From the IMG/VR virus record IMGVR_UViG_2671180724_000008: a stretch of 64,000 bases of DNA; one strand, given 5' to 3'. The notes below the pieces were generated by a model that was given only the letters and a program-made list of their open reading frames with translations, was not told the origin of the DNA and did no database searches. Positions 1-64,000 of the stretch are shown piece by piece. Source of the stretch: a virus. Taxonomy: Duplodnaviria; Heunggongvirae; Uroviricota; Caudoviricetes. A program made the translations under genes and the position numbers. The first letter of the stretch is position 1, and every line of letters starts with the position of its first letter.

Positions 1-1473
1 TCTGAACACTTCTTCTTTGATCTGCCCTCTTTCAGCGAAATGTTGCAGGCATGGACCCGCAGCGGTGCGTTGCAGGAGCAGGTGGCAAACAAAATGCAGG
101 AGTGGTTTGAATCTGGTCTGCAACAGTGGGATATCTCCCGCGACGCACCTTACTTCGGTTTTGAAATTCCGAACGCGCCGGGTAAATATTTCTACGTCTG
201 GCTGGACGCACCGATTGGCTACATGGGTTCCTTCAAGAATCTGTGCGACAAGCGCGGCGACACTACCAGCTTTGATGAATACTGGAAGAAAGACTCCACC
301 GCCGAGCTGTACCACTTCATCGGTAAAGATATCGTTTACTTCCACAGCCTGTTCTGGCCTGCCATGCTGGAAGGCAGCAACTTCCGCAAGCCGACCAACC
401 TGTTTGTTCACGGCTATGTGACGGTGAACGGCGCGAAGATGTCCAAGTCTCGCGGCACCTTTATTAAAGCCAGCACCTGGTTGAATCATTTTGACGCTGA
501 CAGCCTGCGTTACTACTACACCGCCAAACTGTCTTCGCGCATTGATGATATCGATCTCAACCTGGAAGATTTCGTTCAGCGCGTGAATGCCGATATCGTG
601 AACAAAGTGGTTAACCTGGCCTCCCGTAATGCGGGCTTTATCAACAAACGTTTTGACGGCGTGCTGGCAAGCGAACTGGCTGACCCGCAACTGTACAAAA
701 CCTTTACTGATGCCGCTGAAGTGATTGGCGAAGCATGGGAAAGCCGCGAATTTGGTAAAGCTATCCGTGAAATCATGGCATTGGCTGACCTAGCTAACCG
801 CTATGTCGATGAACAGGCTCCGTGGGTGGTGGCGAAGCAGGAAGGACGCGATGCCGATCTGCAGGCGATTTGCTCTATGGGCATTAACCTGTTCCGCGTG
901 CTGATGACTTACCTGAAACCGGTACTGCCGAAACTGACAGAACGTGCGGAAGCATTCCTCAATACGGAACTGACTTGGGATGGCATCCAGCAACCGCTGC
1001 TGGGCCATAAAGTGAATCCGTTCAAAGCACTGTATAACCGTATCGACATGAAACAGGTGGAAGCATTGGTGGAAGCGTCTAAAGAAGAAGTGAAAGCTAC
1101 TGCCGCGCCAGTTACTGGCCCGCTGGCAGACGACCCGATTCAGGAAACCATCACCTTTGACGACTTTGCCAAAGTTGACCTGCGCGTGGCGCTGATCGAA
1201 AACGCAGAGTTTGTTGAAGGTTCTGACAAACTGCTGCGCCTGACGCTGGATCTCGGCGGTGAAAAACGCAATGTCTTCTCAGGCATCCGTTCCGCTTATC
1301 CAGACCCACAGGCACTGATTGGCCGTCACACCATTATGGTGGCTAACCTGGCTCCGCGTAAAATGCGTTTCGGTATCTCCGAAGGCATGGTGATGGCTGC
1401 TGGCCCCGGCGGGAAAGACATCTTCCTGTTAAGCCCGGATGCTGGTGCTAAACCTGGCCACCAGGTTAAGTAA
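1..1473 (+). CDS. metG: Methionyl-tRNA synthetase, C-terminal ~477 aa (5' end lies upstream of the window)
   Basis: Translation is recognisable as E. coli-type MetG (KMSKS motif present as KMSKSRGT; C-terminal tRNA-binding domain); the frame is open from base 1, so the gene is truncated by the window edge. Confidence 0.93.
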
Positions 1474-1493
1474 TTAAGCAACCATTCTTCACA

Positions 1494-1521
1494 ATGCCCG
1501 GCAATACGCTGGGCATTTTCA
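1494..1521 (+). terminator. Rho-independent terminator of metG
   Basis: GC hairpin atgccc...gggcat followed by a T-run, 20 bp after the metG stop. Confidence 0.6.
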
Positions 1522-1556
1522 TATAGACACAATCCCTTCTGACTTTAACAAACCCT

Positions 1557-1622
1557 AAAACAATTTGTTTTCTGCCTTTTGTTGATTGAGATAATAAGCC
1601 ACATAAGAAAACAAATTGTTTC
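1557..1622 (+). promoter_or_regulatory. Early promoter with paired inverted operator palindromes (aaaacaatttgttttc at 1557-1572 and gaaaacaaattgtttc at 1607-1622) flanking a gataat -10 element
   Basis: Near-perfect palindromes read directly; the same motif recurs at 4241, 4725, 5633/5681, 6165, 15280/15306, 45383 and 48314. Confidence 0.55.
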
Positions 1623-1634
1623 GGAGTGGTTGAA

Positions 1635-1934
1635 ATGTTGAACATTACCCAAGCCTACCAGGTGGCATTGATCAGTTCATCTCATACATCAGAGGAAGAT
1701 GCTCGCCGATTCATGATCGCAAGCAATGAGCTGGATTGGGTTTCGCAAATTGACGGCGGTTGTATTGTCCACGCCGGGTTACAGGATGATGTCTGGAAAG
1801 ACGACTTGCGTCGATATGGTATATCCGAAGGCGCGATTGCTAACATTCAGAAAGTACTTGATGTAGGCTTTGACTCTGTACATTTTGATTGTGGTGCGCC
1901 GGTCGTTGAAGGGCTTGAGTGCTGGAACTGGTAA
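1635..1934 (+). CDS. Hypothetical early protein
   Basis: ORF with ggag RBS 8 nt upstream of ATG 1635; operator promoter upstream; no recognisable motif. Confidence 0.55.
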   Translation: MLNITQAYQVALISSSHTSEEDARRFMIASNELDWVSQIDGGCIVHAGLQDDVWKDDLRRYGISEGAIANIQKVLDVGFDSVHFDCGAPVVEGLECWNW

Positions 1935-1979
1935 CAGATATTAAAGCACTGGTAGTTTGTTTTTAGGATTATCAAAGAA

Positions 1980-2714
1980 ATGAAAAAGTTGAAAAGTTTA
2001 GAAATCCCTGGGACTGGTTATAAATTCTTTATGGACAACGCGGAGTGTGCACCTAACGCGTTGGAAAAAATACAAAGTCTTATCAACAGCCTTACTGAAG
2101 AAGCGAAAGAACTGAAGAGCGAGGCGACAAAGGACAATACAGCTAAAATCCAATGCTTAAATCTCGTTTCTTATTGTTTATATCAAGTGTCCAAAACACT
2201 GATTAAAGGCAATATCTATTACGACGATGAAGACACCTCGACACCTGAAGAAAAAGATAGCGATGAAGAACTCTATGAAGATATCTCTACTAGTGCGGGT
2301 CACGCTGCCTTCGATGCTATGGGTAAATCGTCAGGCATCAGATCATTTGTTGAACAGAACAATTCGACAATAATGATTGAGTACTGTGAACAAACAAGCT
2401 CCAAGGCCATACATGTTCTTCACGATGTTGCTGCAGGGGTTCGCTGTGAGGCTGAAGCGGTCAGAAAAGATGTATTTGGTGCAGACAGTAATACCGTGAA
2501 AGCGTTCATCAACAGTGCTCTGCTAAATTCTTACTCAAACCTTATCGTCAATGCGGCACTATGCGCAAATTCTGGTGAAGAACACATTGTCATAACCGAA
2601 ACCAAATATGAGCATCAACAGTCACCAACCATAGAAGAGGTAACTGCATTGGCTATCAAACAGGCGAGTGAAATTAGTGATGAAATTCTCTCTCTGCTAA
2701 ACAAAACTAAGTAA
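1980..2714 (+). CDS. Hypothetical protein (low GC, acidic)
   Basis: 244-aa ORF, AT-rich codon usage distinct from neighbours; no recognisable motif. Confidence 0.55.
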   Translation: MKKLKSLEIPGTGYKFFMDNAECAPNALEKIQSLINSLTEEAKELKSEATKDNTAKIQCLNLVSYCLYQVSKTLIKGNIYYDDEDTSTPEEKDSDEELYEDISTSAGHAAFDAMGKSSGIRSFVEQNNSTIMIEYCEQTSSKAIHVLHDVAAGVRCEAEAVRKDVFGADSNTVKAFINSALLNSYSNLIVNAALCANSGEEHIVITETKYEHQQSPTIEEVTALAIKQASEISDEILSLLNKTK

Positions 2715-2819
2715 AACATTGATAATGGCGGTCACAATTTGATTCTTTTCTATAAGAATCCGTTGATCGCCACTACTCCCCTTCCATACCTGCAATCACA
2801 TCCTTAAATATCAATAGGT

Positions 2820-3620
2820 TATAGTTGTTTACACAAACAAGAAAACAACTGAATAACAGATCAACGAAACGTCAACGCTTTCACCCGATTTGGTCTAAAA
2901 AATTGACGTTTTCACACATCACTTCTTATACCCGTAATCCTACGCAGCAGACAGCTCCACAGCGTCCAATTTTCACCACAGACGACTCAACACACTACCA
3001 ACAAAAACACATGCTCAAAATCGCTCCCGTTGCGTTACACAACCATATAAACAACTTATTTTCAGGTATAACAAAACAACTAAATAACACATATGCCATT
3101 ACCCAAAACAACCAACCTCTTTATGGCAGGCTACCGAAAAGACCCACCTCTTCTTCCCAGGCTACCGGACAACCAACCTAACTTTCACAGGCAATCCGAA
3201 AACATTCACACGCGCGATACCCACGACACGCCATTACCCAAACAGCGAAGAAACACCTGAACCACTGAAACCCCAACGAAGTCTGTAACCGCAAGGATTC
3301 TCTCAATCCCAAAAGACACGAAACAGAACAATCACGGGAAACGCCATTACCCAATACACGAATAACTACAAAAGCCCTTCACACACTCAGACAAACAACT
3401 CAAACACAATAACGAAAGCAATCGCCCACCTGCCATTACTCCATATACGGAGAAGAACAATCACCAAAACGACGAGAACACCCCATAGAAGAACCACCGC
3501 AAAACGAACGAAACCACATACACCGACAGAGAAAACAACACACCTAATCCACCAACAGAAATAGTCGCCGTATAGAACGTTCTGGTAGGAGTGAGCATTA
3601 ACGCCTATAGAGAGGTTGAG
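2820..3620. repeat. Strand-asymmetric C+A-rich non-coding stretch with four iteron-like direct repeats GCCATTAC(C/T)C(A)A (3095, 3229, 3342, 3432)
   Basis: Top strand almost devoid of G/T over about 800 bp; repeats read directly; ORFs here are low-complexity compositional artefacts. Confidence 0.6.
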
Positions 3621-3773
3621 ACAGATAAAACACGAAGAAAACACAACATGCATAGCGAAGAAGCCAGGTATGTATAAGTGGGGAGGGAAGGAGGGGGGTC
3701 GCCTCCTTTTTCGTATTTATTCAACTCCTGATTTTATCCCCCGTAACACCCCTGCGGTCAGCCTTCGGTCCAT

Positions 3774-3912
3774 ACAGGGAAAAGGCTGCATCCCGCTACA
3801 GAAACGGCTGGGTTGCCTTCGGGGGACGGCTGGAGGTTTTCAGGGAAACGGTCGAGTTGCCTGTGTGGGTTTCGGGAAAAGGCTCGATGCCGGTTCAGGA
3901 ACGGTGGCGTAC
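3774..3912. repeat. Cluster of five direct repeats with core GGGAAA(A/C)GG (cagggaaaaggctgcatccc, cagaaacggctgggttgcc, cagggaaacggtcgagttgcc, cgggaaaaggctcgatgcc, caggaacggtggcgtacc)
   Basis: Read directly; 19-21 bp units spaced 25-35 bp apart in G-rich non-coding DNA. Confidence 0.6.
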
Positions 3913-4220
3913 CGGTATAGCGTGAGAGAGAGTTGCGGCTGCCCACCTGTAATGTGCGGGAAGAAGAGAGGCGCTCACGTGCAGGCGAACTTACTTCCCG
4001 CTGGATTCCCTCTGAATGCCCAGCTACAGCGTAATTGTGCCAGACAGCCAGCGGGTCACAATCGATTTTAGTAGGTTTTCGGGTAGAGGATTATTCTGCC
4101 CACCAGCCACTTTCGGCCACTAAATCAGAATAATGTAAAAAGTGTACTCGGTACTAAACCTGAAAACTCACTGCCAAAACCACATTCACCGGAATAAAAT
4201 CCTTTTTCGCCTATGTGTTA

Positions 4221-4257
4221 TTACGATAATAACACCAATAAGAAAACACGTTGTTTA
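4221..4257 (+). promoter_or_regulatory. Early promoter (-10 gataat) with operator agaaaacacgttgttta
   Basis: Motif family member immediately upstream of CDS 4269. Confidence 0.5.
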
Positions 4258-4268
4258 AGGATTGCTTT

Positions 4269-4598
4269 ATGTTTGCACATATCGACATCAACCAAATCAA
4301 GAAATTAACTCAAAAAGAGTTTGATCAGTTTTATGAGTTAGAAGGTTGGTCTTCCACTCTGATCAATTCGCGGTGGGTGCTTGAGCTGATGACTCGTGAT
4401 GACGCACCTGCTTTGATGATTTGCGACATGGGTGAAGATGCTGACTTTATGGATATGAGCGAATTTTGTGTGGACACATACAACCGCAGCCAGAAGTACT
4501 ACTTCACATGCGATAGCGAGAATGACGTGATTTCTAAGGTCTATCTTCACCTTGTCCAGCATTGGGACGTTCAGGAGTTTCTTGAAGTATTCGCGTAA
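4269..4598 (+). CDS. Hypothetical early protein
   Basis: ORF; ATG 4269 chosen over the upstream TTG that lies inside the operator. Confidence 0.6.
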   Translation: MFAHIDINQIKKLTQKEFDQFYELEGWSSTLINSRWVLELMTRDDAPALMICDMGEDADFMDMSEFCVDTYNRSQKYYFTCDSENDVISKVYLHLVQHWDVQEFLEVFA

Positions 4599-4706
4599 TC
4601 CCAACCAAAGCCAGCAATGCTGGCTTAACTTCATCTGTAGCCGCAGGGAAGAACCTGCATATCGCTCATGCGCCTGATCAATATGCTTTGTAGCCGTTTT
4701 CTTACT

Positions 4707-4743
4707 GGTATTATTTACGCCATTGAGAAAACAAGTTGTTTAC
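4707..4743 (+). promoter_or_regulatory. Early promoter (-10 tattat) with operator gagaaaacaagttgtttac
   Basis: Motif family member upstream of CDS 4753. Confidence 0.5.
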
Positions 4744-4752
4744 GGAGTTGTG

Positions 4753-5064
4753 ATGAAAAAATCATTGGTTCTTGGTCTGGACAAAGACCAGAAGAGAAAA
4801 GAGAAGCCTGCGCTGGTTGCTCAATTAACTTTGCTGGACATCGTTGCCAATGGAACCTCTATTCGTCTGTTCCGTGAAACAGCGGTGTCTTTCGATAAAA
4901 ACACCTTTACTCGTTATGTAATGAATGTTCGTCGCCAGCGTGGAAAAGGCTGGGTGGCATTTCAAAGAATGTGGCCGGAACATCAGCTCGAACTGGCTTT
5001 GATGGAAGTTAACCGCGTGGCCCAGCAAGAGATTCAGAGAGCATCAGTGATGGCAATAGCCTGA
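4753..5064 (+). CDS. Hypothetical early protein (basic)
   Basis: ORF with acggag RBS 5 nt upstream of ATG 4753. Confidence 0.6.
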   Translation: MKKSLVLGLDKDQKRKEKPALVAQLTLLDIVANGTSIRLFRETAVSFDKNTFTRYVMNVRRQRGKGWVAFQRMWPEHQLELALMEVNRVAQQEIQRASVMAIA

Positions 5065-5099
5065 TAATGTGCAAGTGGTAATTAGTCGACAGTACGACA

Positions 5100-5126
5100 G
5101 CCCCGCCATCCTTACGGGGCTTTTTT
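5100..5126 (+). terminator. Rho-independent terminator
   Basis: gccccg...cggggc hairpin plus tttttt. Confidence 0.65.
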
Positions 5127-5190
5127 GTATTGTAAGTACATACTTACGGCTATAAAATAGAAAAATAACCAAGACACTACGGAGAGTGAA

Positions 5191-5586
5191 ATGACCGTTA
5201 AACGCGAAAAACTGACAGTTGATGTTTACTATGCCTCTGAAACCGCCGAAGGTAAGAATGTGGCAAAAATCACCGTTGTTACGTACAACACCGAAACTGG
5301 TGCCGAAGTACAGGCCAGTACGATCGTGCGTAAAGGTGATGCCTCCGGCGGCGAGTACGCGACTCAATACCAGTCCATTCTCGATGCAACTGACCCGCTG
5401 CTGCTGAAAATCGAGAACTACTTCCGCCAGGTTGATGAAGAGGTGTTTGAAACCATGATGAGTATGGTTAATTCCGTATTCACCTCCAGCCTGAACACCA
5501 GCACCACCTGGATTGGCCAGTATGGTCTGCGCATTACCTCCGGCATTCCTGCTGACACCTTAATCCCTGAAAGCGTATTCGCTTAA
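5191..5586 (+). CDS. Hypothetical protein
   Basis: 131-aa ORF between two terminators; TAAGTA-type palindrome gtaagtacatacttac at 5132-5147 upstream. Confidence 0.6.
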   Translation: MTVKREKLTVDVYYASETAEGKNVAKITVVTYNTETGAEVQASTIVRKGDASGGEYATQYQSILDATDPLLLKIENYFRQVDEEVFETMMSMVNSVFTSSLNTSTTWIGQYGLRITSGIPADTLIPESVFA

Positions 5587-5596
5587 TCCTCTTTAA

Positions 5597-5622
5597 ATGG
5601 CGCGTAAACCGCGCCATTTTCT
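5597..5622 (+). terminator. Rho-independent terminator
   Basis: atggcgcg...cgcgccat hairpin plus T-run. Confidence 0.6.
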
Positions 5623-5632
5623 TATGCCCGAT

Positions 5633-5697
5633 AACAATTTGTTTTCTGCCTTATCTGCACTGCGATAATTACAACAACAAGAAAACAACATGTTTAC
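5633..5697 (+). promoter_or_regulatory. Early promoter with paired operators (aacaatttgttttc 5633-5646; gaaaacaacatgtttac 5681-5697) flanking -10 gataat
   Basis: Same architecture as 1557-1622. Confidence 0.55.
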
Positions 5698-5714
5698 GCA
5701 GTGAGGATATGCTC

Positions 5715-5996
5715 ATGACTGATTTCACCATTACCACCAAAGCACAAAATGTATTCCTCGAATCATGGCTGGACTTGCCGGAAACAGAACAGCAAGAAAT
5801 GGATCATGTGGAATATGACGAGCAGGTAAGCACGCGATTCTTCCACTTTGAGGGATGCGTTTACGACATTGCCGACTTCATGCGAGATGACCGCTTCCCT
5901 GAATGGCACGCAAGCTATCCACTAAACGCCTTTGCCATGCTGATGATCCGTGTGGATGATTCAGGGGATACCATCGACATCGGTCTGCTCCACTGA
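5715..5996 (+). CDS. Hypothetical early protein
   Basis: ORF; gtgagga RBS 7 nt upstream of ATG 5715. Confidence 0.6.
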   Translation: MTDFTITTKAQNVFLESWLDLPETEQQEMDHVEYDEQVSTRFFHFEGCVYDIADFMRDDRFPEWHASYPLNAFAMLMIRVDDSGDTIDIGLLH

Positions 5997-6126
5997 AGAA
6001 TAAGGTCACCAATGCTGGTGGCCTTAAATGACCATCCTGCTTCCCTCAGGCTAAAAACACCAACCTCTTACCTCCAGGCAACCGACAAACCCACCTGTTC
6101 CCGTCCGGCTACCGCAACTTTCCACT

Positions 6127-6180
6127 TTGACGCCTTATTCGTACAACGATAATTAACACAAACAAGAAAACAATTTGTTA
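6127..6180 (+). promoter_or_regulatory. Sigma70-like promoter (ttgacg -35, about 16-17 bp spacer, AT-rich -10) with operator agaaaacaatttgtta
   Basis: Read directly; preceded by CAGGC(T)A...CCG...CCAACC repeats at 6040-6110. Confidence 0.55.
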
Positions 6181-6200
6181 TTTACGATAAGGAATTAATC

Positions 6201-6683
6201 ATGAATTTTATCGCTACTGTAAACGCACCCGCACATGGCAATATCGCTGTAACGTTCTCTGACATTGAAAAACGAGTACTTGGTGCATGGCGCGACAATG
6301 AGACGGTAGAACTGTCAGCACAAGAAAAATGCATTATTGCACGCGACATCATTGGCAATCGTCGTTACTCGCGGGTATTTGAGAAAGCGTATGTGGTAAA
6401 TTCTGGATTCGGAACGTTCGTCTTTCCGGTGCGCTCCGGGCGATTCTGCCAGTCCAAGCTGATTGAGTTCGCTACGCAGATTTCTTTCTGGATTAAAACT
6501 CAATCGTCGTTCAAATTTTCCGACGATGAAGCAGTATCGCAGGGGATGCGGATCGCCAACAATGCGATTAAATGCAAAAACATTACGTATACCGCTGGCG
6601 TTGACACATGGAAACTGTTTTGCGCTAACTTTATGCTGAATGTATACGCAAGCAACCGCATCCACATCCTTGATGGCGTGTAA
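6201..6683 (+). CDS. Hypothetical protein
   Basis: 160-aa ORF; no recognisable motif. Confidence 0.6.
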   Translation: MNFIATVNAPAHGNIAVTFSDIEKRVLGAWRDNETVELSAQEKCIIARDIIGNRRYSRVFEKAYVVNSGFGTFVFPVRSGRFCQSKLIEFATQISFWIKTQSSFKFSDDEAVSQGMRIANNAIKCKNITYTAGVDTWKLFCANFMLNVYASNRIHILDGV

Positions 6684-6691
6684 CTGAGAAG

Positions 6692-6715
6692 AGGGCCAGA
6701 AACGGCCCTTTATCT
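6692..6715 (+). terminator. Rho-independent terminator
   Basis: agggcc...ggccct hairpin plus tttatct. Confidence 0.5.
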
Positions 6716-6731
6716 ATAGCCACCAGCTGCC

Positions 6732-6819
6732 GCAGGGAAATTTTCAGAAACGGCGAGGAAAGCATTCATGAGCCGACGGGAAACGGCCAGGATTTTTTCG
6801 GGAAACGGCTGCATTCGCC
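6732..6819. repeat. Second cluster of GGGAAA(A/C)GG repeats (cagggaaattttcagaaacggcgagg, cgggaaacggccagg, cgggaaacggctgcattcgcc)
   Basis: Same core as the 3774-3912 cluster, in non-coding DNA. Confidence 0.55.
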
Positions 6820-7269
6820 TTTATGTAGAAAAAACATCGGGAAGCTGGTGGAATCCAACCAGCGGTTGTCGGACAGGTGAGCGGGGAAAATTATGATGAC
6901 TTTCGTCGCCTGAGACATCCAGATTTCTTTCGTAGCATAATCACATACGTGATTAAGTGGTGTGATTATGTGAAAAATCACGCGCACATAATACGCGAGC
7001 GGATACGGAACAAAACAAAATGCCGATCCGCGCCGACAAATAAACGCGGATCATAAAGCAAGACTAAAAGCCAATGATTAACCATACTCTATAGCGCAAT
7101 ATAACGCGTTTTAAGCGCGTTAATGTGTTAAGTAATGGGTATGTACTGGTAAGGATATAAAAGCGCGTCTATGGCGTTATTTTGGCGCTTATTTTTATGT
7201 TGTTGGAGTGAGTTAAAGACAATAAAAAACGCGCTAATGATGGCGCGTTATGGTGGGAGTATTGGAAAC

Positions 7270-7294
7270 GAAAAAAGCGCCCATAGTGGGCGCT
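7270..7294 (-). terminator. Terminator of the minus-strand block (probably bidirectional)
   Basis: gcgccc atagt gggcgc hairpin flanked by A-run on plus and T-run on minus; same hairpin recurs inverted at 7777-7795. Confidence 0.6.
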
Positions 7295-7299
7295 CGATT

Positions 7300-7530
7300 T
7301 TATTTGTGTAAACTGATTTTAAATCCCATTTCTACAAACGCTTTTAACATTAAAAATATATCAGCGTCGTTCACGTCTGCTTTTTTTCGCTCCTGGTCGC
7401 TCAATAAGTCAATTTTGCGCGTCGTTTCATCTATAAGCTCGACTGCGCGCCCAGCGTAACCAGCGATCCCAGCGATGCGATTAACATAATATTCATTATG
7501 GACGTTAACGCCAGCGATAAGAACAAACAT
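7300..7530 (-). CDS. Hypothetical small protein
   Basis: 76-aa ORF in AT-rich minus-strand block. Confidence 0.45.
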   Translation of the reverse strand: MFVLIAGVNVHNEYYVNRIAGIAGYAGRAVELIDETTRKIDLLSDQERKKADVNDADIFLMLKAFVEMGFKISLHK

Positions 7531-7549
7531 GATTAAGCTCCTTAAAAAA

Positions 7550-7798
7550 TTAAATAGAATTTTGAAGTTTTCCGATTAATGCGCTTAAACGTAAGTATTC
7601 ACGTTTGCGCTTGCAATCTCGCTTGCTGTTAAGCAAATCAGAAAACGTAAAATTTAATTGGTCGCGTTGCGCGATCAAATCATCGATTAATTCCAGTTTA
7701 TAAGCGCGATACTTTGCGCGATATTCCGCGCGGATCTTGTCATAGCTGACCATCTTTAAAGCTCCTTTAAAGCGCCCACTATGGGCGCTTGATTCCAT
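7550..7798 (-). CDS. Hypothetical small basic protein
   Basis: 82-aa ORF, Arg/Lys-rich C-terminal half. Confidence 0.45.
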   Translation of the reverse strand: MESSAHSGRFKGALKMVSYDKIRAEYRAKYRAYKLELIDDLIAQRDQLNFTFSDLLNSKRDCKRKREYLRLSALIGKLQNSI

Positions 7799-7801
7799 TA
7801 A

Positions 7802-8452
7802 TTACGCTTTGAAAGCATCAGCTAAATAATTGTAGAAATCATTTTTAATGAAGCGATATTGCTGAGTACCAGCTTTCGCGCTCCCAGCTCCTTTGACTTT
7901 TTCAACAAGTCCAAGACGTTCGCAAAGATTGATCAACTGGTTGGCTTGAGTATAGCCAGCGTCCAATTTAATTTCACACGCTTTTTTAGCTTCATTCATT
8001 AAATCGAAAACAGCGCCATTGGTGAACGTGTCGATCTCGTCGTTAATCATATCGATTAAAGCAAATACACGAGATCCTGACATATCAGCGATGGAATAAA
8101 CGCATTTACCAGATTTAATTGATTTAACCAGATAAACCAGTTTTTCCAGAGAATAACTATTAGTCATTGCATCACGGAAAAATACTTCTGGCGCTTGTTT
8201 GCTTGCTTTAATCGCATAGTAGAAAACAGAGCATAATTTTTCGTCTTCTACTGCGTTTACGACGTTGTTGATGAAGTAAGCAAGTTTAGTGGTCGCAGCT
8301 TGCATATTTGCTTTGTCTGCTTTAGTGTGCGTACCATTTTTATAATGTTCGTTATATGTTTGAGTTGCCAGATCTGCTTTTTCGCGCAGTTCATCGGATA
8401 CAATGGAAGCAGCTTCAATGATGGATTTTTTAGAAATGATAATGTTAGCCAT
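7802..8452 (-). CDS. Hypothetical protein, possible winged-helix C-terminus
   Basis: 216-aa ORF; AT-rich; C-terminal segment LINLCERLGLVEKVKG resembles a wHTH recognition element (weak). Confidence 0.5.
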   Translation of the reverse strand: MANIIISKKSIIEAASIVSDELREKADLATQTYNEHYKNGTHTKADKANMQAATTKLAYFINNVVNAVEDEKLCSVFYYAIKASKQAPEVFFRDAMTNSYSLEKLVYLVKSIKSGKCVYSIADMSGSRVFALIDMINDEIDTFTNGAVFDLMNEAKKACEIKLDAGYTQANQLINLCERLGLVEKVKGAGSAKAGTQQYRFIKNDFYNYLADAFKA

Positions 8453-8689
8453 GATAATTTTTCCTTATGTAAATTTAAAATTTATTGTCGTTAGCGTCTT
8501 CGCTTTCGACGAGTTCAATTATCGATACGCGAAAAAAGATTGCAAGTGTTTTTTTAAAATTTTTTGCAGGGATGAAAGTCCTAGAAATAAAAGCGAGATC
8601 GTCGAAGGTGTTCCCTAAATAAATAATCGATTGCGGCTTTAGACCTTATATATATTTAGGTTATTTGATTTGTAGATATAAAGAAGTGA

Positions 8690-8722
8690 TGTGAAAAATA
8701 ATAACCGGACTTAGCCGGTTAT
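8690..8722 (-). terminator. Terminator for the 8736-9044 gene
   Basis: aataaccgg...ccggttatt hairpin followed by T-run on the minus strand. Confidence 0.55.
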
Positions 8723-8735
8723 TAACCTTATAGAT

Positions 8736-9044
8736 TTATTGAACAGACTCTACAGCCTTACGATTGGTGTCAAATAGCGCATCAACGAACTGTGCCGATG
8801 ACTCGCTAGATTCGCAATCCAACATTGCCCTTTCTTCATTTGCCACTTTCTTACACAGTTCCACATTCTCACCTATCGCTTTTCCTGCTTTTACGGCTGC
8901 CGAAAATTGATACATGCAAACTGATACATTCTGAGACGTTGAGCACACGTCATTCATCAGCGACTGAATGACAGGCTTATAGTCCATTGCATTTGCCGCA
9001 ACTGAGCAAAGTAAAAATAATGGTGGTAACAATATCGATTTCAT
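8736..9044 (-). CDS. Secreted small protein (N-terminal signal peptide)
   Basis: Hydrophobic leader ending in AANA; several Cys residues. Confidence 0.55.
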   Translation of the reverse strand: MKSILLPPLFLLCSVAANAMDYKPVIQSLMNDVCSTSQNVSVCMYQFSAAVKAGKAIGENVELCKKVANEERAMLDCESSESSAQFVDALFDTNRKAVESVQ

Positions 9045-9047
9045 AAC

Positions 9048-9650
9048 TCAAAAAGGCAAAATTCGTTCAACCCAATCGAACAAAACAACTATTTTTCTAC
9101 CGTTCTCGACACGTAGTGTAACCTGACAAGCATCTGCGCCTGCTGACACCCCCTCAATTTCACGGCCATCCGCCATGTACACCCTTATAGATTTGTTTGC
9201 TTTGTAGGCTTGGTTGCAAATTGCAAAAAAATCGCGGCGTGATGGCCGATTATCGACATAATCAGGGTGAACTGTTAGTCGACCTTTGAAATCGTGAGCG
9301 ATACTGTCAACCACACCTGATTCAATTGTACTAATGCGTTCAAGTGGGAGCCTTATACGATTTTCTTTGTCAAAAGGGGCTGGGCAAAGGTCAACTTTGT
9401 TACGAGATGGCATGAGGCCATAAACGTACATGCAAAACGCCTGGCCATCTTCGAGAGTGACCCTTACAGGAATTTGTTCTCTGCGCCAGAACATCAGTAG
9501 TTTTTCAACGTTAGTGTAATCTCGCGGCCAGAGTTCAGCTTGGATACCGTAGGTAATATCTTTGGTTGTCATGTCATCACAGAGTTGTTGGCAGAATGTC
9601 GATGTCACCAGAATTGCTGGTGAACACCCTGAACGCTTTTGTGTCTCCAT
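9048..9650 (-). CDS. Hypothetical protein (start uncertain; alternative ATG at 9572)
   Basis: 200-aa ORF; overlaps the upstream lipoprotein ORF by 74 nt if the 9650 start is used. Confidence 0.5.
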   Translation of the reverse strand: METQKRSGCSPAILVTSTFCQQLCDDMTTKDITYGIQAELWPRDYTNVEKLLMFWRREQIPVRVTLEDGQAFCMYVYGLMPSRNKVDLCPAPFDKENRIRLPLERISTIESGVVDSIAHDFKGRLTVHPDYVDNRPSRRDFFAICNQAYKANKSIRVYMADGREIEGVSAGADACQVTLRVENGRKIVVLFDWVERILPF

Positions 9651-9999
9651 TCTTCAGAGTCGTTTCTCGCTCTTGACGAGCGGGGTTTAGAGCACATAAA
9701 CCTGCACCTTCAAGAGATGCACCCACAATTAATTCTCCGGCATTTAAATGGAAAGTCGCTTTTTCGCCTGTAGCCAGTTTTGCGACAGTTTCGCCGTTGA
9801 TGAAAATGGAAGCATCACATCCAGCTCCTACAAAACCTGTGTCTCTCATTACCACCAACGTAGCTGGCGCTGCGCTTTGATACTTGAACACTTTGGCCTG
9901 CGGTGCTGGTTTGGCGTCATGGATTGATATTGGGCGTGATTGGCACGCGGTAAGCATCAACACTGGTAACGTTAGTAGAGGGAGAAGCGAGTATTTCAT
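9577..9999 (-). CDS. Lipoprotein
   Basis: Signal peptide with lipobox LTAC when started at MKYSLLPLL (9999). Confidence 0.55.
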   Translation of the reverse strand: MKYSLLPLLTLPVLMLTACQSRPISIHDAKPAPQAKVFKYQSAAPATLVVMRDTGFVGAGCDASIFINGETVAKLATGEKATFHLNAGELIVGASLEGAGLCALNPARQERETTLKNGDTKAFRVFTSNSGDIDILPTTL

Positions 10000-10067
10000 G
10001 ATAGTTTTAGAACAGAAAGTGAACAGTATGGGAGACTTCATCTTTGTCTCCCTAATTGATAGCGTGA

Positions 10068-10346
10068 TTATTTTAATCTGCTTAATAGCGTTTCGAGATC
10101 TTCCTTTGTCATATTAGAGTTCTCATAGATACGCATGATTTTCTCACGAGTCTTAGCGGAAGCCCCGACAGAAGATATAACCTTGTCAAAGTCGGCCATT
10201 GTCAATTGTTCCAGAATGGTATTTATGACTTCAGCCTTAGACATTTTGATATTTTTTTCTTTTAGTTTCACTTGAAACTTTCCAAGTTTGTCATTGGCCT
10301 TATCAGACAATGCTACCTGACAATAAGTTGTTTTCTTTTCGCTCAT
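10068..10346 (-). CDS. Hypothetical small protein
   Basis: 92-aa Lys-rich ORF directly upstream (in transcription order) of the 8736-9999 genes. Confidence 0.5.
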   Translation of the reverse strand: MSEKKTTYCQVALSDKANDKLGKFQVKLKEKNIKMSKAEVINTILEQLTMADFDKVISSVGASAKTREKIMRIYENSNMTKEDLETLLSRLK

Positions 10347-10348
10347 AA

Positions 10349-11908
10349 CTAATCTCGTTTCAGAACTCCAAAATCGAATGCTCCATCAATAGGCAATACA
10401 CCTTCTGCAAAGCCAGGTGTGGTGTCGATGATGTGTTTTCGCTCATAAGAGTGAGACAACAGGTATTTGTTGCTAATGTCAATGAAATCAGTGATAAAAC
10501 ACACGTTTGCCTGATTTTTTTTGGCTCGTAAGCCACGACCGACACGCTGCCTCATTTCAACTTCTGCTTTCCCACCACCAGCAAGAATGACCGCACCAAC
10601 GCTTGGCACATCAACACCGACATCCAGAATAGTCGAGCCTATTAAAACATCTATTTCTCCAGACGCTAAACTGTTCAGCTTTGCTTGCCTTGTCGCCTGG
10701 TTAGATTCCCCATAGATGAAGTCAACTCTAAGGCCGGACTCTTTCATCATTTCCATCAGGATTTGCCCGTGGCGTTTAAGACGAACCAGAGTCATACAAT
10801 TGAGAGAATGTTGCTTATAGAGCAATGCTTCGCGAACAATGGCCTCGTTACGTCCCAAATTATACACGATCCCCAACTGATAAGCCTTTTGGTAGGCGGT
10901 GCTCATACCAACTCTAAAATTGAGGTGTTTGTTGGCAAGTTCGGCCTTGATTCTGGCCTCGTCTGGCTTGTAGGCAACTTTATGATAAAGGAAGTACGGC
11001 TTTGCCAGAATGCCTCGATCAATCAGGTACTTTTCTGTGACTTTAATTTCAATTCGCCCGGCCACCGCCATCAGGCGCATGTTGGCTTCCGTCGAATCCT
11101 TCATGAACGGCGTGGCTGTAAGCGCCAGACGATAGTCTGCGTTCACACATAATCTGGCGATGTCATAGAAATTTGAGCCTGAAGACTCATGCGCCTCTTC
11201 CAGAATAAGAAGAGAGACACTTGAAAGGAAGCGTTTCACCAACTCCCGACGTTTGAGGTGGTAGCTTTTCTTATCTGGTGTTGCATCGCGTGGTGGTTCT
11301 TCGAGGAAACTTGCAAGAGTTTGAACTGTAGCGACGTTGATATGTCGTGATACCTGGAACTCACCCGAGCCAATGACTCCAACCTTTTGGTCTTTTAACC
11401 ACGGTTCGCCATTTTCGGCGCGGTAGTCGATGGATCTCTGGAAGTTTTCGGCCATTTGAAACATCAGAACAGAGCGGGTTGTTAAAAATAATGTCATTCG
11501 ACCGATACGTGCAGCTGCTTTGCAGGCAACGTTAGATTTCCCGCCACCAGTAGCGATCTGCGCAATCATCATTCCCTCTCGAACCAGTGTTTCCACAGTC
11601 TGATCCTGATACGCATAATCAGGATTGTATGGGAATGGGTTAACCGCCGGATTTGGTTTACCAAGCGCCGGGGCTTTGTCTTTGCGGATATGAACACATT
11701 TGATGCCCGCCTTGTTCAAGTTCGCCGCTACAGGCTTGGCAAAGCCAGCAGGGAACGAGTTTTTACTCCAGTTGAACATCGTGCTTGTGCCCTTCCAGTC
11801 GCCAGTCTCGACTTCGTAGCTCAACATTTGCTGCACCAGTTGCTTTACCTTGTCATCTGCGCCAGAAATAAGCGCATTTACTGCGTTAGATACAATCCGA
11901 ACAGTCAT
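10349..11908 (-). CDS. Superfamily-2 DEAD/DEAH-type DNA helicase
   Basis: Walker A ATGGGKS, DEAH-like LILEEAHE, LTATP motif III, C-terminal helicase domain with arginine-finger motif QRVGRGLR. Confidence 0.8.
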   Translation of the reverse strand: MTVRIVSNAVNALISGADDKVKQLVQQMLSYEVETGDWKGTSTMFNWSKNSFPAGFAKPVAANLNKAGIKCVHIRKDKAPALGKPNPAVNPFPYNPDYAYQDQTVETLVREGMMIAQIATGGGKSNVACKAAARIGRMTLFLTTRSVLMFQMAENFQRSIDYRAENGEPWLKDQKVGVIGSGEFQVSRHINVATVQTLASFLEEPPRDATPDKKSYHLKRRELVKRFLSSVSLLILEEAHESSGSNFYDIARLCVNADYRLALTATPFMKDSTEANMRLMAVAGRIEIKVTEKYLIDRGILAKPYFLYHKVAYKPDEARIKAELANKHLNFRVGMSTAYQKAYQLGIVYNLGRNEAIVREALLYKQHSLNCMTLVRLKRHGQILMEMMKESGLRVDFIYGESNQATRQAKLNSLASGEIDVLIGSTILDVGVDVPSVGAVILAGGGKAEVEMRQRVGRGLRAKKNQANVCFITDFIDISNKYLLSHSYERKHIIDTTPGFAEGVLPIDGAFDFGVLKRD

Positions 11909-11954
11909 AAACCTCTTTCCTTAGTGCCTTTTGTATGTTATTTGGCTATTATAA

Positions 11955-11972
11955 TAAGTAAGTGATTACTTA
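11955..11972. promoter_or_regulatory. TAAGTA-N6-TACTTA palindrome in divergent promoter region
   Basis: taagtaagtgattactta between the minus-strand helicase start and the plus-strand ParB-like gene. Confidence 0.5.
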
Positions 11973-11990
11973 GTGGATTGTAGCAATAAA

Positions 11991-12671
11991 ATGGATGTAA
12001 AAATCACGATTTTGCAGGTTGATGTTGCCAACCTTCGCCCGAATACCTGGAACACCAATTCGGTTGGTGCGCAGAATTTTGAAAAACTGAAAGGTTCTAT
12101 CGAAAAATTGGGCTTTTTTAAGCCAATTTTGGCTCGTGAACTTGAAGATGGATTTTTTGAAATCCTCGGCGGCGAACATCGCTGGCGTGCTGCTATTGAG
12201 CAAGGAATTTCAACGGTTCCGGTGCTTTCTGTGGGCAAAATTAGCGATGTCGTAGCTAAACAGATGTCACTGGTGGACAACGAGCGATACGGTGAAGACG
12301 ACCAAATCGCATTGCAACGCTTCATTGAAGAAATTCAGTCAGAACTTGACTATCAACTGTCTGAAATCGCCCCGTATGACGACGAAATCTCGATGGTTTT
12401 AGCAAAAGAGGCGGCAATCGACCTTGAAGCACTGGAGGCGTTGTCTCGTGGTAGTGATGAGCCTGTCGATACCGACAAACGAGAGAAAACCGAACGTGTG
12501 GGTGCGGAACATCAGACCATGCGCTTCAAAGTAACTTTCGATGCGTCAGATCGTGTTGCAGAAACCATAAAAAACATCATCAAAGAGCAGGCTATTAACA
12601 CCGGTAATGAAATGGAGAACGCTGGTGAGGCTCTGGTGTGGCTGGTCGACTACTACAAGGAGCGTATGTAA
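11991..12671 (+). CDS. ParB-like nuclease domain protein 1
   Basis: ParB N-terminal domain signature ILGGEHRWRAA; acidic C-terminus; alternative GTG start at 11973. Confidence 0.7.
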   Translation: MDVKITILQVDVANLRPNTWNTNSVGAQNFEKLKGSIEKLGFFKPILARELEDGFFEILGGEHRWRAAIEQGISTVPVLSVGKISDVVAKQMSLVDNERYGEDDQIALQRFIEEIQSELDYQLSEIAPYDDEISMVLAKEAAIDLEALEALSRGSDEPVDTDKREKTERVGAEHQTMRFKVTFDASDRVAETIKNIIKEQAINTGNEMENAGEALVWLVDYYKERM

Positions 12672-13339
12672 TGACCAAAAAGTTTGAAATCGTATATCGC
12701 GACCCGGCAGATCTTATTCCCTATGAGATGAATGCCAAAAAGCATGATGAACAGCAGATCCGAGATCTAGCCGCAGCCATTAAAAAGCGCGGATTTGACC
12801 AGCCAATTACGGTCGATAAGAACGACGTAATTATTACTGGCCACGGCCGCCGTGAGGCTGCAATTTTTGCTGGACTTGAGCGCGTACCGGTTATTGTTCG
12901 CGATGATCTCAGTGATGACGAGGTTCGTGCGAAGCGCCTTGAAGATAACCGACTTGCCAGCATTGATTACGATGCAATTAAGCTACAGAAAGAGCTTGAG
13001 TCGCTTGTTCTGGACGATATCGAGGTTTTCGGCTTTGAAGAGCGTGAGTTGAATGTTCTCGTTGGCAGTATGACAGAAGAAATGGACACCGACTCGCTAG
13101 TTATCGATCTTGGCGAAGAAACTAAACGACAGAAGGATGAACACACCGAGATCAGTCGTGAAGTTGCAGCGGAAGAAGTACGTGTTGTCGACGTATTGGG
13201 CTTTAAAACGCTCCCTGCTGGCTCTGCCATTGTTGTTGGTGATTTGCTTGCCCACATGGAAGAAATGACGGGAGAAAGCGGGGTAGACGCATTTGTGGCA
13301 TATGCGGAGAAGATCTCTTCCGGGGAGATGGCTGCATGA
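12671..13339 (+). CDS. ParB-like nuclease domain protein 2
   Basis: ITGHGRREAA motif; aaggag RBS; ATG overlaps upstream stop (taATG). Confidence 0.7.
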   Translation: MTKKFEIVYRDPADLIPYEMNAKKHDEQQIRDLAAAIKKRGFDQPITVDKNDVIITGHGRREAAIFAGLERVPVIVRDDLSDDEVRAKRLEDNRLASIDYDAIKLQKELESLVLDDIEVFGFEERELNVLVGSMTEEMDTDSLVIDLGEETKRQKDEHTEISREVAAEEVRVVDVLGFKTLPAGSAIVVGDLLAHMEEMTGESGVDAFVAYAEKISSGEMAA

Positions 13340-14001
13340 GCAAATACATCATCAACGTATCGTTTCAGACACGCGTAAATAAAACCACGCGCACGTTGGA
13401 AATCGCTGAGTCGTTCGGGCTTGGCCTGGACGAAAAAGAGTGGACGCTTTACGACAATCTGGAGCTGGAAGTGAAGCAGGGCGATGTGGTGTACATCACC
13501 GGCCAATCCGGTTCCGGCAAATCCGTTGTGCTGCGCGAGTTGCAACGACAGATGAAGGATGAAGGGCTGTCTGTAGCCTCCATCGATGATTTTACCTTCG
13601 ATAATGAGGTTAACGTCATCGATCAGTTGGGCAAAACGACCAGTGATGCGCTTGGGTTGTTATCTATGGCTGGTCTGAACGATGCATATCTGTTTGTTCG
13701 CAAGCCTTCTGAAATGTCAGACGGCCAGAAATATCGTCTCAAGATTGCCAAACTGATTGAGTCAGGCGCTAAAGTGTGGGCTGCTGACGAGTTCGGCGCT
13801 GTTCTCGACCGTGTAACCGCTCAGGTTGTGGCGTCTAACCTCCAGCGTGCCGCTCGAAAGGTTGGTGCGACGGTAATGGTGGCGACGACTCACGAAGACC
13901 TGAAGAACGCGCTGCGCCCGGATATGCAGATCACCAAGCACTACAAAGAACGCGTGAAGGTGGAATATCACAATGGTAGTCACGATGAGGTCCATTCATG
14001 A
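13336..14001 (+). CDS. Small ABC-type/P-loop ATPase
   Basis: Walker A GQSGSGKS, signature-like SDGQKYRLKIA, Walker B VWAADEFG; ATGA overlap with upstream gene. Confidence 0.65.
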   Translation: MSKYIINVSFQTRVNKTTRTLEIAESFGLGLDEKEWTLYDNLELEVKQGDVVYITGQSGSGKSVVLRELQRQMKDEGLSVASIDDFTFDNEVNVIDQLGKTTSDALGLLSMAGLNDAYLFVRKPSEMSDGQKYRLKIAKLIESGAKVWAADEFGAVLDRVTAQVVASNLQRAARKVGATVMVATTHEDLKNALRPDMQITKHYKERVKVEYHNGSHDEVHS

Positions 14002-14888
14002 CGGACATCATCATTAAACGCTACCGCCCTGAAGAGTTTCCGCGTCATCTGGACTTTCTGGAGCGAATGACTGTTACAAAGGGAACTGTAGAGGACTGGC
14101 ACGCTCTTAAGTCGCTTCACTACAAAACAGACGGCAAACCTTTCGCGCCAACTTACTATCGCTGCGAACTTGATGACCGTCTGGTGGGCGTCGTGGTTAT
14201 GGCTTACCCGAAACTACTGTTGGCACCTCGCCACCGCATGTTTCCTAAGTTGAAACCAACCACTAATACCACCGTGGCTAACCAGTACTGGGGTCGGTAC
14301 GTGAATAACAACTTTGCGGTGATCAGTCGCTCAGTTGTGGATACTCAGTATCGTGGCGTAGGCGTCTCTTATCGAATGATTAACCTGGTTAGCAGGATGC
14401 ATGACCGGCCAATCATTGAGATCCAGTCCTCGATGAGCAAATACAATCCCTTCGCCATGAAAGCAGGGTTTAAGTTCATCCGCCCTGAGCGACCGAAGAG
14501 CTATGAAAGTGCACTGCGTGTATTCCAGCGCCATTTCCGTTCCGACCCGGGTGATAACGAGGCGATCGTCAAAGAGTTGTTCGCAATGAGCGAGTCTCGT
14601 CGTCGCCGTGCACTGCGTGATCTGGTGGCGGACTACCACAAGAACAGTTCCCTGGCAAAAGCTGGGCGGAATCGTGGCACGACGATTCAGGACATTGCCG
14701 ACAGTCTGGTGGACGAGGCCAGCATTGTGAAGTTGCTCAAGGACATTCACAACCTGAGCTTTACGTCTCCGTTGTATGGGGTGTATCGAAACCCTGACTT
14801 TGGTCGTCGACTGCCTGACACGCTGCCACTGCTGGCATTCGACAAACAACCTTTGGATAAACCGTTAGAAATTGCTTTACCGGCATAA
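13998..14888 (+). CDS. GNAT-like (acetyltransferase-fold) protein with basic C-terminal extension
   Basis: YRGVGVSYRMINLV resembles the GNAT acetyl-CoA-binding motif; ATGA overlap with upstream ATPase. Confidence 0.45.
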   Translation: MTDIIIKRYRPEEFPRHLDFLERMTVTKGTVEDWHALKSLHYKTDGKPFAPTYYRCELDDRLVGVVVMAYPKLLLAPRHRMFPKLKPTTNTTVANQYWGRYVNNNFAVISRSVVDTQYRGVGVSYRMINLVSRMHDRPIIEIQSSMSKYNPFAMKAGFKFIRPERPKSYESALRVFQRHFRSDPGDNEAIVKELFAMSESRRRRALRDLVADYHKNSSLAKAGRNRGTTIQDIADSLVDEASIVKLLKDIHNLSFTSPLYGVYRNPDFGRRLPDTLPLLAFDKQPLDKPLEIALPA

Positions 14889-14897
14889 GGATTTGCC

Positions 14898-15164
14898 ATG
14901 ACGTTAACCGATAAACAAAAGGACATCATCAAAACGCTCAATCTCGGTTATGAGCGAGGTCATCTACTTGATCTGGACGAATTGCTTGAAGTTTTGCCGT
15001 ACAAGACAACCAAGCAAAGTATCCAGTTCTCAATTCGCGCTCTGATAAAAAAGGGGCTTGTGGAGAAAGGGCATACGCGCCAACGCAGTGACAATCGCTA
15101 TCACCGCCGAACTCTTGGGTTAACCACTTTAGGTCGAGCCAAAGCGAAGTTACTGGTGATGTAA
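14898..15164 (+). CDS. Small winged-helix DNA-binding protein
   Basis: 88 aa; ALIKKGLVEK-type wHTH segment; basic C-terminus. Confidence 0.5.
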   Translation: MTLTDKQKDIIKTLNLGYERGHLLDLDELLEVLPYKTTKQSIQFSIRALIKKGLVEKGHTRQRSDNRYHRRTLGLTTLGRAKAKLLVM

Positions 15165-15188
15165 TCGGTCTGGGAGCTTATTTAAAGA

Positions 15189-15243
15189 CCTGCTTCTGTA
15201 TATATAAATAATAAGTAACTTATTAAATATATACGGAAGCAGG
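15189..15243. repeat. 55-bp composite palindrome, copy 1 (17-bp GC-anchored arms cctgcttcYgtatatat around an AT-rich core containing aataagtaacttatt)
   Basis: Read directly; second copy at 47394-47448 in inverted orientation judged by flank match gtcttt(t)aaa. Confidence 0.85.
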
Positions 15244-15279
15244 CTTAATAAGACATGCCCAGACCTAATTAAACAACCC

Positions 15280-15322
15280 AGAAAACAAGTTGGTTAGAAA
15301 ATGCAGTAAACAAGTTGTTTTA
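15280..15322 (+). promoter_or_regulatory. Two operator motifs (agaaaacaagttggtta; gtaaacaagttgtttta) upstream of the terminase operon
   Basis: Members of the GAAAACAA..TTGTTT family. Confidence 0.5.
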
Positions 15323-15360
15323 GAGCGCATGGACGCGCTCTGTGTGTTTTAGAGGGATCT

Positions 15361-15993
15361 ATGACGGTCGAAAAAGACGAGGTAAAAACTCGCCTGACAC
15401 CAGCGGAGTGGGCCGAAGCTGAAGCCAAATGGACGTCAGGCGAATATACACTCTCAAAGCTGGAGGAAGAGTACGGCATTCGTCGTGAAACACTCTCCAG
15501 ACATTTCAAAAAGCGAGGATTAGAGAAAGGCGCGGACTCTGTTGGGAAGATGGTTCGTGAGTCTCTTAAATCTGACGCAGAGCTTCGCGCTAAAGCCCGT
15601 GCGGAAAAGATAGAAGAACGTCGTACACGTTATGACGGCTGGGCGTATGCGTTGGGGCAGATGGTGATGGTCGAAGTCACTACGGCCAAACGTGAGGGTA
15701 AGCCTTTAGGGGCGATTGAGGATTCTCTCAAGAGCTTACAGAGAGCCAGTAATACCCTTGCAAAATGCTTTGAAGTTTCGTCCAAAGCATTGGGCATGGA
15801 TCATGCGGAAAATGACGAGGAAGAAATTCCGAACCTGGTATTTGGTGAGCTTACGCCTTCCCAGGTGGCGAAATTACGTCAGGAAGACGACGAGCCTGAA
15901 ATCATCGATGACGAATTGCTTGAGACGTTGGAAGAAGAAGCTCTAAGCGAATTTGATGCGACAGATGATGGAAGTGAAGGGGAGGACGAATAA
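15361..15993 (+). CDS. Terminase small subunit (putative)
   Basis: Position directly upstream of large terminase; basic N-terminal half, highly acidic C-terminus. Confidence 0.6.
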   Translation: MTVEKDEVKTRLTPAEWAEAEAKWTSGEYTLSKLEEEYGIRRETLSRHFKKRGLEKGADSVGKMVRESLKSDAELRAKARAEKIEERRTRYDGWAYALGQMVMVEVTTAKREGKPLGAIEDSLKSLQRASNTLAKCFEVSSKALGMDHAENDEEEIPNLVFGELTPSQVAKLRQEDDEPEIIDDELLETLEEEALSEFDATDDGSEGEDE

Positions 15994-17249
15994 TGGCAAT
16001 CCCGTCCTCGCTCAGTCTTGTGCAACTGCATTCTGGACAGATGAAAGTCTTCCAGTCTCCGCATCGATTTAAAGTTGTTTGTGCTGGTCGACGCTGGGGA
16101 AAATCCCGGTTGTCGATCTCCACTATTATTCGTGCGGCGGCAAAGGAAAAAAAGCAAAGGGTCTGGTATGTCGCTCCTACTTACCAGATGGCTCGCCAGA
16201 TTTTGTGGGACGATCTACAGGAAGTTCTGCCTCGTAAGTGGGTTAGGAAAAAGAACGACACCACGATGACAATCGTGTTGAAGAACGGTTCGGAGATCGC
16301 CCTCAAAGGTGCTGATAAGCCTGACACTCTGCGCGGCGTAGCGTTGCATTTTGTAGTGCTTGATGAATTTCAGGATATGAAGGCTGACACCTGGTACAAG
16401 GTGTTACGACCTACTCTTTCATCGACACGCGGCGGTGCACTTATCATTGGTACGCCAAAAGGTTTCTCGGAATTTCACAAACTGTGGACTATAGGCCAGA
16501 ACGTAGAGCTGCAAAGAAAGGGACAGTGGAAGAGCTGGCAGTTTGTAACTGCCGATTCTCCGTTTGTGCCTACGGCGGAAATTGAAGCTGCTAAGAACGA
16601 TATGGACCCGAAATCGTTCGCTCAGGAGTACCTGGCGAGCTTTGAGAACATGTCCGGGCGCGTTTACTACCCGTTCGATCGTAACGTGCATGTAAAACCG
16701 CTTCAGTTCAACCCTCGGTTGCCTATATGGGTAGGGCAGGACTTCAACATTGACCCGATGTCTTCAGTAATTTTGCAACCTCAGCCAAATGGTGAGCTAT
16801 GGGCAATTGATGAATTGGTGCTCTTTTCCTCTAACACGGCAGAGGTTTGTGATGAGCTTGAGAGACGCTTCTGGCGCTGGAAATCACAGATAACGGTATT
16901 TCCAGATCCGGCAGGTGCTTATCGCCAACATGCTCGCGGGGAGTCTGACGTCGACATATTCAAAGAGAAGGGATTCTTACGTGTCGATTATTCGAAAAAG
17001 CACCCGCCAATTGCGGATCGTGTTAATGCTGTTAACCGAATGCTGATGACCGCATCTGGAGATATCCGGTTGTATATCGATCCGAAGTGCAAGCATTTGA
17101 TTGATTCACTGGAAAAAGTCATCTACAAGCCTGGAACACGAGATATGGATAAGACAGGTGGCATTGAGCATAGTGCAGACGCATTGGGCTATCCAGTACA
17201 TCGTAGGTATCCAGTCAAAAACCGTGTTATTCTTGGTGGTTCTCGATAG
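15993..17249 (+). CDS. Terminase large subunit
   Basis: Walker A CAGRRWGKS, Walker B VVLDEF, C-terminal nuclease-type acidic residues; ATGG overlap with TerS stop. Confidence 0.85.
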   Translation: MAIPSSLSLVQLHSGQMKVFQSPHRFKVVCAGRRWGKSRLSISTIIRAAAKEKKQRVWYVAPTYQMARQILWDDLQEVLPRKWVRKKNDTTMTIVLKNGSEIALKGADKPDTLRGVALHFVVLDEFQDMKADTWYKVLRPTLSSTRGGALIIGTPKGFSEFHKLWTIGQNVELQRKGQWKSWQFVTADSPFVPTAEIEAAKNDMDPKSFAQEYLASFENMSGRVYYPFDRNVHVKPLQFNPRLPIWVGQDFNIDPMSSVILQPQPNGELWAIDELVLFSSNTAEVCDELERRFWRWKSQITVFPDPAGAYRQHARGESDVDIFKEKGFLRVDYSKKHPPIADRVNAVNRMLMTASGDIRLYIDPKCKHLIDSLEKVIYKPGTRDMDKTGGIEHSADALGYPVHRRYPVKNRVILGGSR

Positions 17250-17275
17250 GTAAGTAATTATCTAAGGTTATTCAA

Positions 17276-18850
17276 ATGGAATTGAACGACAAACAAATTA
17301 AGGATCTGGTGGCGCGACGCCACCCGGAATACGAAAAGAAAAAAGAACATTGGGACTTCCTCGCCAGCACTTACGCTGGCGGGCGTGGTTGGTTTACAGA
17401 CAATATCTTTCGTTACTTTAAAGAGGGAGATCAGGAGTTTAAGGAGCGAGTTGAGCGTGCTTATCGCTTCAACCACACTCGTGAGGTGGTAAACCTCATC
17501 AACAAATATCTCTTTAAAGAAGACATTCATAGAAATATCGAAGAGGCACCAGAGCAGATCCGCAATTTCTGGAAACGTGCGACTCGCCAGAATGCCTCTA
17601 TTGACTCATTTATGGCCGCTATTGATTTGCAGTCGTCTATTTACGGTCGCATATGGGTTGTTGTCGATAGCACGATGAGTGGTGATGTTGAGTCAGTAGC
17701 TGACGAGAAAAAGAAAGATGCTCGCGCCTACGCCTACTGGATTTCACCTCAGCAAATGCTGGATGTGGCATGGGACGACGACGGGAATATGTTGTGGGCG
17801 TTAATTGTGGAAGTCGCTCGTGATGACGCAGATCCTTTTACTTCTACAGGTCAGGAATACCAACGTTATCGTCTGTGGACACAAAACGAGTGGTATCTGT
17901 TCCGTGAGGAAGTGAAGAAGGGCGCTGGTGGAGCAGGTCGCCGTCAGGCAAAAGTTATTTTAGAGGATAGCGGTGAGCATAATCTCGGCGTAGTTCCTGT
18001 GTTTCCTGTTGATTGTATTGGAGAAAGTGAATCACCGTATTTCAGCCCATCGTTGATCGATGATATCGCTTATCTTGATCGTGCGGTTGCAAACTATCTG
18101 TCAAACCTTGATGCCATTATTCAGGATCAGACATTTAGCCAGTTGGCTATACCGGTACAGTCGCTTTTACCTGGTGATGAAAACCACACTAAAGTGCTTG
18201 AAATGGGCACAAAGCGAGTCTTCACCTACGATTCTGAAGGTGGAAACCAGCCGTTTTATTTGTCACCAGACCCGAAACAAGCTCAGATGATCATCACTAC
18301 GATTAAGACGGTGATTAACGAAATCTACCATTCAGTTGGTGTCGCTGGTGAGCGAACGAAGCAGGACAACGCACAGGGAATTGATAACTCATCTGGTGCC
18401 GCAAAAATGTATGACTTCCAGCGTGTAAATAGCTTGCTTGTCACAAAAGCAGAGCGTCTGGAAAGGGCTGAACGCCAAATCATGCTACTGGTTGCGAAAT
18501 GGATGGGGGTAGATCTGGACGAAGACCACTCTTTAATTGCGTATCCAGAAAGTTTCGATATTCGTGGCCTTACAGATGAATTTTCTGTTGCCGAGAAACT
18601 GTCATTACTTCAGGCACCGGACTCTGTACGTCGTCACCAGATGGAAATGCTTATTGAGAAGATTTTCCCGAACATTACTGAGGCGATGAAAAAGGAATTT
18701 GATAAAGATCTCTTGAATTTTCCGCCAAAAAATGATCTAAATACCCTTGAAAATAAGTCAGTACTTACTTATGATCGTGGTGCAGCCCAAGAAAGCGGGC
18801 AAGATCAACCCCGAGGGAATGGGGACTCATCTACTCAAGAGAACGAGTGA
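17276..18850 (+). CDS. Portal protein
   Basis: 524 aa, immediately after terminase; size and position typical. Confidence 0.75.
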   Translation: MELNDKQIKDLVARRHPEYEKKKEHWDFLASTYAGGRGWFTDNIFRYFKEGDQEFKERVERAYRFNHTREVVNLINKYLFKEDIHRNIEEAPEQIRNFWKRATRQNASIDSFMAAIDLQSSIYGRIWVVVDSTMSGDVESVADEKKKDARAYAYWISPQQMLDVAWDDDGNMLWALIVEVARDDADPFTSTGQEYQRYRLWTQNEWYLFREEVKKGAGGAGRRQAKVILEDSGEHNLGVVPVFPVDCIGESESPYFSPSLIDDIAYLDRAVANYLSNLDAIIQDQTFSQLAIPVQSLLPGDENHTKVLEMGTKRVFTYDSEGGNQPFYLSPDPKQAQMIITTIKTVINEIYHSVGVAGERTKQDNAQGIDNSSGAAKMYDFQRVNSLLVTKAERLERAERQIMLLVAKWMGVDLDEDHSLIAYPESFDIRGLTDEFSVAEKLSLLQAPDSVRRHQMEMLIEKIFPNITEAMKKEFDKDLLNFPPKNDLNTLENKSVLTYDRGAAQESGQDQPRGNGDSSTQENE

Positions 18851-18871
18851 TAAGTAACAAAGGGAATTTTT

Positions 18872-19759
18872 ATGAAACTGTGGCAAATGCTTTTGGCCCG
18901 TCGTGGTCTGATGGATGTTGCTGAAGCGCATGAGCGTGGGGGCGCTGGCGGTGTAGCTGCTGATAATGAGCAGAGTACACAAGATCCTGACAAGCAGGGT
19001 GAACAAAAAGAGCAGCCGAAGGGTGATGACGAATACGCTGGCATGACTCATGAAGAGTTACTGGCCGAACTTCGCAAAACCAAGAAAGCTGGTGCTGAAC
19101 TGCTGAAAGAGAACATGAAGCGCAAAGAGAAAGAGCGCACATTGGCCGATCAGCTTGCTCAGTACGGTGAAATCGACCCGGCGCGTGCTCGCCAGCTTTT
19201 AGAAGCTGAACAGGCCGCAGAAAACGCACGTCGTGAGGCGGAGCAAGCTGAACTGGAGCGTCGTGGTGAGTTCGATGCTGTTAAAAAACAGATGATCGAA
19301 GCACACCAGGCAGAGCTGGCACAGCGTGACGAACGTTATGCAGCACTGGAAAGTGAAAACGCATCACTGAAATCTCAATTAGTCGAGATGACCGTGGGCG
19401 CTTCCTTCAGTAACTCTCTCTTCCTACGTGACAAAGTTCTGATGACTCCGGCAAAAGCCCGCGTGATCTACGGTTCTCATTTTGAAGTGGGTGAAGACGG
19501 TAGCGTAGTGGGTTATGACAAACCGGCAGGTCATAAAGAACGAGCTGTTCTGGTTGACGGTGAAGGTAAGCCGTTGCCGTTTGAATCCGCGATTGAACGC
19601 ATTGTGCGGGCAGATCCGGAAGCTGACGCATTGATGCGTAGCGAAGCCAAGCAGGGTGTAGGCTCACATTCCAAATCGACCTACACAATATCCCAACCGA
19701 AGAACAAGTCGACTATGGATAAGTTGGCCTCCGGTCTGGGGAAAATTGGACTTAAGTAA
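18872..19759 (+). CDS. Scaffolding protein
   Basis: Ala/Glu/Arg-rich coiled-coil protein between portal and capsid. Confidence 0.6.
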   Translation: MKLWQMLLARRGLMDVAEAHERGGAGGVAADNEQSTQDPDKQGEQKEQPKGDDEYAGMTHEELLAELRKTKKAGAELLKENMKRKEKERTLADQLAQYGEIDPARARQLLEAEQAAENARREAEQAELERRGEFDAVKKQMIEAHQAELAQRDERYAALESENASLKSQLVEMTVGASFSNSLFLRDKVLMTPAKARVIYGSHFEVGEDGSVVGYDKPAGHKERAVLVDGEGKPLPFESAIERIVRADPEADALMRSEAKQGVGSHSKSTYTISQPKNKSTMDKLASGLGKIGLK

Positions 19760-19784
19760 CATCTAAATCAAAGGGAATTGATAG

Positions 19785-20660
19785 ATGCCATTACTGCGTG
19801 AAGAAGCTGAAAAGCTGTCTAACAACGAACTTGAACAGGGCGTGATTGAAACCATCATCGATCGCGATGACCTGTTTGCCATCCTGCCTTTTATGAAAAT
19901 TACTTCAAAGGCATATCTGTACAACCGTGAAAAAACGCTGAGTGAAGCTACCTTCATCGACGTTAACGACACCATCCCGGAAGGTGCAGCAACCTTCGAA
20001 GAATGCGTTGCGAAACTGCGTATTCTGGCTGGTGACGTAGACGTTGATAAATTCCTGGCAACCACTATGGCCGACACCAATAACCAGTTGGCTATTCAGG
20101 TTCGTCAGAAAGTTAAAGGTCTGGCTCGTGCGTTCCGTCGCAATCTGATTTTGGGTGACTCCAGCACCAACAACAAAGCGTTTGACGGCATTCCACGCCT
20201 GATGCACGCAGATCAGAAGATCGATATCGCCGGTGCATCTATGACTTTCTCTATGTTCGACGAACTGGTCGATGCGGTGAAAGATCTTGGTGCTGACTGC
20301 ATCATGATGCGTTCAGAGCACCTTCGTGCTTACCGTGCGCTGCTGCGTACAGTAAACGTAGGTCCGTCTGAAATCATGATGGAGAACTTCGGTCGTCCGA
20401 TGCTGTGTCATAACGGCGTTCCGTTCATCATCAACGACTTCATCCCGACTGATTCTGGCAAAGCAAGCATCTACTGCTTGCATCTGTCAGAAGAGAACGG
20501 CGTTACTGGTCTGTATGGCGGCGATAACGCAGGTATCGTTGTTGAAAACATTGGTACTGTACAGAACAAAGACGCAGTACGTACCCGTGTGAAGTGGTAC
20601 TGCTCTCTGGCGAATAAGCACGATAAGGCTATCGCTGCACTGACCAATGTAAAAATTTAA
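19785..20660 (+). CDS. Major capsid protein
   Basis: 291 aa, follows scaffold; followed by a strong terminator. Confidence 0.7.
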   Translation: MPLLREEAEKLSNNELEQGVIETIIDRDDLFAILPFMKITSKAYLYNREKTLSEATFIDVNDTIPEGAATFEECVAKLRILAGDVDVDKFLATTMADTNNQLAIQVRQKVKGLARAFRRNLILGDSSTNNKAFDGIPRLMHADQKIDIAGASMTFSMFDELVDAVKDLGADCIMMRSEHLRAYRALLRTVNVGPSEIMMENFGRPMLCHNGVPFIINDFIPTDSGKASIYCLHLSEENGVTGLYGGDNAGIVVENIGTVQNKDAVRTRVKWYCSLANKHDKAIAALTNVKI

Positions 20661-20694
20661 TCAGTATAGTAGATAAGTAGTTATCTATGTTAAA

Positions 20695-20721
20695 GGGTGG
20701 GCTATACGCCCACCCTTTTTG
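20695..20721 (+). terminator. Rho-independent terminator after capsid gene
   Basis: agggtgggc tatac gcccaccct hairpin plus tttt. Confidence 0.75.
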
Positions 20722-20733
20722 TAGGAGCGAGAA

Positions 20734-21654
20734 ATGCCAGAACAAAAGATGAAGATTACGGAAGAGGCATTTTCGGATTTTACGGGGCATATGTGCCGTG
20801 CCGGATTTACCAATTCTATCTCCGATGAACCTTTAACCGAGCGGCAACAAAGTCAGCTATCTGCTTGTTTGCAGGCGGTTCCCCTCTCCCAATCCGTAAA
20901 CATAACCCCGGCTTCACCGTCAGTTTTGGTTGGGAAAACTGTTCAACTTAGTGCAGGTATTAGTATGGGTAAGAGTGCCAGTTCATTCACCTGGAAGTCA
21001 GCCAATGACCAAATTGCAACCGTTAACGGCACTGGATTAGTAACTGGCGTAGCACCAGGCAAAGTAAAAATTACTGCAACTGATCAGGAAACCCAGCTTT
21101 CCGCTTCAGTGGAAGTCACCGTAAATCCGGTAGCCGTTCAATCCGTAACGGTAACGCCAGAATCAACGTCTGTTGAGAAAGGGAAATCAGTCAGTCTGAA
21201 AGCGAATGTTCAGCCGTCAAATGCGACGAATAAGGCTGTTACCTGGTCTTCCAAAAATGAAGATAAGGCAACGGTAGACCAGAGCGGGAACGTTACTGGT
21301 GTAGAAGTTGGCACTGCGACGATTGAGATCGTTTCCCAAGATGGCAGCAAAAAGGCAACTGCAACGGTGGAAGTAACTGCGCCTGTTGTGGCTGTTACCG
21401 GCGTCGAAATCGACCCAAATAGCACAACCGTTGAGGCAAACAAAACTGTTCAGCTGACAGCAAATGTCGAGCCGGCAGGAGCCACAAATAAAACCGTTAC
21501 TTGGGAATCCAAAAATACCGAGTTTGCAACGGTTGACAGCGAAACCGGTGTTGTAACTGGTGTTGCGGCTGGTACTGCCACAATCGAGGTTACTACCCAA
21601 GATGGTAGCCACAAAGCGACAGCAACTGTAGAAGTTACTGCCGCACAGGAATAA
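20734..21654 (+). CDS. Ig-like (Big_2-type) domain protein, probable capsid decoration or head fibre
   Basis: Three repeats of the VTGV..G.ATIE(V/I)...DGS.KATATVEVT pattern. Confidence 0.7.
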   Translation: MPEQKMKITEEAFSDFTGHMCRAGFTNSISDEPLTERQQSQLSACLQAVPLSQSVNITPASPSVLVGKTVQLSAGISMGKSASSFTWKSANDQIATVNGTGLVTGVAPGKVKITATDQETQLSASVEVTVNPVAVQSVTVTPESTSVEKGKSVSLKANVQPSNATNKAVTWSSKNEDKATVDQSGNVTGVEVGTATIEIVSQDGSKKATATVEVTAPVVAVTGVEIDPNSTTVEANKTVQLTANVEPAGATNKTVTWESKNTEFATVDSETGVVTGVAAGTATIEVTTQDGSHKATATVEVTAAQE

Positions 21655-21698
21655 CCGATATTGGGCGGCTTTCGCCGCCCAAGTGGAGAGAAAGCGTT

Positions 21699-22133
21699 AT
21701 GAAACCAGCAAAAATTGTTTTATTAGAACCGCAATTTTCCGGTTATTCGGGAATGCTGTGTGGCGTTCAGTTCGAGAACGGGGTATCCGTAGCGGAGTTG
21801 CCTTTTATCGATCAGCAGAGGATTTGTGCTTCAATGCGAGCGTCAACAGTAGAGGGCAAAAATGTTTCTCCGTCTGCCGCATACAGTGATCGTGGTGAAT
21901 TGACAGCAGACCTGATTACCGAGCCAGCAGCGCCTGACATTGTGCCAATGAAACGTGGGACACCAGATGAACCGGCCAAACAGATCCAGACTTTCACACG
22001 AGAAGAGCTGGAGTCAATTGCAGACAACGAAGGTATTGCCGGTCTACGAGTTATTGGTAATCAGGTTGGTGTCAAAGCGAAAGGAATTGTCGAAATGATT
22101 GACGGCATCCTGAAAGCACAAGGCGGTGAGTAA
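21699..22133 (+). CDS. Hypothetical head-associated protein
   Basis: ORF in head-completion position. Confidence 0.5.
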   Translation: MKPAKIVLLEPQFSGYSGMLCGVQFENGVSVAELPFIDQQRICASMRASTVEGKNVSPSAAYSDRGELTADLITEPAAPDIVPMKRGTPDEPAKQIQTFTREELESIADNEGIAGLRVIGNQVGVKAKGIVEMIDGILKAQGGE

Positions 22134-22966
22134 TGGCGCAGATCGACTCGTATCGTAGCGGTGAAGCTGTTTCTCTTTCATTTGCCTTCAACGTGCTGGA
22201 TATCGAATCTGCCACCTACACAGTAAAGGACAGCACCGGGGCTATTCTCGTTGATGGCGAGCCGCTAGAAATTACCAGCGGTCAAATGTCGATTCCGGTT
22301 GTCGTGTCGGCTGAATATAACCAGCTCTCTGAGAAAGAGCGAGATCTGCGGTACGTCATTGTGAAGGCTGTTGCATCGGGTCTGACGCATGAAGAGCGGC
22401 AAATGTATGTTCTGCTGAATAGTTTTGAACTGTCGATACCAGAACAGTCGTTTGCAACTGTCGCTGATGCTCAAATGCAGGCGATCGATATGCTGAATGG
22501 GGACACTTTGCTGTCGGATGGTGAAGGCTTAATGCGCAAGCGTCTCATTGAGGCTACCAGACGAATTAAAACTTTACCGTTCTCAATCCGCAAAATTCTA
22601 CGTATCGACTTTGACCGATACGATCGCCCTCAAAATATGCTGAATGTGTATGACATTCCGTGGGGAGCAGATGGAGCGTACCGGCATGATTTAGTCGATT
22701 GGGAAAAGATGACGCAGGAGAAGTTTGAAGAGTTCCCTGACTACTTCAAAGAAGCGTTGATGCTTGCCGTTGTCAACGAAGCGTGTGAGATCGCAAATGG
22801 CAATGATGTAGCCGCAGCACGAGAGGATGGCATTTTGTCAGAGTCCATCGGTGAAACAACCAACATGTACCGTACCGGTAAAGCTGCAAACGTGCATGTG
22901 GCTCGTAGTACCTGGCGCTTGCTGGTCAGTTACATCAACAACCGTATGATTGTTCGCCGTGCGTAA
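22133..22966 (+). CDS. Hypothetical structural protein (head-tail connector region)
   Basis: 277-aa ORF; ATGG overlap with upstream gene. Confidence 0.5.
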   Translation: MAQIDSYRSGEAVSLSFAFNVLDIESATYTVKDSTGAILVDGEPLEITSGQMSIPVVVSAEYNQLSEKERDLRYVIVKAVASGLTHEERQMYVLLNSFELSIPEQSFATVADAQMQAIDMLNGDTLLSDGEGLMRKRLIEATRRIKTLPFSIRKILRIDFDRYDRPQNMLNVYDIPWGADGAYRHDLVDWEKMTQEKFEEFPDYFKEALMLAVVNEACEIANGNDVAAAREDGILSESIGETTNMYRTGKAANVHVARSTWRLLVSYINNRMIVRRA

Positions 22967-23045
22967 CGCCAGTCGCATTATTTACTTTTGGTCGAAAGGT
23001 TTTTTGGCCAGTAATGAGAGCGACCGACAACAACAGGGAGAGAGC

Positions 23046-23390
23046 ATGAATATTTCATGGCAAACAGAAATTGCGATCTACCGCTTTGGCGCAAAGAACG
23101 TTTACGGTGAGGCGCAATTACAATTCGTCAGGAAGACGAATGTCGGCGTGGTTAAGTTCGAACAGAGTAATGAGAAATCGTCAGTTCGTGCTGATAGCTC
23201 TGGTAGTCGTGGTAAGGCGAGTCTGGAGCTGTTTGATGCTGTGTTAGTTGTCCCTTTAGAAGCGGCTGTACAACTTGATGATGTACTGATCCTTGAAGGT
23301 CAAAAATTAAAGGTGTCCAGTGTTCATCGCCGCTGGGGGCTACGAGGAAGACCTGGGCATCTTGAAGTAGGGGCGAATATATGGGTCTGA
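23046..23390 (+). CDS. Head-tail connector/closure protein (putative)
   Basis: Start moved to ATG 23046 with gggagag RBS; position between head and tail genes. Confidence 0.5.
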   Translation: MNISWQTEIAIYRFGAKNVYGEAQLQFVRKTNVGVVKFEQSNEKSSVRADSSGSRGKASLELFDAVLVVPLEAAVQLDDVLILEGQKLKVSSVHRRWGLRGRPGHLEVGANIWV

Positions 23391-23854
23391 AATACGATGC
23401 GCATCAGTTCAAACGTGCGGGGAATAGACTCAACAACAGCCAGAAAGCATTTAAGCGATATCTTATTCGGGACATGGAAAAGCTGGCGCGTTTGGTTGAG
23501 CGCCTCAGCCGTGCAATGGCCCCGCTGGAAACCGGATCTCTGGAGACAGCCATCTTTGCCAGGGTGATTAAAGAAGGTTATTCAGGGCTGCGTATTGAGC
23601 TTTCTGTGTCTGGAGCAAAACCACGTCAGGGGCATCCGGGCGTAGAAGTAGGTGACTATGCTAAGTACATGGAGCTGGGTAAATACCGACTCGGTTATCT
23701 TTCTCGAATGAAGAACGTGACAAACCCACCAATTGCCGGTGTTAAACCCCGTGTTGGGCCACACTTTCTGGAAAGAGCGGTGGAAATTAGCGAGAAGCAG
23801 TTCTCAGAAGCGATTCTTGAGGCTGCCAGAAAAGCCGGATTTACGAGAGGTTAA
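23381..23854 (+). CDS. Neck/tail-completion protein (putative)
   Basis: 157-aa ORF; position. Confidence 0.5.
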   Translation: MGLKYDAHQFKRAGNRLNNSQKAFKRYLIRDMEKLARLVERLSRAMAPLETGSLETAIFARVIKEGYSGLRIELSVSGAKPRQGHPGVEVGDYAKYMELGKYRLGYLSRMKNVTNPPIAGVKPRVGPHFLERAVEISEKQFSEAILEAARKAGFTRG

Positions 23855-23855
23855 T

Positions 23856-24239
23856 GTGTTTATTGAAGCGTTTGCAAGTTTGATGCAGAAGGCAAAGATT
23901 GGCACGGTCGGGACTGACATTTTCTGTCACTACTTGCCTGCCAATGTGAAATCTGGCGTCCTGCTTATTAACCCAAATACCGGTATCAGCATCGATCATG
24001 AGCTACAGGGCTTTTATCACGAATCATTCACAATCATTGTGCGTGGTTCGTCAATTACTACGACGGTTGAGAAAGCCAATAAAATCATTGAGATGTTTCC
24101 AGTAGAGGAAACGGAATCTGGTGGTGTTTATTTTCGACTGGTACGACCGATTGCGATGCCAATCATTTATCCCAAAAATGATGGAGCATTAATAGAAGCA
24201 GGCATTCCTGTTGAATTTGCTGGCTATTTATTGAATTAA
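23856..24239 (+). CDS. Tail completion/terminator protein (putative; GTG start)
   Basis: GTG 23856 with gagagg RBS 5 nt upstream, directly after the upstream stop; the ATG at 23733 would overlap 122 nt. Confidence 0.45.
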   Translation: MFIEAFASLMQKAKIGTVGTDIFCHYLPANVKSGVLLINPNTGISIDHELQGFYHESFTIIVRGSSITTTVEKANKIIEMFPVEETESGGVYFRLVRPIAMPIIYPKNDGALIEAGIPVEFAGYLLN

Positions 24240-24313
24240 GTTAATCGGTAAGTATATACTTACTATTAGCGCAATGAATGCGTAGAATTAACGGAAAAAG
24301 GAGTTTTCCATCA

Positions 24314-25060
24314 ATGTCTAATACCCATGTAAAAAACATCAAACTTGGTGCCTGTAAGGTGTCGTTTGGTGGTGTGGATTTGGGTTACACCAAAGGTGGT
24401 GTTCAGGTTGAAGTAGCCACTGAAACGCTGAAAGTCACTGTCGACCAGCACGGGCAGACAATTATGTCCGAGCTGGTGCAGGGTCGTAACATTACCATTA
24501 CTGCGCCGCTGGCCGAGTCTGTGTTGAAAAATATGGTCGATCTGATGCCGGGGTCTACTCTGAACGAAGACGACAACGCTGTGACCATCACTTCCGCACA
24601 GGGTGTCAACCTGATCGACGTAGCCAAAGAGCTGGTTCTGACTCCGCAGGACACTACCGACTACGTTCTGACCATCCCGAAAGCTGCGACCGCAGGTAAC
24701 TTCACCATGACTTACCAGTCTGATGATGTTCGTGTGTTCTCTGTTCAGTTCAGTGCGTACCCTGATGACGAAGGCGTTCTGGGAAGAATGAGCGGCCCTA
24801 AACCGGTAAAAACCGTGTCGATCAAACCGGAATCTCCAACCGTAAAAGCTGGAGAAACTGTGCAACTGACAGCCGAAATCACTCCAGCTGATGCCGCAGA
24901 CAAAACCGGTGTTTGGGAATCCGAAGACCAGGAAAAGGCCACGGTAGATCAAACGGGTCTTGTGCGCGGTGTGGCGCAGGGTACTGCAAACATCTCCTTC
25001 ACCAGCAATAGCGGTTCTAAGAAGGCTACTAAGTCAGTAACGATTAACTCCGCAGATTAA
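24314..25060 (+). CDS. Major tail protein with C-terminal Ig-like domain
   Basis: aaaaaggag RBS; C-terminal Big_2-like segment as in lambda gpV; position before chaperone genes. Confidence 0.7.
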   Translation: MSNTHVKNIKLGACKVSFGGVDLGYTKGGVQVEVATETLKVTVDQHGQTIMSELVQGRNITITAPLAESVLKNMVDLMPGSTLNEDDNAVTITSAQGVNLIDVAKELVLTPQDTTDYVLTIPKAATAGNFTMTYQSDDVRVFSVQFSAYPDDEGVLGRMSGPKPVKTVSIKPESPTVKAGETVQLTAEITPADAADKTGVWESEDQEKATVDQTGLVRGVAQGTANISFTSNSGSKKATKSVTINSAD

Positions 25061-25073
25061 TCAGTAACTAAGC

Positions 25074-25099
25074 AGAGGCTCAGGATGAGCCTCTCTTTT
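25074..25099 (+). terminator. Rho-independent terminator/attenuator after major tail gene
   Basis: gaggctca...tgagcctc hairpin plus tctttt. Confidence 0.6.
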
Positions 25100-25115
25100 A
25101 AAAGGATTTAAACCA

Positions 25116-25433
25116 ATGACCAAATTACTCGATCTCGATTCCATTCTGCCTCCGAAGAAAAGCATCAAATTTGGCGGTCAGGAATATCCCATCGTTGAAA
25201 TGACGGTAGGTTTGTTCGTTTCCATCAAGCAGATGGAAGGCAAAGATCTCATGAACATGTCTCCTGTTGAGCAAGTGACAGCTTATGCAGATCTGGTTCG
25301 TAAGGTTATCCCTTCAGTGCCTGATGAAGTTCTTGAAAAACTGACTGTTCCGCAACTCCAGCAGATCTTCACCTTCGCTATGGAAGTGATTGATGAAGAA
25401 AACGAAAAAGCGGCTGGCGAAGGGGCAAAGTAA
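25116..25433 (+). CDS. Tail assembly chaperone (gpG-like)
   Basis: 105-aa acidic protein directly upstream of tape measure. Confidence 0.7.
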   Translation: MTKLLDLDSILPPKKSIKFGGQEYPIVEMTVGLFVSIKQMEGKDLMNMSPVEQVTAYADLVRKVIPSVPDEVLEKLTVPQLQQIFTFAMEVIDEENEKAAGEGAK

Positions 25434-25783
25434 TTTCCCGCGATGAATCCGGGACAAGGACCGTCTCAATAGATCTCGGATTCTATTTCAGTCGTGTAGT
25501 TGCTCACTACGCCGTGTCGCCATTAGAGCTACTGAACGTTCCTCTCACGATGTTCTGGATGCTCAGTCGCAATATAGACCGTCTGCGTGCGGAAGAGGAT
25601 GTCCGCAACTTACAAGTCGCTCGTGCGTCCCAGGCGGATGGCGAGGCTGTGAAGGCGTTCATGGAGGGTTTGCAACTCAGGATTGGAAGACCAGTCGTAA
25701 CAGATAAAGTCTACGATCCAAGCCAGGATAAGGCAGACCCTGACGCCAAAGAGCAACTGATGCAAATATTTGGCAGAGGATGA
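25397..25783 (+). CDS. Tail assembly chaperone T-frame segment (expected as G-T fusion via -1 frameshift)
   Basis: The -1 frame is open from 25397, overlapping the last 34 nt of the G frame; A-rich run gaaaaag at 25404-25410; overlaps tape measure start. Confidence 0.5.
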   Translation, partial: RKRKSGWRRGKVISRDESGTRTVSIDLGFYFSRVVAHYAVSPLELLNVPLTMFWMLSRNIDRLRAEEDVRNLQVARASQADGEAVKAFMEGLQLRIGRPVVTDKVYDPSQDKADPDAKEQLMQIFGRG

Positions 25784-28700
25784 CAAGGGAATGTCACAAA
25801 ACGTAGAGTTTATCCTGTCGCTGGAAGACAAACAGTTTACAGCGTCAATCGATCGTGCGGGGAAACTGCTTACTCGATTTGGTGAGCAGGTAACAAAGCC
25901 TGCTCAAAAAATCCAAACCTTTGAACGCTCTTTGGGTTCGGTCGCCCGTATCATTGGCGTTCTGGAAAGCAAGCTCGATTCTACGGCAGATAAACTACAG
26001 GATGTAGCTGCCGGTTTTGAGCTTGCTTCAGATGCTACGCGTAAAATGCGTGGCAACATCACCAGCCTCAATTCTGGTCTTAAAGCCCTGATTGAGCGCG
26101 TCGATACGACAACTTCTTCAGTAGATAAACTCACCGCGTCATTACGTAAAGTGCAATCAGAGCTAAATGATTTCTCTGATTGGGCGACCTATGCAAGCAA
26201 AAGCGCAAGCCGCTTTGGTACGGAGGTCAAAGAAGCCTCTGCGTCCGTGAGTGGCATGAATACGCGCCTTAATACCACGACGAAGCGACTCAGTAATTGG
26301 GGTGTCACAACGAGTCAGGCTGCCGAGGGACTGAAAAAGGTTCGTGAGCAGATGGACGAAGTTATCGGACGTCAGCAACTGATTAGCAAGCCGGTACGCG
26401 TTCGTACATCTGGAAGTGGCGATGGTGGTAGCGGGCGGCGTAGCGGCGCTTCTGGCCATAGCGGTAAAAGTAACGAAGGAGGTATGTTCTCTGGCCTTCG
26501 TGGCAACATTTTCCTGCTTGGCGAGATCGGAGATGCAGCCAGAACGGTTACTGACATCATGTTTGGGTGGCAGAAGCCTATTGTTGAAGCTGCGGCCGAA
26601 ATGGAACGTATGCGGGTGATGCTTCGAGGGTTGAATAAGGAGAAGTCCAACCCTGGCCAGGCTGCCGCTGATGATATGAAGTACATCGTAGACATGGCGC
26701 AAAATGCGCCGTTCGCGATGCAGGCGTTAACAGATTCCTTCGTGAAGTTTCGTTCTGCTGGCTTAGATCCAACCGATGGTTCTCTGAAGGCGCTGGTGGA
26801 CTCCGTTGCTCGTTTTGGTGGTGATAGTGAGCTGTTGAAACGTGCGGCTGTGGCCGTTCAGCAGATGTCCGGTAAGGGCGTTGTGTCAATGGAAGAGCTA
26901 CGTCAGCAATTAGGTGAAGCCGTTCCTAACGCGATGCAGGCAATGGCAGACGCCGCAGGCATCACTATGGGGGAACTGACTAAAGCCGTTGCCAGCGGTA
27001 CGGTTGAGGCAAAACAGGCGTTGTCTCTGATGTTTGTTGGTCTGCGTGCGGAGAATGAGAACGCAGCGAAAGACATGATGCAAACCTACACAGGTGCGCT
27101 GGCGCAACTTCAGACGTCATTCACGTTATTTGCTGATCGGGTTGGTCAGGCCGGATATCTGGATTCTCTATCGAAGGGGATGAAAGAACTGGCTTCAATC
27201 ATGAATAGCGCCGAAGGGATTTCGTTTGCCAATTCTTTAGGCTCGGGGTTAACGACGGCAATTGATGGGTTGCGTCAGCTTGCTCAATGGTTAGCAAAGA
27301 ACCAAGAGCTGGTAATTAATCTCGGTAAGGTCGTGGCCGCGATGGTTGCGTTCAAACTGATGCGAGCAGGGATCATGGGGGTAGTTGGCGCAGGCAGCCA
27401 GATGGTTAGCACCTTTGCCACGATGGCGACCGCCATACAGACTCCATTTAACCTCGGCGCTACAGCAGTAACCCGATTCAATCGTGCGGCACGTATGGGG
27501 CTGGCTCCGATCCCCTCTCTTATTTTCGCCATCCGTGGGGCGATTACGGGGCTTAAAGGCGCTTTTGCTGGATTAACGGCGTTCATTGCAGCAAACCCTA
27601 TAGGGGCAGCATTTACAGTTGCCACTGTAGCTGTTGCTGGCCTAATCACGTACATGACCATGCTCCGCAGCGAAACTTCAAAGGTCGTTGACGAGATTAG
27701 GAAAATACCAGAGGCGATGACGGCGGCCAAACGTGCACAAATGGCCGACCGCGCAGAAAAGCTCGAAAAGCAGATTCTTGCTGATCAACGAGCATTAAAA
27801 ACTGGTGAGGGTGTTAATTACGTATCTAACTCTGCCGGTGTTATTACTCACAAAGAGTCGAAGGCTGACATCGAAGCACGCCTGAAAAAAAATCAGGAAG
27901 AGTATCAAAAGATAACCGGCACGATAGCTCTTGGTGACGGCGCTGTAGCAAAGCGTTTGGCTAAAGAGGCTGCCGAATCTCAGATTGAGAAAATTCGAGC
28001 GGAAAACCAGATTTTCGCGGCAACATTCGTGAAAGCCCGGCAGGAGGCTCTGGATAAGATCCAGAAAATCAATGATGACGGTTCACTTTCAGATGACGAA
28101 AAGAACAAGCTATTGGCACCGTTACGTGAAACGGTAAACAAAAGCTATCTGGAGCCTGCGCAAAAACTGGTTGATTCACTTTCTTCTCGTAAGAATGCGA
28201 CCGAGAAGCAAATCGCGACTCTTAATGATCAGCTTGAAAAAGCCAAAAAGGATGGCAATACCGAGCAAATCCAGAAACTGCAAGGCAGTATTCGTGGTTA
28301 TCAGGAGCATTTGGAAGCCGTTGCTCAGGAACTTACTCAGGCAGAGTTCGAGAGAGATAACGCGGCCAAAACTGGTAAGGGCGTAATGTCAAACCAGGGG
28401 ACTGTTCTTGGGTTAGGTACAACTGATAAAGCTGCTCAGAAGGCGTTGGCGCAATATATGCGAAACCAGATGGATTCTGCGACTTATCAGCGTACTTTGC
28501 CTGACGGCACTCCGATGATGGACTTCGAAGGTAAGCCGATTATTGGGCCTAAACAACTCAAGACGCAGCTTAATTTGCAGAAAGCATCCAGCGCCAGCTC
28601 TCTGGAGAAAATGAGCGATGAAGAGCGTGCCGCAGCCATTGCTGCACTAACTAAAGCTCGTGAACAGGATGCAGCAGCTGCCGAGAAAGCAGCCCAACGA

Positions 28701-30362
28701 TCAGCTAACGCCTCGCAGCGTACGGCCAAGAAGGAACAGGCAGCGCAACAGAAACTGGCAGCCGGATACCAGAAGGCTCTGGACAAAGCCGATCAGCTTA
28801 TGGGGCAAATGGGTGAAAGCTCTAAGGCTACGGTATCGTTTGATCAGTCTCTTCGCGATACAACGAAATCGCTGACAGATTTGGCTAATGCGGTTCCTAA
28901 CGAGTTCATCACTCAAGAGATGATCGACAAGGCGAAAAAACGTCTTGAAGACCTCAAAAATGCGACACCTGAATATCGTGAGATGTTTAATCGCCGCAAT
29001 GTTGAGCAGATGATCTCCACTTGGGCACCGGAGGCGGATTCCATTATTAGTGCTGGCTATACGCCGTCTCGCGAAGAGAAAGTTGCTGATTTCGAAGACA
29101 CCTACAACCGCAATCTCAAAGCGTTGATAGAACTTCGTGATAAGGCGTCTGATCCTAAAGTTGTGGCGCTTTATACAAAGAAAATCAATCAACTGATTGC
29201 TGCTGGCAATACCGCGCTTATTAAAGAGACGGGGACTGCGACGCAGAAGTTGGCACTGGAATACGAAAACTTGGCAGAGCAGATCGAAAGCACCTGGACT
29301 GATTTGTTTAGTGGCTTAACTGATGTCCTGACTGATTTCGTTATTAACGGGAAGATGAGCTTCTCCAGCCTATCTCAGTCCATTTTGAAAGATATCACCA
29401 ATATGGTCGTGAAGTCGCAAATCACGCTGCCTCTAATGAACATGTTGGGGATGGGAACCACCGCAGCTGGTAGTTCACAGAGTGGCAATTTGCTCACTGG
29501 AGTTGCTTCTGCCGTTGCCAATCAAGGTGTACGAATGGGCAACACTGTTAATGGCGACAAGTCGGTAGGAGAAGCCACGAAGGAGACGTCCAGTTCGGTA
29601 ACTGGATTGGGGCAAACAACACAGCAGACCACCAGCGCAATTGGCACAGCAACAAATGCGATTGGTAGCTGGGTATCGGGGCTATTTGATAGCACCGAAG
29701 CCAAAGATGCTGAGACAAAAGCAGTGAAGGACTCCATCTTCTCGATGCAGAACCTCAGCTCTGTTACCGGCGCTCTGTCTGCCGCGTTTGCAATGCTTGG
29801 AGCTAATGCTTCCGGCTCTGGTAATAAGTGGTTGAATTTCGGCGCGACAGTTGCATCTGGTTTGGTTTCAGTATGGGCTGGTGGTGGATTCGATGGATTG
29901 ATGTCCGGTTCTTCTGGCTCAACTTCCGGGTTCAACAATCTGACCAGTTCTGCTGCCGATGGCACGAATGGTATTCCTGCAATTCCGAAGTTTGCAAATG
30001 GTGGCATATTCGGAAAAGACGGCGTGATCCCGCTCCGGGCATACCAGAAAGGCGGTATCGCCAACTCACCTCAATTGGCGTTGTTTGGGGAAGGCGATAT
30101 GAATGAGGCGTATGTTCCATTGCCTGATGGTCGAACAATCCCTGTAACGCTCAGTACCGATGGTATGAGTGGAGGAGGAAATGTTCTTTCTCCGGTATCA
30201 ATTGAGATCAACGTCCATAGTGACGGTAGCACAACTGAATCCGGCGATACAGAAAGCATATGGAACAATGCCGCTCAACGGATGAAAGCAATCGCGCTTG
30301 AGACTATCGCTCAAGAGAAACGCCCTGGCGGATCACTCAACCCAAACACTCAACGTAACTAA
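25770..30362 (+). CDS. Tail tape measure protein
   Basis: 1530 aa, coiled-coil and Gly/Ala-rich hydrophobic segments, position. Confidence 0.9.
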   Translation: MAEDDKGMSQNVEFILSLEDKQFTASIDRAGKLLTRFGEQVTKPAQKIQTFERSLGSVARIIGVLESKLDSTADKLQDVAAGFELASDATRKMRGNITSLNSGLKALIERVDTTTSSVDKLTASLRKVQSELNDFSDWATYASKSASRFGTEVKEASASVSGMNTRLNTTTKRLSNWGVTTSQAAEGLKKVREQMDEVIGRQQLISKPVRVRTSGSGDGGSGRRSGASGHSGKSNEGGMFSGLRGNIFLLGEIGDAARTVTDIMFGWQKPIVEAAAEMERMRVMLRGLNKEKSNPGQAAADDMKYIVDMAQNAPFAMQALTDSFVKFRSAGLDPTDGSLKALVDSVARFGGDSELLKRAAVAVQQMSGKGVVSMEELRQQLGEAVPNAMQAMADAAGITMGELTKAVASGTVEAKQALSLMFVGLRAENENAAKDMMQTYTGALAQLQTSFTLFADRVGQAGYLDSLSKGMKELASIMNSAEGISFANSLGSGLTTAIDGLRQLAQWLAKNQELVINLGKVVAAMVAFKLMRAGIMGVVGAGSQMVSTFATMATAIQTPFNLGATAVTRFNRAARMGLAPIPSLIFAIRGAITGLKGAFAGLTAFIAANPIGAAFTVATVAVAGLITYMTMLRSETSKVVDEIRKIPEAMTAAKRAQMADRAEKLEKQILADQRALKTGEGVNYVSNSAGVITHKESKADIEARLKKNQEEYQKITGTIALGDGAVAKRLAKEAAESQIEKIRAENQIFAATFVKARQEALDKIQKINDDGSLSDDEKNKLLAPLRETVNKSYLEPAQKLVDSLSSRKNATEKQIATLNDQLEKAKKDGNTEQIQKLQGSIRGYQEHLEAVAQELTQAEFERDNAAKTGKGVMSNQGTVLGLGTTDKAAQKALAQYMRNQMDSATYQRTLPDGTPMMDFEGKPIIGPKQLKTQLNLQKASSASSLEKMSDEERAAAIAALTKAREQDAAAAEKAAQRSANASQRTAKKEQAAQQKLAAGYQKALDKADQLMGQMGESSKATVSFDQSLRDTTKSLTDLANAVPNEFITQEMIDKAKKRLEDLKNATPEYREMFNRRNVEQMISTWAPEADSIISAGYTPSREEKVADFEDTYNRNLKALIELRDKASDPKVVALYTKKINQLIAAGNTALIKETGTATQKLALEYENLAEQIESTWTDLFSGLTDVLTDFVINGKMSFSSLSQSILKDITNMVVKSQITLPLMNMLGMGTTAAGSSQSGNLLTGVASAVANQGVRMGNTVNGDKSVGEATKETSSSVTGLGQTTQQTTSAIGTATNAIGSWVSGLFDSTEAKDAETKAVKDSIFSMQNLSSVTGALSAAFAMLGANASGSGNKWLNFGATVASGLVSVWAGGGFDGLMSGSSGSTSGFNNLTSSAADGTNGIPAIPKFANGGIFGKDGVIPLRAYQKGGIANSPQLALFGEGDMNEAYVPLPDGRTIPVTLSTDGMSGGGNVLSPVSIEINVHSDGSTTESGDTESIWNNAAQRMKAIALETIAQEKRPGGSLNPNTQRN

Positions 30363-30404
30363 CTATCGACTGCCCCGACCGGGGCAGTCTCACAAGGATG
30401 TGAG

Positions 30405-30740
30405 ATGGAAAGACAAACGTTTAATTGGTATCCAGATTACGAATCTGAAAAAAGCGTAAAACCGAATGTAACGGTACTTAATTTTGGTGATGACTACGAG
30501 CAGCGACAGGCTCAAGGTCTTAATCGTATTAAAGAAGAATGGTCGTTAACCTTTACCAGATCATACAACGAAATTAATGCAATCGATGACTTCCTGACTG
30601 AGCGAGCAGGCGTTGAGTCGTTCTATTGGGTTAATCCAAGAGGAAAACGGATTGTAGTTGTATGTGACAGTCATACGGTCAAGCGATATCAGGGGTACGC
30701 AGTATTAACCGCTCCATTCAGACAAGTATTTGAGGCTTAA
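30405..30740 (+). CDS. Minor tail protein (lambda gpM-like)
   Basis: 111 aa, first gene after tape measure in an M-L-K-I-J order. Confidence 0.7.
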   Translation: MERQTFNWYPDYESEKSVKPNVTVLNFGDDYEQRQAQGLNRIKEEWSLTFTRSYNEINAIDDFLTERAGVESFYWVNPRGKRIVVVCDSHTVKRYQGYAVLTAPFRQVFEA

Positions 30741-30822
30741 GTATCTGGATAAGTAAGTACTAATTTACTATCATTGTGGCGCTGACAGGATGTTAGCGCC
30801 TACTTATTTCAAGGATGAAACA

Positions 30823-31521
30823 ATGGGAATTAAAGCTGATATTCAGAGCTTATCTCCCTCTGCACTCATTGAGTTGTTCGTACTGGATATGTCGAACACA
30901 ACTTCAGGGGGGAAGCTATTCTTCCACGCCGGAACAAACGAACTGATGCAACCGGTCGTCTGGCAAGGAGTGACATACGAGCCGTGGCCAATCAAAGCAT
31001 CAGGCTTTGACAAAACTGGCCAGGGAACGTTGCCACGTCCAAAAATTCAGGTATCGAACTTTGCCGGAACCGTCTCTGCGGAAGTTCAGGCAAACGACGA
31101 TCTTGTTGGCTGCCGCATTATTCGCAAGATGACGCTGGCTCGCTTCCTCGATGCCGTTAATTTTAAAGACGGCAACCCAACAGCAGATCCAAACCAACAT
31201 TTCCCGGATGAAATGTGGTTTATCGAACAGAAAACTCTCGAAACTCATCAGGTTGTCGAGTTTGAATTGTCCAGTGTGTTCGATTTGATGGGGGTGCAAC
31301 TGCCGTATCGTCAGATCATTAAAAACACCTGCCCGTGGAAATACCGAGGGCCAGAATGCGGCTATACCGGTCCATATTTCGACAAAAATAACCAGCAGAC
31401 GTCTATGTCTGGTGCGGATTACTGCACAAAACGTTATGACGCCTGTAATGCGCGTCGGAATTATTTTGCCGACGGTGTGATCCATTTTGGCGGATTTATT
31501 GGAGCTACGCGGTATGGGTAA
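30823..31521 (+). CDS. Minor tail protein (lambda gpL-like)
   Basis: C-terminal Cys cluster CPWKYRGPECGY...C...C as in gpL; aagga RBS. Confidence 0.75.
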   Translation: MGIKADIQSLSPSALIELFVLDMSNTTSGGKLFFHAGTNELMQPVVWQGVTYEPWPIKASGFDKTGQGTLPRPKIQVSNFAGTVSAEVQANDDLVGCRIIRKMTLARFLDAVNFKDGNPTADPNQHFPDEMWFIEQKTLETHQVVEFELSSVFDLMGVQLPYRQIIKNTCPWKYRGPECGYTGPYFDKNNQQTSMSGADYCTKRYDACNARRNYFADGVIHFGGFIGATRYG

Positions 31522-32311
31522 TAAAGCAATCCCTGAGCTTGGCTCTGACGTTATGCAGCAAATCTATCTCTGCGCCATAAATCGCTACCCTAATGAAGCG
31601 TGTGGCTTTCTGGTTAGAACTAATGGCGACAAATATCGCTTTATGGAAGCGCGGAATGTTTCGGAGAACCCGCAGAACACTTTTGTAATGCACGTTGACG
31701 ACATTATGGCGGCAGAGGATGCGGGTGATGTTATCGCAATCTGGCATTCACATACTGATGAATCAGCAGAAGCATCTGATGCCGATCGTGCAGGCTGCGA
31801 AGCGACGGAAGTTCCGTGGATGATTCTGGCTATTCGCAAGAATGTTGAGGGAGATGCCCCTTTCCATTTTAGCGAGATGAATGTGATCACTCCTGATGGT
31901 TTCGAAATGCCATACCTGGGCAGACCGTATGTATTTGGCGTATTCGATTGCTGGATGTTGTGTCGGGACTATTTGAAGCGTGAGTTTAACGTCGAACTAA
32001 ACCCGAACGCACACCTGCATATTCCATCATGGTACACCGGCGATAACGACATTCTCGACCAGAACTACCGAAACGAAGGATTGGTACGGCTTGCACCCGG
32101 AACAGAGCCTCAACGTGGGGACATCTTCTTTATCCAATACGGGAAAATGCCTGACCACTGCGCGGTTTATATCGGTGATGGAATGATTCTTCATCACCAG
32201 ATCGACCGCCTTAGTTGTCGTGCTTATTACGGCGGGATGTATCAGAAACATACGACGCATCACTTGCGTCACAAAGACTTGCTCAAGGGAGATGAGACGT
32301 GTCTGAGTTAG
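31514..32311 (+). CDS. Tail assembly protein (lambda gpK-like; JAB/MPN + NlpC/P60)
   Basis: JAMM motif HSHTDESAEASDAD and NlpC/P60-type Cys in FDCWMLCRDY. Confidence 0.85.
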   Translation: MGNKAIPELGSDVMQQIYLCAINRYPNEACGFLVRTNGDKYRFMEARNVSENPQNTFVMHVDDIMAAEDAGDVIAIWHSHTDESAEASDADRAGCEATEVPWMILAIRKNVEGDAPFHFSEMNVITPDGFEMPYLGRPYVFGVFDCWMLCRDYLKREFNVELNPNAHLHIPSWYTGDNDILDQNYRNEGLVRLAPGTEPQRGDIFFIQYGKMPDHCAVYIGDGMILHHQIDRLSCRAYYGGMYQKHTTHHLRHKDLLKGDETCLS

Positions 32312-32889
32312 TTCATGTGCAGCTTGGCGGCCCTATGGCCAAACATTTTGGCCGCCACTGGCATCTAAAGGTGCGCAATACAAAACAGGCTCTGGATTTA
32401 ATTGAGGCCAACAAGCCTGGGTTTAAAGCATGGATGAAGCGCAATATCAAAACCTATGACAGATACCACATCCAGATCACCAATAAACAGGGCCACAAGT
32501 GGTCTGTGGACGAGAGTGAATATCAGATGATGGGGCAGTCTGACAATATTGCAAAAATCCGCATTACCCCTGTTCCGCGAGGAAGTGGTGGATCTGCTTT
32601 TGGATGGTTTCAGACGGTTGTTGGAGCAGTATTAATGGTTGCCTCGATATGGGTGCCCGCTCTTGCGCCTCTCGGTTTGTCACTGATGATGGGCGGTATA
32701 GCGCAAATCATATCTCCGCAAGCCACTAACGAAAGTGTGAGGCAGGCGGATAACTCGAACTCTTATTACTTTGATGGACCTCAAAACACAACAAACCAGG
32801 GGAACCCTGTACAGCTTATCTATGGCGAGGAAATTTTAGTTGGCTCACAGGTCGTGAGTTCTTCTATCACCATCGACCAGCTTATGTAA
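32299..32889 (+). CDS. Tail assembly protein (lambda gpI-like)
   Basis: 196 aa, hydrophobic Gly-rich central segment, position before J. Confidence 0.7.
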   Translation: MSELVHVQLGGPMAKHFGRHWHLKVRNTKQALDLIEANKPGFKAWMKRNIKTYDRYHIQITNKQGHKWSVDESEYQMMGQSDNIAKIRITPVPRGSGGSAFGWFQTVVGAVLMVASIWVPALAPLGLSLMMGGIAQIISPQATNESVRQADNSNSYYFDGPQNTTNQGNPVQLIYGEEILVGSQVVSSSITIDQLM

Positions 32890-32900
32890 TCAAGGATTTT

Positions 32901-35900
32901 TTGGACATGGAACAGTTCAAGAAGAAAAAATTACCGCTTCTTATTGCCGGTGCTGGTGGCAAGAAAAGTAAAAGCTCCAGCCGTACACCGGTTGAAGCTG
33001 ATGATACTGTCAATTCTCGTGCTATGGCAGCCATCCTCGACCTTCTTGGCGAGGGGGTTATCGGTGGCCTGGTAAATGGCGCAAAGTCGATCTTCATCGA
33101 CGATTTACCGATCTTGAATGAAGATGGCTCTTCCAACTTCAGCGGTATTACATGGGATTTTCGTGACGGCTCACAAGACCAGACGCCAATGGCTGGTTTT
33201 GATTTTGTTGAAACGCCTAAGTCCGTAAATATTCAGCTTAAAAAAACACACGACGTTACGGTTTCAATCGATAACGATGAAGCTGATCGCGTTCGTGTCA
33301 TCATGAAATTCCCCTCTTTACGTAGCGTTGATAAAAGCTCTGGCGATACAAATGGCACTACGGTGAAGTACAAATTCCAGATCGCCAACGGAGACGCAAC
33401 ATTTTCTGATGTAGTGGCAGAAGGTGAGAAAAGCGTTGATATCACGCTAACGGCAAAGAAAACCGGCGTGTATTACCGTAGCTATGAGCTGAAACTGCCT
33501 AAGCCTGGTCGTGCATACAAGGTTAGGGTAATTCGTCTTACAGATGATAACAGTAGCCAGTACCTCTACAACGACACATGGGTTGATTCCATAGGTGAGA
33601 TTGTAGATACACCCATGAACTACCCTAATTCTGCACTTGTTGGCTTAAAGGTCAATTCAGAGCAGTTTGGTAGCACAATGCCTTCCCGTTCGTATTTGGT
33701 GCGCGGTATCAAAATTCGAGTACCGTCAAACTACAACGAATACACCAATACTTATGTCGGCGTATGGGACGGTACTTTTAAGCTGTTGTCTTCTTCAAAC
33801 CCTGCGTGGATTCTCTACGATTTGCTTACCAATACTCGGTATGGTCTTGGGCAATTTGTGTCGGAATCCATGATTGACCTCGGCCAGCTCTACCAGATTG
33901 GTCGATATTGTGACGAAGAGGTCGATGATGGCTTTGGGGGTAAAGAGAAACGCTTTGCAATCAATACGCAGATCACTAGTCGACAAGACGCATACCGATT
34001 AATTCAGGATATTGCCGGTGCATTCCGCGGCATGGTGTTTTGGGCTGGTGGCATGGTTAACATCATGCAGGATAGCCCATCAGATCCGGTAATGATGTTT
34101 ACCAACTCCAACGTCAAAGATGGGCTGTTTACCTATAAAGGTTCTGCGCGTAAAGATCGCCCATCCGTTGCGCTCGTAACCTACAACAACAAGGAGGACG
34201 GTTATAAGCAAAACATCGAGTACGTTGAAGATCAGGACGCAATGCGCCGTTATGGTGAGCGTAAAACAGAAGTCGTAGCATTTGGATGTACAAGCCGAGG
34301 CCAGGCTCACCGAGTTGGTTTGTGGCTTTTGTATACCGCCAGAATGGAGTCGGATGTAATTACATTTACTGCCGGCTTAGACGCCTCATTTCTGATGCCC
34401 GGTGAAACCGTTCTGATTCAGAACAAATATCGTGCAGGTAAACGTAACTCCGGTCGAATTGTGGAGTTTACCAAAAACAGCATCACTCTCGATGCGCCTG
34501 TGTCGTTAGCTAAAAGCGGCAGCTTTATTCGGATATTGAATCAGGAAGGCAAAATCGTTGAACGCGATGTTCTTGAAACTGGCGAAAACATAACAAAGGT
34601 TACGTTTTCAAAAGCCCTGTCGTCAGCGGAAACGCCTGTTTTGAACGGTGTCTGGACAATTACAGAACCAGATCTCGAACCTATGCGCGTTCGCATCGTT
34701 AACATCGCGCAGGGGGAAACGCCGGGTAGCTTTGACATCACCGCTGTTGAGAACAATCCGTCTAAATATGAGGCAATCGACAATGGTGCAACGCTTATCC
34801 CGCAGAATACGACGGTATTGGACCCGACTTACTCCAAGCCATCTAATTTGCAAATCACTGAAGGGACTTATCTCTCAAGCCCGGGAAACCTGTCAGTAAA
34901 ACTGACTGCAACATGGGAAGGGAAATCTCCAGAGTATTGGATCAGTTGGCGACGTTCTGATGAAAACAATGTATCGAACTGGCAATCGGCGCGTGTAACC
35001 GAAGAGCAATACGAAATCGTTAATGTCGCGGAGAATGGACGCTACGACTTCCAACTGTATGCGGTTTCATTCAACGGTAAAAAAACAGAAATTATCAGTA
35101 CCGTTTATCAGGTGCTGGGCACAATGACACCGCCGGATGCACCAACGTCATTAACGGCCGTTGGAGACTATCGTAATGTGATACTAAATTGGGTTAATCC
35201 AGATTCGGTAGACCTTGATCACATTAATGTTTACGCATCCCAGACCAACAATCTGGATACGGCGAAACTGATCGCGGAGTCTGCAAGCACCACCTTTACA
35301 CATGCTGGTCTTGGGGATAGTGAAACGTGGTATTACTGGGTTCGAGCATCGAACAAGCGCGGCATGTTAAGTCCTCCGAACTCAAACTTGGGTACAGAGG
35401 CGACAACTCGCGATGTACTGTCGTTCCTGGAAGGTAAGATTACATCGTCTGAGCTTGGTCAGGCTCTGCTTGAGGACATCCACAGCAAAGCCTCTCAAGA
35501 AGCAGTTGACGAGTTAAATGAGCATATCAACCAGAGCGTCGAATCTTTGGAGGGGGCGGTAAACGACGTTAAGGAAGATATAGCTGAATTAGATAAGCAG
35601 TTCAGCGATAACCTCGCGGATTTTGAAATAAAATTCAACGAGCGTAGCGATGCTTTGGAGAACGCACAAACCGAGCTTAAAGGTGAGGTTTCGGCAACGA
35701 TCGACAAGGTCAATGAAGCGTTTGAAAAAATTGGTGCTACTGATGCTGCAATTGTTGAAATCGAAAACACCGTATCTGAACACGATAAAGCTCTCGCTAA
35801 TACAGTCGAGGCAATAAAGGCTGCAAGAGATGAAGCAGCAGCTCTTATTGCTAAGGAAAGCGAGGCTCGTGTTGAAGGCGATGCTGCAAACGCTAAACAA

Positions 35901-37631
35901 CTGGAAGTGTTGCAGTCAACGGTAGAGGAAAGCTCCGCTGCCGTTGAAGAAATGAAAAAGACGGTTGCAGAGGTCGATCGTGCCAGTGCAGAACTGACTA
36001 CGAACATTGAGGCGTTAGCCAAAACAAATATTGACCTGGCTCTTCGTCAAGATGAAGACCAGCGCAAGCAGATGGTCAATAACGCGAAGATCGCAACAAC
36101 ACAGAAAACCTTTGCTGATGATATGTCTGCAATGGCCACGAAGGTTGAGGAAATTCGCGTAGAAATTGGCGAAGACATTAAGGCCAGTATTCTGGAAGAG
36201 TCCACCGCTCGTGCCGATGGCGATGAAGCGTTGGCAAAGCGTGTCACTCAGCTGCAATCTAAGTTTGAAGGAGATATCAGCGCGGCGATTAGTACAGAGC
36301 AGGAGGCTCGTACATCTGCCGATGAAGCTCTGACGACACAGATCACTCAGCTTGAGTCGAAAGTAAGCAACGATATCGTCGCAGCTATTAAGGAAGAGCA
36401 AGAAGCCCGAGCAACGGAAGATTCGGCTCTGGCAAGCCAGATCACCCAACTTCAGGCAAAGGTTGATGATGATATTTCTGCTGCAATACGTAGTGAGCAG
36501 GAGGCTCGAGCAAGCGGGGACTCTGCATTAGCCAAACAAATAAACCAGCTTCAGTCAAAGGTTGACGGTGATATATCCGCTGCCATCACTCAGGAGCAGG
36601 AGGCCAGGGCAAGTGCTGACCAGGCGCTCTCACGAGAAATTAACAGCCTGCGAGCACAGACCGGAACTGATATTGCCGCAGCGGTTGCTGTAGAGACAAA
36701 GGCAAGGACTGATGCCGATAGTGCATTGTCCACTCAGATTACGTCTCTTACAGCAAAAGCTAATGATCTCGAGGCATCTCTTGCCAGAGAAACAACGGCT
36801 CGTGCAGATGGTGATACCGCTTTAACAAAAGAGGTTTCAAGTTTAAAAGCACAGACTGCGAAAGATATTAGTGCGGCCGTTGCAGTTGAAACGCAGGCTC
36901 GAACTGATGCTGACTCGGCGTTGTCATCTCAGATCACCAAGCTGACCTCTCAATACAAAGAGGATATTAAAGCGGCTGTAGCAACCGAAACGAAAACGCG
37001 TACAGAGCAAGATGCGGCACTGGCGACTCAAATCACAAACTTAGAGTCTCAAACAGCAGCCAACATTTCTGCGGCGGTCACAACTGAAACGACAGCGAGA
37101 ACGCAGGCAGATAATGCTCTAAGTGGGCGAATCGATACTCTGAAAGCAGAGGTGGATGGAAATACCGCGACAATTCAACAGCAGGCAACGGCCATTGCTG
37201 ATACCAACAAAAAAGTCTCAACCGCGTGGACGTTGAAAATGGAGACTTCAACGAGCGGAGGGCAGAAGTATGTTGCCGGTATTGCGCTTGGTATCGACAC
37301 CACCGGTCTTTCTCAGTTTTTGGTGCAGGCGGACAGATTTGGTTTGGTCAACTCTGTTAACGGGAAGATCACCACGCCATTTGTTATCGAAAACAGTATC
37401 GCCTATATGAATGGTGCGTATATCAAGGATGGCACAATCACCAATGCAAAAGTAGGCGATCTGCAATCTACCAATTTTGTTAGCGGTAGATCTGGATGGC
37501 GGTTCGGCAAAAATGGAACGCTTGAGATCAACGGTAATAGCGGAGGTAATGGGCGACTGGTCATAAATGGTCAGCGGATTGACGTTTATGACGATAACAA
37601 CGTCCTACGAGTAAGAATTGGCCTTCTGTAA
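32901..37631 (+). CDS. Tail tip/host specificity protein (lambda gpJ-like) with C-terminal tandem coiled-coil repeats
   Basis: 1576 aa; after a ~850-aa N-terminal region, about 12 tandem copies of a ~31-aa unit (DISAAI..EQEAR..AD.AL..QIT.L..KV) span ~35500-37150. Confidence 0.85.
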   Translation: MDMEQFKKKKLPLLIAGAGGKKSKSSSRTPVEADDTVNSRAMAAILDLLGEGVIGGLVNGAKSIFIDDLPILNEDGSSNFSGITWDFRDGSQDQTPMAGFDFVETPKSVNIQLKKTHDVTVSIDNDEADRVRVIMKFPSLRSVDKSSGDTNGTTVKYKFQIANGDATFSDVVAEGEKSVDITLTAKKTGVYYRSYELKLPKPGRAYKVRVIRLTDDNSSQYLYNDTWVDSIGEIVDTPMNYPNSALVGLKVNSEQFGSTMPSRSYLVRGIKIRVPSNYNEYTNTYVGVWDGTFKLLSSSNPAWILYDLLTNTRYGLGQFVSESMIDLGQLYQIGRYCDEEVDDGFGGKEKRFAINTQITSRQDAYRLIQDIAGAFRGMVFWAGGMVNIMQDSPSDPVMMFTNSNVKDGLFTYKGSARKDRPSVALVTYNNKEDGYKQNIEYVEDQDAMRRYGERKTEVVAFGCTSRGQAHRVGLWLLYTARMESDVITFTAGLDASFLMPGETVLIQNKYRAGKRNSGRIVEFTKNSITLDAPVSLAKSGSFIRILNQEGKIVERDVLETGENITKVTFSKALSSAETPVLNGVWTITEPDLEPMRVRIVNIAQGETPGSFDITAVENNPSKYEAIDNGATLIPQNTTVLDPTYSKPSNLQITEGTYLSSPGNLSVKLTATWEGKSPEYWISWRRSDENNVSNWQSARVTEEQYEIVNVAENGRYDFQLYAVSFNGKKTEIISTVYQVLGTMTPPDAPTSLTAVGDYRNVILNWVNPDSVDLDHINVYASQTNNLDTAKLIAESASTTFTHAGLGDSETWYYWVRASNKRGMLSPPNSNLGTEATTRDVLSFLEGKITSSELGQALLEDIHSKASQEAVDELNEHINQSVESLEGAVNDVKEDIAELDKQFSDNLADFEIKFNERSDALENAQTELKGEVSATIDKVNEAFEKIGATDAAIVEIENTVSEHDKALANTVEAIKAARDEAAALIAKESEARVEGDAANAKQLEVLQSTVEESSAAVEEMKKTVAEVDRASAELTTNIEALAKTNIDLALRQDEDQRKQMVNNAKIATTQKTFADDMSAMATKVEEIRVEIGEDIKASILEESTARADGDEALAKRVTQLQSKFEGDISAAISTEQEARTSADEALTTQITQLESKVSNDIVAAIKEEQEARATEDSALASQITQLQAKVDDDISAAIRSEQEARASGDSALAKQINQLQSKVDGDISAAITQEQEARASADQALSREINSLRAQTGTDIAAAVAVETKARTDADSALSTQITSLTAKANDLEASLARETTARADGDTALTKEVSSLKAQTAKDISAAVAVETQARTDADSALSSQITKLTSQYKEDIKAAVATETKTRTEQDAALATQITNLESQTAANISAAVTTETTARTQADNALSGRIDTLKAEVDGNTATIQQQATAIADTNKKVSTAWTLKMETSTSGGQKYVAGIALGIDTTGLSQFLVQADRFGLVNSVNGKITTPFVIENSIAYMNGAYIKDGTITNAKVGDLQSTNFVSGRSGWRFGKNGTLEINGNSGGNGRLVINGQRIDVYDDNNVLRVRIGLL

Positions 37632-37723
37632 TGTAGAAAAAAATATTTACATCGGTAAAAATAAGTATGTACTTACTTAATGGCGGGCAAGGATAGCCCG
37701 CCAAATCAAGGAGCATATTCAAC

Positions 37724-40700
37724 ATGTGGTACAGGGAAGGTACTATCACATTTACACAGGGTAGCAATACTCTGGTTGGGGTTGGGACAGCCTGGAACGT
37801 AACAGCTAATGGTGTGTTGCCGGGGATGATCGTCATTGGCCCCGACAATAAGCTGTATGAGATCAAGCGCGTAACAAGCGATACGAATATTGTTCTCTCA
37901 GAACCTTATACCGGCGAAACTCAGTCTGAAGTTCCGTGCCGAATCATTACGACCTATGAAGGCGACTTAACACAGTTTAGCGCGCGCTTTACTGCGCTAA
38001 TGTCGCGTATGTCGGCTGATTCCAAGTCCATGCGCAGTTGGTTGACTGCTCTTGATGAGGTGACAATCGAGCGTGAAGACGGTACAGAAGTTACCGTTAA
38101 GCCGCTGATGCAGATCGTCAACGAGCACAACGAAAACGTTGAGTGGTATAAAAATAACACCGACGCGATTGACGCTGCTGGCGACAAAGCTCGTGAGGCG
38201 GCGGCCAGTGCTGCCGCAGCAGCAGAAAGCGCCAATACCGCTGGAGAAAAAGCCTCTCAAGCGTCTCAAAGTGCATCCGCTGCGGAATCCTCACAAAGTG
38301 CTGCAAGTGCGAGTGCAACTGCTGCGAAAAAATCTGAAACGAACGCAGAATCAGCATATGTCGCGGCAGCAGAATCAGCATCTGTAGCGTCGACTAAAGC
38401 ATCGGAGGCGGCCACATCTGCGTCCAGTGCCTCTGCATCTAAGGATGCGGCTAAAGCATCAGAGGCTAACGCTTCATCGAGTGCAAACGCGGCGGCATCA
38501 TTTGCAACAGAAGCTGAAAATTCGTCTAAGGCAGCAAAAGCGTCAGAGACAAACGCAAAAGCATCTGAAACGGCAGCCGGGCAGAGTGCATCGTCTGCAA
38601 ACAGTTCGAAATCTGCGGCAGAAGCGTCAGCAAGCGCAGCCTCAGCAAGTGCGGATAGTGCTTCATCAAGTGCAACTGCGGCAGGAAAATCTGCGGAAAG
38701 CGCGTCGTCATCAGCGGCAACAGCTACCGCAAAAGCGACTGAGGCGACGAATCAGGCTACAGCCGCTAAAAATTCAGCATCAGCAGCGAAAACCTCTGAA
38801 ACAAATGCAAAGTCTTCAGAAGACAATGCCGCTTCCTCTAAGACTGCGGCTGCTGAATCTGCAAGTTCTGCGTCAGCATCAGCCACCTCGGCGTCTGCTT
38901 CAAAGGATGAGGCGACCAAGCAGGCATCAGCTGCGAAGGGTAGTGCTTCAACGGCATCCACGAAAGCAACAGAGGCGGCAGGCAGTGCGACGGCTGCATC
39001 TCAGAGCAAAACTGCTGCTGAATCCGCTGCGACTCGTGCAGAAGCTGCCGCTGATCGTGCTGAAGAGATTGCCGGTGCAGTTGCGATGGAAGACGCAAGC
39101 CTTACAACTAAAGGTGTTGTGAAACTTAGCAGTGCTGTCGATAGCACCAGCGAATCACTGGCTGCAACTCCAAAGGCAGTTAAAGCTGCGAATGACAATG
39201 CGAATAGCCGATTGGCGAAGAACCAGAATGGTGCTGATATACCAGGTAAGGATACCTTCACGAAAAATATTGGCGCTGGGCGAGCATTTGGAGGCTCTGT
39301 AAGTACAACAGCAGGAAACTGGACTACGGCACAGTTTGTCGAATGGTTGGACTCTCAAGGGGCGTTTAATCATCCGTACTGGATGTGTAAAGGCTCATGG
39401 TCGTATGGCAACAACAAAATCATTACTGATACTGGTTGTGGCAATATTCATCTTGCCGGGGCAGTAATTGAGGTAATGGGGATAAAGTCAGCAATGACGA
39501 TCCGCGTTACCACACCAACAACATCTAGCGGTGGTGGTACTGCTAACGCTCAATTTACTTATATTAACCACGGGACAGATTATTCTCCAGGCTGGCGACG
39601 AGACTACAATACAAAATACAAACCTACGCCATCGGATATAGGTGCATTATCAACATCAGGAGGGACGGTTTCAGGTCCGTTGTCTGTTACTGGTGGATTA
39701 ACTGGTTCATTGAATGGCAATGCGAGTACCGCCACGAAATTGCAGACTGCAAGAACTATCGGCGGCGTGGCCTTCGATGGATCTGCGAACATAAATTTGC
39801 CTGGTGTAAACACGGCAGGTAATCAGAGCACTACTGGTAATGCCGCAACCGCTACAAAACTTCAAACGGCAAGAACGATTGGTGGCGTTTCATTTAACGG
39901 AACTGCCAACATCGACTTGCCCGGAGTTAACAAAGCTGGCAACCAAAGCACCACAGGTAATGCTGCTACAGCTACTAAATTGCAGACAGCAAGAACCATC
40001 GGTGGTGTAAGCTTCGATGGCACTGCGAATATTAATTTGCCTGGTGTTAATGCTGCCGGTAATCAGAACACTACCGGTAACGCGGCCACAGCGACCAAGT
40101 TGCAAACTGCTAGAACTATTAACGGGGTGTCGTTTAACGGCTCTGCGAATATTTCAATACCAACAATTACGTCCAGAGGACGCGTTACTGCGCTCACCGG
40201 TACAACACAAGGTGCTGCGACTGGATTGCAGATGTACGAGGCATATAACAATGGCTACCCTTCGACTTACGGGAATGTGCTTCATCTTAAGGGCGCAACG
40301 GCCGTTGGTGAAGGTGAGTTGTTCATAGGTTGGAGCGGTACAAGTGGTGCTCATGCGCCTGTACATGTACGTTCGCGACGAGATACGGATACATCCAGTT
40401 GGTCTGAATGGGCGCAAGTTTATACGTCCAAAGACTCTATTCCAGGTGTCAATGCCACCGGTAATCAGAACACTACTGGCAACGCAGCCTCTGCAACGAA
40501 GTTGCAGACAGCCAGAACAATTGGAGGTGTGTCGTTTAATGGTACCGCCAATATTAACTTGCCGGGTGTTAATATAGCGGGTAATCAGAATACGACTGGT
40601 AACGCAGCTTCAGCCACGAAGTTACAAACGGCTCGTACCATCGGTGGTGTTAGTTTTAACGGTACAGCCAATATTAACTTACCTGGTGTGAATACGACCG

Positions 40701-41251
40701 GTAATCAGAACACTACTGGTAATGCTGCAACCGCCACAAAATTGCAGACAGCAAGGAAAATTGCTGGTGTTGCGTTTGATGGCTCTGCCGATATAACTTT
40801 GACTGCGGCTAACCTTAATGCTTATACGAAAACAGAGGTAACAAACCTTCTAAGTTCCTATGTGAAGAGCAGTGCTCTTCCAAGCATGACTGTGCGAACT
40901 TCCTCTGTATCAGGTGGGGATATGGGCATGAGTTTGTCTGCGTTCATTAGCCACCTTAAATCAAATGGAGCGTTTAGCAAAAGTTATTGGATTGGCTTTG
41001 GCGATGCTATGGGATTCAATGCTGGTAGTATCAACAATATAACGGGATTTGGTGCTGTAGAATTAGCAGAATCTATAATCGAAGTTTTTAATCTACCTAA
41101 CGGTGATTATACAATTCGTTTAACAACATCACATAAAGCTGACTACGGTGGAGTTACAAACGCAATCCTCGTTTATCACTACCGTAGTAATAGAAGTCCG
41201 TCAGGTCAATGGCTGAAATTTGCCGGTACTGTTGGGGCAACAAGCAACTGA
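37724..41251 (+). CDS. Tail fibre protein
   Basis: 1175 aa; Ala/Ser-rich low-complexity segment (~38150-39100), then about 8 tandem ~35-aa repeats GNQ(N/S)TTGNAA(T/S)ATKLQTARTIGGV(S/A)F(N/D)G(T/S)ANI.LPGVN, distinct C-terminal domain. Confidence 0.85.
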   Translation: MWYREGTITFTQGSNTLVGVGTAWNVTANGVLPGMIVIGPDNKLYEIKRVTSDTNIVLSEPYTGETQSEVPCRIITTYEGDLTQFSARFTALMSRMSADSKSMRSWLTALDEVTIEREDGTEVTVKPLMQIVNEHNENVEWYKNNTDAIDAAGDKAREAAASAAAAAESANTAGEKASQASQSASAAESSQSAASASATAAKKSETNAESAYVAAAESASVASTKASEAATSASSASASKDAAKASEANASSSANAAASFATEAENSSKAAKASETNAKASETAAGQSASSANSSKSAAEASASAASASADSASSSATAAGKSAESASSSAATATAKATEATNQATAAKNSASAAKTSETNAKSSEDNAASSKTAAAESASSASASATSASASKDEATKQASAAKGSASTASTKATEAAGSATAASQSKTAAESAATRAEAAADRAEEIAGAVAMEDASLTTKGVVKLSSAVDSTSESLAATPKAVKAANDNANSRLAKNQNGADIPGKDTFTKNIGAGRAFGGSVSTTAGNWTTAQFVEWLDSQGAFNHPYWMCKGSWSYGNNKIITDTGCGNIHLAGAVIEVMGIKSAMTIRVTTPTTSSGGGTANAQFTYINHGTDYSPGWRRDYNTKYKPTPSDIGALSTSGGTVSGPLSVTGGLTGSLNGNASTATKLQTARTIGGVAFDGSANINLPGVNTAGNQSTTGNAATATKLQTARTIGGVSFNGTANIDLPGVNKAGNQSTTGNAATATKLQTARTIGGVSFDGTANINLPGVNAAGNQNTTGNAATATKLQTARTINGVSFNGSANISIPTITSRGRVTALTGTTQGAATGLQMYEAYNNGYPSTYGNVLHLKGATAVGEGELFIGWSGTSGAHAPVHVRSRRDTDTSSWSEWAQVYTSKDSIPGVNATGNQNTTGNAASATKLQTARTIGGVSFNGTANINLPGVNIAGNQNTTGNAASATKLQTARTIGGVSFNGTANINLPGVNTTGNQNTTGNAATATKLQTARKIAGVAFDGSADITLTAANLNAYTKTEVTNLLSSYVKSSALPSMTVRTSSVSGGDMGMSLSAFISHLKSNGAFSKSYWIGFGDAMGFNAGSINNITGFGAVELAESIIEVFNLPNGDYTIRLTTSHKADYGGVTNAILVYHYRSNRSPSGQWLKFAGTVGATSN

Positions 41252-41341
41252 TTTAGACATTATTTCTAATAAGGATAATTTATAAGATGGTTGTGAGGTC
41301 GATAAATATGGCCTCACAACCGCAGTTATAAGGATATATTT

Positions 41342-41596
41342 ATGAGCTATGGTGCACAGGTTTGGTCGCCATCAAGACAGGAGATGGTCGATGCGTTGGC
41401 CCCTGTTTATTACCTCGATTATTTTACTCCCTCTGGTTCTGGAAGTAGAACATATGATGTTGAGGCGGGATTGGGAATCGACTATTACATAATGGACGTA
41501 ACCAATGGGAAATACACAAGTCTTACGGTTTCTGGAAATACCATTTCATGGTCTGGAGCTAGTGGTAATTTAAACATATTGGTTTTTCAAAAATAA
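41342..41596 (+). CDS. Hypothetical protein (post-fibre, low GC)
   Basis: 84-aa ORF; AT-rich. Confidence 0.45.
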   Translation: MSYGAQVWSPSRQEMVDALAPVYYLDYFTPSGSGSRTYDVEAGLGIDYYIMDVTNGKYTSLTVSGNTISWSGASGNLNILVFQK

Positions 41597-42204
41597 TGTA
41601 CGGAAGCAAGATATATCGATCTGACGGGAAGGTCTGGATGTCTCCTTCTTTGTCTCCTATCGTTTTTCAGAGAAAGCAGGTTGTTTCTTTATCCGGCGGG
41701 ACAGAGTTTAACACCCAAATATCTCCAGATCGTTCACCGATGATTTTTGTTGCCTATTCGAAAGCTGTTTCATTAATAGCCAACAGAATAGTGCGTAACA
41801 ACCAGGTGATTTACAGTTTCGGAGGTCAGGGTAGCGACTCTAGTGCCACGATATACGTATTTTCGAAAGGTATAGCCAAAAAAGAAACTTGGGGCATGAG
41901 TTTTTTCAATGCACAAGGGGAGGAAATCTATAATACGGCAAATATCCCACTTTCATTTACCTTTCTTAATAATACGGAGTGGAACAGCTCTGGAGGGCAT
42001 GTTTTTGATTACCCACCAGCGATAATCCCAACGTATGCGAATGTGTTCGCTGTTCCAGTACCGGGCGGAGCCATGACAATGGTTTATGGATATGCGGCAT
42101 ATGGAAATACTGTTAGCTCGATATTCGTAAACCAACTTAATGGCGGCCATAGTTTTAGCGTAAATGGCAGAGTACCGGTAATAAATAGAAATCTGTATAA
42201 CTGA
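41596..42204 (+). CDS. Hypothetical protein (post-fibre, low GC)
   Basis: 202-aa ORF; ATGT overlap with upstream gene. Confidence 0.5.
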   Translation: MYGSKIYRSDGKVWMSPSLSPIVFQRKQVVSLSGGTEFNTQISPDRSPMIFVAYSKAVSLIANRIVRNNQVIYSFGGQGSDSSATIYVFSKGIAKKETWGMSFFNAQGEEIYNTANIPLSFTFLNNTEWNSSGGHVFDYPPAIIPTYANVFAVPVPGGAMTMVYGYAAYGNTVSSIFVNQLNGGHSFSVNGRVPVINRNLYN

Positions 42205-42211
42205 TGAGTAA

Positions 42212-42445
42212 ATGATGAAAAGATTATTTCTAACAATAGCTGTTGTTCTCTCTCTTACTGGCTGCCAGAAATTGCCGACACCTATATGTTATGGTGAGGC
42301 TATCATTGGTGGACAGGAGACTGTCATACCTATATATGCTGTTAAAAAAGTGAACGACTATACCTTATACAAAGCGGGTAGCATCTATAACTGGCGATGG
42401 GTTGGAGTAGGTGCTTTCTCATCAGTCCGTTGCAATGCTGAATGA
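42212..42445 (+). CDS. Small lipoprotein (candidate superinfection-exclusion protein)
   Basis: Signal peptide with lipobox LTGC; location immediately downstream of receptor-binding genes. Confidence 0.55.
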   Translation: MMKRLFLTIAVVLSLTGCQKLPTPICYGEAIIGGQETVIPIYAVKKVNDYTLYKAGSIYNWRWVGVGAFSSVRCNAE

Positions 42446-42514
42446 TAGGTAAGTACACACCTACAACAAAAGGGTGAAATGTGATATAAATCCGCCATCC
42501 CGATTTGACTTTTC

Positions 42515-42850
42515 ATGGAGGAAAACATGTCGAACGAGATGGCGGGCGTTACAACAGAGCAAGTTGAGCGTATTGCCGCGATCGTTGCTCGGGAGGTTGT
42601 TGGCAAATTAGGTAAAGAGCTACGTGAAGAAATTGGCCAGGAGGTCAATGATCAGCTGAAAACCTACTTTGGTGATATGACCCCGGCGCAACATAGTATT
42701 CAACACTCCAATCTGGACAAACTCCTTAACCGGTTAGATTCCATCTCAAGTGGGTTCTTTGGCGGCATTGTTTCTAAAATAACGTCGTTCATTATTACCG
42801 CACTGCTTTTGGGGTTAGCCGCGTATGGCGTAAAAAATGGACTGCAATAA
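42515..42850 (+). CDS. Tail-anchored membrane protein (possible holin or lysis regulator)
   Basis: Soluble N-terminal part and single C-terminal transmembrane helix; precedes the endolysin-like gene. Confidence 0.35.
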   Translation: MEENMSNEMAGVTTEQVERIAAIVAREVVGKLGKELREEIGQEVNDQLKTYFGDMTPAQHSIQHSNLDKLLNRLDSISSGFFGGIVSKITSFIITALLLGLAAYGVKNGLQ

Positions 42851-42863
42851 CAGGAGATCAAGG

Positions 42864-43556
42864 ATGAAGACTCCGAGAGGCATTCGTAATAATAACCCCG
42901 GTAATCTTGATAAAGGATCACCGTGGCAAGGTCTGGTTGTGAATCCAGACGAACCGCGCTTTTGCACGTTTAAAGACCCTGTTTGGGGGATTCGTGCGCT
43001 GGCGGTGACTCTAATTACCTACCACGACAAACGTCGCGCAAAAGACGGCTCAAGTATCGATACCATTCGTGAAGTTATTGAACGTTGGGCACCGCCGAAT
43101 GAAAACAACACTGACGCCTACATTAATGAGGTGTCTAAAGCCGTTGGTGTAACCGCAGACATGATCATCGATCTGCATGATTACGACATCCTTCGACCTT
43201 TGGTTGAGGCAATCATTCGCCACGAGAATGGTCGAGGTCCACTAAAAACGCTGAATACCTGGTATGCGGCAGAAGTTATTGAGGAAGGTCTGCGTCGAGC
43301 TGGCGTCGTTAAGCCGGTGAAAACCGTGAAGGCTGTTCCTGTAACTAAAGAAACAGCAGGCGCAACTGTCACAGCAGGTATTGGTCTGGCGCAGCTTGCC
43401 GATGTTATGCCGCAGGTTTCCGCTGCTATGGATAAGGCACAAGGTCATATCTCTAGCGGGGATACAGTACGCATCATCTTCGGTATTGCCACTATTGTTG
43501 TGGCAGGATTCATTGCCTGGTCGCAGGTAAGAAAACACCAGAAAGGGATGGTCTAA
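42864..43556 (+). CDS. Putative endolysin/peptidoglycan hydrolase with C-terminal hydrophobic segment
   Basis: N-terminal RNNNPGN-type motif (recalled from phage muramidase-like proteins, unverified); position immediately upstream of spanins; caggag RBS. Confidence 0.5.
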   Translation: MKTPRGIRNNNPGNLDKGSPWQGLVVNPDEPRFCTFKDPVWGIRALAVTLITYHDKRRAKDGSSIDTIREVIERWAPPNENNTDAYINEVSKAVGVTADMIIDLHDYDILRPLVEAIIRHENGRGPLKTLNTWYAAEVIEEGLRRAGVVKPVKTVKAVPVTKETAGATVTAGIGLAQLADVMPQVSAAMDKAQGHISSGDTVRIIFGIATIVVAGFIAWSQVRKHQKGMV

Positions 43557-43557
43557 T

Positions 43558-43809
43558 ATGCTAGGCAGCCTGATGACAAAGCTAAAAGTTGCTTTGATTA
43601 CGCTGGCTGCCGTTCTTTTCGTTCTGGTCGGCGCTTACACGATGGGCGGAAATGCGGCGCGACGAGCAATGGAAGAGAAGGCAAAACAGGAAGACAGGAA
43701 ACGACTTCAAAGCACATTGGACGTCAAAAATGAAACACTTGATGAGTTACGGAGCAAGGATGCTTCTACTGTTCATCATGAGTTGCACAATAAGTGGTTG
43801 CGTGATTAA
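43558..43809 (+). CDS. i-spanin (Rz-like)
   Basis: N-terminal transmembrane helix followed by charged coiled-coil periplasmic domain. Confidence 0.6.
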   Translation: MLGSLMTKLKVALITLAAVLFVLVGAYTMGGNAARRAMEEKAKQEDRKRLQSTLDVKNETLDELRSKDASTVHHELHNKWLRD

Positions 43810-43960
43810 GCCTCAACCCGCTGGTGTGCTTTTCTGCGATGCGGCTACACCGCTATACATCAGCCGTGATGATCTCATGACCGAAGAGACTGAAAGAGAG
43901 GTGCTTTTTCACAATATGATAGGGGAGCGATTGTGTGGATGGGGCAGAAAAGTACCCTAA
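43730..43960 (+). CDS. o-spanin (Rz1-like lipoprotein), overlapping Rz in the +1 frame
   Basis: Signal peptide with lipobox ISGC; gene starts inside the Rz-like gene in a different frame. Confidence 0.55.
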   Translation: MKHLMSYGARMLLLFIMSCTISGCVIKPQPAGVLFCDAATPLYISRDDLMTEETEREVLFHNMIGERLCGWGRKVP

Positions 43961-44137
43961 CAGAAGAGGAGTTTTCTAACATAAAATTTGCATATTATTA
44001 GAGCACAAGGTAGATTTGGCACATGGATGTCAAGTAAATCATCCCTTGCATTAATGCTGCGACGCATACTCGTAGCCTCTAAACCCTGACAAGGGTCGCC
44101 GCTATGACATTAAGTTAATACCGGCTAAGGTGGACAC

Positions 44138-44521
44138 ATGCTGAACGAAAAACGTTCTATACAAACAATTCGCGATTGCACGAGTGTTATCGCAACTCAT
44201 GTGCTGAATAAGCGCAAACTTGAGGTGCGTAAACTTAACAACGATGCGACTGCGCCAAAAGACACTCGCTTCATCGTAACTTTCAAAGACGATGTTGAGA
44301 ATGCTGGTGCCAGTGTAAAACCGTTGGCTGAAGCGATTTTCCTGAACGATCGTGTTCGTTTCATTGTGAAGCCAGCAAAACAATACCCTGAATTAGCACG
44401 GTTTAGTGACCAATTCTCTGAAATTATTGAGAGTGCAATTCGCCGCTTTCTTAATACTCATGGTAGCATTGTCAGCAATACAACTGCTGATGGTACTGCT
44501 CTAAGATGGCACCTACACTAG
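44138..44521 (+). CDS. Hypothetical protein
   Basis: 127-aa ORF after lysis cassette. Confidence 0.5.
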   Translation: MLNEKRSIQTIRDCTSVIATHVLNKRKLEVRKLNNDATAPKDTRFIVTFKDDVENAGASVKPLAEAIFLNDRVRFIVKPAKQYPELARFSDQFSEIIESAIRRFLNTHGSIVSNTTADGTALRWHLH

Positions 44522-45258
44522 AACGCACATACTCTAAAAATCTTTATGAGTTTCCTCACCGTGGGGAAACTCGCGTTTCACGTTTTGGCTACCTCATCAA
44601 CGAAGCATCGCTTTTCAAAATATCTGAAATAACCATTATCGAGCCTGATGATGATATCTGTCTGTATATCCTGATGGAGAAAGTTGGAGCACGAGATCAG
44701 GGTGAACTGATGGACTTCATTCTGGACAGAGGCGAAGATGGAATGTCTGATTCGGACATTATTCAAGCAATTCTGCGTTCCGACATGCTCGATCAGAGCA
44801 GAAACACGATAGCAGGCAGAATTGCATTGCGTGAATACACATTCATCGAGGATGGGGTAGAGATTGACTGCTATCAGATTGCAGGTGTTGAAACAGAAAG
44901 AGCAATAAGGCAAAGGGGACTGTGCAACCTCACGTATCGCTTCCTCCTTCATTGGTACGAACATCTTGTCTGTGATTACAATCAGACCATTCCTGGCGCA
45001 AAAATCTGGGCCGGTCCATTAATGCGAACAGGTGATGTAAGAATTTACAACGCAAAAACTGAGACGTTCGAGGATGTGTTAGGCGAATATGGGATGGGAA
45101 AAGAAACCGGCTTTTTGCCGTGGAACAGAGGATTGTTACTTGATCCAGAATTAAGCTCTTGGTTTCCAAATAAGGTGCAAGTTAACGTTGAGAAATTTAT
45201 CGTACTTATCATCTCCCGCAAAACAAGAACCCCAGTTGGTTTATATCTAAAAGATTAA
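44506..45258 (+). CDS. Hypothetical protein
   Basis: 250-aa ORF; no recognisable motif. Confidence 0.5.
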   Translation: MAPTLERTYSKNLYEFPHRGETRVSRFGYLINEASLFKISEITIIEPDDDICLYILMEKVGARDQGELMDFILDRGEDGMSDSDIIQAILRSDMLDQSRNTIAGRIALREYTFIEDGVEIDCYQIAGVETERAIRQRGLCNLTYRFLLHWYEHLVCDYNQTIPGAKIWAGPLMRTGDVRIYNAKTETFEDVLGEYGMGKETGFLPWNRGLLLDPELSSWFPNKVQVNVEKFIVLIISRKTRTPVGLYLKD

Positions 45259-45382
45259 CAATTAGGCGACTTCTGTCGCCTTTTTTGTTAACAGCCATTG
45301 ATTCTCGCCTAAAAATTCTAAGGCAGCACCTACCATTTAACCTTTACACAGCAGCCGTAGGCATTTAGGCTATATCACATAT

Positions 45383-45399
45383 AAGAAAACAAGTTGTTT
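45383..45399 (+). promoter_or_regulatory. Operator motif agaaaacaagttgtttc upstream of parA-like gene
   Basis: Member of the early operator family. Confidence 0.5.
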
Positions 45400-45434
45400 C
45401 AGACAATAATAATAGACGCAAAGGGAACTCTCCA

Positions 45435-46103
45435 ATGACCAAGATCTTTGTGGTTGGCGGCACAAAGGGCGGGCCTGGCAAATCCACTGTTGCCCAGCAA
45501 ATTGCCGTTTGCCTGAAAGTCAAAAAGAAGAAGAAGGTTTATATCACTGATATAGATATTCAGCGCACGACAACAAGCTGGTGTGAAGACCGTCGACAGA
45601 ACGAAGACCTTGAGCTGATTCCTTTTGCCTACGTTCAGGATGACATCATTAAGCACCTAAAATCGCTTCAGGGTAGAGCTGAGTTTGTAGTGGTAGATGC
45701 TGGTGGCTTTGACTCCGAAATTCAGCGACAAGCGATGCTGATGGCCGACGTTATCATTATCCCGCTGCGTCCTAAGCGTCGTGATTTGAAATCTCTGCGT
45801 GACATCGATCCTATTATCGACAATGTTCGTAATGTAAACGATAAAGTGAAGGTCCGCGCGGTCATGAACCAGTGCCCGGCTTTGCCATCACAAGTGTCTC
45901 GCATTCTGGCGGCTAAAGAGATTGTCGAGACGTTTGGCATCGAGTCTGCGCCAGTCAATCTATATAACCGCAACGTCTACGATGATGCGGAAGAGTCTGG
46001 TCGTTCTATCTTCGAAATGACCGGTAGCGAGCGCGACAAAAAGGCTGAAGCCGAGTTTGAAGAATTTGTAGATTATCTGTTGAGTCTGGAGGAAGAAGAA
46101 TAA
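45435..46103 (+). CDS. ParA/MinD-family partition ATPase
   Basis: Deviant Walker A GGTKGGPGKST; small ParA size typical of type Ib partition systems. Confidence 0.8.
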   Translation: MTKIFVVGGTKGGPGKSTVAQQIAVCLKVKKKKKVYITDIDIQRTTTSWCEDRRQNEDLELIPFAYVQDDIIKHLKSLQGRAEFVVVDAGGFDSEIQRQAMLMADVIIIPLRPKRRDLKSLRDIDPIIDNVRNVNDKVKVRAVMNQCPALPSQVSRILAAKEIVETFGIESAPVNLYNRNVYDDAEESGRSIFEMTGSERDKKAEAEFEEFVDYLLSLEEEE

Positions 46104-46462
46104 TGTCCATGAAAATGGGTGACCTAGCAAAGCGCAAAGAGCCTGATGCACCGGCTAAGAACACAACTCCTTTGCGCCAACCAGTCAGACCACAGGGACG
46201 CCCGACTCGTGGCAAAGAGAAAATTAAGAGCCGCACGATGTCACTGGAGGACGAATACTTCGAACTGCTGGAGATGATGAAGTTCATCCCTCGTTTCGAG
46301 AAATTCACCCGTTCAGACGTGATTCGCGCAGCCATTTTCCATCTGGCAGAGAAGTCACCGCAGGAAATCGAGGACATCGTGAAACTTAACGAGGCGATCA
46401 CAGCTGCCGATGTCACGATGCGTACCGATGAAATCAAACGAGAGTTGATGAAAAAAGGTTAA
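46103..46462 (+). CDS. Ribbon-helix-helix centromere-binding partner (ParG-like)
   Basis: Basic disordered N-terminus, C-terminal RHH-like segment; ATGT overlap with parA-like stop. Confidence 0.55.
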   Translation: MSMKMGDLAKRKEPDAPAKNTTPLRQPVRPQGRPTRGKEKIKSRTMSLEDEYFELLEMMKFIPRFEKFTRSDVIRAAIFHLAEKSPQEIEDIVKLNEAITAADVTMRTDEIKRELMKKG

Positions 46463-46466
46463 AAAT

Positions 46467-46500
46467 CATGCATTGGCGCAATGTACGCGCCAATGCATGA
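46467..46500. repeat. Perfect 14-bp inverted repeat tcatgcattggcgc / gcgccaatgcatga (7-nt loop) between convergent genes
   Basis: Read directly; A-run upstream makes it a plausible terminator for the minus-strand gene. Confidence 0.7.
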
Positions 46501-46514
46501 CTACAGTGTCAGCT

Positions 46515-47282
46515 TTATGCCGCGCTAACACTATGTTCAGTCCTAACCACCCCAACCTTCACAAAAGGGCTACCGTAGCTTGGTGGCTTCTTGATTAATT
46601 TGCCTACATACAGTTTTCTAATATGCTCATCGGCTATTCTGCCAACAAATTCATAACGTTTTGTGTCGGGGCCAAGAGCTATATCCCTTGTAAAGTACTG
46701 CTGAGAACCGGCTTTGACCCAGCATTCAATCCGATAAACTTCCATTATCAGCCCACCATATGTAGCGTAGGCATATTTGAGATTCTCGTCTCTTGGAACC
46801 TTTGCCCATACGCCACGCGTAGCTTCATATAATGCCAGAGCGGACATTCCTGACTTGTAGGTGCTGTTTAGCAGGAAGGCAAGACCGGCGTGCTCAGGAG
46901 CAATTTCAGTTTCCTCTTGCAGCACTAAGTGATGGTAGGCGTCCAGTGATATTCTGCCCATCATGGAACCACTTCCTCGTACCTTATTCGTAAGCTCTCC
47001 GACCCCCATAAGGTCGATGCATGTCGCCTCAACAAGTTTGGCTGTGGTTTCATCCATACCATGACGAAGTATATCTATGCCTAATTTTTTATTAGCCAAA
47101 AGTTCTTTGATCCGCATGGATTTGGGAGAGTCATCGGGATACTTGATGTGATCGAGACAACGAGTCGATTTGCCTTTTCCTATGTAAAACGGTCTTTTCA
47201 TCTTGTCTTCTGTATCATAGAGACAGTAAACATAGTATTTAGCCTTATCCAATGATCTCGCGTATACCGATAAATCGTCCAT
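46515..47282 (-). CDS. GIY-YIG nuclease family protein
   Basis: N-terminal YYVYCLYD...FYIGKGKSTR matches the GIY-YIG motif; only minus-strand gene within ~35 kb of plus-strand genes. Confidence 0.65.
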   Translation of the reverse strand: MDDLSVYARSLDKAKYYVYCLYDTEDKMKRPFYIGKGKSTRCLDHIKYPDDSPKSMRIKELLANKKLGIDILRHGMDETTAKLVEATCIDLMGVGELTNKVRGSGSMMGRISLDAYHHLVLQEETEIAPEHAGLAFLLNSTYKSGMSALALYEATRGVWAKVPRDENLKYAYATYGGLIMEVYRIECWVKAGSQQYFTRDIALGPDTKRYEFVGRIADEHIRKLYVGKLIKKPPSYGSPFVKVGVVRTEHSVSAA

Positions 47283-47393
47283 TATTGCATCTCTTAGCTA
47301 CTGACTAATGCGTTCTATTTTACACATAAGTTTTTAATCAATTTAACAGGCTCAAAGTGTAGAGCTTCTGGGCGTCTAAGACGACAAGTTATG

Positions 47394-47448
47394 CCTGCTT
47401 CCGTATATATAAATAATAAGTAACTTATTAAATATATACAGAAGCAGG
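47394..47448. repeat. 55-bp composite palindrome, copy 2
   Basis: cctgcttccgtatatataaataataagtaacttattaaatatatacagaagcagg followed by tcttttaaaag; matches copy 1 at 15189-15243. Confidence 0.85.
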
Positions 47449-47555
47449 TCTTTTAAAAGACACCACCAGAACAACTCCCTTCCGTTTCCACTTCCAAAAA
47501 CTGCCACCAGTCGCTATCATCCGCCCATTGTGATAAGTAAGTAACTACCTACCAG

Positions 47556-48305
47556 GTGAGCCACATGAGCCAAATCTTTTTCGACACCATCGACAACGAC
47601 CAGTACGACTTCATGACAGAGTGGAATACCGCTGTTATGGATAAGTGGGTTGCTGAAAACATTGGTTTGTCGCGTTGCAAAGACGAGGCTGAACTCTTCG
47701 ATACGAAGTGGTTTGATTACCGCGACATGCATCCTCTTATGGCCACCTGTCTGTTTACAGAGGCATACAAACGTCAGTACTCAAATATCATGCTGACGCA
47801 CGGTCGAGAACACTTTGAAACAGCTCCGTTCACCACCGGGTTAAAACGCCTGCCTTATCAGGAGTTGTCGACTGCCAATAAAACGTCGCTATGGAAAGCA
47901 CGCCAGTTTGCTGACCGCTATTGCTGCTCATACGACTACTTTATTTCCACCGTTCTTTCCGCAGCTGCACGACGACTGTGGGACAAGCTGCCGCGTCCGC
48001 AGCATTTGTGGCAGCCAGAACTGATTGAGATATTCGAAGATAAATTAGCCAGACGCGCAACAACCCGTCTGGATGACTCTCTGGTTAGCTTTAAGCATAT
48101 GGGAGACATGCAGTTCAACCCGATTCAGGAAAGCTATTTTGAGTGGATTCTGGAGCGTTTACGCGCCATCCCCCGCAGCAAGCGCATACGCGCAATTTTC
48201 TCCGCTATCTGGCTAATGGAAATCGTTCCAGAGCGCCTTATTTCCGCCCACTTTCCAGAAGAACTGGAAGAAGCACGGCGGTTTATTGATCCCCTATCTA
48301 ATTAA
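47556..48305 (+). CDS. Hypothetical protein
   Basis: 249-aa ORF at the head of the replication module. Confidence 0.5.
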   Translation: MSHMSQIFFDTIDNDQYDFMTEWNTAVMDKWVAENIGLSRCKDEAELFDTKWFDYRDMHPLMATCLFTEAYKRQYSNIMLTHGREHFETAPFTTGLKRLPYQELSTANKTSLWKARQFADRYCCSYDYFISTVLSAAARRLWDKLPRPQHLWQPELIEIFEDKLARRATTRLDDSLVSFKHMGDMQFNPIQESYFEWILERLRAIPRSKRIRAIFSAIWLMEIVPERLISAHFPEELEEARRFIDPLSN

Positions 48306-48313
48306 CTAATACT

Positions 48314-48330
48314 AGAAAACAATTTGTTTA
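48314..48330 (+). promoter_or_regulatory. Operator motif agaaaacaatttgttta upstream of helicase gene
   Basis: Member of the early operator family. Confidence 0.5.
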
Positions 48331-48348
48331 AAAAACAAAGGAAAGCAC

Positions 48349-49689
48349 ATGACCGAACTTTGCCATACAGGACGCGGGCTGTCCGAAGAGTTTGATGAAG
48401 ATTTCCAGAACAGACTGACGGCATATTTTTGTCGTGATCACGAGTTTCTTACTCGTGCGGGAGATCTGGTTGTGCCTAGCCAATTTGCCAATGCGGCCAA
48501 TGCCATATTGGTTAATATGGTTTCGGGCTATTACCGTATGTACAAGAGCGCGCCCTCTTCATCTGCAATTCTGGATATGCTTAAGCGTGCGAAACGCGAT
48601 AAGACTATCCGTGAGGAACTATTCGCCGATGTTGTTGCTGCGTTTAAGCGCATCCTTGCAGAAAAATTGTCCGATACCTCGTACATGGTTGACCAGGTAT
48701 CAACCTTCGCAAAAAGCGTAGCGTTTGATGATGCTCTGATTAAGGCTGCTGAACTGAAAGAGAAGGGCGACTTTCAGGGGGCGATGGCAATCATGGCCAA
48801 GGTTCAGCAGATTGGATCGAATGAAGCGACCGGAATCTATGACTACTACACCTCCGCAAGTGAGCGATTGAAAGCGCGTGAATATGAGGCTTCAGAGGAG
48901 TATGTACCAAACAGTATTACAACTGGACTCCCTCTTCTCGATAGGTTGCTGTACCAAAAAGGCTGGGCAAAGCGCGAAATGGTGCTCTTCATGGGGTTCG
49001 CTAAATCCGGTAAATCGACCGCAATGGGTGAGTTTTCCATAAACGCAACGCTTGCCGGCTACAATGTTCTGTATCTCTCGCTGGAGGTTCACACCAACAT
49101 TTTGTCCGACCGCTTTGATGCAAGATTGTCGGAGACGGAAATGTCCAAGCTGGTGGAACGGCGCGATGAAGTTCATCGTAAGTTGGCAGAGTTGGGAGCC
49201 ACGAAGGGGATTGGTAGTTTGTGGGTTGTTGAGCGTCCGTCAGGAAGTATGTCACCGGCCGATCTGGACCGTATGCTTAACAGTATGAAAGCCAATGGCA
49301 TGGTGCCTGACATGGTTGTTGTCGACTACGCAGATTTGATGCGTGCCAGTTATGACCTTCGTGATGATCGCGCCAATATTCGTAGTATCTACACCGATTT
49401 ACGTGCTCTTTATGACAAACATAACGTTGCTGGGATCACGGCATCGCAGACAAACCGTGAAGGTGGCGCGTCAGAAGTTGCCACAATGATGCACGCTGCC
49501 GACAACATCGAAAAAGTACGTATTGCTGACCTGGTAATAACGATCAACAAAACCGAAGAAGAAGAAGCGAAAGGAGAGGCTCGTCTCTACTTTGCTGGTT
49601 CGCGTAACCAGCAGGGAGGGATCAGCATTCGCGTTAAACAAAACCTCGAACAAATGCGCTTCATTGAGCGAATCTTAGACGTTACCTAA
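48349..49689 (+). CDS. DnaB-like replicative helicase (RecA-fold ATPase)
   Basis: Walker A GFAKSGKST, Walker B-like VVVDYADL, size 446 aa. Confidence 0.75.
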   Translation: MTELCHTGRGLSEEFDEDFQNRLTAYFCRDHEFLTRAGDLVVPSQFANAANAILVNMVSGYYRMYKSAPSSSAILDMLKRAKRDKTIREELFADVVAAFKRILAEKLSDTSYMVDQVSTFAKSVAFDDALIKAAELKEKGDFQGAMAIMAKVQQIGSNEATGIYDYYTSASERLKAREYEASEEYVPNSITTGLPLLDRLLYQKGWAKREMVLFMGFAKSGKSTAMGEFSINATLAGYNVLYLSLEVHTNILSDRFDARLSETEMSKLVERRDEVHRKLAELGATKGIGSLWVVERPSGSMSPADLDRMLNSMKANGMVPDMVVVDYADLMRASYDLRDDRANIRSIYTDLRALYDKHNVAGITASQTNREGGASEVATMMHAADNIEKVRIADLVITINKTEEEEAKGEARLYFAGSRNQQGGISIRVKQNLEQMRFIERILDVT

Positions 49690-49770
49690 AAAATAAGCGT
49701 GGAGAACACCTCCACGCTTGATTCATTGGTGAAACAACTTTTCTTTTGCCAAACCACAAAAGAAAAACAC

Positions 49771-50952
49771 ATGAGCCTTTATGTTATATCAACATTTAGG
49801 TTGGTCACAATATTGCCTGTTAAAAGTGGAATTATCGTGAGCGAGCTGAAAGAGCTAATTACCGAATTAGATTTTGAACAATGGTTGGACACTGAAGGTA
49901 TCGTTTATCGACGTGGAGGTGTGAGTGCTCGCGGTCGTGAAGTGAATATCAAGGAGTGTCCGGTATGCGGCAGCTCCAACTGGAAGGTATATTTCAATCT
50001 GACCAGTGGCGTCGGCAAATGCTTCGCTGGTGATCATCCCGAAGAGATTCAGTTCAATAAGCTGGTCTTCCTCAAGCACTACAGCGGTAAATCACGACGA
50101 CAGTTCGAGGAATATGTGCAGAACGCTCTTCTTTCCCAGGGGTGGGCACCAAAGAAAGAAGAGATAGTGCTTGCAAGCACAGTCGAGTTAGAGGGACCAC
50201 TTGCACTCCCTCGTCATTACGAGCTTCCTATAGATGGCCGTCTTCCAGACTATCTGGTTGAACGAAACATATCACCTGAAATGGCAAAGTATTTTGACCT
50301 ACGATACTGCGTCGAAGGCAAGCACGCTTATGTAGATCCGTATACAGATCAGGTAAAAGGACAGATATTCGATATGCGAGTACTGATACCGGTTTACGAT
50401 CTGGATGGGGTAATGAAGACATTTCAGGGACGAGACATTACCGGTACAGCAGACCGCCGCTACCTCTTTCCTATGCAGCTTCCAGCTTCAGGTAAGTTTC
50501 TCTACAACGGCCATAATGCGGTCGGCAAACAGACTGTAGTTGTCTGTGAGGGGGCGTTCGATGTTATGGGGGTTAAACGAGCTATTTTTGATGAAGAAAC
50601 ATTACGTGATTACGTGGAACCGATAGGAACGTTCGGGATGCATCTATCTGGTAACACCACTCAGGATGCAGAAGATCAGTTAGGCGCGTTCCTGACGCTC
50701 AAGGCGCGTGGGTTACGTAATGTGATCATGATGTGGGATAGTGAAAAGCAAGCTATACGCAACACTATGGCCGCAGCCAGGCGACTGACCAGTATCGGTC
50801 TTAATGTCAAAGTTGCGTGTTTGGGTGAGGAAGGACTCGACCCAGGCGGTGCAACGCCAGAACAAATTATCAAAGCCTATTATCGGGCAAAACCGTATAC
50901 CAAACAGTTGGAGTTGCAAAGCAAGGTTTTGGGCATTAAGGCTCTATCGTAA
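49771..50952 (+). CDS. DNA primase (zinc-finger + TOPRIM)
   Basis: CPVCGSSNWKV...C zinc-binding motif and TOPRIM-like VVVCEGAFD; start set at ATG 49771 because the 49699 start lies inside a hairpin. Confidence 0.75.
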   Translation: MSLYVISTFRLVTILPVKSGIIVSELKELITELDFEQWLDTEGIVYRRGGVSARGREVNIKECPVCGSSNWKVYFNLTSGVGKCFAGDHPEEIQFNKLVFLKHYSGKSRRQFEEYVQNALLSQGWAPKKEEIVLASTVELEGPLALPRHYELPIDGRLPDYLVERNISPEMAKYFDLRYCVEGKHAYVDPYTDQVKGQIFDMRVLIPVYDLDGVMKTFQGRDITGTADRRYLFPMQLPASGKFLYNGHNAVGKQTVVVCEGAFDVMGVKRAIFDEETLRDYVEPIGTFGMHLSGNTTQDAEDQLGAFLTLKARGLRNVIMMWDSEKQAIRNTMAAARRLTSIGLNVKVACLGEEGLDPGGATPEQIIKAYYRAKPYTKQLELQSKVLGIKALS

Positions 50953-51027
50953 CAAACGCCGTTAAAATAAGTAGATGATTACTTATCTTTCTGTAAGAAT
51001 ACTTTCATCTGTTAGCTAGGAGTTGGT

Positions 51028-51810
51028 ATGAAAGACGAAATTCAGAAATTAGCCTGCGACATCATTGATAAAACTGGTTTAGAAATCAGCGAGAGCAATC
51101 GACTAGACATCATTGAAAAAGCGGTAAAAACAGCAATGGATCATATCGCCACTCGTTTGGTTGAGATCCCGCTACCAGGGCTACCTTATCTGAAGGTTGA
51201 GTTACACGTATGGGGTGAACCTTCTTGTGCACGGCGTTCTGCATTAGTTGTTTTTATTAGCAAAGAAAACCCGCTCAGTCTTAAAGTGCAGGTTGGTGCA
51301 TGGATGGATGGAAAAGTGATCTACACAAATACCGTTTTTTGTGCGCCAAACGACAGTATTATTGAAGAGGCTATTCAGGAATCACTTCTAACTATGCATA
51401 GCTTAGTTTTGCTGGAAGACAAGCAAAACTACGAAGAGTACTTACGGTCGATAAAAGGTGAGAGAACATTGTCACTTAAAGCCGATTTTGTTACCCCGAC
51501 AAACCTGTTGGAAGTCTTGCTTAATAAAGGGGCTAATGATGCCGTAAATGTAATCAGAGAGAGTGAGTATGCGTCTCTTTGCGACATGTGCAAAAGCCAG
51601 TTGGATCTGGTGCATATCGTTATTGATGCTGGGAAGGCATGTGATGGCGTAATGGCGGAATTTGCTGGGAAGATGGTCAGGATTGCTAACGAATTACCGA
51701 TGATAGAGCAAGAGGCTAAATCATACGCCACCAATCATGTCACAGAGCTTCTTGTCCCCTATCGCTTAGAAAGCAATCAGCGCAAGATGGTTAGCTGGGG
51801 AAGTTGGTAA
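51028..51810 (+). CDS. Hypothetical protein
   Basis: 260-aa ORF. Confidence 0.5.
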   Translation: MKDEIQKLACDIIDKTGLEISESNRLDIIEKAVKTAMDHIATRLVEIPLPGLPYLKVELHVWGEPSCARRSALVVFISKENPLSLKVQVGAWMDGKVIYTNTVFCAPNDSIIEEAIQESLLTMHSLVLLEDKQNYEEYLRSIKGERTLSLKADFVTPTNLLEVLLNKGANDAVNVIRESEYASLCDMCKSQLDLVHIVIDAGKACDGVMAEFAGKMVRIANELPMIEQEAKSYATNHVTELLVPYRLESNQRKMVSWGSW

Positions 51811-51865
51811 TCTCTCCGCGCGTCGTTTTTTACGCAAATAACGATAGGTAAGTACAAGATTATTT

Positions 51866-52348
51866 ATGGCGGTAGTTGTGAAAGCTGATTTGTCAAAAAT
51901 CCCCTCTATTTCAGGAAATAATGGTTATTCACTTCGTTGTGAGGAAGTAAAGATAAACGGTGAGTCGGCATATTGCAGCTACTCCGTTTGCCAGCACACC
52001 ATTCTTGCCTTCAAAGAAAACCGTCTTCCTCGAACTTCATTCCAGTCGTGCGCAACCACTATCAAAGCAGGCAAATGCAAGGCGTTAAAAATGATGGTTG
52101 AAGAGATTCGTAAAGGAGAATCTCTGTATTTCGAAGATATGACCGCGCTCATTAAGGAGGTTGAAGAACGGAATAAACAAGCCAGAACTATAAAACGAAA
52201 ACGTGACAGTGTAACGATTAATAGCATGGTTAAGAAGAGCACCACATCACAAACAGCGATCACTGACGTGTATGCGGCGTTGCTTGAAGAAACAACAAAA
52301 GAAACACATGAGCAAATCGATCAACATATGGAGGCAAAACAACAATGA
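51866..52348 (+). CDS. Hypothetical protein (Cys-containing, basic)
   Basis: 160-aa ORF. Confidence 0.5.
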   Translation: MAVVVKADLSKIPSISGNNGYSLRCEEVKINGESAYCSYSVCQHTILAFKENRLPRTSFQSCATTIKAGKCKALKMMVEEIRKGESLYFEDMTALIKEVEERNKQARTIKRKRDSVTINSMVKKSTTSQTAITDVYAALLEETTKETHEQIDQHMEAKQQ

Positions 52349-53667
52349 AAAAGTTGATCGCACTTAAGCATAAGCTGGACGAAATGAAAGCTATGGGAAC
52401 CAATGCAAAAAAAGAGGCATTGGCCAACATGGATGACTTCGAGCAAAGCATGGTTTCATTGATGCTCAACCCTTTCATCCGTTTTGGGGTAAAGAAATAC
52501 AAAGTGGCAGAGCCGCTTAGTGAGTCCGTCCCAAGTGACGAAAAAGCCATTGATATACTGAATAAGCTGGCCTCTCGCGAGCTGACGGGGAACGCAGCAA
52601 TAGCTGCTGTTGAGTCTATCGTGGCGTCAATGTGCGCCGATGGGCAGGACGTGTTCCGTCGTTTCCTCTTAAAAGATCCGAAAGCTGGCGTTGGGATTAG
52701 CCTATGCAACAAGGTTTTTGAAAATCCCATTCCGAAATTCGAGGTGCAGCTGGCGTCACCGTATAAAGAAAAAGGCGACAAATACCCCTTCAAGCCAAAT
52801 CCTAAAGCAAAATGGCCGATGATTGGCAGCCTTAAGCTCGATGGTTTGCGAGTAATTTGCGAGGTTATTGTTGACGAGGAAGAGGTGAACTTCCTTTCTC
52901 GTACTGGTAATCCAATCACGTCTCTCGATCACCTAAAGCCAGCCATGCTCGAATTAGGCAAACTTTCAGGCCACAAACACATCTTCTTCGATGGTGAAGG
53001 AACAGCCGGTTCATTTAACAAGTCCGTATCTGCATTGCGCAAAAAGAACGTGCAGGCAATTGGCGCTATTTATCATGTTTTCGACTTCTTCCTACCGGAA
53101 TGGCGGGCACAGGCTAAATCCAAAGAGTATGCAAAGACAGGTATGAAGCTGAAAGAGCGCCTGGCTATTCTCGTGGCGTTGTTCAAAAACGATCGCAGTG
53201 AAGACTACGCGCAAGACATTCACCTACATCCGTTCTACATCATCCATAGCCACGAAGACTTCATCGAACGCTTCATGAAACGCCTGGACGATAACGAAGA
53301 AGGGGAGATGGGCAAAGATCCGAACTCTGTTTACGAGTTTAAACGTACCCGCAGCTGGTGGAAGTTAAAAGACGAAGATTCAGAAGATGGTGAAATTATC
53401 GACTTTGAGCCGGGCGACCCGGACTCTGGTTTTGCCAACACACTTGGAAAAATTGTTATTCGTCTTGAAAACGGCGTCATCGTTCGTGCGAGCGGCATTA
53501 AGCATAAATATCTGGACGAGATCTGGAACAACAAAGAGAAGTACCGTGGTCGTATTGTCGAGGTTCATTGTCACGAGAAAACACCGGACGGCAGCTTACG
53601 CCACCCACGACTGAAATGGCCGCGTTGCTTACGCGATACAGAAGATCGAATCGGAGATAAAGAATGA
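52345..53667 (+). CDS. ATP-dependent DNA ligase
   Basis: Adenylation motif GSLKLDGLR (KxDG), size 440 aa. Confidence 0.8.
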   Translation: MKKLIALKHKLDEMKAMGTNAKKEALANMDDFEQSMVSLMLNPFIRFGVKKYKVAEPLSESVPSDEKAIDILNKLASRELTGNAAIAAVESIVASMCADGQDVFRRFLLKDPKAGVGISLCNKVFENPIPKFEVQLASPYKEKGDKYPFKPNPKAKWPMIGSLKLDGLRVICEVIVDEEEVNFLSRTGNPITSLDHLKPAMLELGKLSGHKHIFFDGEGTAGSFNKSVSALRKKNVQAIGAIYHVFDFFLPEWRAQAKSKEYAKTGMKLKERLAILVALFKNDRSEDYAQDIHLHPFYIIHSHEDFIERFMKRLDDNEEGEMGKDPNSVYEFKRTRSWWKLKDEDSEDGEIIDFEPGDPDSGFANTLGKIVIRLENGVIVRASGIKHKYLDEIWNNKEKYRGRIVEVHCHEKTPDGSLRHPRLKWPRCLRDTEDRIGDKE

Positions 53668-53843
53668 TGCTCGGCTGGATGATTGCATTTTTAGCGGTTG
53701 GTTTTTTAATCGGTATTGTGGTGATGTCCAGTTGCATCAATGACTACATTAAAAGCGGTGTTATAGAACGACGCGGTCGTATTTATCGCATTGTAGAAAT
53801 AACCCACACAGTGAAGGAGATTAAGGATGATCGTATTAAGTAA
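53664..53843 (+). CDS. Small membrane protein (59 aa)
   Basis: Below the ORF-track cutoff; transmembrane helix plus RIYRIVEITH motif shared with the 54039 paralogue; ATGA overlap with ligase. Confidence 0.4.
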   Translation: MMLGWMIAFLAVGFLIGIVVMSSCINDYIKSGVIERRGRIYRIVEITHTVKEIKDDRIK

Positions 53844-54042
53844 GCGGGAGAAGGAAACGCTTCATGAAATCAGTAAGTGGCCGGAGTTCCCTGAGTACTG
53901 GAAGCCTAAAACGCGGGCTAAGTTAGAGCGGTTAGGGTTGGTTGCAAACGTTTCTGAAACGTGGTGTTCGGCCAACTACCAGTTAACTGATAAAGGGAAA
54001 GTATTGCTACAGCAATTAGTAGAATCAGGAGCGTTCAAATGA
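53827..54042 (+). CDS. Hypothetical small protein
   Basis: 71-aa ORF; ATGA overlap with next gene. Confidence 0.45.
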   Translation: MIVLSKREKETLHEISKWPEFPEYWKPKTRAKLERLGLVANVSETWCSANYQLTDKGKVLLQQLVESGAFK

Positions 54043-54191
54043 TTCCATACATCTCATTAGCTTTTATGGGTGGCTTCCTTATTGGCTTCGGCATCTGTCG
54101 TGATTTAATTAAGCAGGAACTTAAAACCAAAACACTGTGCATCGGAAAGCGTGTGTATCGGGTAGTTCATGAAACAAAGGTGAAAAAATGA
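54039..54191 (+). CDS. Small membrane protein (50 aa), paralogue of 53664-53843
   Basis: MIPYISLAFMGGFLIGF... single transmembrane helix; RVYRVVHETKV motif; ATGA overlaps on both sides. Confidence 0.4.
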   Translation: MIPYISLAFMGGFLIGFGICRDLIKQELKTKTLCIGKRVYRVVHETKVKK

Positions 54192-54478
54192 GCAATTTAA
54201 CTTCTTGGGAATGGTGGTTGGCCACCTATTTCTTAGCGGCCGGAGTCGCATTCGCCTTTTACGTAGGTCAGTTAGTCGTAAAACTGTTGCTGATTAAATT
54301 TGCTAGTCATAAACGTATCGATGATGGTCTGTGGCGTCTTGGCACCCTGGTGGAAACTCGCTACGGGCAACTTAAGGAGAACGAAACCATTACTATCCAA
54401 GCGAAACGATTCACTGCCACCATCACAAGAACACCTAGTCGTAGAGTGGCATTGATCAAAAAAGTCACAACCGAATAA
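54188..54478 (+). CDS. Small membrane protein (96 aa)
   Basis: N-terminal transmembrane helix; basic C-terminus. Confidence 0.5.
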   Translation: MSNLTSWEWWLATYFLAAGVAFAFYVGQLVVKLLLIKFASHKRIDDGLWRLGTLVETRYGQLKENETITIQAKRFTATITRTPSRRVALIKKVTTE

Positions 54479-54868
54479 AAACATATTGATAAGTATTTAC
54501 TTACTTATCTTTTGTGTATAAGATGACTTTGTTTTCGTTGAGACGCGACTGTTTGAACTTAAATACAAGTGCAAACGAAGAAGTCTATCTGGCAGTAGCC
54601 TAATAAGCCAAACACCAGCGAGGTCAGTTTCCAGCCTCGTTACCGAAATGGGACACACTGAGCGAGTGTGATTGCAGAACGCAGGAGGGAACATTCATGT
54701 TCCCTCCGATGAAGTAACAGAATGGGCGGTTGGTATATTTTCAACTCCATATGACTCCCGGATTCTTAGCCACTGACCGCCCATCCTGTTACGTCATTTT
54801 GTTCAATTATGTCGTTTATACTGGGTTAAAAAGCGGCGACGTAGCCCGGCTGGTATGGTTAGCCAGCA

Positions 54869-54990
54869 CACAACGTTGAGGCCATTACATTTTTATCAAT
54901 TCTAAGGTTCTATTCACAGAGATACCGGCGAGCGTTGATATGTAACATGTTGGGCAAACATTCAATCGGAGTAGTGGCCTCAACGTTGTG
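54869..54990. repeat. Long-range inverted repeat (20-bp arms cacaacgttgaggccattac / gtagtggcctcaacgttgtg, ~80-nt loop)
   Basis: Read directly; one of five large hairpins in the tRNA region. Confidence 0.6.
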
Positions 54991-55255
54991 AAGACGGGAT
55001 TGTTGTGTAGGTTTAACCACTGTTGCCATTGGTGCCTGTTTTCACAACAAATGATTCCATACATCACATTGTATAAATTACAAAGTAGGTGCTGTCCTCA
55101 GAAACATCATCTACTTAAAGATTTTGCCTTCTACTATTGAGCGAAGTCGAAAGCGTCTGGCACTAACGAAAAGTGCAAGTAGCGGTGCGTTTCCTGGCAG
55201 AAACTAAACCGTCGCGATTGGCACTGTTGAGTAATAAATACTGGCAGTGCTGAAT

Positions 55256-55331
55256 TGATGGTGTAGCTCAGCGGTAGAGCAGTTGGCTGTTAACCAACTG
55301 GTCGGTGGTTCGAATCCACCCACCATCGCCA
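55256..55331 (+). tRNA. tRNA-Asn (anticodon GTT), phage-type
   Basis: Manual cloverleaf fold: acceptor GATGGTG/CACCATC, anticodon loop CTGTTAA, T-loop GGTTCGAATCC, encoded CCA; differs from E. coli tRNA-Asn. Confidence 0.85.
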
Positions 55332-55336
55332 ATTTA

Positions 55337-55423
55337 GGGGAGTTAGTCCGTAGAGGTAGCGGTGTAGACTGTAAATCTACTGTCATTGCGACTCGGGTGG
55401 TTCGACTCCATCACTCCCCACCA
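55337..55423 (+). tRNA. tRNA-Tyr (anticodon GTA) with long variable arm
   Basis: Acceptor GGGGAGT/ACTCCCC, anticodon loop CTGTAAA, T-loop GGTTCGACTCC, encoded CCA. Confidence 0.8.
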
Positions 55424-55427
55424 AATT

Positions 55428-55503
55428 GCCGGTTTAGCTCAGTTGGTAGAGCGCCTGCCTTGTAAGCAGGATGTCAGCGGTTCGTGTCCGTTAACCGGCA
55501 CCA
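55428..55503 (+). tRNA. tRNA-Thr (anticodon TGT)
   Basis: Acceptor GCCGGTT/AACCGGC, anticodon loop CTTGTAA, T-loop GGTTCGTGTCC, encoded CCA. Confidence 0.8.
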
Positions 55504-55507
55504 ACAT

Positions 55508-55595
55508 AATATTGAGAACATTGGCGTAACGGGGTCATATCCCAATCTATGAATAAATGTTACGTTGCCGCGTGACAACCAGTGTTCTCAACATT
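55508..55595. repeat. Nested inverted repeat immediately 3' of tRNA-Thr (aatattgagaacattgg / ccagtgttctcaacatt with inner cgtaac/gttacg)
   Basis: Read directly; candidate processing element or small structured RNA. Confidence 0.55.
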
Positions 55596-56170
55596 GTGGT
55601 GAATGCACAGGCTGATGTGCCGCAACTACAGTAGTGCGCGCTTTGCGGGGCTTGCTACAACCCTGTGTCGGAGATCAGCGCCGACCATCACAATTTGGCT
55701 CTCTTGCAACAGCATAACGCTGAAATATGTCCAACCTGGTGCGGCCTGTTCACCCGCCGTTAGCTCCACGAAACGGAGCGCACAACAGATAAGAGAACTT
55801 CCCATATGGGGCTTGGCTTAAATGCATCGAGTTCTCTTATCGCTGTGTCACAGACAAATTTCCGACAGCCCTGTTTATCATCGGACGCAACCTAAAAGGT
55901 CGAGGCAAAGCCAGGTAATAGCGGAGGGAGTGACACAGCACACAACAGGTAAGAGCATTTGTAGAGTTCGACTCTCTACCGTGGGCTTTTTCCCGCGATG
56001 CGAGCCATAAATGCTCTTTCCGTTGTGGTGGATTCGCAGACTGATGCGATAGCTTTCTTGGATGTTAGGGAAATGCGGCCGCAAATCTTCCCTTTCGCGA
56101 GCGGTGATCGTCCGTAGTCCTAATTGGCTGCACCGTATGCCGGAGATTCAGTACCGGCCACCACAACGGC

Positions 56171-56257
56171 CGGAGAGTAGGGAGCATGGTGCTCAAGCGG
56201 TCTTGAAAACCGTCCCATTGTGCAAACGATGATGGTTCGATTCCATTACTCTCCGCC
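56171..56257 (+). tRNA. tRNA-Ser (anticodon TGA) with long variable arm
   Basis: Acceptor GGAGAGT/ACTCTCC, anticodon loop CTTGAAA, T-loop GGTTCGATTCC, encoded CCA. Confidence 0.8.
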
Positions 56258-56260
56258 AGA

Positions 56261-56336
56261 CACAGCGTTGAGCGGTTTGGCCTTTTAATCAACTCGATTA
56301 AGACTCCGCTAACATAAACCAGACCGCTCAACGCTG
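56261..56336. repeat. 19-bp-arm inverted repeat immediately 3' of tRNA-Ser (acagcgttgagcggtttgg / ccagaccgctcaacgctgt)
   Basis: Read directly; one mismatch, 38-nt loop. Confidence 0.6.
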
Positions 56337-56414
56337 TGATAGACAATTACGGCAGACGTTCTTAACCATAGCTTGCTAACATCCTAGCAACACTTTTTTT
56401 CAGCGCAAAATTCA

Positions 56415-56436
56415 AAGGGGCTTCGGCCCCTTTTTT
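56415..56436. terminator. Bidirectional rho-independent terminator
   Basis: ggggc ttcg gcccc hairpin with A-run upstream and tttttt downstream; sits between the tRNA region and the end of the minus-strand gene. Confidence 0.7.
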
Positions 56437-56453
56437 GAAAGCAATGGGCAAGT

Positions 56454-57788
56454 TCATGCCAAATTATCCAGATTTCTTTTCTTTTTTTCAATTATATTTC
56501 TCGCGCCAGAAAAAATTTTACTCAAAATAATTGATTTGCTTGCTCTATTATTAAGATGTAACAACGCGCTATAAAATACATAGTTATCTATTTTACTATT
56601 TAAAGTATTCCCAAGCTTCCCGTTATATGTGCTATTAATAGTATTAAAATATACATGTTCAGGACCTATATTACAAATACCCCTATCAACTCGCTTTAAA
56701 TAATGTTTAACTAAAGAAATAGCATCTTCCTTATCATTAATAACATAAAGTCCTGAGCGTTTACCTAGCTTGCTGTCCGAGAATAATTTATAACCAACAA
56801 GTTCATTTAACGTATTATCCACTTTTGTCAACTCTTTGTTGGCAATCTCCAAATAATACTCAATCTCTTTCTCCATATTACTTATTAAAGAGTTAAATTC
56901 TGCTCGTAACAAATCACCACCAGGTGATTTATAACTCCATAAAATTGAATTGGTAATACGTACTACGTCAGATACTTCTGGTTTCTCTGAATAGTTTTTG
57001 TATCTAGTGCAAATAATGCTGTGCTTTATATATTCTCTAACTAATGATCGATAATCCCTTTCGAAAAGGTTTTTGACATCTAGTCTTCCATTGCTTGTTG
57101 TTATTAAGGTGGTGTTTAAAACTGGGTCGCCTTCAAAAAAATTATATTTATTTAGTAATCGTTTTAGCTTGTGTGAATTATGTGATGTTTCGCCATAATA
57201 ATTTATCCCAAAAATAGCAATTATTAGCATAACATCAGGAGTGATGAAATGTCGTAATTGCTCGGCATAAACTTTTTTATCTTCGATTTTCGAAGATGGA
57301 GAGTAAAAACCTTTGTCTATATATTCTAATATTGAAACAATATTACTAACATAACGTATAAAAACTTGATTCATTACAACGGAATCATAAACCTGATGCA
57401 AATAATCTACTCTCAAGTTGTTTTTTATTTTTTCCCCTGTACTAGATGATAACTCTTCTTTTACCTGCCCAAGTAGCTTTTCGTGGTGCTCCAGCAATGT
57501 TTTAAACCATTGTTCAAATGATGATTTTCTTGCCTCAGTTAATGAATCTGATGTTATCTGGACAGCTTTCATAGCTGCTTTCGCACTTTTCTTTGCTTCA
57601 TAAGCGTTCCATGCTGAAGCACAAAAAGCTGCCGCCGTGATGCAACTGGTAAAAATAGAAATCCTATCTGCAACATTCAAGCTCCAGAACCAATCAGACG
57701 ATGAAATCAAAACCACAGATATTACGGGAACAATGAAAATCAAAACAGGCATGTATGTACTCGCTCTAATAGTTATTAGTCGAGGCAA
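56454..57788 (-). CDS. Low-GC 444-aa membrane-anchored protein of unknown function (candidate abortive-infection or defence cargo)
   Basis: Two N-terminal transmembrane segments then a large Lys/Asn/Tyr/Ile-rich soluble domain; strongly AT-rich codon usage unlike the rest of the element; own promoter and terminator. Confidence 0.6.
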   Translation of the reverse strand: MPRLITIRASTYMPVLIFIVPVISVVLISSSDWFWSLNVADRISIFTSCITAAAFCASAWNAYEAKKSAKAAMKAVQITSDSLTEARKSSFEQWFKTLLEHHEKLLGQVKEELSSSTGEKIKNNLRVDYLHQVYDSVVMNQVFIRYVSNIVSILEYIDKGFYSPSSKIEDKKVYAEQLRHFITPDVMLIIAIFGINYYGETSHNSHKLKRLLNKYNFFEGDPVLNTTLITTSNGRLDVKNLFERDYRSLVREYIKHSIICTRYKNYSEKPEVSDVVRITNSILWSYKSPGGDLLRAEFNSLISNMEKEIEYYLEIANKELTKVDNTLNELVGYKLFSDSKLGKRSGLYVINDKEDAISLVKHYLKRVDRGICNIGPEHVYFNTINSTYNGKLGNTLNSKIDNYVFYSALLHLNNRASKSIILSKIFSGARNIIEKKKRNLDNLA

Positions 57789-57845
57789 ATATTATATAAA
57801 TCTCGTTATGATTTACAGACATGTATACGTATTGCTAATTATCAC

Positions 57846-57883
57846 CAACAAATGATAGGTGTGTACATATCTATCATTTGTTG
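57846..57883. promoter_or_regulatory. Perfect 13-bp inverted repeat caacaaatgatag / ctatcatttgttg in the divergent promoter region
   Basis: Read directly; lies between the start of the minus-strand 444-aa gene and the plus-strand glutaredoxin gene. Confidence 0.55.
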
Positions 57884-57930
57884 TAAAATTAATGTATACG
57901 CTATGAATACACTAATAATATGAGGTAATC

Positions 57931-58176
57931 ATGACTATCGTTATCTACGGACGAGATAACTGTTCATACTGCAAACGTGCGGTCGAGCTGGCGAAGCAAC
58001 TAAAGGGACATGGCTACGGTGATTATGAGTACATCGACATCACTACTACCGGTATCGATAAGGAAAAACTTAGCGAAATTGTTGGTAAACCGGTAGAGAC
58101 TATACCCCAGGTACTGATCGATGGCCAGCCGATTGGCGGATACACAGAACTGGCTGCATACGTCAGCACCCTCTGA
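57931..58176 (+). CDS. Glutaredoxin (NrdH/Grx-like)
   Basis: 81 aa with CSYC active-site motif near the N-terminus and thioredoxin-fold length. Confidence 0.75.
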   Translation: MTIVIYGRDNCSYCKRAVELAKQLKGHGYGDYEYIDITTTGIDKEKLSEIVGKPVETIPQVLIDGQPIGGYTELAAYVSTL

Positions 58177-58180
58177 TTTT

Positions 58181-58206
58181 AACGGCTCACAGGAGCCGTT
58201 TTTATT
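58181..58206 (+). terminator. Rho-independent terminator after glutaredoxin gene
   Basis: aacggctc acag gagccgtt hairpin plus ttta. Confidence 0.6.
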
Positions 58207-58254
58207 CCCACCAAACTCACTCCCGTTTCCCTTAAAATTCAAAAAACAACGTCA

Positions 58255-58288
58255 AAATGATTCCATACCTACTATGTATGGAATCATT
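58255..58288. promoter_or_regulatory. 13-bp inverted repeat aatgattccatac / gtatggaatcatt (7-nt spacer) upstream of integrase
   Basis: Read directly; the half-site aaatgattccatac also occurs at 54031-54050 and 55046-55063. Confidence 0.55.
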
Positions 58289-58386
58289 CGTGAAAATGAG
58301 TTACTTTTACTCTTGATCCTATAAGAATCTATGCCTAATATACTGTTTACTTATACAGTGAATCGGCGTAACTCGGTGATTGTCAT

Positions 58387-59490
58387 ATGAAAAATAGCTT
58401 TGACAGAGCACGCGCTGCGGAGAACACCTCAAAAGAGGCGATTGAGTATCTCGAAAGAGCATCTCAAATGCAGGCCGTTATGATCTCGCAGGTTAGCAAT
58501 GACATGAGATTCTCGGACGCATTCATGTTATTCACTCGCTTATCTCTGCTTATAACCAGACGTCGGCCAGAGATCGCTGTTCATTGTATTTTGATACATG
58601 TTTTGCCGCACATTGCTGATGTAAAAGTAAGTGACATTAATAGGTTCATGGTGAACCAACTGGTAAACCCACTAATACTGGATGGCAAAATTGTTATGGG
58701 CCGCCGCGTTTTCTCTCTGATGAAGCAGTTCCTTAGCTGGTGCGCCTTCCAGGGGATGATAGACGTGTCACCGTTAAACGATATGTCACTAAACAAAGTT
58801 GCCGGTGGCGCAAAGCCCACACCTCGCGAGCGGAAGCTGACCGACGCAGAGGTATGGGTGTTCTGGAATATATGGGACTACTTCAATGTGTGCGCTGGTA
58901 CAAAATGGGCGGCCAGGCTGTGTCTTGTATCAGCAAGACGACCTGACGAAGTACTGCGGGCTAAAAAAAGTGAGTTCAATCTTAAGCGTGGGGTTTGGAA
59001 TCAAGGCAAGAGAAACAAGTCAGCACGTGAGCATTCGCTGCCTTTAAGCACATTAATGCGCACATGCATTGAAGAGTTGTTCGAATACGGTAAAGACAGC
59101 CAGTGGCTCGTGCCTTCGAATAAAAAAATCGGGAAAGACCTTCCTATGTCTAAAGTGGCAATAGCCCAGGCATTACGTCGTATTCTGGAACGACCAGAAC
59201 TGATGGAGCTTGAGCCATTTACACCCCGAGATTTGCGCCGTACTGCGCGTAGTTACTTCCCAGCATTAGGCATAAGCCAGGAGGTATCACGCAAAATCAT
59301 GAACCACAGTCTTGAGGGGATAGATCGGGTCTACGACCGGCACGATTATATGGACGAGATGCGAGACGCCTTAGAAAGTTTCTCGACGTACATCGCATCA
59401 ATCGTAGAGCAACCGGATTTAGACGAAATTGACCACAAATTCAAGGGAGATCGTCTATCAACAGAGCTTATTCGTGTAAATTTTTCATAG
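58387..59490 (+). CDS. Tyrosine integrase (site-specific recombinase)
   Basis: C-terminal catalytic pattern: Arg in RRPDEV, HSLEGIDRVYDRHDY region with His/Arg and terminal Tyr; 367 aa. Confidence 0.85.
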   Translation: MKNSFDRARAAENTSKEAIEYLERASQMQAVMISQVSNDMRFSDAFMLFTRLSLLITRRRPEIAVHCILIHVLPHIADVKVSDINRFMVNQLVNPLILDGKIVMGRRVFSLMKQFLSWCAFQGMIDVSPLNDMSLNKVAGGAKPTPRERKLTDAEVWVFWNIWDYFNVCAGTKWAARLCLVSARRPDEVLRAKKSEFNLKRGVWNQGKRNKSAREHSLPLSTLMRTCIEELFEYGKDSQWLVPSNKKIGKDLPMSKVAIAQALRRILERPELMELEPFTPRDLRRTARSYFPALGISQEVSRKIMNHSLEGIDRVYDRHDYMDEMRDALESFSTYIASIVEQPDLDEIDHKFKGDRLSTELIRVNFS

Positions 59491-59871
59491 AGACTTTATG
59501 GCCTCAACAACCTTTTGTGATGCGCCTTTCTCTTTACCGAATCGCTCGTTATATGCAGCAAGAACCTGTTTTTCGTCCTCGTTAAGAGGAGCGGTGCCTT
59601 CTTTGTATAAAAATGCTGCGAGTTCAGGTTGGCGTTCTTCCAGCACCATCATCATAAGACGACTTGGCTCAATACCCAGCGCCAGCGCCAGCGGACGAAC
59701 CTTATCGATAGGCAAAGGAATTTTGCCACTTTTAATTAAAGAAAGGTTGTTGGCATTTTTATAACCAATAAGTCTGGCTATTTGGGCCTGACTCATAGGT
59801 GAGGATTCAATCAGCCCTGCGATAAAAGCAGCATAGCGACTTTCTATAAATTCAATCTTGTTGTCAGACAT
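59485..59871 (-). CDS. XRE-family helix-turn-helix transcriptional regulator (CI/Cro-like repressor)
   Basis: HTH segment SQAQIARLIGYKNANNLSLIKSG; convergent with integrase, 6-nt overlap. Confidence 0.75.
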   Translation of the reverse strand: MSDNKIEFIESRYAAFIAGLIESSPMSQAQIARLIGYKNANNLSLIKSGKIPLPIDKVRPLALALGIEPSRLMMMVLEERQPELAAFLYKEGTAPLNEDEKQVLAAYNERFGKEKGASQKVVEAIKSL

Positions 59872-60122
59872 TGTTACAACCTTTGCGCGTTTAATTCTCT
59901 CTGGTAAGTGCTTACCGATATTACATCAAAGGTTAGGGTTGTAAAGCTATTATCATTTTTTTCGGCAGGCACTTGTAAGACCGAGCAAAGGTCCATGCAT
60001 GGAGAAAAACTAGCCCAAAATAGGTAAGAAAATTAACTTGCATCTGATATAGATGTATTCAGTATTGATACAAATTTTAGTAGTATTCCTTACCATAGTA
60101 TAAGTTAGAATGGATTGATTGA

Positions 60123-60335
60123 ATGAAAACCACTATTTCCAGCCTAATCGCTCTTGAGATCGGACACGTACAGAAATTAGCTGATGAGTGTGTAGCTGAC
60201 ATCCTCACCGATCTACCGAATGAGCAGATTCAGGTTGGTGTGAATGACACAACTGGCTTTATATTCGAACTTAACAACAAACGCTTCACGCTTCTCAATA
60301 CCGGCTCCGGGTCTTTAGCCGTCAGAATCTGTTAA
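60123..60335 (+). CDS. Hypothetical small protein
   Basis: 70-aa ORF divergent from the repressor gene. Confidence 0.4.
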   Translation: MKTTISSLIALEIGHVQKLADECVADILTDLPNEQIQVGVNDTTGFIFELNNKRFTLLNTGSGSLAVRIC

Positions 60336-60433
60336 CCCCTCTTCTCCCTGCGCGAATGGCTTAGTTCCCTGTTCGCGCAGTGCTACATTAAACACACTAG
60401 TAAATAATTTGTTTTCATAACAAAGGATTAGCC

Positions 60434-62542
60434 ATGTCTAAAAAACGTTCCATCAAAGAGGTTCAGGACTTCCGTGACAGTGTAAAACGAGTAGTCGCTC
60501 TCCTTTCAGGTAAAAACATCCCTGTTGCAGAACGAGGGGACGACGCTTATGTACGCTATAACGATGATGGAGAGCCAATTCTCGTAAACATCCCATCAAT
60601 CCCGGATAACGCAACACCGGCATTGATGAATGCTGTGCGCGGATTTCTCGATCATGAGGTTGCTCACATTTTGTTTACCGATATTCGTGTGTCCAACAAA
60701 ATGAGAGAAAAAGGACGCGTTCCTTCCTGGTCGCTATGGAATGCCTTAGAAGACGTGTTCATCGAGCGAAAAATGGGGCAGGTCTTTAACGGAACAAGAC
60801 GTAATCTGATGGCAACTCAGCGCCTTATAATCGAAAAAGTCTTTAAACCAAAGGCTTCAGAGGCTATTGCTTATTGTGGCAAAGATCAGCGCGCGCTTTT
60901 TCTAAACTTCTTTCTCTGTCCGGTTGTAAGAGCCTGGGATGGCCAAGCACCGTTCGTAGATTTCATGGATGAATACTGGCCTGTCATTGAGAAACCAATT
61001 TCATTATTAAAAGAACATGGTATCGATGTGGCCGTGCGTAACATGTCTTGCACCGAGGATTGTGTAAAGGTGGCTGCGACCATAGCTAAGATCCTCAAAG
61101 ACACTGAAAGTGAAAGCAAAGGTAAGGAGTCAGCTCCGGGAAAAACTTCCGATCCTTCAGACGCTGACCAGACGGATGCCTCTGGAGAAAACAATGAAGA
61201 CAACGAAGATCATGAGACACCCTCAGCGTTAGATAATCACAAATCTATCGAATCAGAATCACACAGTAAGCACAAACATGATAATAACGACAGTGATGAT
61301 TCAGATAATTCTGAATCATCAGAAACAATATTCGATGATACAGAAAATGATAAAGAGGTATCAGATTCTGATGCTTCTGATAACGCGGCGTCAGAATCAT
61401 TAACCGCTGGCCACGAAAAAAGAAAAACGACAGAAGACGGCTCTTCAGATATTCCAACTCCGTCAAAAATGAGTCTGGAAGAGGCTTTAGAGGAGCTGGA
61501 TAGCATAGAAGATGAAGTCGGAGGCATGACAGAAGATGCTCTATCCGAAACGATTAAAAGCGAGTTAACAGAAAGCTCGAAAAGCGAATACAGGCCATAC
61601 AATCGCTCATACGACTTCATCGGCTCGATTGATCAGGCAGAAGCCCATATCAAACGGCTTATTAAAACATTCTCCGATATTGATTTAGGAGGATATCCAA
61701 TCAGCCGCTATCGCATCGTTCCTGAAGGCAACCAGCTCTTCGACAAATATATTGAAAAGCATCTTTCGTCAGGTGTTTCGTCGACGCTGGCAAAAGACCT
61801 GGAGCGAGCAATAGCAAGCAGAAACAGAGTTCAGTTTATACCGGGCCAGCGTCGGGGGCGCATTCATGGTTCTAGTATCTACAGATTAGCAATGAATGAT
61901 GATCGCGTGTTTCGTAAAAAAGAAGAATCTAAAGCCGTTAACGCCTGTGTTCAACAAGTGATTGATTTATCAGGTTCAATGAGTGGCGAAACGATAAAAC
62001 TAGCTCTTGCAAGTGCATATACCATCGCCGATGCTCTTGATCGAATAAATGTTCCCAACATTATCACCGGCTTCACTACATTTGGCAGTCATCTGGCAGC
62101 GATAGAACTTAAGGCTATCAAGTATGAGTTCTCTCGCTTTGAATCTTTAATGCTACCTATCATCAAAAATTGGAATGAAAAAGCAAATTCTCGCGAAGTT
62201 CGCTCACGTATGGGGTGCGTAGGCTACACATTCCCACTTCTTAATAACGTGGATGGTGAAAGCATAGCCAGCCTTGCATCGTTATTTTCCGGTCGCATGG
62301 AGGACAGGAAGATCATGCTTGTTCTGAGCGATGGCGAGCCGCTGGCTGTTGGGAGAGGTTTTGACGCTCATTTGCGTTCGGTTGCGAAGCAAATTGAAAC
62401 GCAGACTGACATTGATTTGATGGCAATTGGCATCATGACTGACGCACCGGAGAGATTTTACGCAAATCATGCCCTGGTAACGAGCGTTGATAGTCTTGGT
62501 TCATCTGTAGTTACTGAACTATCTCGTATCATTTTGAAGTGA
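60434..62542 (+). CDS. von Willebrand factor A (vWA) domain protein with acidic Ser/Asp-rich linker (CobT-like)
   Basis: C-terminal MIDAS motif DLSGSMSGE; long acidic low-complexity linker around residues 230-330; 702 aa. Confidence 0.7.
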   Translation: MSKKRSIKEVQDFRDSVKRVVALLSGKNIPVAERGDDAYVRYNDDGEPILVNIPSIPDNATPALMNAVRGFLDHEVAHILFTDIRVSNKMREKGRVPSWSLWNALEDVFIERKMGQVFNGTRRNLMATQRLIIEKVFKPKASEAIAYCGKDQRALFLNFFLCPVVRAWDGQAPFVDFMDEYWPVIEKPISLLKEHGIDVAVRNMSCTEDCVKVAATIAKILKDTESESKGKESAPGKTSDPSDADQTDASGENNEDNEDHETPSALDNHKSIESESHSKHKHDNNDSDDSDNSESSETIFDDTENDKEVSDSDASDNAASESLTAGHEKRKTTEDGSSDIPTPSKMSLEEALEELDSIEDEVGGMTEDALSETIKSELTESSKSEYRPYNRSYDFIGSIDQAEAHIKRLIKTFSDIDLGGYPISRYRIVPEGNQLFDKYIEKHLSSGVSSTLAKDLERAIASRNRVQFIPGQRRGRIHGSSIYRLAMNDDRVFRKKEESKAVNACVQQVIDLSGSMSGETIKLALASAYTIADALDRINVPNIITGFTTFGSHLAAIELKAIKYEFSRFESLMLPIIKNWNEKANSREVRSRMGCVGYTFPLLNNVDGESIASLASLFSGRMEDRKIMLVLSDGEPLAVGRGFDAHLRSVAKQIETQTDIDLMAIGIMTDAPERFYANHALVTSVDSLGSSVVTELSRIILK

Positions 62543-62637
62543 TTAAAACAGCCTTAACGATAAGTAACTACTTATGATAGTTAATGATATATTTATATAA
62601 GAAGTTGAACGCTCATTAGAGAACAAAGGAAAAACGC

Positions 62638-63873
62638 ATGACTACTACTGCACTGCAAAATGAAAAAAATCCTTCTGATTACCTTGTTTGCAAGTGGTGC
62701 GGAAAATCATTTCACTATTTTAAGTCCCATGTAGCCTATGGTAATTGCGAGGGCATTCCTGAGTCGGTAAAAGATGCCGATCCTGACACCGTACTGAAAA
62801 TGTACACAACGCAGTTTCCAGATGAACCAACGCTATCGAAAAAGGCACTTGATGCAATTCAAGCTAAACGTGCCGAGCAAAAAAGCGAAATGGCCAAATC
62901 TTCTGGTGTGACCAGTAGCCCAGGCTACATAGGCACAGTTGAGTACAAGACAGATCTGGTCGCAGCTCACGAACTGCTAGACGTAACGGTGGAAGAACTC
63001 GGAACAAAACGTGGGACGCCGCTCATGGTTAGCGTCAACGTCAATACGCCGTTTCCAGAGTTCGTTCCTGAAGTGAAGAAGGGCTACGTATATGGCGACT
63101 TCGAACTGATCAAAGACATTTTCATGATGCTTGAACTTGGCATACCAGGCTATTTGTGGGGACATGCAGGAACAGGCAAATCGTCATTGCCTACACAGCT
63201 ATGTGCTTTGCTCAATCGTCCGTTGATCCGTGCCCAACATACAGCATCAATGGAAGAAGCTCATGTTACGGGTCAAATTCTGGCGCGTGATGGCTCTACG
63301 TATTTCGAGCCAGGCTTGCTTGCGCTCGCAATGAAGCATGGCTGGGTTTACCTCGCGGATGAATACGACTTTGCGTTTCCACAAATTCTTGGCGTGTATC
63401 AGCCAGTGCTGGAAGGTGAAGCGTTGGTCATCAAAGAGGCGACACCAGAATGGCGTCGCATTACTCCGCATAAACGGTTTGCTTTTATTGGCACTGGCAA
63501 CACGAACGGATCTGGTGATGAAACCGGCTTGTACCAGGGTACAAACATCCAGAACGCCGCGAACTTTTCGCGTTTTGGCATCGTTTCGAATGTGAAATAC
63601 ATGAGCAAAGAGGCAGAGATCAACATGTTGATAAATGCCGGCATTGTGGATGAGTACGCTGAAAAGATGGTTAAGTTTGCCGGTATCGTTCGCGATGGTT
63701 ACGAAGAACACAATATCAGCCAACCGATTGGGCCTCGTGAGCTTTTGTTGTCGGCCAAGATTGGAATGATGCGAGGCGACTTTGTGACAGGTATTGAGCG
63801 TTCTTTCATTAACAAACTCCCTTCAGCTTCTGCACAAGCGGCTCGTGAAGTTGTTCAAAAAATATTTGGTTGA
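62638..63873 (+). CDS. AAA+ ATPase (MoxR/CobS-like)
   Basis: Walker A GHAGTGKSS, Walker B VYLADEYD; N-terminal CxxC...C segment; directly downstream of the vWA gene. Confidence 0.75.
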   Translation: MTTTALQNEKNPSDYLVCKWCGKSFHYFKSHVAYGNCEGIPESVKDADPDTVLKMYTTQFPDEPTLSKKALDAIQAKRAEQKSEMAKSSGVTSSPGYIGTVEYKTDLVAAHELLDVTVEELGTKRGTPLMVSVNVNTPFPEFVPEVKKGYVYGDFELIKDIFMMLELGIPGYLWGHAGTGKSSLPTQLCALLNRPLIRAQHTASMEEAHVTGQILARDGSTYFEPGLLALAMKHGWVYLADEYDFAFPQILGVYQPVLEGEALVIKEATPEWRRITPHKRFAFIGTGNTNGSGDETGLYQGTNIQNAANFSRFGIVSNVKYMSKEAEINMLINAGIVDEYAEKMVKFAGIVRDGYEEHNISQPIGPRELLLSAKIGMMRGDFVTGIERSFINKLPSASAQAAREVVQKIFG

Positions 63874-63882
63874 TCGTGCGTA

Positions 63883-64000
63883 AAGGATGTTTCGGCTCTC
63901 TTATCGCTGCTTCTGAAACTGGTAAGGCTTGTCTGGTGTGTCCAGACAAGCCCGATTGTCACCAATCAGCAAAAGAAGTTGCGATTTCGATGCACGGGAA
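63883..64000 (+). CDS. Partial Cys-rich ORF running off the window (GTG start, uncertain)
   Basis: Open frame with C..C...C..C pattern to the last base; too short to classify. Confidence 0.25.

What the first reader, a model, noticed from the sequence alone, without database searches (positions are those of the whole stretch)
1557..48330. Conserved operator palindrome GAAAACAA-NN-TTGTTTTC at every early promoter, often as an inverted pair flanking the -10
At least nine sites carry a 16-18 bp near-perfect palindrome placed at or just downstream of a sigma70-like -10 (gataat or tattat): 1557 and 1607, 4241, 4725, 5633 and 5681, 6165, 15280 and 15306, 45383, 48314, with half-sites at 49741 and 60403. 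At 1557/1607 and 5633/5681 two inverted copies flank the promoter, an arrangement expected for cooperative repression or looping. This implies one DNA-binding protein controls the early genes, the terminase operon, parA and the helicase operon. I do not recognise the site as a LexA, CI or other known operator.
Basis: seen in the sequence. Interest (0 to 1): 0.6.

Follow-up and report, generated by a model that had tools for sequence, protein, structure and literature searches.

The report
Shared operator palindrome of phage-plasmid promoters
A 17-base palindrome (GAAAACAA-N-TTGTTTTC) sits a fixed distance downstream of the -10 box of about a dozen promoters in this SSU5/pHCM2-type phage-plasmid and is kept unchanged in relatives from many enterobacterial genera, so it most likely marks a genome-wide repressor regulon that I did not find described in the papers I could search and whose binding protein is still unidentified.

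Summary
GAAAACAA-NN-TTGTTTTC gives no hits. GAAAACAA-N-TTGTTTTC gives 15 hits against 0.75 expected.

The window is an E. coli SSU5/pHCM2-like phage-plasmid. Fourteen sites score well above everything else. In a complete relative, all 18 sites are intergenic.

Sites lie 10-13 nt after a -10-like hexamer, at about +5 to +24, but 9-38 nt from the start codon. Two promoters carry a second, inverted copy exactly 51 bp upstream. The terS leader has two copies 25 bp apart. These spacings and the sites recur in SSU5, Cyrano, pHCM2-like, pMT1, Nissabacter and Enterobacter elements. As RNA the motif is unstructured. Genes behind it are silent in the Cyrano lysogen, except parA.

The best reading is a dispersed DNA operator of one repressor. 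The binder is unresolved.
- parA's partner protein is absent from pMT1, which keeps 7 sites.
- A core gene expressed in the lysogen encodes an FljA-family "repressor", which I model as a tandem Hfq/Sm fold. It is an intriguing candidate but unproven.

I found no published description.

The parts
1556..1572 (.). Motif copy TAAAACAATTTGTTTTC. Upstream member of a 51-bp pair; spans about -46..-30 of the promoter of gene 1635-1934.
1590..1595 (+). -10 box GATAAT with extended TGn (TGAGATAAT), lying between the paired motif copies.
   Evidence: sequence pattern only; no TSS data
1607..1623 (.). Motif copy GAAAACAAATTGTTTCG, about +6..+22, 11 nt before the start codon of gene 1635-1934 (DUF5983).
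3047..3063 (.). Motif copy ATAAACAACTTATTTTC in a poorly annotated A-rich stretch. The orthologous site in SSU5 scores higher (23 bits).
4242..4258 (.). Motif copy GAAAACACGTTGTTTAA, 11 nt after GATAAT (4225-4230), 10 nt before the ATG of gene 4269-4598.
4727..4743 (.). Best-scoring motif copy, GAAAACAAGTTGTTTAC, 12 nt after the extended -10 TGGTATTAT (4709-4714), 9 nt before the ATG of gene 4753-5064.
5630..5646 (.). Motif copy GATAACAATTTGTTTTC. Upstream member of the second 51-bp pair; lies just after the terminator-like hairpin 5599-5615.
5681..5697 (.). Motif copy GAAAACAACATGTTTAC, 11 nt after the extended -10 TGCGATAAT (5664-5669), upstream of gene 5709-5996.
6166..6182 (.). Motif copy GAAAACAATTTGTTATT, 12 nt after GATAAT (6148-6153), 18 nt before the ATG of gene 6201-6683.
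15281..15322 (.). Two motif copies 25 bp apart (15281-15297 and 15306-15322) in the leader of the terS/late operon. The 25-bp spacing is conserved in SSU5, Cyrano, pHCM2-like, pMT1, and the E. coli chromosomal SSU5-like element (L015).
15322..15350 (+). GC-rich hairpin AGAGCGC-N6-GCGCTCT followed by GTGTGTTTT. A terminator-like element between the paired motif copies and the terS start (15361).
   Evidence: structure prediction only
45385..45401 (.). Motif copy GAAAACAAGTTGTTTCA, 13 nt after TAGGCT, in the parA promoter (TTTACA-17-TAGGCT), 33 nt before the parA ATG.
48315..48331 (.). Motif copy GAAAACAATTTGTTTAA in the 43-bp gap before the DnaB-type helicase gene (48349-49689).
   Evidence: conserved in SSU5 and a Klebsiella plasmid despite diverged flanks
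60400..60416 (.). Motif copy GTAAATAATTTGTTTTC, 10 nt after TACATT, 17 nt before the ATG of the CobT-like gene (60434-62542), which heads the operon running towards dnaE.
10319..10335 (.). Weak motif-like match inside the N-terminal codons of gene 10068-10346 (-). Weaker in Cyrano and absent in SSU5, so probably not functional.
9048..9572 (-). Candidate binder 1: FljA-family protein (PF03614, E=2.5e-84), modelled as two tandem Sm/Hfq-like domains. A core gene of the supercluster, transcribed in the Cyrano lysogen.
10068..10346 (-). Candidate binder 2: 92-aa protein of unknown function, highly expressed in the lysogen, in the same operon after UvsW. The ribbon-helix-helix impression was not confirmed.
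14898..15164 (+). Candidate binder 3: 88-aa winged-helix-like protein just upstream of the terS leader. Conserved, but silent in the lysogen.
46103..46462 (+). Candidate binder 4: 119-aa protein after the small ParA, possibly a ParG/omega-like centromere-binding protein. Absent from pMT1, which keeps the motif.
59485..59871 (-). Rejected as the binder.

Best explanation
The 17-bp palindrome GAAAACAA-N-TTGTTTTC is a double-stranded DNA operator used by one repressor at about 14 places in the window and about 18-21 in a whole element. It occurs in SSU5/pHCM2/pMT1-type phage-plasmids.

Each promoter-proximal copy starts 10-13 nt after a sigma-70-type -10 box, which is often an extended -10 (TGnGATAAT) with a poor -35. 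The copy therefore covers roughly +5 to +24. A bound protein there would block open-complex formation or promoter escape.

At two early promoters a second, inverted copy is centred at about -38, exactly 51 bp from the one at about +14. That is five helical turns, so both lie on the same face of the DNA. Two bound units could touch and clamp the -10 region. In the terS leader two copies 25 bp apart precede a terminator-like hairpin.

The regulon covers the small early genes, the late/terminase operon, parA, the helicase-primase genes, the CobT-like/dnaE genes and, outside the window, nrdB and others.

What is shown: the motif, its excess over chance, its geometry and its conservation. What is inferred: that a protein binds it, that it represses, and that it acts on DNA. 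The binder is not identified. My ranking is the FljA-family tandem-Sm protein at about 0.3, a host factor at about 0.15-0.2, p92 at about 0.15, p88 at about 0.1, p119 at under 0.1, and some other element-encoded protein for the rest.
For: - Excess over chance: 15 matches vs 0.75 expected and 13 vs 0.45. PWM scores are bimodal, with 14 sites above 17 bits and the next best at 12.6.
- Placement: 18 of 18 sites in the complete relative CP088852.1 are intergenic, P about 7e-15.
- Promoter coupling: the gap from the -10-like hexamer to the motif is 10-13 nt in the window and 8-13 nt at 11 of 13 promoter-proximal sites in CP088852.1, with conserved AAT columns. The gap from the motif to the start codon is 9-38 nt.
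- Pair spacing is exactly 51 or 25 bp in all eight genomes or loci examined. Upstream copies lie at -46..-30, after a terminator-like hairpin, where the promoter's own transcript cannot contain them.
- Both halves are conserved as sequence, not merely as complementary bases. The RNA version folds at only -0.4 to -2.1 kcal/mol. No Rfam family matches.
- Sites are kept at orthologous promoters in Cyrano and SSU5, in pHCM2-like, Nissabacter and E. kobei elements and an E. coli chromosomal element, in a Klebsiella plasmid, in pMT1 and in a distant IMG/VR contig, while the flanks diverge.
- Lysogen RNA-seq of Cyrano (PMC9928086 S1 Table): genes directly behind sites are at background (5.7-12.9 against a median of 9.8). 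parA has a single site and a good -35, and its operon reads 50-89.
Against: - No binding or transcription-start data exist. The -10 boxes and +1 positions are inferred from sequence only, and the generic promoter scan did not call these promoters because their -35 boxes are weak.
- Low mRNA in the lysogen could also come from lack of an activator or from mRNA decay.
- The sites are polar. The half nearest the -10 is nearly always perfect (4 mismatches in total) while the far half is degenerate (17 mismatches). A simple symmetric homodimer does not predict that, although the adjacent Shine-Dalgarno sequence might explain it.
- No conserved, lysogen-expressed protein with a confirmed classical DNA-binding fold was found. 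The only conserved 'repressor'-family protein has an RNA-binding fold.
- The exact spacing could partly reflect common descent of duplicated promoter cassettes.
Confidence: 0.65

Rival explanations
1. The motif works in the mRNA, not the DNA. The element's FljA-family protein (9048-9572, tandem Hfq/Sm fold) binds the leader RNA (GAAAACAA-N-UUGUUU...) near the 5' end of about 20 transcripts. It then represses translation and/or triggers decay, as Salmonella FljA does on the fliC leader, or it modifies elongation or termination in a nut-like manner.
For: - Every promoter-proximal copy lies in the predicted 5' leader, between the -10 and the Shine-Dalgarno sequence.
- FljA-type regulators are reported to block fliC mRNA translation (PMC2652032).
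- The gene is core to the supercluster and is transcribed in the lysogen.
- The transcribed-strand 5' half GAAAACAA is the better conserved half.
- The terS leader has two copies followed by a terminator-like hairpin.
Against: - The upstream copies at -46..-30 are conserved with exact spacing, yet the promoter's own transcript would not contain them.
- The distance to the start codon varies from 9 to 38 nt, so the ribosome-binding site cannot be occluded at parA, terS or nrdB.
- The RNA is essentially unstructured, and single-stranded RNA recognition gives no reason for a sequence palindrome.
- The Salmonella and E. coli fliC leaders score about 0 bits against the motif.
- A Moellerella relative has a divergent FljA homologue but no motif. 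A distant contig keeps the motif with FljA at only 33% identity. There is therefore no clean co-variation.
Confidence: 0.15
2. The palindrome is a DNA operator, but the protein that binds it is a conserved host transcription factor of Enterobacteriaceae/Yersiniaceae and is not encoded by the element.
For: - The motif is invariant in elements from Escherichia, Salmonella, Klebsiella, Enterobacter, Nissabacter and Yersinia, although every element-encoded candidate has diverged strongly (p92 to 35-62%, FljA-like to 33-83%).
- It is lost in the one relative from a different family, Moellerella (Morganellaceae), although the promoter scaffold is kept there.
- pMT1 has lost many element genes but keeps 7 sites.
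Against: - I know of no host factor with this consensus. The nearest I recall, the KdgR box GAAACA-N-TGTTTC, has different half-site spacing. That comparison is from memory and was not tested.
- No host genome was scanned for the motif.
- The evidence rests on a single contrast, Moellerella.
- Dispersed operators in plasmid prophages are normally served by an element-encoded repressor (P1 C1 and RK2 KorA/KorB; established knowledge).
Confidence: 0.15
3. The palindrome is not a separate binding site. It is part of a duplicated promoter cassette, such as an initially transcribed sequence or leader that spread with paralogous early-gene promoters, and it is conserved by descent or for RNA polymerase itself.
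For: The early-region promoters share more than the palindrome...TTTnnnnGCCTTaT-N10-GATAAT.... Moellerella keeps that scaffold without the palindrome, which shows that the two parts are separable.
Against: - The motif also sits at unrelated promoters with quite different -10 and upstream sequences: parA, dnaB, the CobT-like gene, nrdB and terS.
- It occurs upstream of the -10 as an inverted copy.
- It stays intact where the flanks have diverged.
- RNA polymerase has no need for twofold symmetry there.
Confidence: 0.05

Closest known systems
Phage-plasmid P1: C1 immunity repressor with many dispersed operators
   Same: Both are plasmid prophages in which one operator sequence is scattered over many promoters around the genome, so that one protein keeps replication, late and accessory operons quiet. 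Some operators are paired.
   Different: As I recall them, P1 operators are asymmetric 17-mers (ATTGCTCTAATAAATTT), whereas this site is a palindrome with a different sequence. No C1 homologue was noticed in the annotations, but I did not search for one directly.
IncP plasmid RK2: KorA/KorB global regulon
   Same: Short palindromes, including a 13-bp one with a central base for KorB, recur at most backbone promoters and give coordinated repression of replication, partition and transfer. The element here also encodes two ParB_N-domain proteins.
   Different: The sequence differs. The two ParB-like genes are at background expression in the Cyrano lysogen (5.0 and 9.5). KorB sites lie upstream of or far from promoters, not at +5..+24.
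Lambda-type CI/Cro operators
   Same: A 17-bp pseudo-palindrome with a central base pair overlaps the promoter, and pairs bind cooperatively on the same face of the helix.
   Different: Lambdoid operators cluster at the repressor's own divergent promoters. Here they are dispersed, none lies at the XRE gene's promoter, and the XRE gene is missing from SSU5.
pSM19035 omega and TP228 ParG (ribbon-helix-helix centromere-binding proteins that also repress)
   Same: A small protein is encoded after a small ParA. In pSM19035 that protein is both the centromere binder and the global repressor of several promoters. The parA promoter here carries one motif copy and is moderately expressed, as an autoregulated operon would be.
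   Different: The ribbon-helix-helix fold of p119 was not confirmed. Omega and ParG sites are arrays of 4-7-bp repeats, not one 17-bp palindrome. pMT1 has lost parA-p119 but keeps the motif.
Salmonella FljA acting on the fliC leader
   Same: The window encodes a clear member of the same protein family (PF03614). The FljA target, like this motif, lies between the promoter and the Shine-Dalgarno sequence. As I recall, it is a region of dyad symmetry.
   Different: FljA is reported to act on the mRNA. The fliC leaders of Salmonella and E. coli share at most the 8-nt core CAAGTTGT and score about 0 bits. Here there are about 20 targets, and some copies lie upstream of the promoter.

Membership tests
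Lambda-type CI/Cro (XRE HTH) immunity region | Operators of about 17 bp with approximate twofold symmetry that overlap promoters | tested here: met
   17-bp palindrome with a central base, starting 10-13 nt after the -10
Lambda-type CI/Cro (XRE HTH) immunity region | Operators clustered in the divergent promoter region of the repressor gene itself | tested here: not met
   No motif scoring >=8 bits in 59872-60122. That region holds different inverted repeats, TTACAACC/GGTTGTAA and AACCTTTG/CAAAGGTT.
Lambda-type CI/Cro (XRE HTH) immunity region | The repressor gene travels with its operators | tested here: not met
   The XRE protein, its Cro-like neighbour and the integrase have no tblastn hit in the complete SSU5 genome, which has 21 sites
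P1 C1-type dispersed operators | One operator sequence at many promoters around a plasmid-prophage genome | tested here: met
   14 sites in the window; 18 in CP088852.1, 18 in Cyrano and 21 in SSU5
P1 C1-type dispersed operators | Asymmetric C1 operator consensus and a C1 homologue | not tested
   The consensus recalled from memory differs from this palindrome. No C1 sequence was available to search with, and no annotation or 23-28 names a C1-like protein.
FljA / fliC-leader system (PF03614) | A protein of the family is encoded | tested here: met
   window 9048-9650(-): PF03614 E=2.5e-84 over the full profile; phrog_1444
FljA / fliC-leader system (PF03614) | Target element lies between the promoter and the ribosome-binding site | tested here: met
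   Promoter-proximal copies lie between the -10 and the Shine-Dalgarno sequence. Two copies, however, lie upstream of the -10.
FljA / fliC-leader system (PF03614) | Target resembles the fliC leader | tested here: not met
   Best PWM scores are -0.2 bits for the Salmonella leader (sequence from PMC3410353) and 0.2 and -2.1 bits for two E. coli leaders
FljA / fliC-leader system (PF03614) | The protein binds the leader as RNA | not testable with these tools
   The model shows a tandem Sm/Hfq fold, which is compatible with RNA binding. The motif RNA is unstructured.
KorB/ParB-type global repressor | A ParB_N-domain DNA-binding protein is encoded | tested here: met
   Two adjacent ParB_N (PF02195) genes in all relatives; window 11973-13339
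KorB/ParB-type global repressor | The repressor is expressed while the element is carried as a plasmid | tested here: not met
   CYRAN_119 and CYRAN_120 read 5.0 and 9.5 against a background median of 9.8 in the lysogen
Omega/ParG-type RHH centromere-binding repressor | A small protein with a ribbon-helix-helix fold encoded after a small (type Ib) ParA | tested here: inconclusive
   The gene order is met (ParA 222 aa, then p119). For the fold there is only a weak hit to an RHH family (aCcr1, E=2.3e-4, below cutoff), and hhalign against RHH repressors gives probability 0.6%.
Omega/ParG-type RHH centromere-binding repressor | The binder co-occurs with its sites | tested here: not met
   pMT1 has no parA or p119 (tblastn) but keeps 7 sites, including the 25-bp and 51-bp pairs. 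The caveat is that pMT1 is evolutionarily young.
Known structured RNA families (Rfam 15) | Match to a curated covariance model | tested here: not met
   Only three tRNAs in the window at gathering score. There are no hits at E<=1 in 1400-7000.

The most novel reading that the evidence does not exclude
The binder is the FljA-family protein. In that case a protein built of two tandem Hfq/Sm-like domains would recognise this polar pseudo-palindrome as a pseudo-symmetric unit, on DNA, on the leader RNA, or on both. It would be the master switch that keeps about 20 operons of SSU5/pHCM2/pMT1-type phage-plasmids silent. Salmonella's flagellar phase-variation repressor FljA would then be a domesticated relative of a phage-plasmid immunity protein.
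Probability: 0.2. Interest if true: 0.8.

Novelty: new member of a known kind. Interest (0 to 1): 0.5.

Why it matters
SSU5/pHCM2/pMT1-type phage-plasmids are very common in clinical Enterobacteriaceae. In the plasmid collection, 730 records match the window's first 12 kb at the DNA level and 797 hold a p119 homologue. The family includes plasmids of S. Typhi and Y. pestis, and phage-plasmids as a class often carry resistance genes (abstract of PMC9600943, listed).

I found no description of how they control lysogeny.

A single invariant operator at 18-21 promoters has three uses.
- It defines the regulon.
- It predicts that these elements share one immunity specificity across genera.
- It gives a direct experimental handle: a 17-mer bait to fish out the master regulator, and a way to de-repress or silence the whole element.

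Tried and rejected
2. XRE protein as binder: rejected, because it is absent from SSU5 and has different repeats at its own promoter.
3. RNA hairpin: rejected, with dG of -0.4 to -2.1 kcal/mol. Rfam gives nothing.
4. fliC leader as a related target: only an 8-nt core is shared, and the PWM score is about 0 bits.
5. SSU5 as a natural FljA mutant: rejected. The short gene call is an annotation choice and the ORF is intact.
6. 'Moellerella lacks FljA and lacks the motif': I first inferred this from tblastn and then withdrew it. Pfam finds a very divergent FljA homologue at the syntenic place, and its ORF extends upstream.
7. p119 as an omega-like global repressor: weakened by pMT1 and by the lack of fold support. 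No repeat array or centromere was found around parA.
8. p92 as a ribbon-helix-helix repressor: the AF2 model is poor (pLDDT 51) and hhalign gives probability 2%. The residues that would face DNA vary among genomes with the same motif. I ran no further search on that model.
9. Counting residues kept in motif-bearing genomes but lost in motif-less Moellerella did not separate the candidates: FljA 39%, p92 27%, p216 52%.
10. Scanning IMG/VR for the motif: every locus with three or more sites was SSU5-like. Four loci with just two sites had no SSU5-like protein hit and were not examined further.
11. HicB-like antitoxin as binder: it fits the presence/absence pattern, but there is no motif at its own promoter.
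12. A preprint on phage-plasmid heteroresistance (10.64898/2026.08.19.745698) that may discuss promoters of such elements could not be opened.

Full report
**What the window is.** The first 12 kb and the last 20 kb match E. coli phage-plasmids of the SSU5/pHCM2 type at 95-98% identity. The matches include phage Cyrano OV696614.1, CMS-2020a and many plasmids of about 107-111 kb such as CP088852.1. Salmonella phage SSU5 matches at about 80%. The window therefore covers about 60% of an element of roughly 108 kb. I fetched the complete relatives CP088852.1, Cyrano and SSU5 with their annotation.

**Checking the observation.** The consensus as written, GAAAACAA-NN-TTGTTTTC, has no match even with three mismatches. 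Reading the named coordinates shows a single central base. GAAAACAA-N-TTGTTTTC has 15 matches at <=3 mismatches against 0.75 expected, and no shuffle reaches that. The 13-bp core AAACAA-N-TTGTTT at <=1 mismatch has 13 matches against 0.45 expected.

A weight matrix built from the sites gives a bimodal result: 14 sites above 17 bits and nothing else above 12.6. The matrix is circular as evidence, so the statistics rest.

The '60403 half-site' is a full site at 60400-60416. The '49741 half-site' is not a site. In the complete relative, 18 of 18 sites lie wholly in intergenic DNA, which is 16% of the genome by an incomplete gene table (P about 7e-15).

**Anatomy.** Promoter-proximal copies begin 10-13 nt after a -10-like hexamer: GATAAT four times, plus TATTAT, TACATT, TCTAAT, CTAATT and TAGGCT. 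Three of the five early-region boxes are extended -10 boxes (TGnGATAAT or TGnTATTAT) with poor -35 hexamers. That is why the generic promoter scan did not call them.

With a start site about 7 nt after the -10, the copies cover about +5 to +24. The gap to the start codon, in contrast, ranges from 9 to 38 nt. The element is therefore tied to the promoter and not to the ribosome-binding site.

At 1556/1607 and 5630/5681 a second copy lies upstream at -46..-30. The two centres, at about -38 and about +14, are exactly 51 bp apart. In the terS leader two copies are 25 bp apart and are followed by a GC-rich hairpin plus GTGTGTTTT. Across eight genomes or loci, every close pair is 51 or 25 bp apart.

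The sites are polar. The half facing the -10 is almost always a perfect GAAAACAA, with 4 mismatches in total over the proximal sites. The far half is looser, with 17 mismatches.

**Conservation.** The same sites occur at the orthologous promoters of Cyrano and SSU5: the terS pair, parA, dnaB, the CobT-like gene, nrdB and the early genes. The flanks differ, for example at dnaB. The sites are also present in the following:
- a pHCM2-like S. enterica plasmid contig
- a Nissabacter-type metagenomic contig
- an Enterobacter kobei contig
- an integrated copy in an E. coli chromosome
- a Klebsiella plasmid with a divergent partition module
- Y. pestis pMT1
- a distant IMG/VR contig whose UvsW is only 74% identical

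Outside the window the relative has further sites before nrdB, a tciA-like gene and others.

A syntenic plasmid of Moellerella wisconsensis (Morganellaceae) has lost the palindrome, although its early promoters keep the upstream scaffold and the -10 box.

**DNA or RNA?** As RNA the motif folds at only -0.4 to -2.1 kcal/mol, and nothing in Rfam matches. Both halves are conserved as sequence. The upstream copies lie where the promoter's own transcript cannot include them; one of them lies right after a terminator-like hairpin. The fixed 51-bp phasing puts paired copies on one face of the helix. All of this points to recognition of double-stranded DNA.

The published lysogen transcriptome of Cyrano (PMC9928086, S1 Table) fits repression. 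Genes directly behind sites read 5.7-12.9 normalised counts against a prophage median of 9.8: terS 7.1, CobT-like 7.8, nrdB 12.9, early genes 5.7-12.8. The helicase reads 21. The parA operon, which has a single site and a good -35, reads 50-89. This is correlative, because silence could have other causes.

**Who binds it?**

*XRE protein (59485-59871).* It is expressed in the lysogen, but it is absent from the complete SSU5 genome together with its Cro-like neighbour and the integrase. Its own promoter region carries other inverted repeats and no motif. I reject it.

*FljA-like protein (9048-9572, minus strand).* This gene was unexpected. It is a full-length member of PF03614, the 'repressor of phase-1 flagellin' FljA (E=2.5e-84). 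It is a core gene of the whole supercluster (79 clusters, 52-98% identity). It lies in the UvsW operon, which is transcribed in the lysogen. FljA-type proteins are reported to block translation of fliC mRNA (PMC2652032).

This raised the rival idea that the motif is an RNA operator. The geometry above argues against it, and the fliC leaders of Salmonella (sequence from PMC3410353) and E. coli score about 0 bits. A tandem-domain, pseudo-symmetric protein would, however, explain the polarity of the sites neatly. I therefore keep it as the leading, unproven candidate.

*p119 (46103-46462).* It follows a small ParA and looked ParG/omega-like. Its central segment is invariant even in Moellerella. 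The fold is unsupported, and pMT1 has lost parA-p119 but keeps seven sites.

*p92 (10068-10346).* It is highly expressed in the lysogen and looked like a ribbon-helix-helix protein. The model is poor (pLDDT 51), and hhalign gives 2%. Its would-be DNA-facing residues differ among genomes with the same motif.

*p88, p71, p216 and the two ParB-like proteins.* All are at background in the lysogen.

Co-variation tests did not separate the candidates. A conserved host factor would explain both the invariance of the motif across genera and its loss in Morganellaceae. I know of no matching host consensus and could not scan host genomes.

**Comparison with known systems.** Functionally this looks like the dispersed-operator regulons of plasmid prophages and plasmids: P1 C1, RK2 KorA/KorB and pSM19035 omega. 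It also resembles lambda-type 17-bp operators with cooperative pairs. It fails the membership tests I could run for the lambda-type immunity region, the FljA/fliC target, a KorB-type repressor and an omega-type repressor (see the table). I found no paper describing this motif or the regulatory circuit of SSU5-type elements. One possibly relevant preprint could not be opened. Subscription papers on these elements, such as the D6/SSU5 supercluster comparison, are not in the library.

**Verdict.** It is a new member of a familiar kind of system, in a clinically widespread and little-studied element family. The more exciting reading, with about 0.2 probability, is that an Hfq-fold FljA-family protein is the master regulator.

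Noticed in passing
window 5133-5146, 24249-24262, 37662-37675, 54490-54503, 62561-62574 (perfect copies); also 11959, 18754, 30750, 47538 and others: A second, different dispersed palindrome, TAAGTA-NN-TACTTA, often extended to ...TACTTACTTAT. It has 25 matches at <=2 mismatches against 1.8 expected. It lies in intergenic gaps of the late operon, the replication genes and the UvsW/ParB divergent region. It is conserved in SSU5 and also in the Moellerella plasmid that has lost the first motif. It may be a phage-specific promoter or the operator of another regulator.
   Followed up: partly
window 9048-9572 (-): The FljA-family protein (PF03614) is predicted with good confidence to be two tandem Sm/Hfq-like domains with no helix-turn-helix. 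I found no paper noting this fold for FljA. It would fit the reported mRNA-binding action of Salmonella FljA.
   Followed up: yes
window 15322-15350: The leader of the terS/late operon contains a GC-rich hairpin followed by GTGTGTTTT, which is terminator-like and lies between the promoter/operators and terS. This suggests late genes may need antitermination. The left half of the first motif copy can also pair with the right half of the second in the RNA.
   Followed up: partly
window 46103-46462: The gene after the small ParA is annotated in Cyrano as a 'RelE/ParE putative toxin'. Its position, its basic N-terminal tail and its extreme conservation (>=90% identity in about 736 plasmids) look more like a ParG/omega-type centromere-binding protein. 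No repeat array that could be a centromere was found nearby.
   Followed up: partly
window 58387-60335: The integrase, XRE repressor and Cro-like gene form a module that is absent from SSU5 but present in Cyrano, pMT1 and Moellerella. It has its own inverted repeats, TTACAACC/GGTTGTAA and AACCTTTG/CAAAGGTT, in the divergent promoter region. It is up-regulated inside macrophages in the Cyrano data.
   Followed up: partly
window about 2715-4240: A stretch of about 1.5 kb with strong A-over-T skew (AT skew 0.24) and few or no annotated genes in the RefSeq-style record. It contains a conserved motif copy at 3047, which is a 25-bp pair in SSU5 and in the Nissabacter-type contig.
   Followed up: no
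window 56454-57788 (-): A low-GC island (36% against about 46%) holds a 444-aa ORF between the tRNA cluster and the integrase. Cyrano has a different gene here (CYRAN_43), which is by far its most highly expressed gene in the lysogen at about 720-fold over background. This looks like a variable cargo or moron slot.
   Followed up: no
window 55257-55500: Three tRNA genes in a row. They are about 90-93% identical to the tRNA cluster of P1 and D6-type phages.
   Followed up: no
L017+L019+L020 (Moellerella wisconsensis plasmid NZ_CP093251.1): This plasmid is a syntenic SSU5-like element from Morganellaceae. It has lost the AAACAA-N-TTGTTT palindrome at all orthologous promoters and has no enriched replacement palindrome of the 6-N(0-3)-6 type. 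It keeps the promoter scaffold and divergent copies of every candidate regulator. It is a useful natural contrast for experiments.
   Followed up: yes
window 12638-14888 and CP088852.1 73188-74740: The ABC-ATPase-like gene and the 296-aa gene that follow the two ParB-like genes are the most conserved proteins of the element. They are 98.6% identical to SSU5, higher than the capsid and terminase proteins, and 76-78% identical even to Moellerella. Their function is unknown.
   Followed up: no

Follow-up and report, generated by a model that had tools for sequence, protein, structure and literature searches.

The lytic replicon of phage P1 consists of the C1-controlled promoter P53, kilA-repL and oriL, with oriL lying inside the repL coding sequence. 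P1 has separate plasmid and lytic origins, the lytic origin needs transcription from a promoter that is repressed in the prophage, and the operators are scattered over the genome. The locus described here resembles that of P1 in that it is found on a phage-plasmid, has scattered operators and contains a proposed lytic origin that would depend on a promoter and lie apart from the plasmid origin. It is unlike P1 in having no adjacent initiator gene, a predicted transcript that is A+C-rich and non-coding, and iteron-like repeats downstream.

A promoter followed by a non-coding RNA of several hundred nucleotides and a G-rich purine block is also the arrangement of ColE1 RNA II, the R-loops of T4 oriF and oriG, the T7 primary origin and mitochondrial LSP/CSBII. 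The element studied here encodes RNase HI and a UvsW-type R-loop helicase, and a persistent RNA-DNA hybrid could form at its purine block. ColE1 RNA II is highly structured, whereas the RNA predicted here is structure-free, and R-loop-prone transcripts are G-rich throughout, whereas this one would be C-rich until its last 30 nt. Long non-coding RNAs are further associated with herpesvirus oriLyt, an example being HCMV RNA4.9 (PMC7185721).

The locus shares features with three other groups of elements. Its direct repeats of ~15 bp at a phase of ~22 bp, in two clusters kilobases apart, are like the iterons of theta replicons (P1 incC/incA, F ori2, lambda ori, P4 ori/crr and SPP1 oriL/oriR), yet the array has neither a rep gene nor a DnaA box nor an obvious AT-rich unwinding element beside it. 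It is C-rich, G-poor, untranslated and unstructured in the manner of rut sites and Rho-dependent leaders (lambda tR1 and the mgtA, corA and rho leaders), but is ~10 times longer than a typical rut site, is depleted in U, and has conserved motifs and a candidate promoter of its own. Finally, it is predicted to give a non-coding RNA with repeated single-stranded motifs, as in the sponge RNAs CsrB/CsrC, Pseudomonas CrcZ, and AgvB, which acts on GcvB. GcvB is a small RNA (sRNA) that recognises C/A-rich sequence and AgvB is a prophage anti-sRNA. Unlike these sponges the locus has GGA loops, AAnAAnAA words and GcvB pairing at levels not above those expected from composition, and it is much longer and silent in lysogens. 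The tract fits no described family.

The element and its distribution

The DNA analysed (the window, 64,000 nucleotides in length) is from an SSU5-type phage-plasmid, a group that is common in Enterobacteriaceae and carries resistance genes. Positions 2700-4260 are 96.5% identical by megablast to Escherichia phage Cyrano, which is plasmid pLF82 of E. coli LF82. The region is present at 90-97% identity in ~190 plasmids of E. coli, E. albertii and Shigella, each of 100-125 kb, and with sensitive BLASTN Salmonella phage SSU5 and phage-plasmids of Klebsiella, Enterobacter, Citrobacter, Cronobacter and Raoultella are seen to carry it at 65-74% identity. There are 838 PLSDB records that carry it. 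Of the 5,426 complete E. coli genomes 246 have it, on a plasmid every time and never on the chromosome, and the region has no similarity or complementarity to the E. coli chromosome at E<=1. Fragments of the leader in large Klebsiella plasmids are IS-truncated remnants and are uninformative.

The element encodes a set of replication and recombination proteins, with UvsY, a gp32-like SSB, RecA, primase and a helicase in addition to the RNase HI and UvsW-type helicase mentioned above, together with an integrase, ParA and two ParB_N proteins. The terminase genes are 12 kb from the region. No lytic origin is annotated on the element, no initiator gene lies beside the region and the neighbouring proteins match only PHROGs of unknown function. 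No literature was found on the region or on non-coding RNAs or lytic origins of SSU5/pHCM2, and the records and papers examined give no description of the lytic replication origin or the lysis-lysogeny wiring of SSU5-type phage-plasmids.

The features of the region, and of a second locus downstream of it, are as follows.

2728-2775, plus strand: boundary hairpin or inverted repeat, GGCGGTCA ... TGATCGCC around an inner stem with the invariant centre TTTCTATAAG
2838-2913, plus strand: operator-like leader, near-invariant in 26 representatives
2903-2932, plus strand: candidate sigma-70 promoter (P_AC), -35 TTGACG (2903-2908), 18-nt spacer, -10 TATACC (2927-2932)
2940-3660, plus strand: A+C-rich tract, 72-75% A+C, non-coding, predicted to be near structure-free as plus-strand RNA
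3048-3082, no strand assigned: palindromic operator copy TAAACAAnnTTNTTTTC and half-site ACAAAACAAC, inside the start of the tract
3095-3444, plus strand: four copies of the direct repeat (M)YGCCATTACYCMA, of which other lineages have 3-7
3105-3200, plus strand: three tandem 30-31-nt units, ACCMACCTCTT-N7-CAGGCTACCGAAA
3680-3698 (element to 3712), plus strand: homopurine G-rich block GGGGAGGGAAGGAGGGGGG, in a hairpin and then a T-rich tail, terminator-like in this lineage
3771-3911, plus strand: six direct iteron-like units, core C(A/G)GGRAAMGGCTGG, start-to-start distances 22, 22, 22, 31 and 22
4034-4063, minus strand: predicted leftward sigma-70-like promoter, TTGTGA-16-CACAAT, at the aligned position in 18 of 26 representatives
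4091-4135, no strand assigned: inverted repeat ATTATTCTG/CAGAATAAT, the loop of which contains a Chi site (4100-4107, minus strand)
6053-6118, plus strand: second array of 30-31-nt units, just upstream of the promoter of a gene for a 160-aa protein
6735-6815, plus strand: second iteron-like cluster, with two clear units 22 bp apart and two degenerate ones

Composition, motifs and repeats

The cargo genes upstream of the region vary by lineage, and the conserved module begins at the boundary hairpin, with the A+C tract placed exactly at the border between the two. The inner arms of the hairpin differ between lineages (GATTCTT/AAGAATC, GGAT/GTCC or CAACCTCTC/GAGAGGTTG) around a centre that does not vary, and in two lineages (L101 and L103) homology breaks exactly at this centre.

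The leader that follows contains AAGAAAACAA (2841-2850) as well as ATCAACG and GTCAACG sites, and five CGTTGAY sites are found between 2711 and 2910. An inverted repeat, GAAACGTCAA (2866-2875) and TTGACGTTTTC (2903-2913), overlaps the -35 hexamer of the candidate promoter with its right arm. Copies of an operator-like palindrome that occurs genome-wide lie within this 230-bp leader, the family having 17 copies in the window where 1.35 are expected. A FljA-family protein (9048-9647, minus strand) and the CYRAN_45 repressor are candidates for binding to the AAAACAAnnTTGTTT operators and the CGTTGAY sites. The TTGACG-18-TATACC element at the head of the tract is a candidate sigma-70-like promoter, judged from its hexamers and their spacing, and its predicted start at ~2939-2941 coincides with the onset of A+C richness. 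The pattern TTGAC(G/A)-18 nt-TATA(C/T)C has invariant spacing in all 106 leader copies where it was found, including that of L121, the most divergent relative found, and the sequence of the spacer varies among lineages while the hexamers and the 18-nt distance stay. One divergent leader (L108) has TACACC as its -10, and in most lineages an A-tract abuts the -35 hexamer. The -10 TATACC is without the canonical final T and was missed by a stricter automated promoter scan.

Within 2940-3560 the plus strand is 40.7% A, 33.0% C, 12.1% G and 14.2% T, with a C/G ratio that is 2.7 at the median and never drops below 1.57. The A+C content of this segment, 72-75%, exceeds the mean of the window (50.4%, sd 3.5) by 6.8 SD, the best 500-nt stretch has 74%, and GC skew falls to -0.52. 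The strand asymmetry reported in the initial annotation is thus confirmed by the skew, and so is the C+A-rich top strand, but not the statement that it has almost no G or T, each of which makes up ~12-17%. The absence of a credible gene between 2715 and 4250, claimed at the same time, is upheld by comparison with relatives, which differ in the tract by indels of 1, 8, 15, 21 and 29 nt, those of 1, 8 and 29 nt being frameshifting, and keep no reading frame. PGAP annotates nothing in the tract in most records and conflicting small 'hypothetical proteins' in the others. A protein-coding role on either strand was rejected on these grounds; the best and sole recurrent ORF (3461-3598, minus strand) has a frameshift, an internal stop or a missing start or stop in many lineages.

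It is apparent that the composition of the tract is kept for longer than its sequence. In 26 non-redundant relatives each 100-nt slice is 60-78% A+C, and identity alternates between well-kept blocks (80-91% at 3420-3540) and blocks with indels at ~50%, in which the A+C richness persists. Among the 52 IMG/VR loci whose flanks are long enough, 47 have the tract, and it lies 3.1-4.7 kb upstream of the gene for the 160-aa protein, which is conserved. In L121, where this protein is 50% identical, the tract has no BLASTN similarity and the layout is unchanged: a hairpin with the centre TTTCTATAAG, the promoter, ~900 nt at 59-70% A+C that carry CTGCCATCTYCCA motifs (a variant of (M)YGCCATTACYCMA), a G-rich end and CGGGAAACGG repeats. 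As both architecture and composition are kept in L121, and composition in the ~50% blocks, selection acts on strand-specific composition as well as on short motifs. The substitution spectrum (A<->C making up 24% of differences in the tract and 12% in the G-rich array) is confounded by composition and was not used.

Two families of repeats lie within the tract. The first, GCCATTAC, is found at 3095, 3230, 3343 and 3432, so that the four direct repeats noticed earlier at distances of 90-135 bp are present, with spacings of 135, 113 and 89, and exceed chance (8 copies in the window, 1.9 expected). The second family, previously described as CCAACC repeats at 3120-3200 and 6040-6110, was recovered as units CCMACCTCTT..CAGGCTACCG, of which three stand in tandem at 3105-3200 and two or three occupy 6053-6118. 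These units of 30-31 nt are close to an integral number of helical turns, and the two arrays are colinear at an offset of ~2.95 kb and align with a score of 45, compared with 21 +/- 2 for shuffles. An antitoxin RNA of a type III toxin-antitoxin system (ToxI-like) was considered and rejected; such systems have tandem repeats of 34-45 nt, then a terminator and a ToxN/AbiQ-type toxin gene, and here there are three units of 30-31 nt and no neighbour that matches a Pfam toxin family.

The tract ends at GGGGAGGGAAGGAGGGGGG, which is the longest homopurine run in the 64 kb and, from a terminator scan, the 5' arm of a hairpin ahead of T-rich sequence. Owing to G.U pairs, the plus-strand form of this hairpin is the more stable one in nine of nine lineages, at -9 to -20 kcal/mol, with the minus-strand form at -3 to -13 kcal/mol. 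Its covariation is not significant, since the low-complexity purine and pyrimidine arms also pair when slid.

The iteron-like array starts ~60 bp beyond the hairpin, in a segment (3774-3912) that is 39% G. The array of G-rich repeats that had been noted here, as five repeats of 19-21 bp, is confirmed but has six units at a 22-bp phase. The second cluster, placed at 6732-6819 in the earlier description, is indeed found at 6735-6815, downstream of the terminator of gene 6201-6683, and is kept in the SSU5, Klebsiella and Cronobacter lineages; each lineage has two clear units in it at a distance of 22 bp. Of the GGGAAAMGG copies in the 64 kb, three lie at 3777-3882, two at 6778-6808 and one elsewhere, and in the complete 108-kb Cyrano genome the motif is confined to the two clusters and to one strand. 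The repeats are present at homologous positions in relatives, as had been asked of them, with the core CGGGAAACGG conserved in all lineages, L121 included. Both repeat families are colinear at the two loci with a common offset of ~2.9 kb, and an ordinary gene (6201-6683) lies between them at the second locus. With direct repeats about two helical turns apart and a conserved core, the six 22-bp-phased units look like putative protein-binding repeats. The iteron-type reading of the initial annotation thus holds as far as the G-rich repeats are concerned (direct, about two helical turns, two clusters), but its extension to a plasmid origin does not.

The plasmid origin is accounted for elsewhere on the element. 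In Cyrano repA is at 60.6-61.7 kb, within a RepA/iteron locus that spans 60.1-62.4 kb, and the RepA iterons CTCTCTATAGTGGATA are present in more than 20 copies at 21-bp spacing on both sides of the gene, together with the DnaA-box-like TGTGGATAA. The G-rich repeats GGGAAAMGGCTGG, 33 kb away at ~95.3 kb of Cyrano, are unrelated to these iterons. No DnaA box TTATCCACA with <=1 mismatch is found between 2700 and 4300. Replication skew at the scale of the genome was rejected as an origin signal, as no origin-type switch is seen and the plus strand has G>C everywhere but in the tract. Variants from which an IS3-mediated deletion has removed the cargo region and the tract still exist as plasmids, and one plasmid has an IS1 inserted in the tract. 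The tract is dispensable for plasmid maintenance.

RNA properties and expression

The alternative offered by the initial annotation, a long structured regulatory RNA, finds no support in the window. Folding of both strands of the tract and of the G-rich segment is not significant against shuffles (z -1.6, +1.1, +0.6 and +0.1), consensus folding with alifold windows yielded small hairpins only, and of the Rfam 15 families only tRNAs are above the gathering threshold in the window, with no match of E<0.4 in 2600-7400. The plus strand is predicted to fold very weakly, with -74 kcal/mol over 551 nt against -137 for the other strand; at -0.13 kcal/mol per nt this is about half the minus-strand value.

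The plus strand has C>G over at least ~80 nt and is untranslated (no conserved ORF) and unstructured (MFE z -1.6), as a rut site would be. When the plus strand of the window is scanned for runs of 78-nt windows with C/G >= 2, the three longest all fall in the tract and the fourth-longest is the second 31-mer array, between two genes. On paper the tract is an outstanding Rho-loading substrate.

Motifs of other RNA-binding factors give no such signal. Hfq ARN runs, Crc AAnAAnAA, CsrA GGA and ACAACA words are not enriched beyond composition when set against dinucleotide shuffles (all z within +/-2.2 and none positive beyond 1.8). Pairing with GcvB R1, for which the GcvB sequence was verified 206/206 against E. 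coli, has a duplex mean of -17.1 compared with -17.6 for dinucleotide shuffles of the tract. The known protein- or sRNA-sponge classes (CsrB/CrcZ, GcvB) were rejected on this basis. The window holds no trans targets for the anti-SD-like CCACCTCTT or for GCCATTAC, and primase sites (GTT, minus strand) are not enriched, AAC on the plus strand having z <= 1.7.

The tract is silent in lysogens. CYRAN_103, an ORF that covers 2825-3181 of the window, is at the detection floor in 10 of 10 RNA-seq samples of the LF82 lysogen, taken from LB, medium and macrophages (PMC9928086, S1 table), and the C-rich transcript for which RNA-seq had been suggested is thus not seen in lysogen samples. The same table gives the upstream cargo gene CYRAN_102 ~57 units against 5, the floor, for the tract, and in the macrophage samples small genes downstream rise 10-40-fold while the tract stays at the floor. 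Lysogens do not express the ParB_N genes and the ATPase either. The predicted promoter at the head of this silent region lies within inverted repeats.

Possible roles of the module

The A+C module is a conserved, gene-free stretch of ~1.5 kb that looks like an undescribed lytic-phase control or replication region. The explanation ranked first, and it is a tentative one, is a cis-acting lytic-phase module that is silent in lysogeny, with a lytic origin or control region that would be activated by transcription or primed by a transcript. An untranslated RNA of ~750 nt would be transcribed rightwards from a sigma-70 promoter (2903-2932) under repressor control; made almost only of A and C and so unable to fold on itself, it would reach the conserved polypurine G-rich block and hairpin (3680-3712). 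The six iteron-like protein-binding repeats ~60 bp further on would be a lytic replication origin or control region apart from the RepA origin, which the non-coding transcript would activate or prime, as in P1 P53/oriL, T7, T4, ColE1 RNA II and the herpesvirus oriLyt lncRNAs, with the second repeat cluster 2.9 kb downstream as an auxiliary site. Firing of the promoter, an action of the RNA or of its transcription on the repeats, and a replication start at this site are the inferred steps of the model.

A number of findings point to such an origin. The candidate promoter is conserved at the onset of the tract, with its -35 inside an inverted repeat among the five CGTTGAY sites, the A+C richness is kept beyond identity, and the tract ends at a purine run and plus-strand hairpin. 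The repeats are phased at 22 bp, with a core unique to the two clusters in 108 kb. The element has replication and recombination genes (RNase HI, the UvsW-type helicase and others) and no annotated lytic origin, the module is silent in the lysogen, and deletion and insertion variants persist as plasmids. There are also findings against it. The -10 is without its final T, and there is no DnaA box, skew switch or adjacent initiator gene. A C-rich, G-poor untranslated RNA should meet Rho termination before it arrives at the purine block. An origin leaves unexplained the need for an A+C-rich RNA and the roles of the GCCATTAC and 31-nt motifs. The two families bracket an ordinary gene at the second locus, which fits a 'punctuation of transcription units' at least equally, and the tract stayed at the floor in the macrophage samples while neighbouring small genes rose 10-40-fold.

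The RNA itself may be the product on which selection acts, a reading for which we would claim less than for the origin. The module would then encode a trans-acting, structure-free non-coding RNA of ~770 nt, protected by its 3' hairpin, that titrates a single-strand RNA-binding factor in the lytic phase, as a decoy or sponge, candidates for this factor being Rho, S1/30S, Hfq, a cold-shock protein or a phage protein, with the GCCAUUACYC and CCACCUCUU..CAGGCUACCG motifs as binding sites. This would account for the conserved candidate promoter, for a terminal hairpin that favours the plus strand and for a composition that outlasts sequence, which suggests selection on a single strand. Every motif family is direct and on the plus strand, the predicted fold is very weak, and the three longest plus-strand rut-like runs are those of the tract. 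It is less easily reconciled with the Hfq, Crc, CsrA and ACAACA words being at the level of composition, with GcvB R1 pairing no better than in dinucleotide shuffles, with the lack of complementarity to the E. coli chromosome at E<=1 and with zero expression in any lysogen sample.

It is rather unlikely that the tract is a Rho-dependent insulator, that is an oversized rut or termination zone, with an intrinsic terminator behind it, that keeps transcription of the cargo genes, which are variable and expressed in lysogens, from running on into the conserved early lytic genes. Transcription units would then be flanked on either strand by rut modules, the C-rich 31-mers serving on the plus strand and the G-rich repeats on the minus strand, where they are C-rich. 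In its favour, the two repeat families enclose a transcription unit at each of the two loci, the second 31-mer array, between two genes, gives the fourth-longest rut-like run, and the tract, with its median C/G of 2.7 over 620 nt and an RNA that would be untranslated and unstructured, is at exactly the border between cargo and conserved module, where expression drops from the 57 units of CYRAN_102 to the floor of 5. A conserved promoter directed into the tract would however make no sense for a pure insulator, 700 nt is ~10 times what a rut site needs, and the depletion of U alongside G is not a requirement of Rho. Specific motifs are also conserved, some of them in L121, and the 22- and 31-bp phasing suggests binding to double-stranded DNA.

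The arrays might instead be double-stranded DNA sites for another process, such as partition (a centromere), packaging, or site-specific recombination or multimer resolution at the boundary hairpin, with the tract as a spacer, and this we regard as improbable. The helically phased repeats in two clusters, the boundary inverted repeat with an invariant asymmetric centre at which lineages break, and the integrase, ParA and two ParB_N proteins of the element are all in its favour. The ParB_N genes and the ATPase are however silent in lysogens, plasmids without the region persist, the terminase genes are 12 kb off, and a mere spacer would not hold a strand-specific composition through deep divergence. 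A plasmid (RepA) iteron origin or incompatibility/copy-control locus, which direct repeats at ~22-bp spacing in two clusters might suggest and which the initial annotation had considered, is very improbable, as the RepA iterons are unrelated and 33 kb away, the region is dispensable and there is no DnaA box.

To return to the lytic-phase module, one further proposal joins the first two readings, and we give it a low probability: an RNA of ~770 nt, made only in the lytic phase, would be selected to have almost no G or U, as an 'oriLyt' origin transcript or as a decoy for Rho or another single-strand RNA-binding factor. If this is true it would be a class of phage long non-coding RNA without a described counterpart. 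A lytic origin at this position would offer a handle on the induction and copy-number bursts of these phage-plasmids. A functional structure-free RNA would widen the phage RNA repertoire and provide a natural case in which to test the action of Rho and of single-strand binders on long transcripts of only A and C. With an extreme single-strand composition that outlasts sequence divergence, this 1.5-kb non-coding module is under unusual selection.

Boundary repeat, remnants and leftward promoter

The cargo genes upstream of the module vary by lineage, and the region in which they lie is separated from the module by an inverted repeat.

Features at the module and its relatives
40-1473, plus strand: part of a methionyl-tRNA synthetase gene, as annotated in Cyrano and PhiR41_1
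2728-2775: boundary inverted repeat with an asymmetric, invariant centre (TTTCTATAAG) and arms that vary by lineage
4034-4063, minus strand: leftward sigma-70-like promoter (TTGTGA-16-CACAAT), kept in 18 of the 26 relatives
L013 6001-6481 and L014 6001-6468: module remnants in two loci of large Klebsiella plasmids

The synthetase gene part sits in this variable cargo region, 5' of the module. In two of the related loci compared, L101 and L103, homology ends exactly at the centre of the inverted repeat, which may be a site of site-specific recombination or cargo exchange; its left arm, GGCGGTCACAA, bears what we take to be a loose likeness to the arm of a Xer site. Large Klebsiella plasmids (170-450 kb) retain an IS-truncated piece of the module, its initial ~470 nt with the leader and the start of the tract, and these remnants adjoin DUF262/GmrSD and type I restriction-modification genes.

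Within the window's lineage no gene was found behind the leftward promoter, SSU5-type lineages having instead a minus-strand ORF of 80 aa at its position. The promoter could drive transcripts antisense to the repeats and the tract.

Chi sites and other neighbouring features

Chi (GCTGGTGG) occurs 15 times in the 64-kb window against 1.2 copies expected, a spacing of approximately one per 4.3 kb, and a similar density is reported for the chromosome of E. coli. Around the small-gene cluster four copies are placed in intergenic hairpins or loops.

Chi sites near the module and features further downstream
4100-4107, minus strand: Chi
6014-6021, plus strand: Chi
6720-6727, minus strand: Chi
6844-6851, plus strand: Chi
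11973-14001, plus strand: two consecutive ParB_N-domain proteins and a P-loop ATPase, upstream of terS (15361)
55257-55500, plus strand: three tRNA genes in tandem (Rfam)

Convergent gene sets meet at 6980-7300, where terminator-like hairpins are densely clustered on both strands and AAGCGCGTTAATG is present in three copies; an isrK-like match at 7224-7293 on the minus strand was weak and non-significant (19.9 bits, E 0.43). The ParB_N pair and the ATPase are not expressed in lysogens, and therefore are probably lytic or packaging-related genes rather than the plasmid partition system. The tRNA cluster is apparently the trio (Asn, Thr, Ser) annotated in Cyrano.

Operator-like palindrome and its candidate regulator

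The palindrome (A/T)AGAAAACAAnnTTGTTTA is found 17 times in the window, with 1.35 copies expected, in a fixed orientation and 10-35 nt 5' of the start codons of plus-strand genes, terS among them. A GATAAT-like -10 hexamer precedes it by about 10 nt, and often there is another copy ~48 bp upstream. It looks like a genome-wide operator, and the sites can be likened to the C1 operators of P1.

Palindrome copies and FljA-family gene
1557, 1605, 4240, 4725, 5631, 5679, 6164, 15279, 15304, 45383, 48313, 60401 and others: (A/T)AGAAAACAAnnTTGTTTA
9048-9647, minus strand: full-length member of the FljA family (PF03614 in Pfam, named 'repressor of phase-1 flagellin'; E 2e-84)

Residues 145-187 of the FljA-family protein give a sub-threshold Hfq/Sm-like match. 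The protein is expressed in LF82 lysogens and is kept in Klebsiella phage-plasmids too, Klebsiella not being known to have flagella. It is a candidate for the protein that acts on the operator motif, and not for a flagellin regulator.

Follow-up and report, generated by a model that had tools for sequence, protein, structure and literature searches.

The window, that is, the whole 64,000-nucleotide stretch of DNA that was analysed, is an SSU5/Cyrano-like phage-plasmid. SSU5-like elements are frequently met in E. coli, Salmonella and Klebsiella; they respond to fluoroquinolones by induction, and some can bring resistance genes with them. When one mismatch is allowed, 14 sites with the palindrome TAAGTA-N2-6-TACTTA are found in the window and about 25 across the whole genome; they are given here without strand. 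Site 1 (5131-5148, TTGTAAGTACATACTTACGG), a perfect palindrome with a 2-nt spacer, directly follows an intrinsic terminator and contributes its TTG to a predicted TTGTAA-17-TAAAAT promoter, and an ORF at 5191 begins 44 nt later. Site 2 (11955-11972, TAAGTAAGTGATTACTTA) lies in the divergent region between a UvsW-like helicase operon on the minus strand and a ParB_N operon on the plus strand, with a perfect TATAAT adjoining it on the minus strand. Site 3 (17247-17264, TAGGTAAGTAATTATCTA) takes up the 26 nt that separate terL from the portal gene, whose ATG lies 11 nt past the end of the site; in Klebsiella relatives the orthologous site is more nearly palindromic. Site 4 (18754-18771, TAAGTCAGTACTTACTTA) is inside the portal gene, at its 3' end, and an ORF begins 100 nt beyond it at 18872; a predicted TTGAAA-17-TATGAT promoter has this site in its 17-bp spacer. 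Site 5 (20672-20687, GATAAGTAGTTATCTA) follows the major capsid gene and is itself directly followed by the hairpin of an intrinsic terminator (20694-20716).

Further sites precede other structural genes as well as lysis and replication genes. Site 6 (24247-24264, GGTAAGTATATACTTACT), before the major tail gene, is unchanged in 42 distinct relatives, contains the TATACT of a predicted TTGAAT-18-TATACT promoter and is followed by a covarying hairpin at 24269-24283. Hairpins also follow site 7 (30748-30763, GATAAGTAAGTACTAA; a GC hairpin at about 30777-30800), before the gene for minor tail protein L, and site 8 (37660-37679, AATAAGTATGTACTTACTTA; hairpin at 37681-37703), before the tail fibre gene. 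The holin gene begins 51 nt downstream of site 9 (42446-42463, TAGGTAAGTACACACCTA), and site 10 (47532-47551, GATAAGTAAGTAACTACCTA) precedes the first ORF of the helicase/primase operon, ending about 3 nt from the Shine-Dalgarno sequence of that ORF. Site 11 (50966-50987, AATAAGTAGATGATTACTTATC), which exists in the N6 form only, lies 42 nt before the ORF at 51028, the orthologue of CYRAN_34; site 12 (51845-51866, ATAGGTAAGTACAAGATTATTTA) is weak and overlaps the annotated ATG at 51866. Site 13 (54488-54509, GATAAGTATTTACTTACTTATC) is followed by about 750 nt devoid of ORFs and then by a cluster of four tRNA genes, and site 14 (62559-62576, CGATAAGTAACTACTTATGA) stands 63 nt upstream of a CobT/vWA-like gene.

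The exact form of the motif occurs seven times in the window (starts at 5133, 11955, 24249, 37662, 50968, 54490 and 62561), as compared with 0.00 expected from 100 dinucleotide shuffles, the kind of control that the preliminary description of this DNA had proposed. Only spacers of 2 and 6 nt are enriched, those of 0, 1, 3, 4, 5, 7 and 8 nt being at background level; with the 2-nt spacer there are 5 exact matches, 6 with one mismatch and 14 with two, where 0, 0.1 and 1.4 are expected. The extended consensus is a symmetric palindrome of 18-22 bp, a.GATAAGTA-NN-TACTTATC.t, with symmetric information content, and its variants comprise TARGTA/TAYYTA half-sites and a form lengthened by 4 bp. Seven of the eight palindromes that had been listed in the preliminary description are exact, and the eighth, at 20672-20687, is imperfect (TAAGTA-GT-TATCTA); it is nevertheless a real site, as its orthologue in the Klebsiella relatives is a near-perfect palindrome. 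The accompanying list of half-site-rich variants proved sound in part: GGTAAGTA recurs five times exactly (0.94 expected), at 17249, 24247, 42448, 51847 and, on the minus strand, 16178, but some coordinates were off (51847 had been given as 51834), and the entries at 30748 and 47532 are variants of GATAAGTA. The same core had been placed at the centre of the 55-bp palindromes, which were identified by eye and are not reported by the automated repeat search; their TAAGT-A-ACTTA has the same half-sites at another spacing and is thus a different motif.

Twelve of the 14 window sites are intergenic, although intergenic DNA makes up 10.4% of the sequence (binomial p = 1.2e-10), and the gene contexts given earlier (portal, major tail, tail fibre, lysis, replication, vWA/CobT, and the helicase/ParB divergent region) were correct. 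Throughout the genome each of the approximately 25 sites heads a lytic operon on the plus strand, among them those for helicase/primase, ligase, SSB, UvsY, SbcD, NrdA, ThyX, Dam and CobT, and the portal, tail and lysis genes have the same palindrome upstream as the replication operons. The distance from the end of a site to the start codon ranges from 0 to 100 nt, with three sites abutting start codons. The sites are kept at orthologous positions in Cyrano, SSU5, the Klebsiella relatives and 80 IMG/VR contigs, where the flanking non-coding DNA diverges and the palindrome stands as a conserved island across about 20-35% sequence divergence. Its enrichment, intergenic placement and conservation support the earlier idea of a cis-regulatory site at operon starts, at which an activator or a repressor encoded by the element would bind. 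The signal is a real and fairly ordinary phage regulon signal, undescribed in this group: the literature searched mentions neither the motif nor any operators of the SSU5 group. Its presence before replication and nucleotide-metabolism operons speaks against the earlier suggestion of a late-gene regulator.

The sites are closely associated with predicted promoter elements. Hexamers resembling a -10 element have offsets of 12 and 16 on either strand and are equally frequent on both (35% vs 30%; background 0.9%), and the best -10 scores average 4.1 and 4.5 on the two sides (random 0.96), with no asymmetry, so that a directional promoter was rejected as a description of the site. Given the symmetric information and the hexamers on two strands, a site for a dimer is expected rather than a directional promoter. 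The symmetry of these flanks, together with a variable position relative to sigma-70 elements and start codons, also tells against the distinct promoter class that had been envisaged for the motif. There is no fixed -35 element, and a convincing one is absent at most sites, which is counted against repression and would suit activator dependence too. Predicted sigma-70 promoters overlap the palindrome with a mean score of 7.0, compared with 2.4 at random positions, and 14 of the 25 sites reach or exceed the 95th percentile of random positions. In two strong predicted promoters the palindrome fills the 17-bp spacer (TTGAAA-17-TATGAT at 18754 and TTGAAA-17-TATCAT at Cyrano 57451), and both are conserved in SSU5. 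Relative to the -35 and -10 elements the palindrome occupies at least two registers, varying by 4-8 bp.

RNA-seq data from LF82 lysogens show the genes behind the sites at background, with the exception of CYRAN_34 and the helicase operon adjoining site 2, which are leaky; CYRAN_34 is the gene with the weakest operator. The promoters that are active in the lysogen, namely those of toxin-antitoxin genes, parA, repA and CYRAN_45, are free of the motif. Under partial prophage induction, step-ups of 2.4-3.7 log2 are seen at CYRAN_12, 34, 56 and 60. Step-ups are not enriched at motif sites overall (5/22 vs 17/76; Fisher p = 0.59, in cells that were mostly uninduced), and the LF82 data, with step-ups at five sites, were therefore set aside as evidence of promoter activity. 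This lack of enrichment and the weak forward-over-reverse bias of the predicted promoters (p = 0.10) are among the observations counted against repression.

From the motif, with its enrichment, placement, symmetry, conservation and overlap with predicted promoters, we infer that a protein binds the palindrome and that its effect is negative. The reading to which we lean, with a little less than even confidence, is that the palindrome is the operator of a dimeric phage-plasmid regulator, a global repressor of about 25 lytic operons. Such a regulator, encoded by the phage-plasmid, would bind an 18-22 bp operator, one copy of which would lie in or against the core promoter of each of the approximately 25 lytic operons, covering replication, nucleotide metabolism, head, tail and lysis. 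In the plasmid state it would sit on all sites and block RNA polymerase at promoters otherwise competent for sigma-70, acting at a few sites as a roadblock beside the ribosome-binding site, and its inactivation upon induction would release all lytic operons together. The variable register and the 0-100 nt to the start codon favour a repressor, since a stereospecific activator would not tolerate them. The logic may be likened to that of P1 C1, the sequence may not. The P1 plasmid prophage has at least 17 dispersed C1 operators, each an asymmetric 17-mer (ATTGCTCTAATAAATTT), whereas the site described here is a symmetric palindrome. The likeness would lie in a plasmid prophage with many small lytic operons, each with one common protein-binding site over a sigma-70 promoter and silent in the lysogen; the observations that bear on it here are the predicted promoter overlap at 14 of 25 sites and the background expression of the downstream genes in LF82. 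P1, by contrast, has a separate activator for its late genes, while structural and replication genes share one site here, and no C1 homologue was detected by tblastn (E >= 4).

The main rival to repression is that the sites form an activator-dependent class of lytic promoters resembling those of P1 Lpa, a possibility that we consider real but rather doubtful. The palindrome would then stand in for the -35 element: a phage activator, produced once the element is induced, would bind it and bring host RNA polymerase to a weak -10 overlapping or following the right half-site. P1 Lpa late promoters combine a -10 element with an inverted repeat of 9 bp located in the "-22 region", and share with the present sites an AAGT/ACTT palindrome immediately upstream of or over a -10-like hexamer, many copies, and usually no clear -35 (PMC10695390). 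In the P1 boxes, read from NC_005856 and OP279344, the form AAGT(T/G)ACTT-N4-TAnnnT has 4-mer half-sites identical to those found here, a sharing that is also counted against repression. The half-sites are separated differently, however (AAGT-N1-ACTT in P1 and AAGT-N4-ACTT here), and the -10 of Lpa promoters follows the box with a constant gap of about 4 nt and serves late genes only, neither of which holds here. The P1 box is fitted only by the centres of the two 55-bp palindromes (AAGTAACTT), and the SSU5-type motif is absent from P1. Activation would agree with the scarcity of good -35 elements, with TAnnnT-like hexamers that begin at the terminal TA or 4 nt later, with GC hairpins 5-7 nt past the right half-site at four sites, suggesting a fixed distance to the transcript start, and with the step-ups at the four CYRAN genes in the partly induced prophage. 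Yet the symmetric -10-like flanks may be mere parts of the palindrome, several sites already lie within strong predicted -35/17/-10 promoters, the register shifts by 4-8 bp, and three or four sites are too near the ATG to precede the transcription start of that gene. Moreover, the motif is not confined to late genes, c123 expression does not follow the motif genes across conditions, and no Lpa homologue was found: tblastn gave only E >= 0.7, and none of 60 Cyrano hypothetical proteins matches PF25716 (Lpa), a family that P1 Lpa itself hits at 3e-57.

An unrelated marine phage of 62 kb has at least 10 copies of the identical 18-mer, GATAAGTA-NN-TACTTATC, in near-identical 24-mers that precede start codons by 19-23 nt and have no E. 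coli-type promoter in their surroundings. This arrangement speaks for an activator and, being more like a dedicated promoter element, is counted against repression. A search of 56 of the 62 kb detected no protein homologue of any SSU5-like regulator, and neither a phage RNA polymerase nor a shared regulator was found there. A conserved host factor, or RNA polymerase itself, reading the motif would explain the same 18-mer in two phage lineages without shared proteins, but this is improbable, since small DNA-binding proteins are often missed by BLAST and HMM searches and the hosts of the marine phage and of the enterobacterial elements are probably very different. The RcsAB and GacA/UvrY boxes have TAAG-N6-CTTA-like spacing, which the motif resembles; we know of no enterobacterial factor whose consensus it matches, no GerE domain was found among the 60 hypothetical proteins that would place it with LuxR/GerE-type boxes, and no site sequence contains the CTG...CAG of the LexA/SOS box (CTGT-N8-ACAG). 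Slightly less probable still is binding by one of the two ParB_N proteins encoded directly 3' of site 2, acting in the manner of KorB or N15 SopB, with dispersed palindromes that would silence nearby promoters and may aid segregation. The RK2 KorB OB sites and the phage N15 SopB sites are short dispersed palindromes in promoter regions involved in global silencing, a format resembled by the 14-18 bp palindrome, dispersed over promoter regions at variable distances, although its sequence is not known to be related to OB or sopC. Neither protein has a detected HTH or DNA-binding domain besides ParB_N, lysogens do not express the ParB gene, partition is more likely the task of a separate ParA and its small partner protein (45435-46462), and 25 sites are many for a centromere. 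Least credible is a function in RNA, where the palindrome would fold into a short hairpin within 5' UTRs or between cistrons and could stabilise the mRNA, direct its processing or act as a translational operator, for instance for the FljA/Hfq-like protein at 9048-9650. Some sites adjoin a ribosome-binding site or ATG, the distance to the ATG is fixed in the marine phage and an FljA-like RNA-binding repressor is encoded, but the hairpins would have little stability (the MFE averages -3.0 kcal/mol and is 0 for several) and wobble pairs are not preferred (11 non-Watson-Crick positions of the G.T type vs 15 others, 10 of them A.C), so the hairpin is supported by neither MFE nor mismatch pattern. 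In addition, the half-site sequence itself is conserved beyond pairing and the spacers are limited to 2 and 6; Rfam returned tRNAs only.

Repression from a common operator would bear on how SSU5-like elements are silenced as plasmids and how about 25 lytic operons are released; one well-defined operator also lets operon structure be predicted in hundreds of related elements, and offers a simple reporter of induction. The marine recurrence suggests that a regulator-site pair, or a reading factor, may exceed one phage group. That the same 18-bp palindrome is a class-defining signal of lytic or replication operons in both SSU5-like phage-plasmids and a marine phage lineage is unlikely; if it were so, a conserved host component (RNA polymerase or a nucleoid protein) would read the palindrome directly, or else a tiny, fast-evolving mobile transcription factor and its site would travel between unrelated phages as a portable regulon.

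The operator is likewise a handle with which to fish out the master regulator. One candidate is an 88-aa MarR-like mini winged-helix protein (14898-15164, plus strand), encoded directly upstream of terS, a position typical of late activators that would suit activation too. It is conserved in the SSU5-like elements of E. coli, Salmonella and Klebsiella, and its AF2 model (pLDDT 82) matched MepR, MarR and APE_0880a in Foldseek (E ~1e-4, TM 0.7-0.78). The operators of MarR-family proteins have half-sites of about 8 bp placed 2 bp apart, and this AT-rich 8-2-8 format, overlapping -35/-10 elements, is also that of the present motif; the 88-aa protein differs from the family in being a minimal winged helix that lacks the dimerisation helices. 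The gene shows no expression in the LB lysogen, and this silence of the structure-supported candidate is counted against repression. A weaker candidate is a 92-aa protein (10068-10346, minus strand) from the helicase operon adjoining site 2, whose Cyrano orthologue is expressed in the lysogen. Neither a role as a ribbon-helix-helix repressor nor a DNA-binding fold is supported for it, with an AF2 pLDDT of 50 and no PDB, Pfam or hhalign signal. The HTH repressor CYRAN_45 (59485-59871) was excluded as the binder because SSU5, which is without the int/repressor/CYRAN_46 module and hence lacks CYRAN_45, yet keeps the sites. The switch region carries its own, different palindrome, GGTAAG-TG-CTTACC, and it is this separate palindrome that had been listed at 59902 among the half-site variants.

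The (G)ATAAGTA-NN-TACTTAT(C) palindrome is a real, conserved and symmetric element, putatively a protein-binding site, and it marks out the lytic regulon of the SSU5-like phage-plasmids. A 20-kb slice of the window is 97% identical to Cyrano (pLF82, OV696614) and CMS-2020a, 81% identical to Salmonella phage SSU5 and about 78% to Klebsiella phage-plasmids, and these nucleotide matches indicate that the window is about 60% of an SSU5-like siphovirus carried as a plasmid; its gene context was taken from the Cyrano and SSU5 annotation. The lytic genes form many short operons and are almost all plus-strand; the maintenance and moron genes are mostly minus-strand. No prior description of the motif was found in the literature searched.

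Exact TAAGTA-N2-6-TACTTA matches number seven in the window and none in 100 shuffled sequences. A relaxed pattern (TARGTA/TACYTA, with R/Y at the third base pair and one mismatch allowed) yields 14 window sites, and 23-26 in the whole genome, counted as the window plus the remainder of Cyrano. Intergenic DNA makes up 10.4% of the window and holds 12 of the 14 window sites (p = 1.2e-10), and this bias, together with the empty shuffled control, upholds the palindrome family proposed in the preliminary description. With an N2 spacer, 5, 6 and 14 sites are found at 0, 1 and 2 mismatches, against 0, 0.1 and 1.4 expected, and when spacers were scanned singly N2 and N6 alone were enriched, all others being at background. 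The N6 matches are mostly the N2 palindrome plus one 4-nt unit (TAAG-TAAG... or ...TACT-TACT); the few purely N6 sites include the one at 50968 and those of distant relatives (loci L073-L079). The palindrome is carried, for example, by the 26-mer aCGATAAGTATATACTTATCGt. The half-site variants reported earlier (GGTAAGTA) are present, with some coordinates a few bases off; the site placed at 59902 is a different palindrome (GGTAAG-TG-CTTACC), and in the 55-bp palindromes, which had been said to share the motif core, the half-sites stand at another spacing.

The consensus of 20 aligned sites is RR-TAAGTA-NN-TACTTA-YY, bordered by weaker symmetric positions (a.GA ... TC.t). Hexamers resembling a -10 element (TATCAT, TATGAT, TACTAT) begin at the last TA and are equally common at the far end when the complementary strand is read (35% vs 30% at offset 12 and 17% vs 22% at offset 16, on a background of 0.9%); this makes the element a symmetric palindrome, about 22 bp long, rather than a directional promoter consensus. 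No -35 at a fixed offset from the palindrome was found in the site set examined.

Sites precede structural and lysis genes (portal, scaffold, decoration, major tail, tail tip, tail fibre and holin), as well as the helicase/primase, CYRAN_34/35-ligase, tRNA, CobT, UvsY, SSB, SbcD, NrdA, ThyX, exonuclease and Dam operons, among others. The idea of a late-gene regulator is not supported by this distribution, since the same palindrome stands before replication and nucleotide-metabolism operons and is not late-specific. Overlap with predicted sigma-70 promoters is much more frequent for the palindrome than for random positions (mean score 7.0 vs 2.4), with 14 of the 25 sites at or above the 95th percentile of random positions and a weak gene-ward bias (p = 0.10). 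The palindrome fills the 17-bp spacer of strong predicted promoters at 18754 (TTGAAA-17-TATGAT) and Cyrano 57451 (TTGAAA-17-TATCAT), both found in SSU5 too; it overlaps a predicted -35 at 5133 (TTG abutting TAAGTA), contains a predicted -10 at 24249 (TATACT) and adjoins, at 11955, the perfect TATAAT of the minus-strand helicase operon. The distance from the palindrome end to the next start codon is 0-100 nt, and sites 17251, 47534 and 51849 are too near the start codon for a transcription start plus leader. At four structural-gene sites a GC hairpin begins 5-7 nt 3' of the palindrome, and two sites (20672-20716 and Cyrano ~67884) lie directly 5' of an intrinsic terminator, an order kept in all relatives examined; a transcript begun at either palindrome would miss part of the terminator stem. 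Site 13, in the numbering of the window sites, stands before about 750 nt with no ORF of at least 60 aa, beyond which lie four tRNA genes (Asn, Tyr, Thr, Ser). In this region (54510-56258) Rfam gave tRNAs only, and transcription of a tRNA or of a non-coding RNA may be driven by the site.

Sites are kept at orthologous positions in Cyrano, SSU5 and Klebsiella-type relatives, and in the Klebsiella-type relatives the weaker window sites (terL/portal, post-capsid, tail L) have near-perfect palindromes as their counterparts. Before the major tail gene, GTAAGTATATACTTA shows no variation in 42 distinct sequences, the preceding 8-9 nt and the subsequent stem both being variable; pairing in that stem (24269-24283, in the 5' UTR) is retained by compensatory changes (5 of 6 pairs). 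A group at just 64% major-tail identity carries TAGGTA-N6-TACCTA instead, and thus the site and its putative reader appear to co-evolve. Additionally, 3' of the hairpin at 24269-24283, an invariant GGAAAA-AGGAG-TTTTCC stem (24304-24320) displays the Shine-Dalgarno sequence within its loop.

RNA-seq values for every Cyrano gene are available from a study of LF82, a Cyrano lysogen (PMC9928086, S1 Table). In LB lysogens, genes 3' of the motif are at background (PMC9928086, S1 Table), and the genes expressed without a motif are the toxin-antitoxin modules, the parA operon, repA, CYRAN_45, CYRAN_43 and CYRAN_98; exceptions, with moderate expression, are CYRAN_34, which has an N6-only site, and the helicase/CYRAN_117 operon adjoining site 2 (11955-11972). 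After 6 h in macrophages the prophage is partly de-repressed, CYRAN_46 being up about 6 log2, and expression jumps by 2.4-3.7 log2 where sites precede CYRAN_12, 34, 56 and 60; across all adjacent gene pairs, step-ups show no significant association with motif sites (5/22 vs 17/76). These data fit silent, inducible promoters at the sites and are compatible with either sign of regulation. CYRAN_43 stands about 700-fold over the prophage background in lysogens, and CYRAN_98, an S24 peptidase of 129 aa, is strongly expressed (PMC9928086, S1 Table).

Scanning IMG/VR with GATAAGTANNTACTTATC retrieved SSU5-like contigs and a 62-kb marine-metagenome phage (IMGVR_UViG_3300030106_001081; 62,280 bp, 41% GC; loci L093 at 1-14870, L120, L092, L199 and L278). 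Near-identical copies of aaCCGATAAGTAATTACTTATCAaaa number at least 10 in this phage, most of them 19-23 nt 5' of the start codons (ATG) of plus-strand replication genes, and none was found in its structural module. Neither an E. coli-type promoter around these sites nor an RNA polymerase gene was found in this phage; in 56 of its 62 kb (all but 24335-30714), no protein shared with SSU5-like phages other than a tail-fibre fragment was found, and no common regulator was detected. In this unrelated phage the sites look more like a dedicated promoter element. At 9665-9800 of L092, two variant sites (TAAGTGATTACTTA) lie 66 bp apart, with four TAATGTTCGG repeats in tandem after them, an array that may be an origin of replication.

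The palindrome might well be the operator of a global repressor, a reading that we hold tentatively, as the most probable of those considered. The closest system, in logic, is phage P1. Its C1 repressor acts with dispersed operators. P1 also has Lpa, whose palindromic late-promoter boxes number 11 (PMC10695390), and an activator box of this kind is a possible, less probable reading of the palindrome, kept mainly because the marine-phage sites resemble a dedicated promoter element. Taken directly from the P1 sequence, the Lpa boxes read AAGT(T/G)ACTT-N4-TAnnnT; they have exactly the 4-mer half-sites of the SSU5-type motif, but the spacing is 1 nt in P1 and 4 nt here. The SSU5-type motif is absent from the P1 genome, the P1 regulators have no homology to proteins of the SSU5-like element, and no Lpa or C1 homologue was found in it.

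It is improbable that a host factor or RNA polymerase reads the palindrome. ParB/KorB-like sites are quite improbable. Two ParB_N proteins are encoded 3' of site 2. KorB/OB, as well as dispersed N15 centromeres, MarR operators and LuxR-type boxes, is alike in format only. Action as an RNA hairpin is highly improbable, the hairpin being weak (mean -3.0 kcal/mol) and its mismatches without wobble bias, which, together with the strict 2/6 spacing, argues for a putative dimer that reads double-stranded DNA.

As the protein that binds the motif, the HTH repressor CYRAN_45 (59485-59871, minus strand) is excluded, since SSU5 is without CYRAN_45, the integrase and CYRAN_46, yet retains the sites; the entire int/repressor/70-aa ORF module is missing from SSU5. 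The perfect GGTAAG-TG-CTTACC palindrome lies in the intergenic region of CYRAN_45 (59871-60123), at 59903-59916, 32 nt upstream of the repressor gene, with more GGTAAG/CTTACC half-sites at ~60023 and ~60090, and is probably this repressor's own operator. Pfam matches among 60 hypothetical proteins were only HTH_19, an S24 peptidase and a FljA-like protein, and the HTH_19 match would be the CYRAN_45 orthologue, which itself gave an HTH_19 hit. An 88-aa protein just 5' of terS (14898-15164), conserved throughout the SSU5-like group, has a good-confidence structure prediction as a minimal winged helix of the MarR-like type and is a plausible dimeric DNA binder; it is not expressed in the LB lysogen. 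A 92-aa protein (10068-10346) is expressed in the lysogen, and a DNA-binding fold is not supported for it. The operon at 11973-14888, which has the helicase divergent region on one side and the MarR-like gene and terS on the other, encodes the two ParB_N-domain proteins, an ABC-type ATPase and a 296-aa protein without a Pfam match, and is silent in the lysogen. No computational link between the motif and the MarR-like, 92-aa or ParB_N candidates was found.

Imperfect palindromes of about 55 bp (CCTGCTTCYGTATATATAAATAATAAGT-A-ACTTATTAAATATATACRGAAGCAGG) occur in two copies (~15183-15240 and ~47388-47445), one between the MarR-like gene and terS and the other before the helicase operon, and their centre AAGTAACTT matches the P1 Lpa-box consensus AAGTNACTT. 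The FljA-like protein (9048-9650, minus strand; 200 aa) matches PF03614, the repressor of phase-1 flagellin, with E = 2.5e-84, has a weak Hfq-like match at its C-terminus and is kept in SSU5 and Cyrano; it may be a moron acting on host flagellin mRNA. The segment 56001-58000, of low GC (36% vs about 46%), differs from the corresponding Cyrano region, contains a 444-aa ORF (56454-57788, minus strand) and probably represents the insertion of a moron or defence gene.
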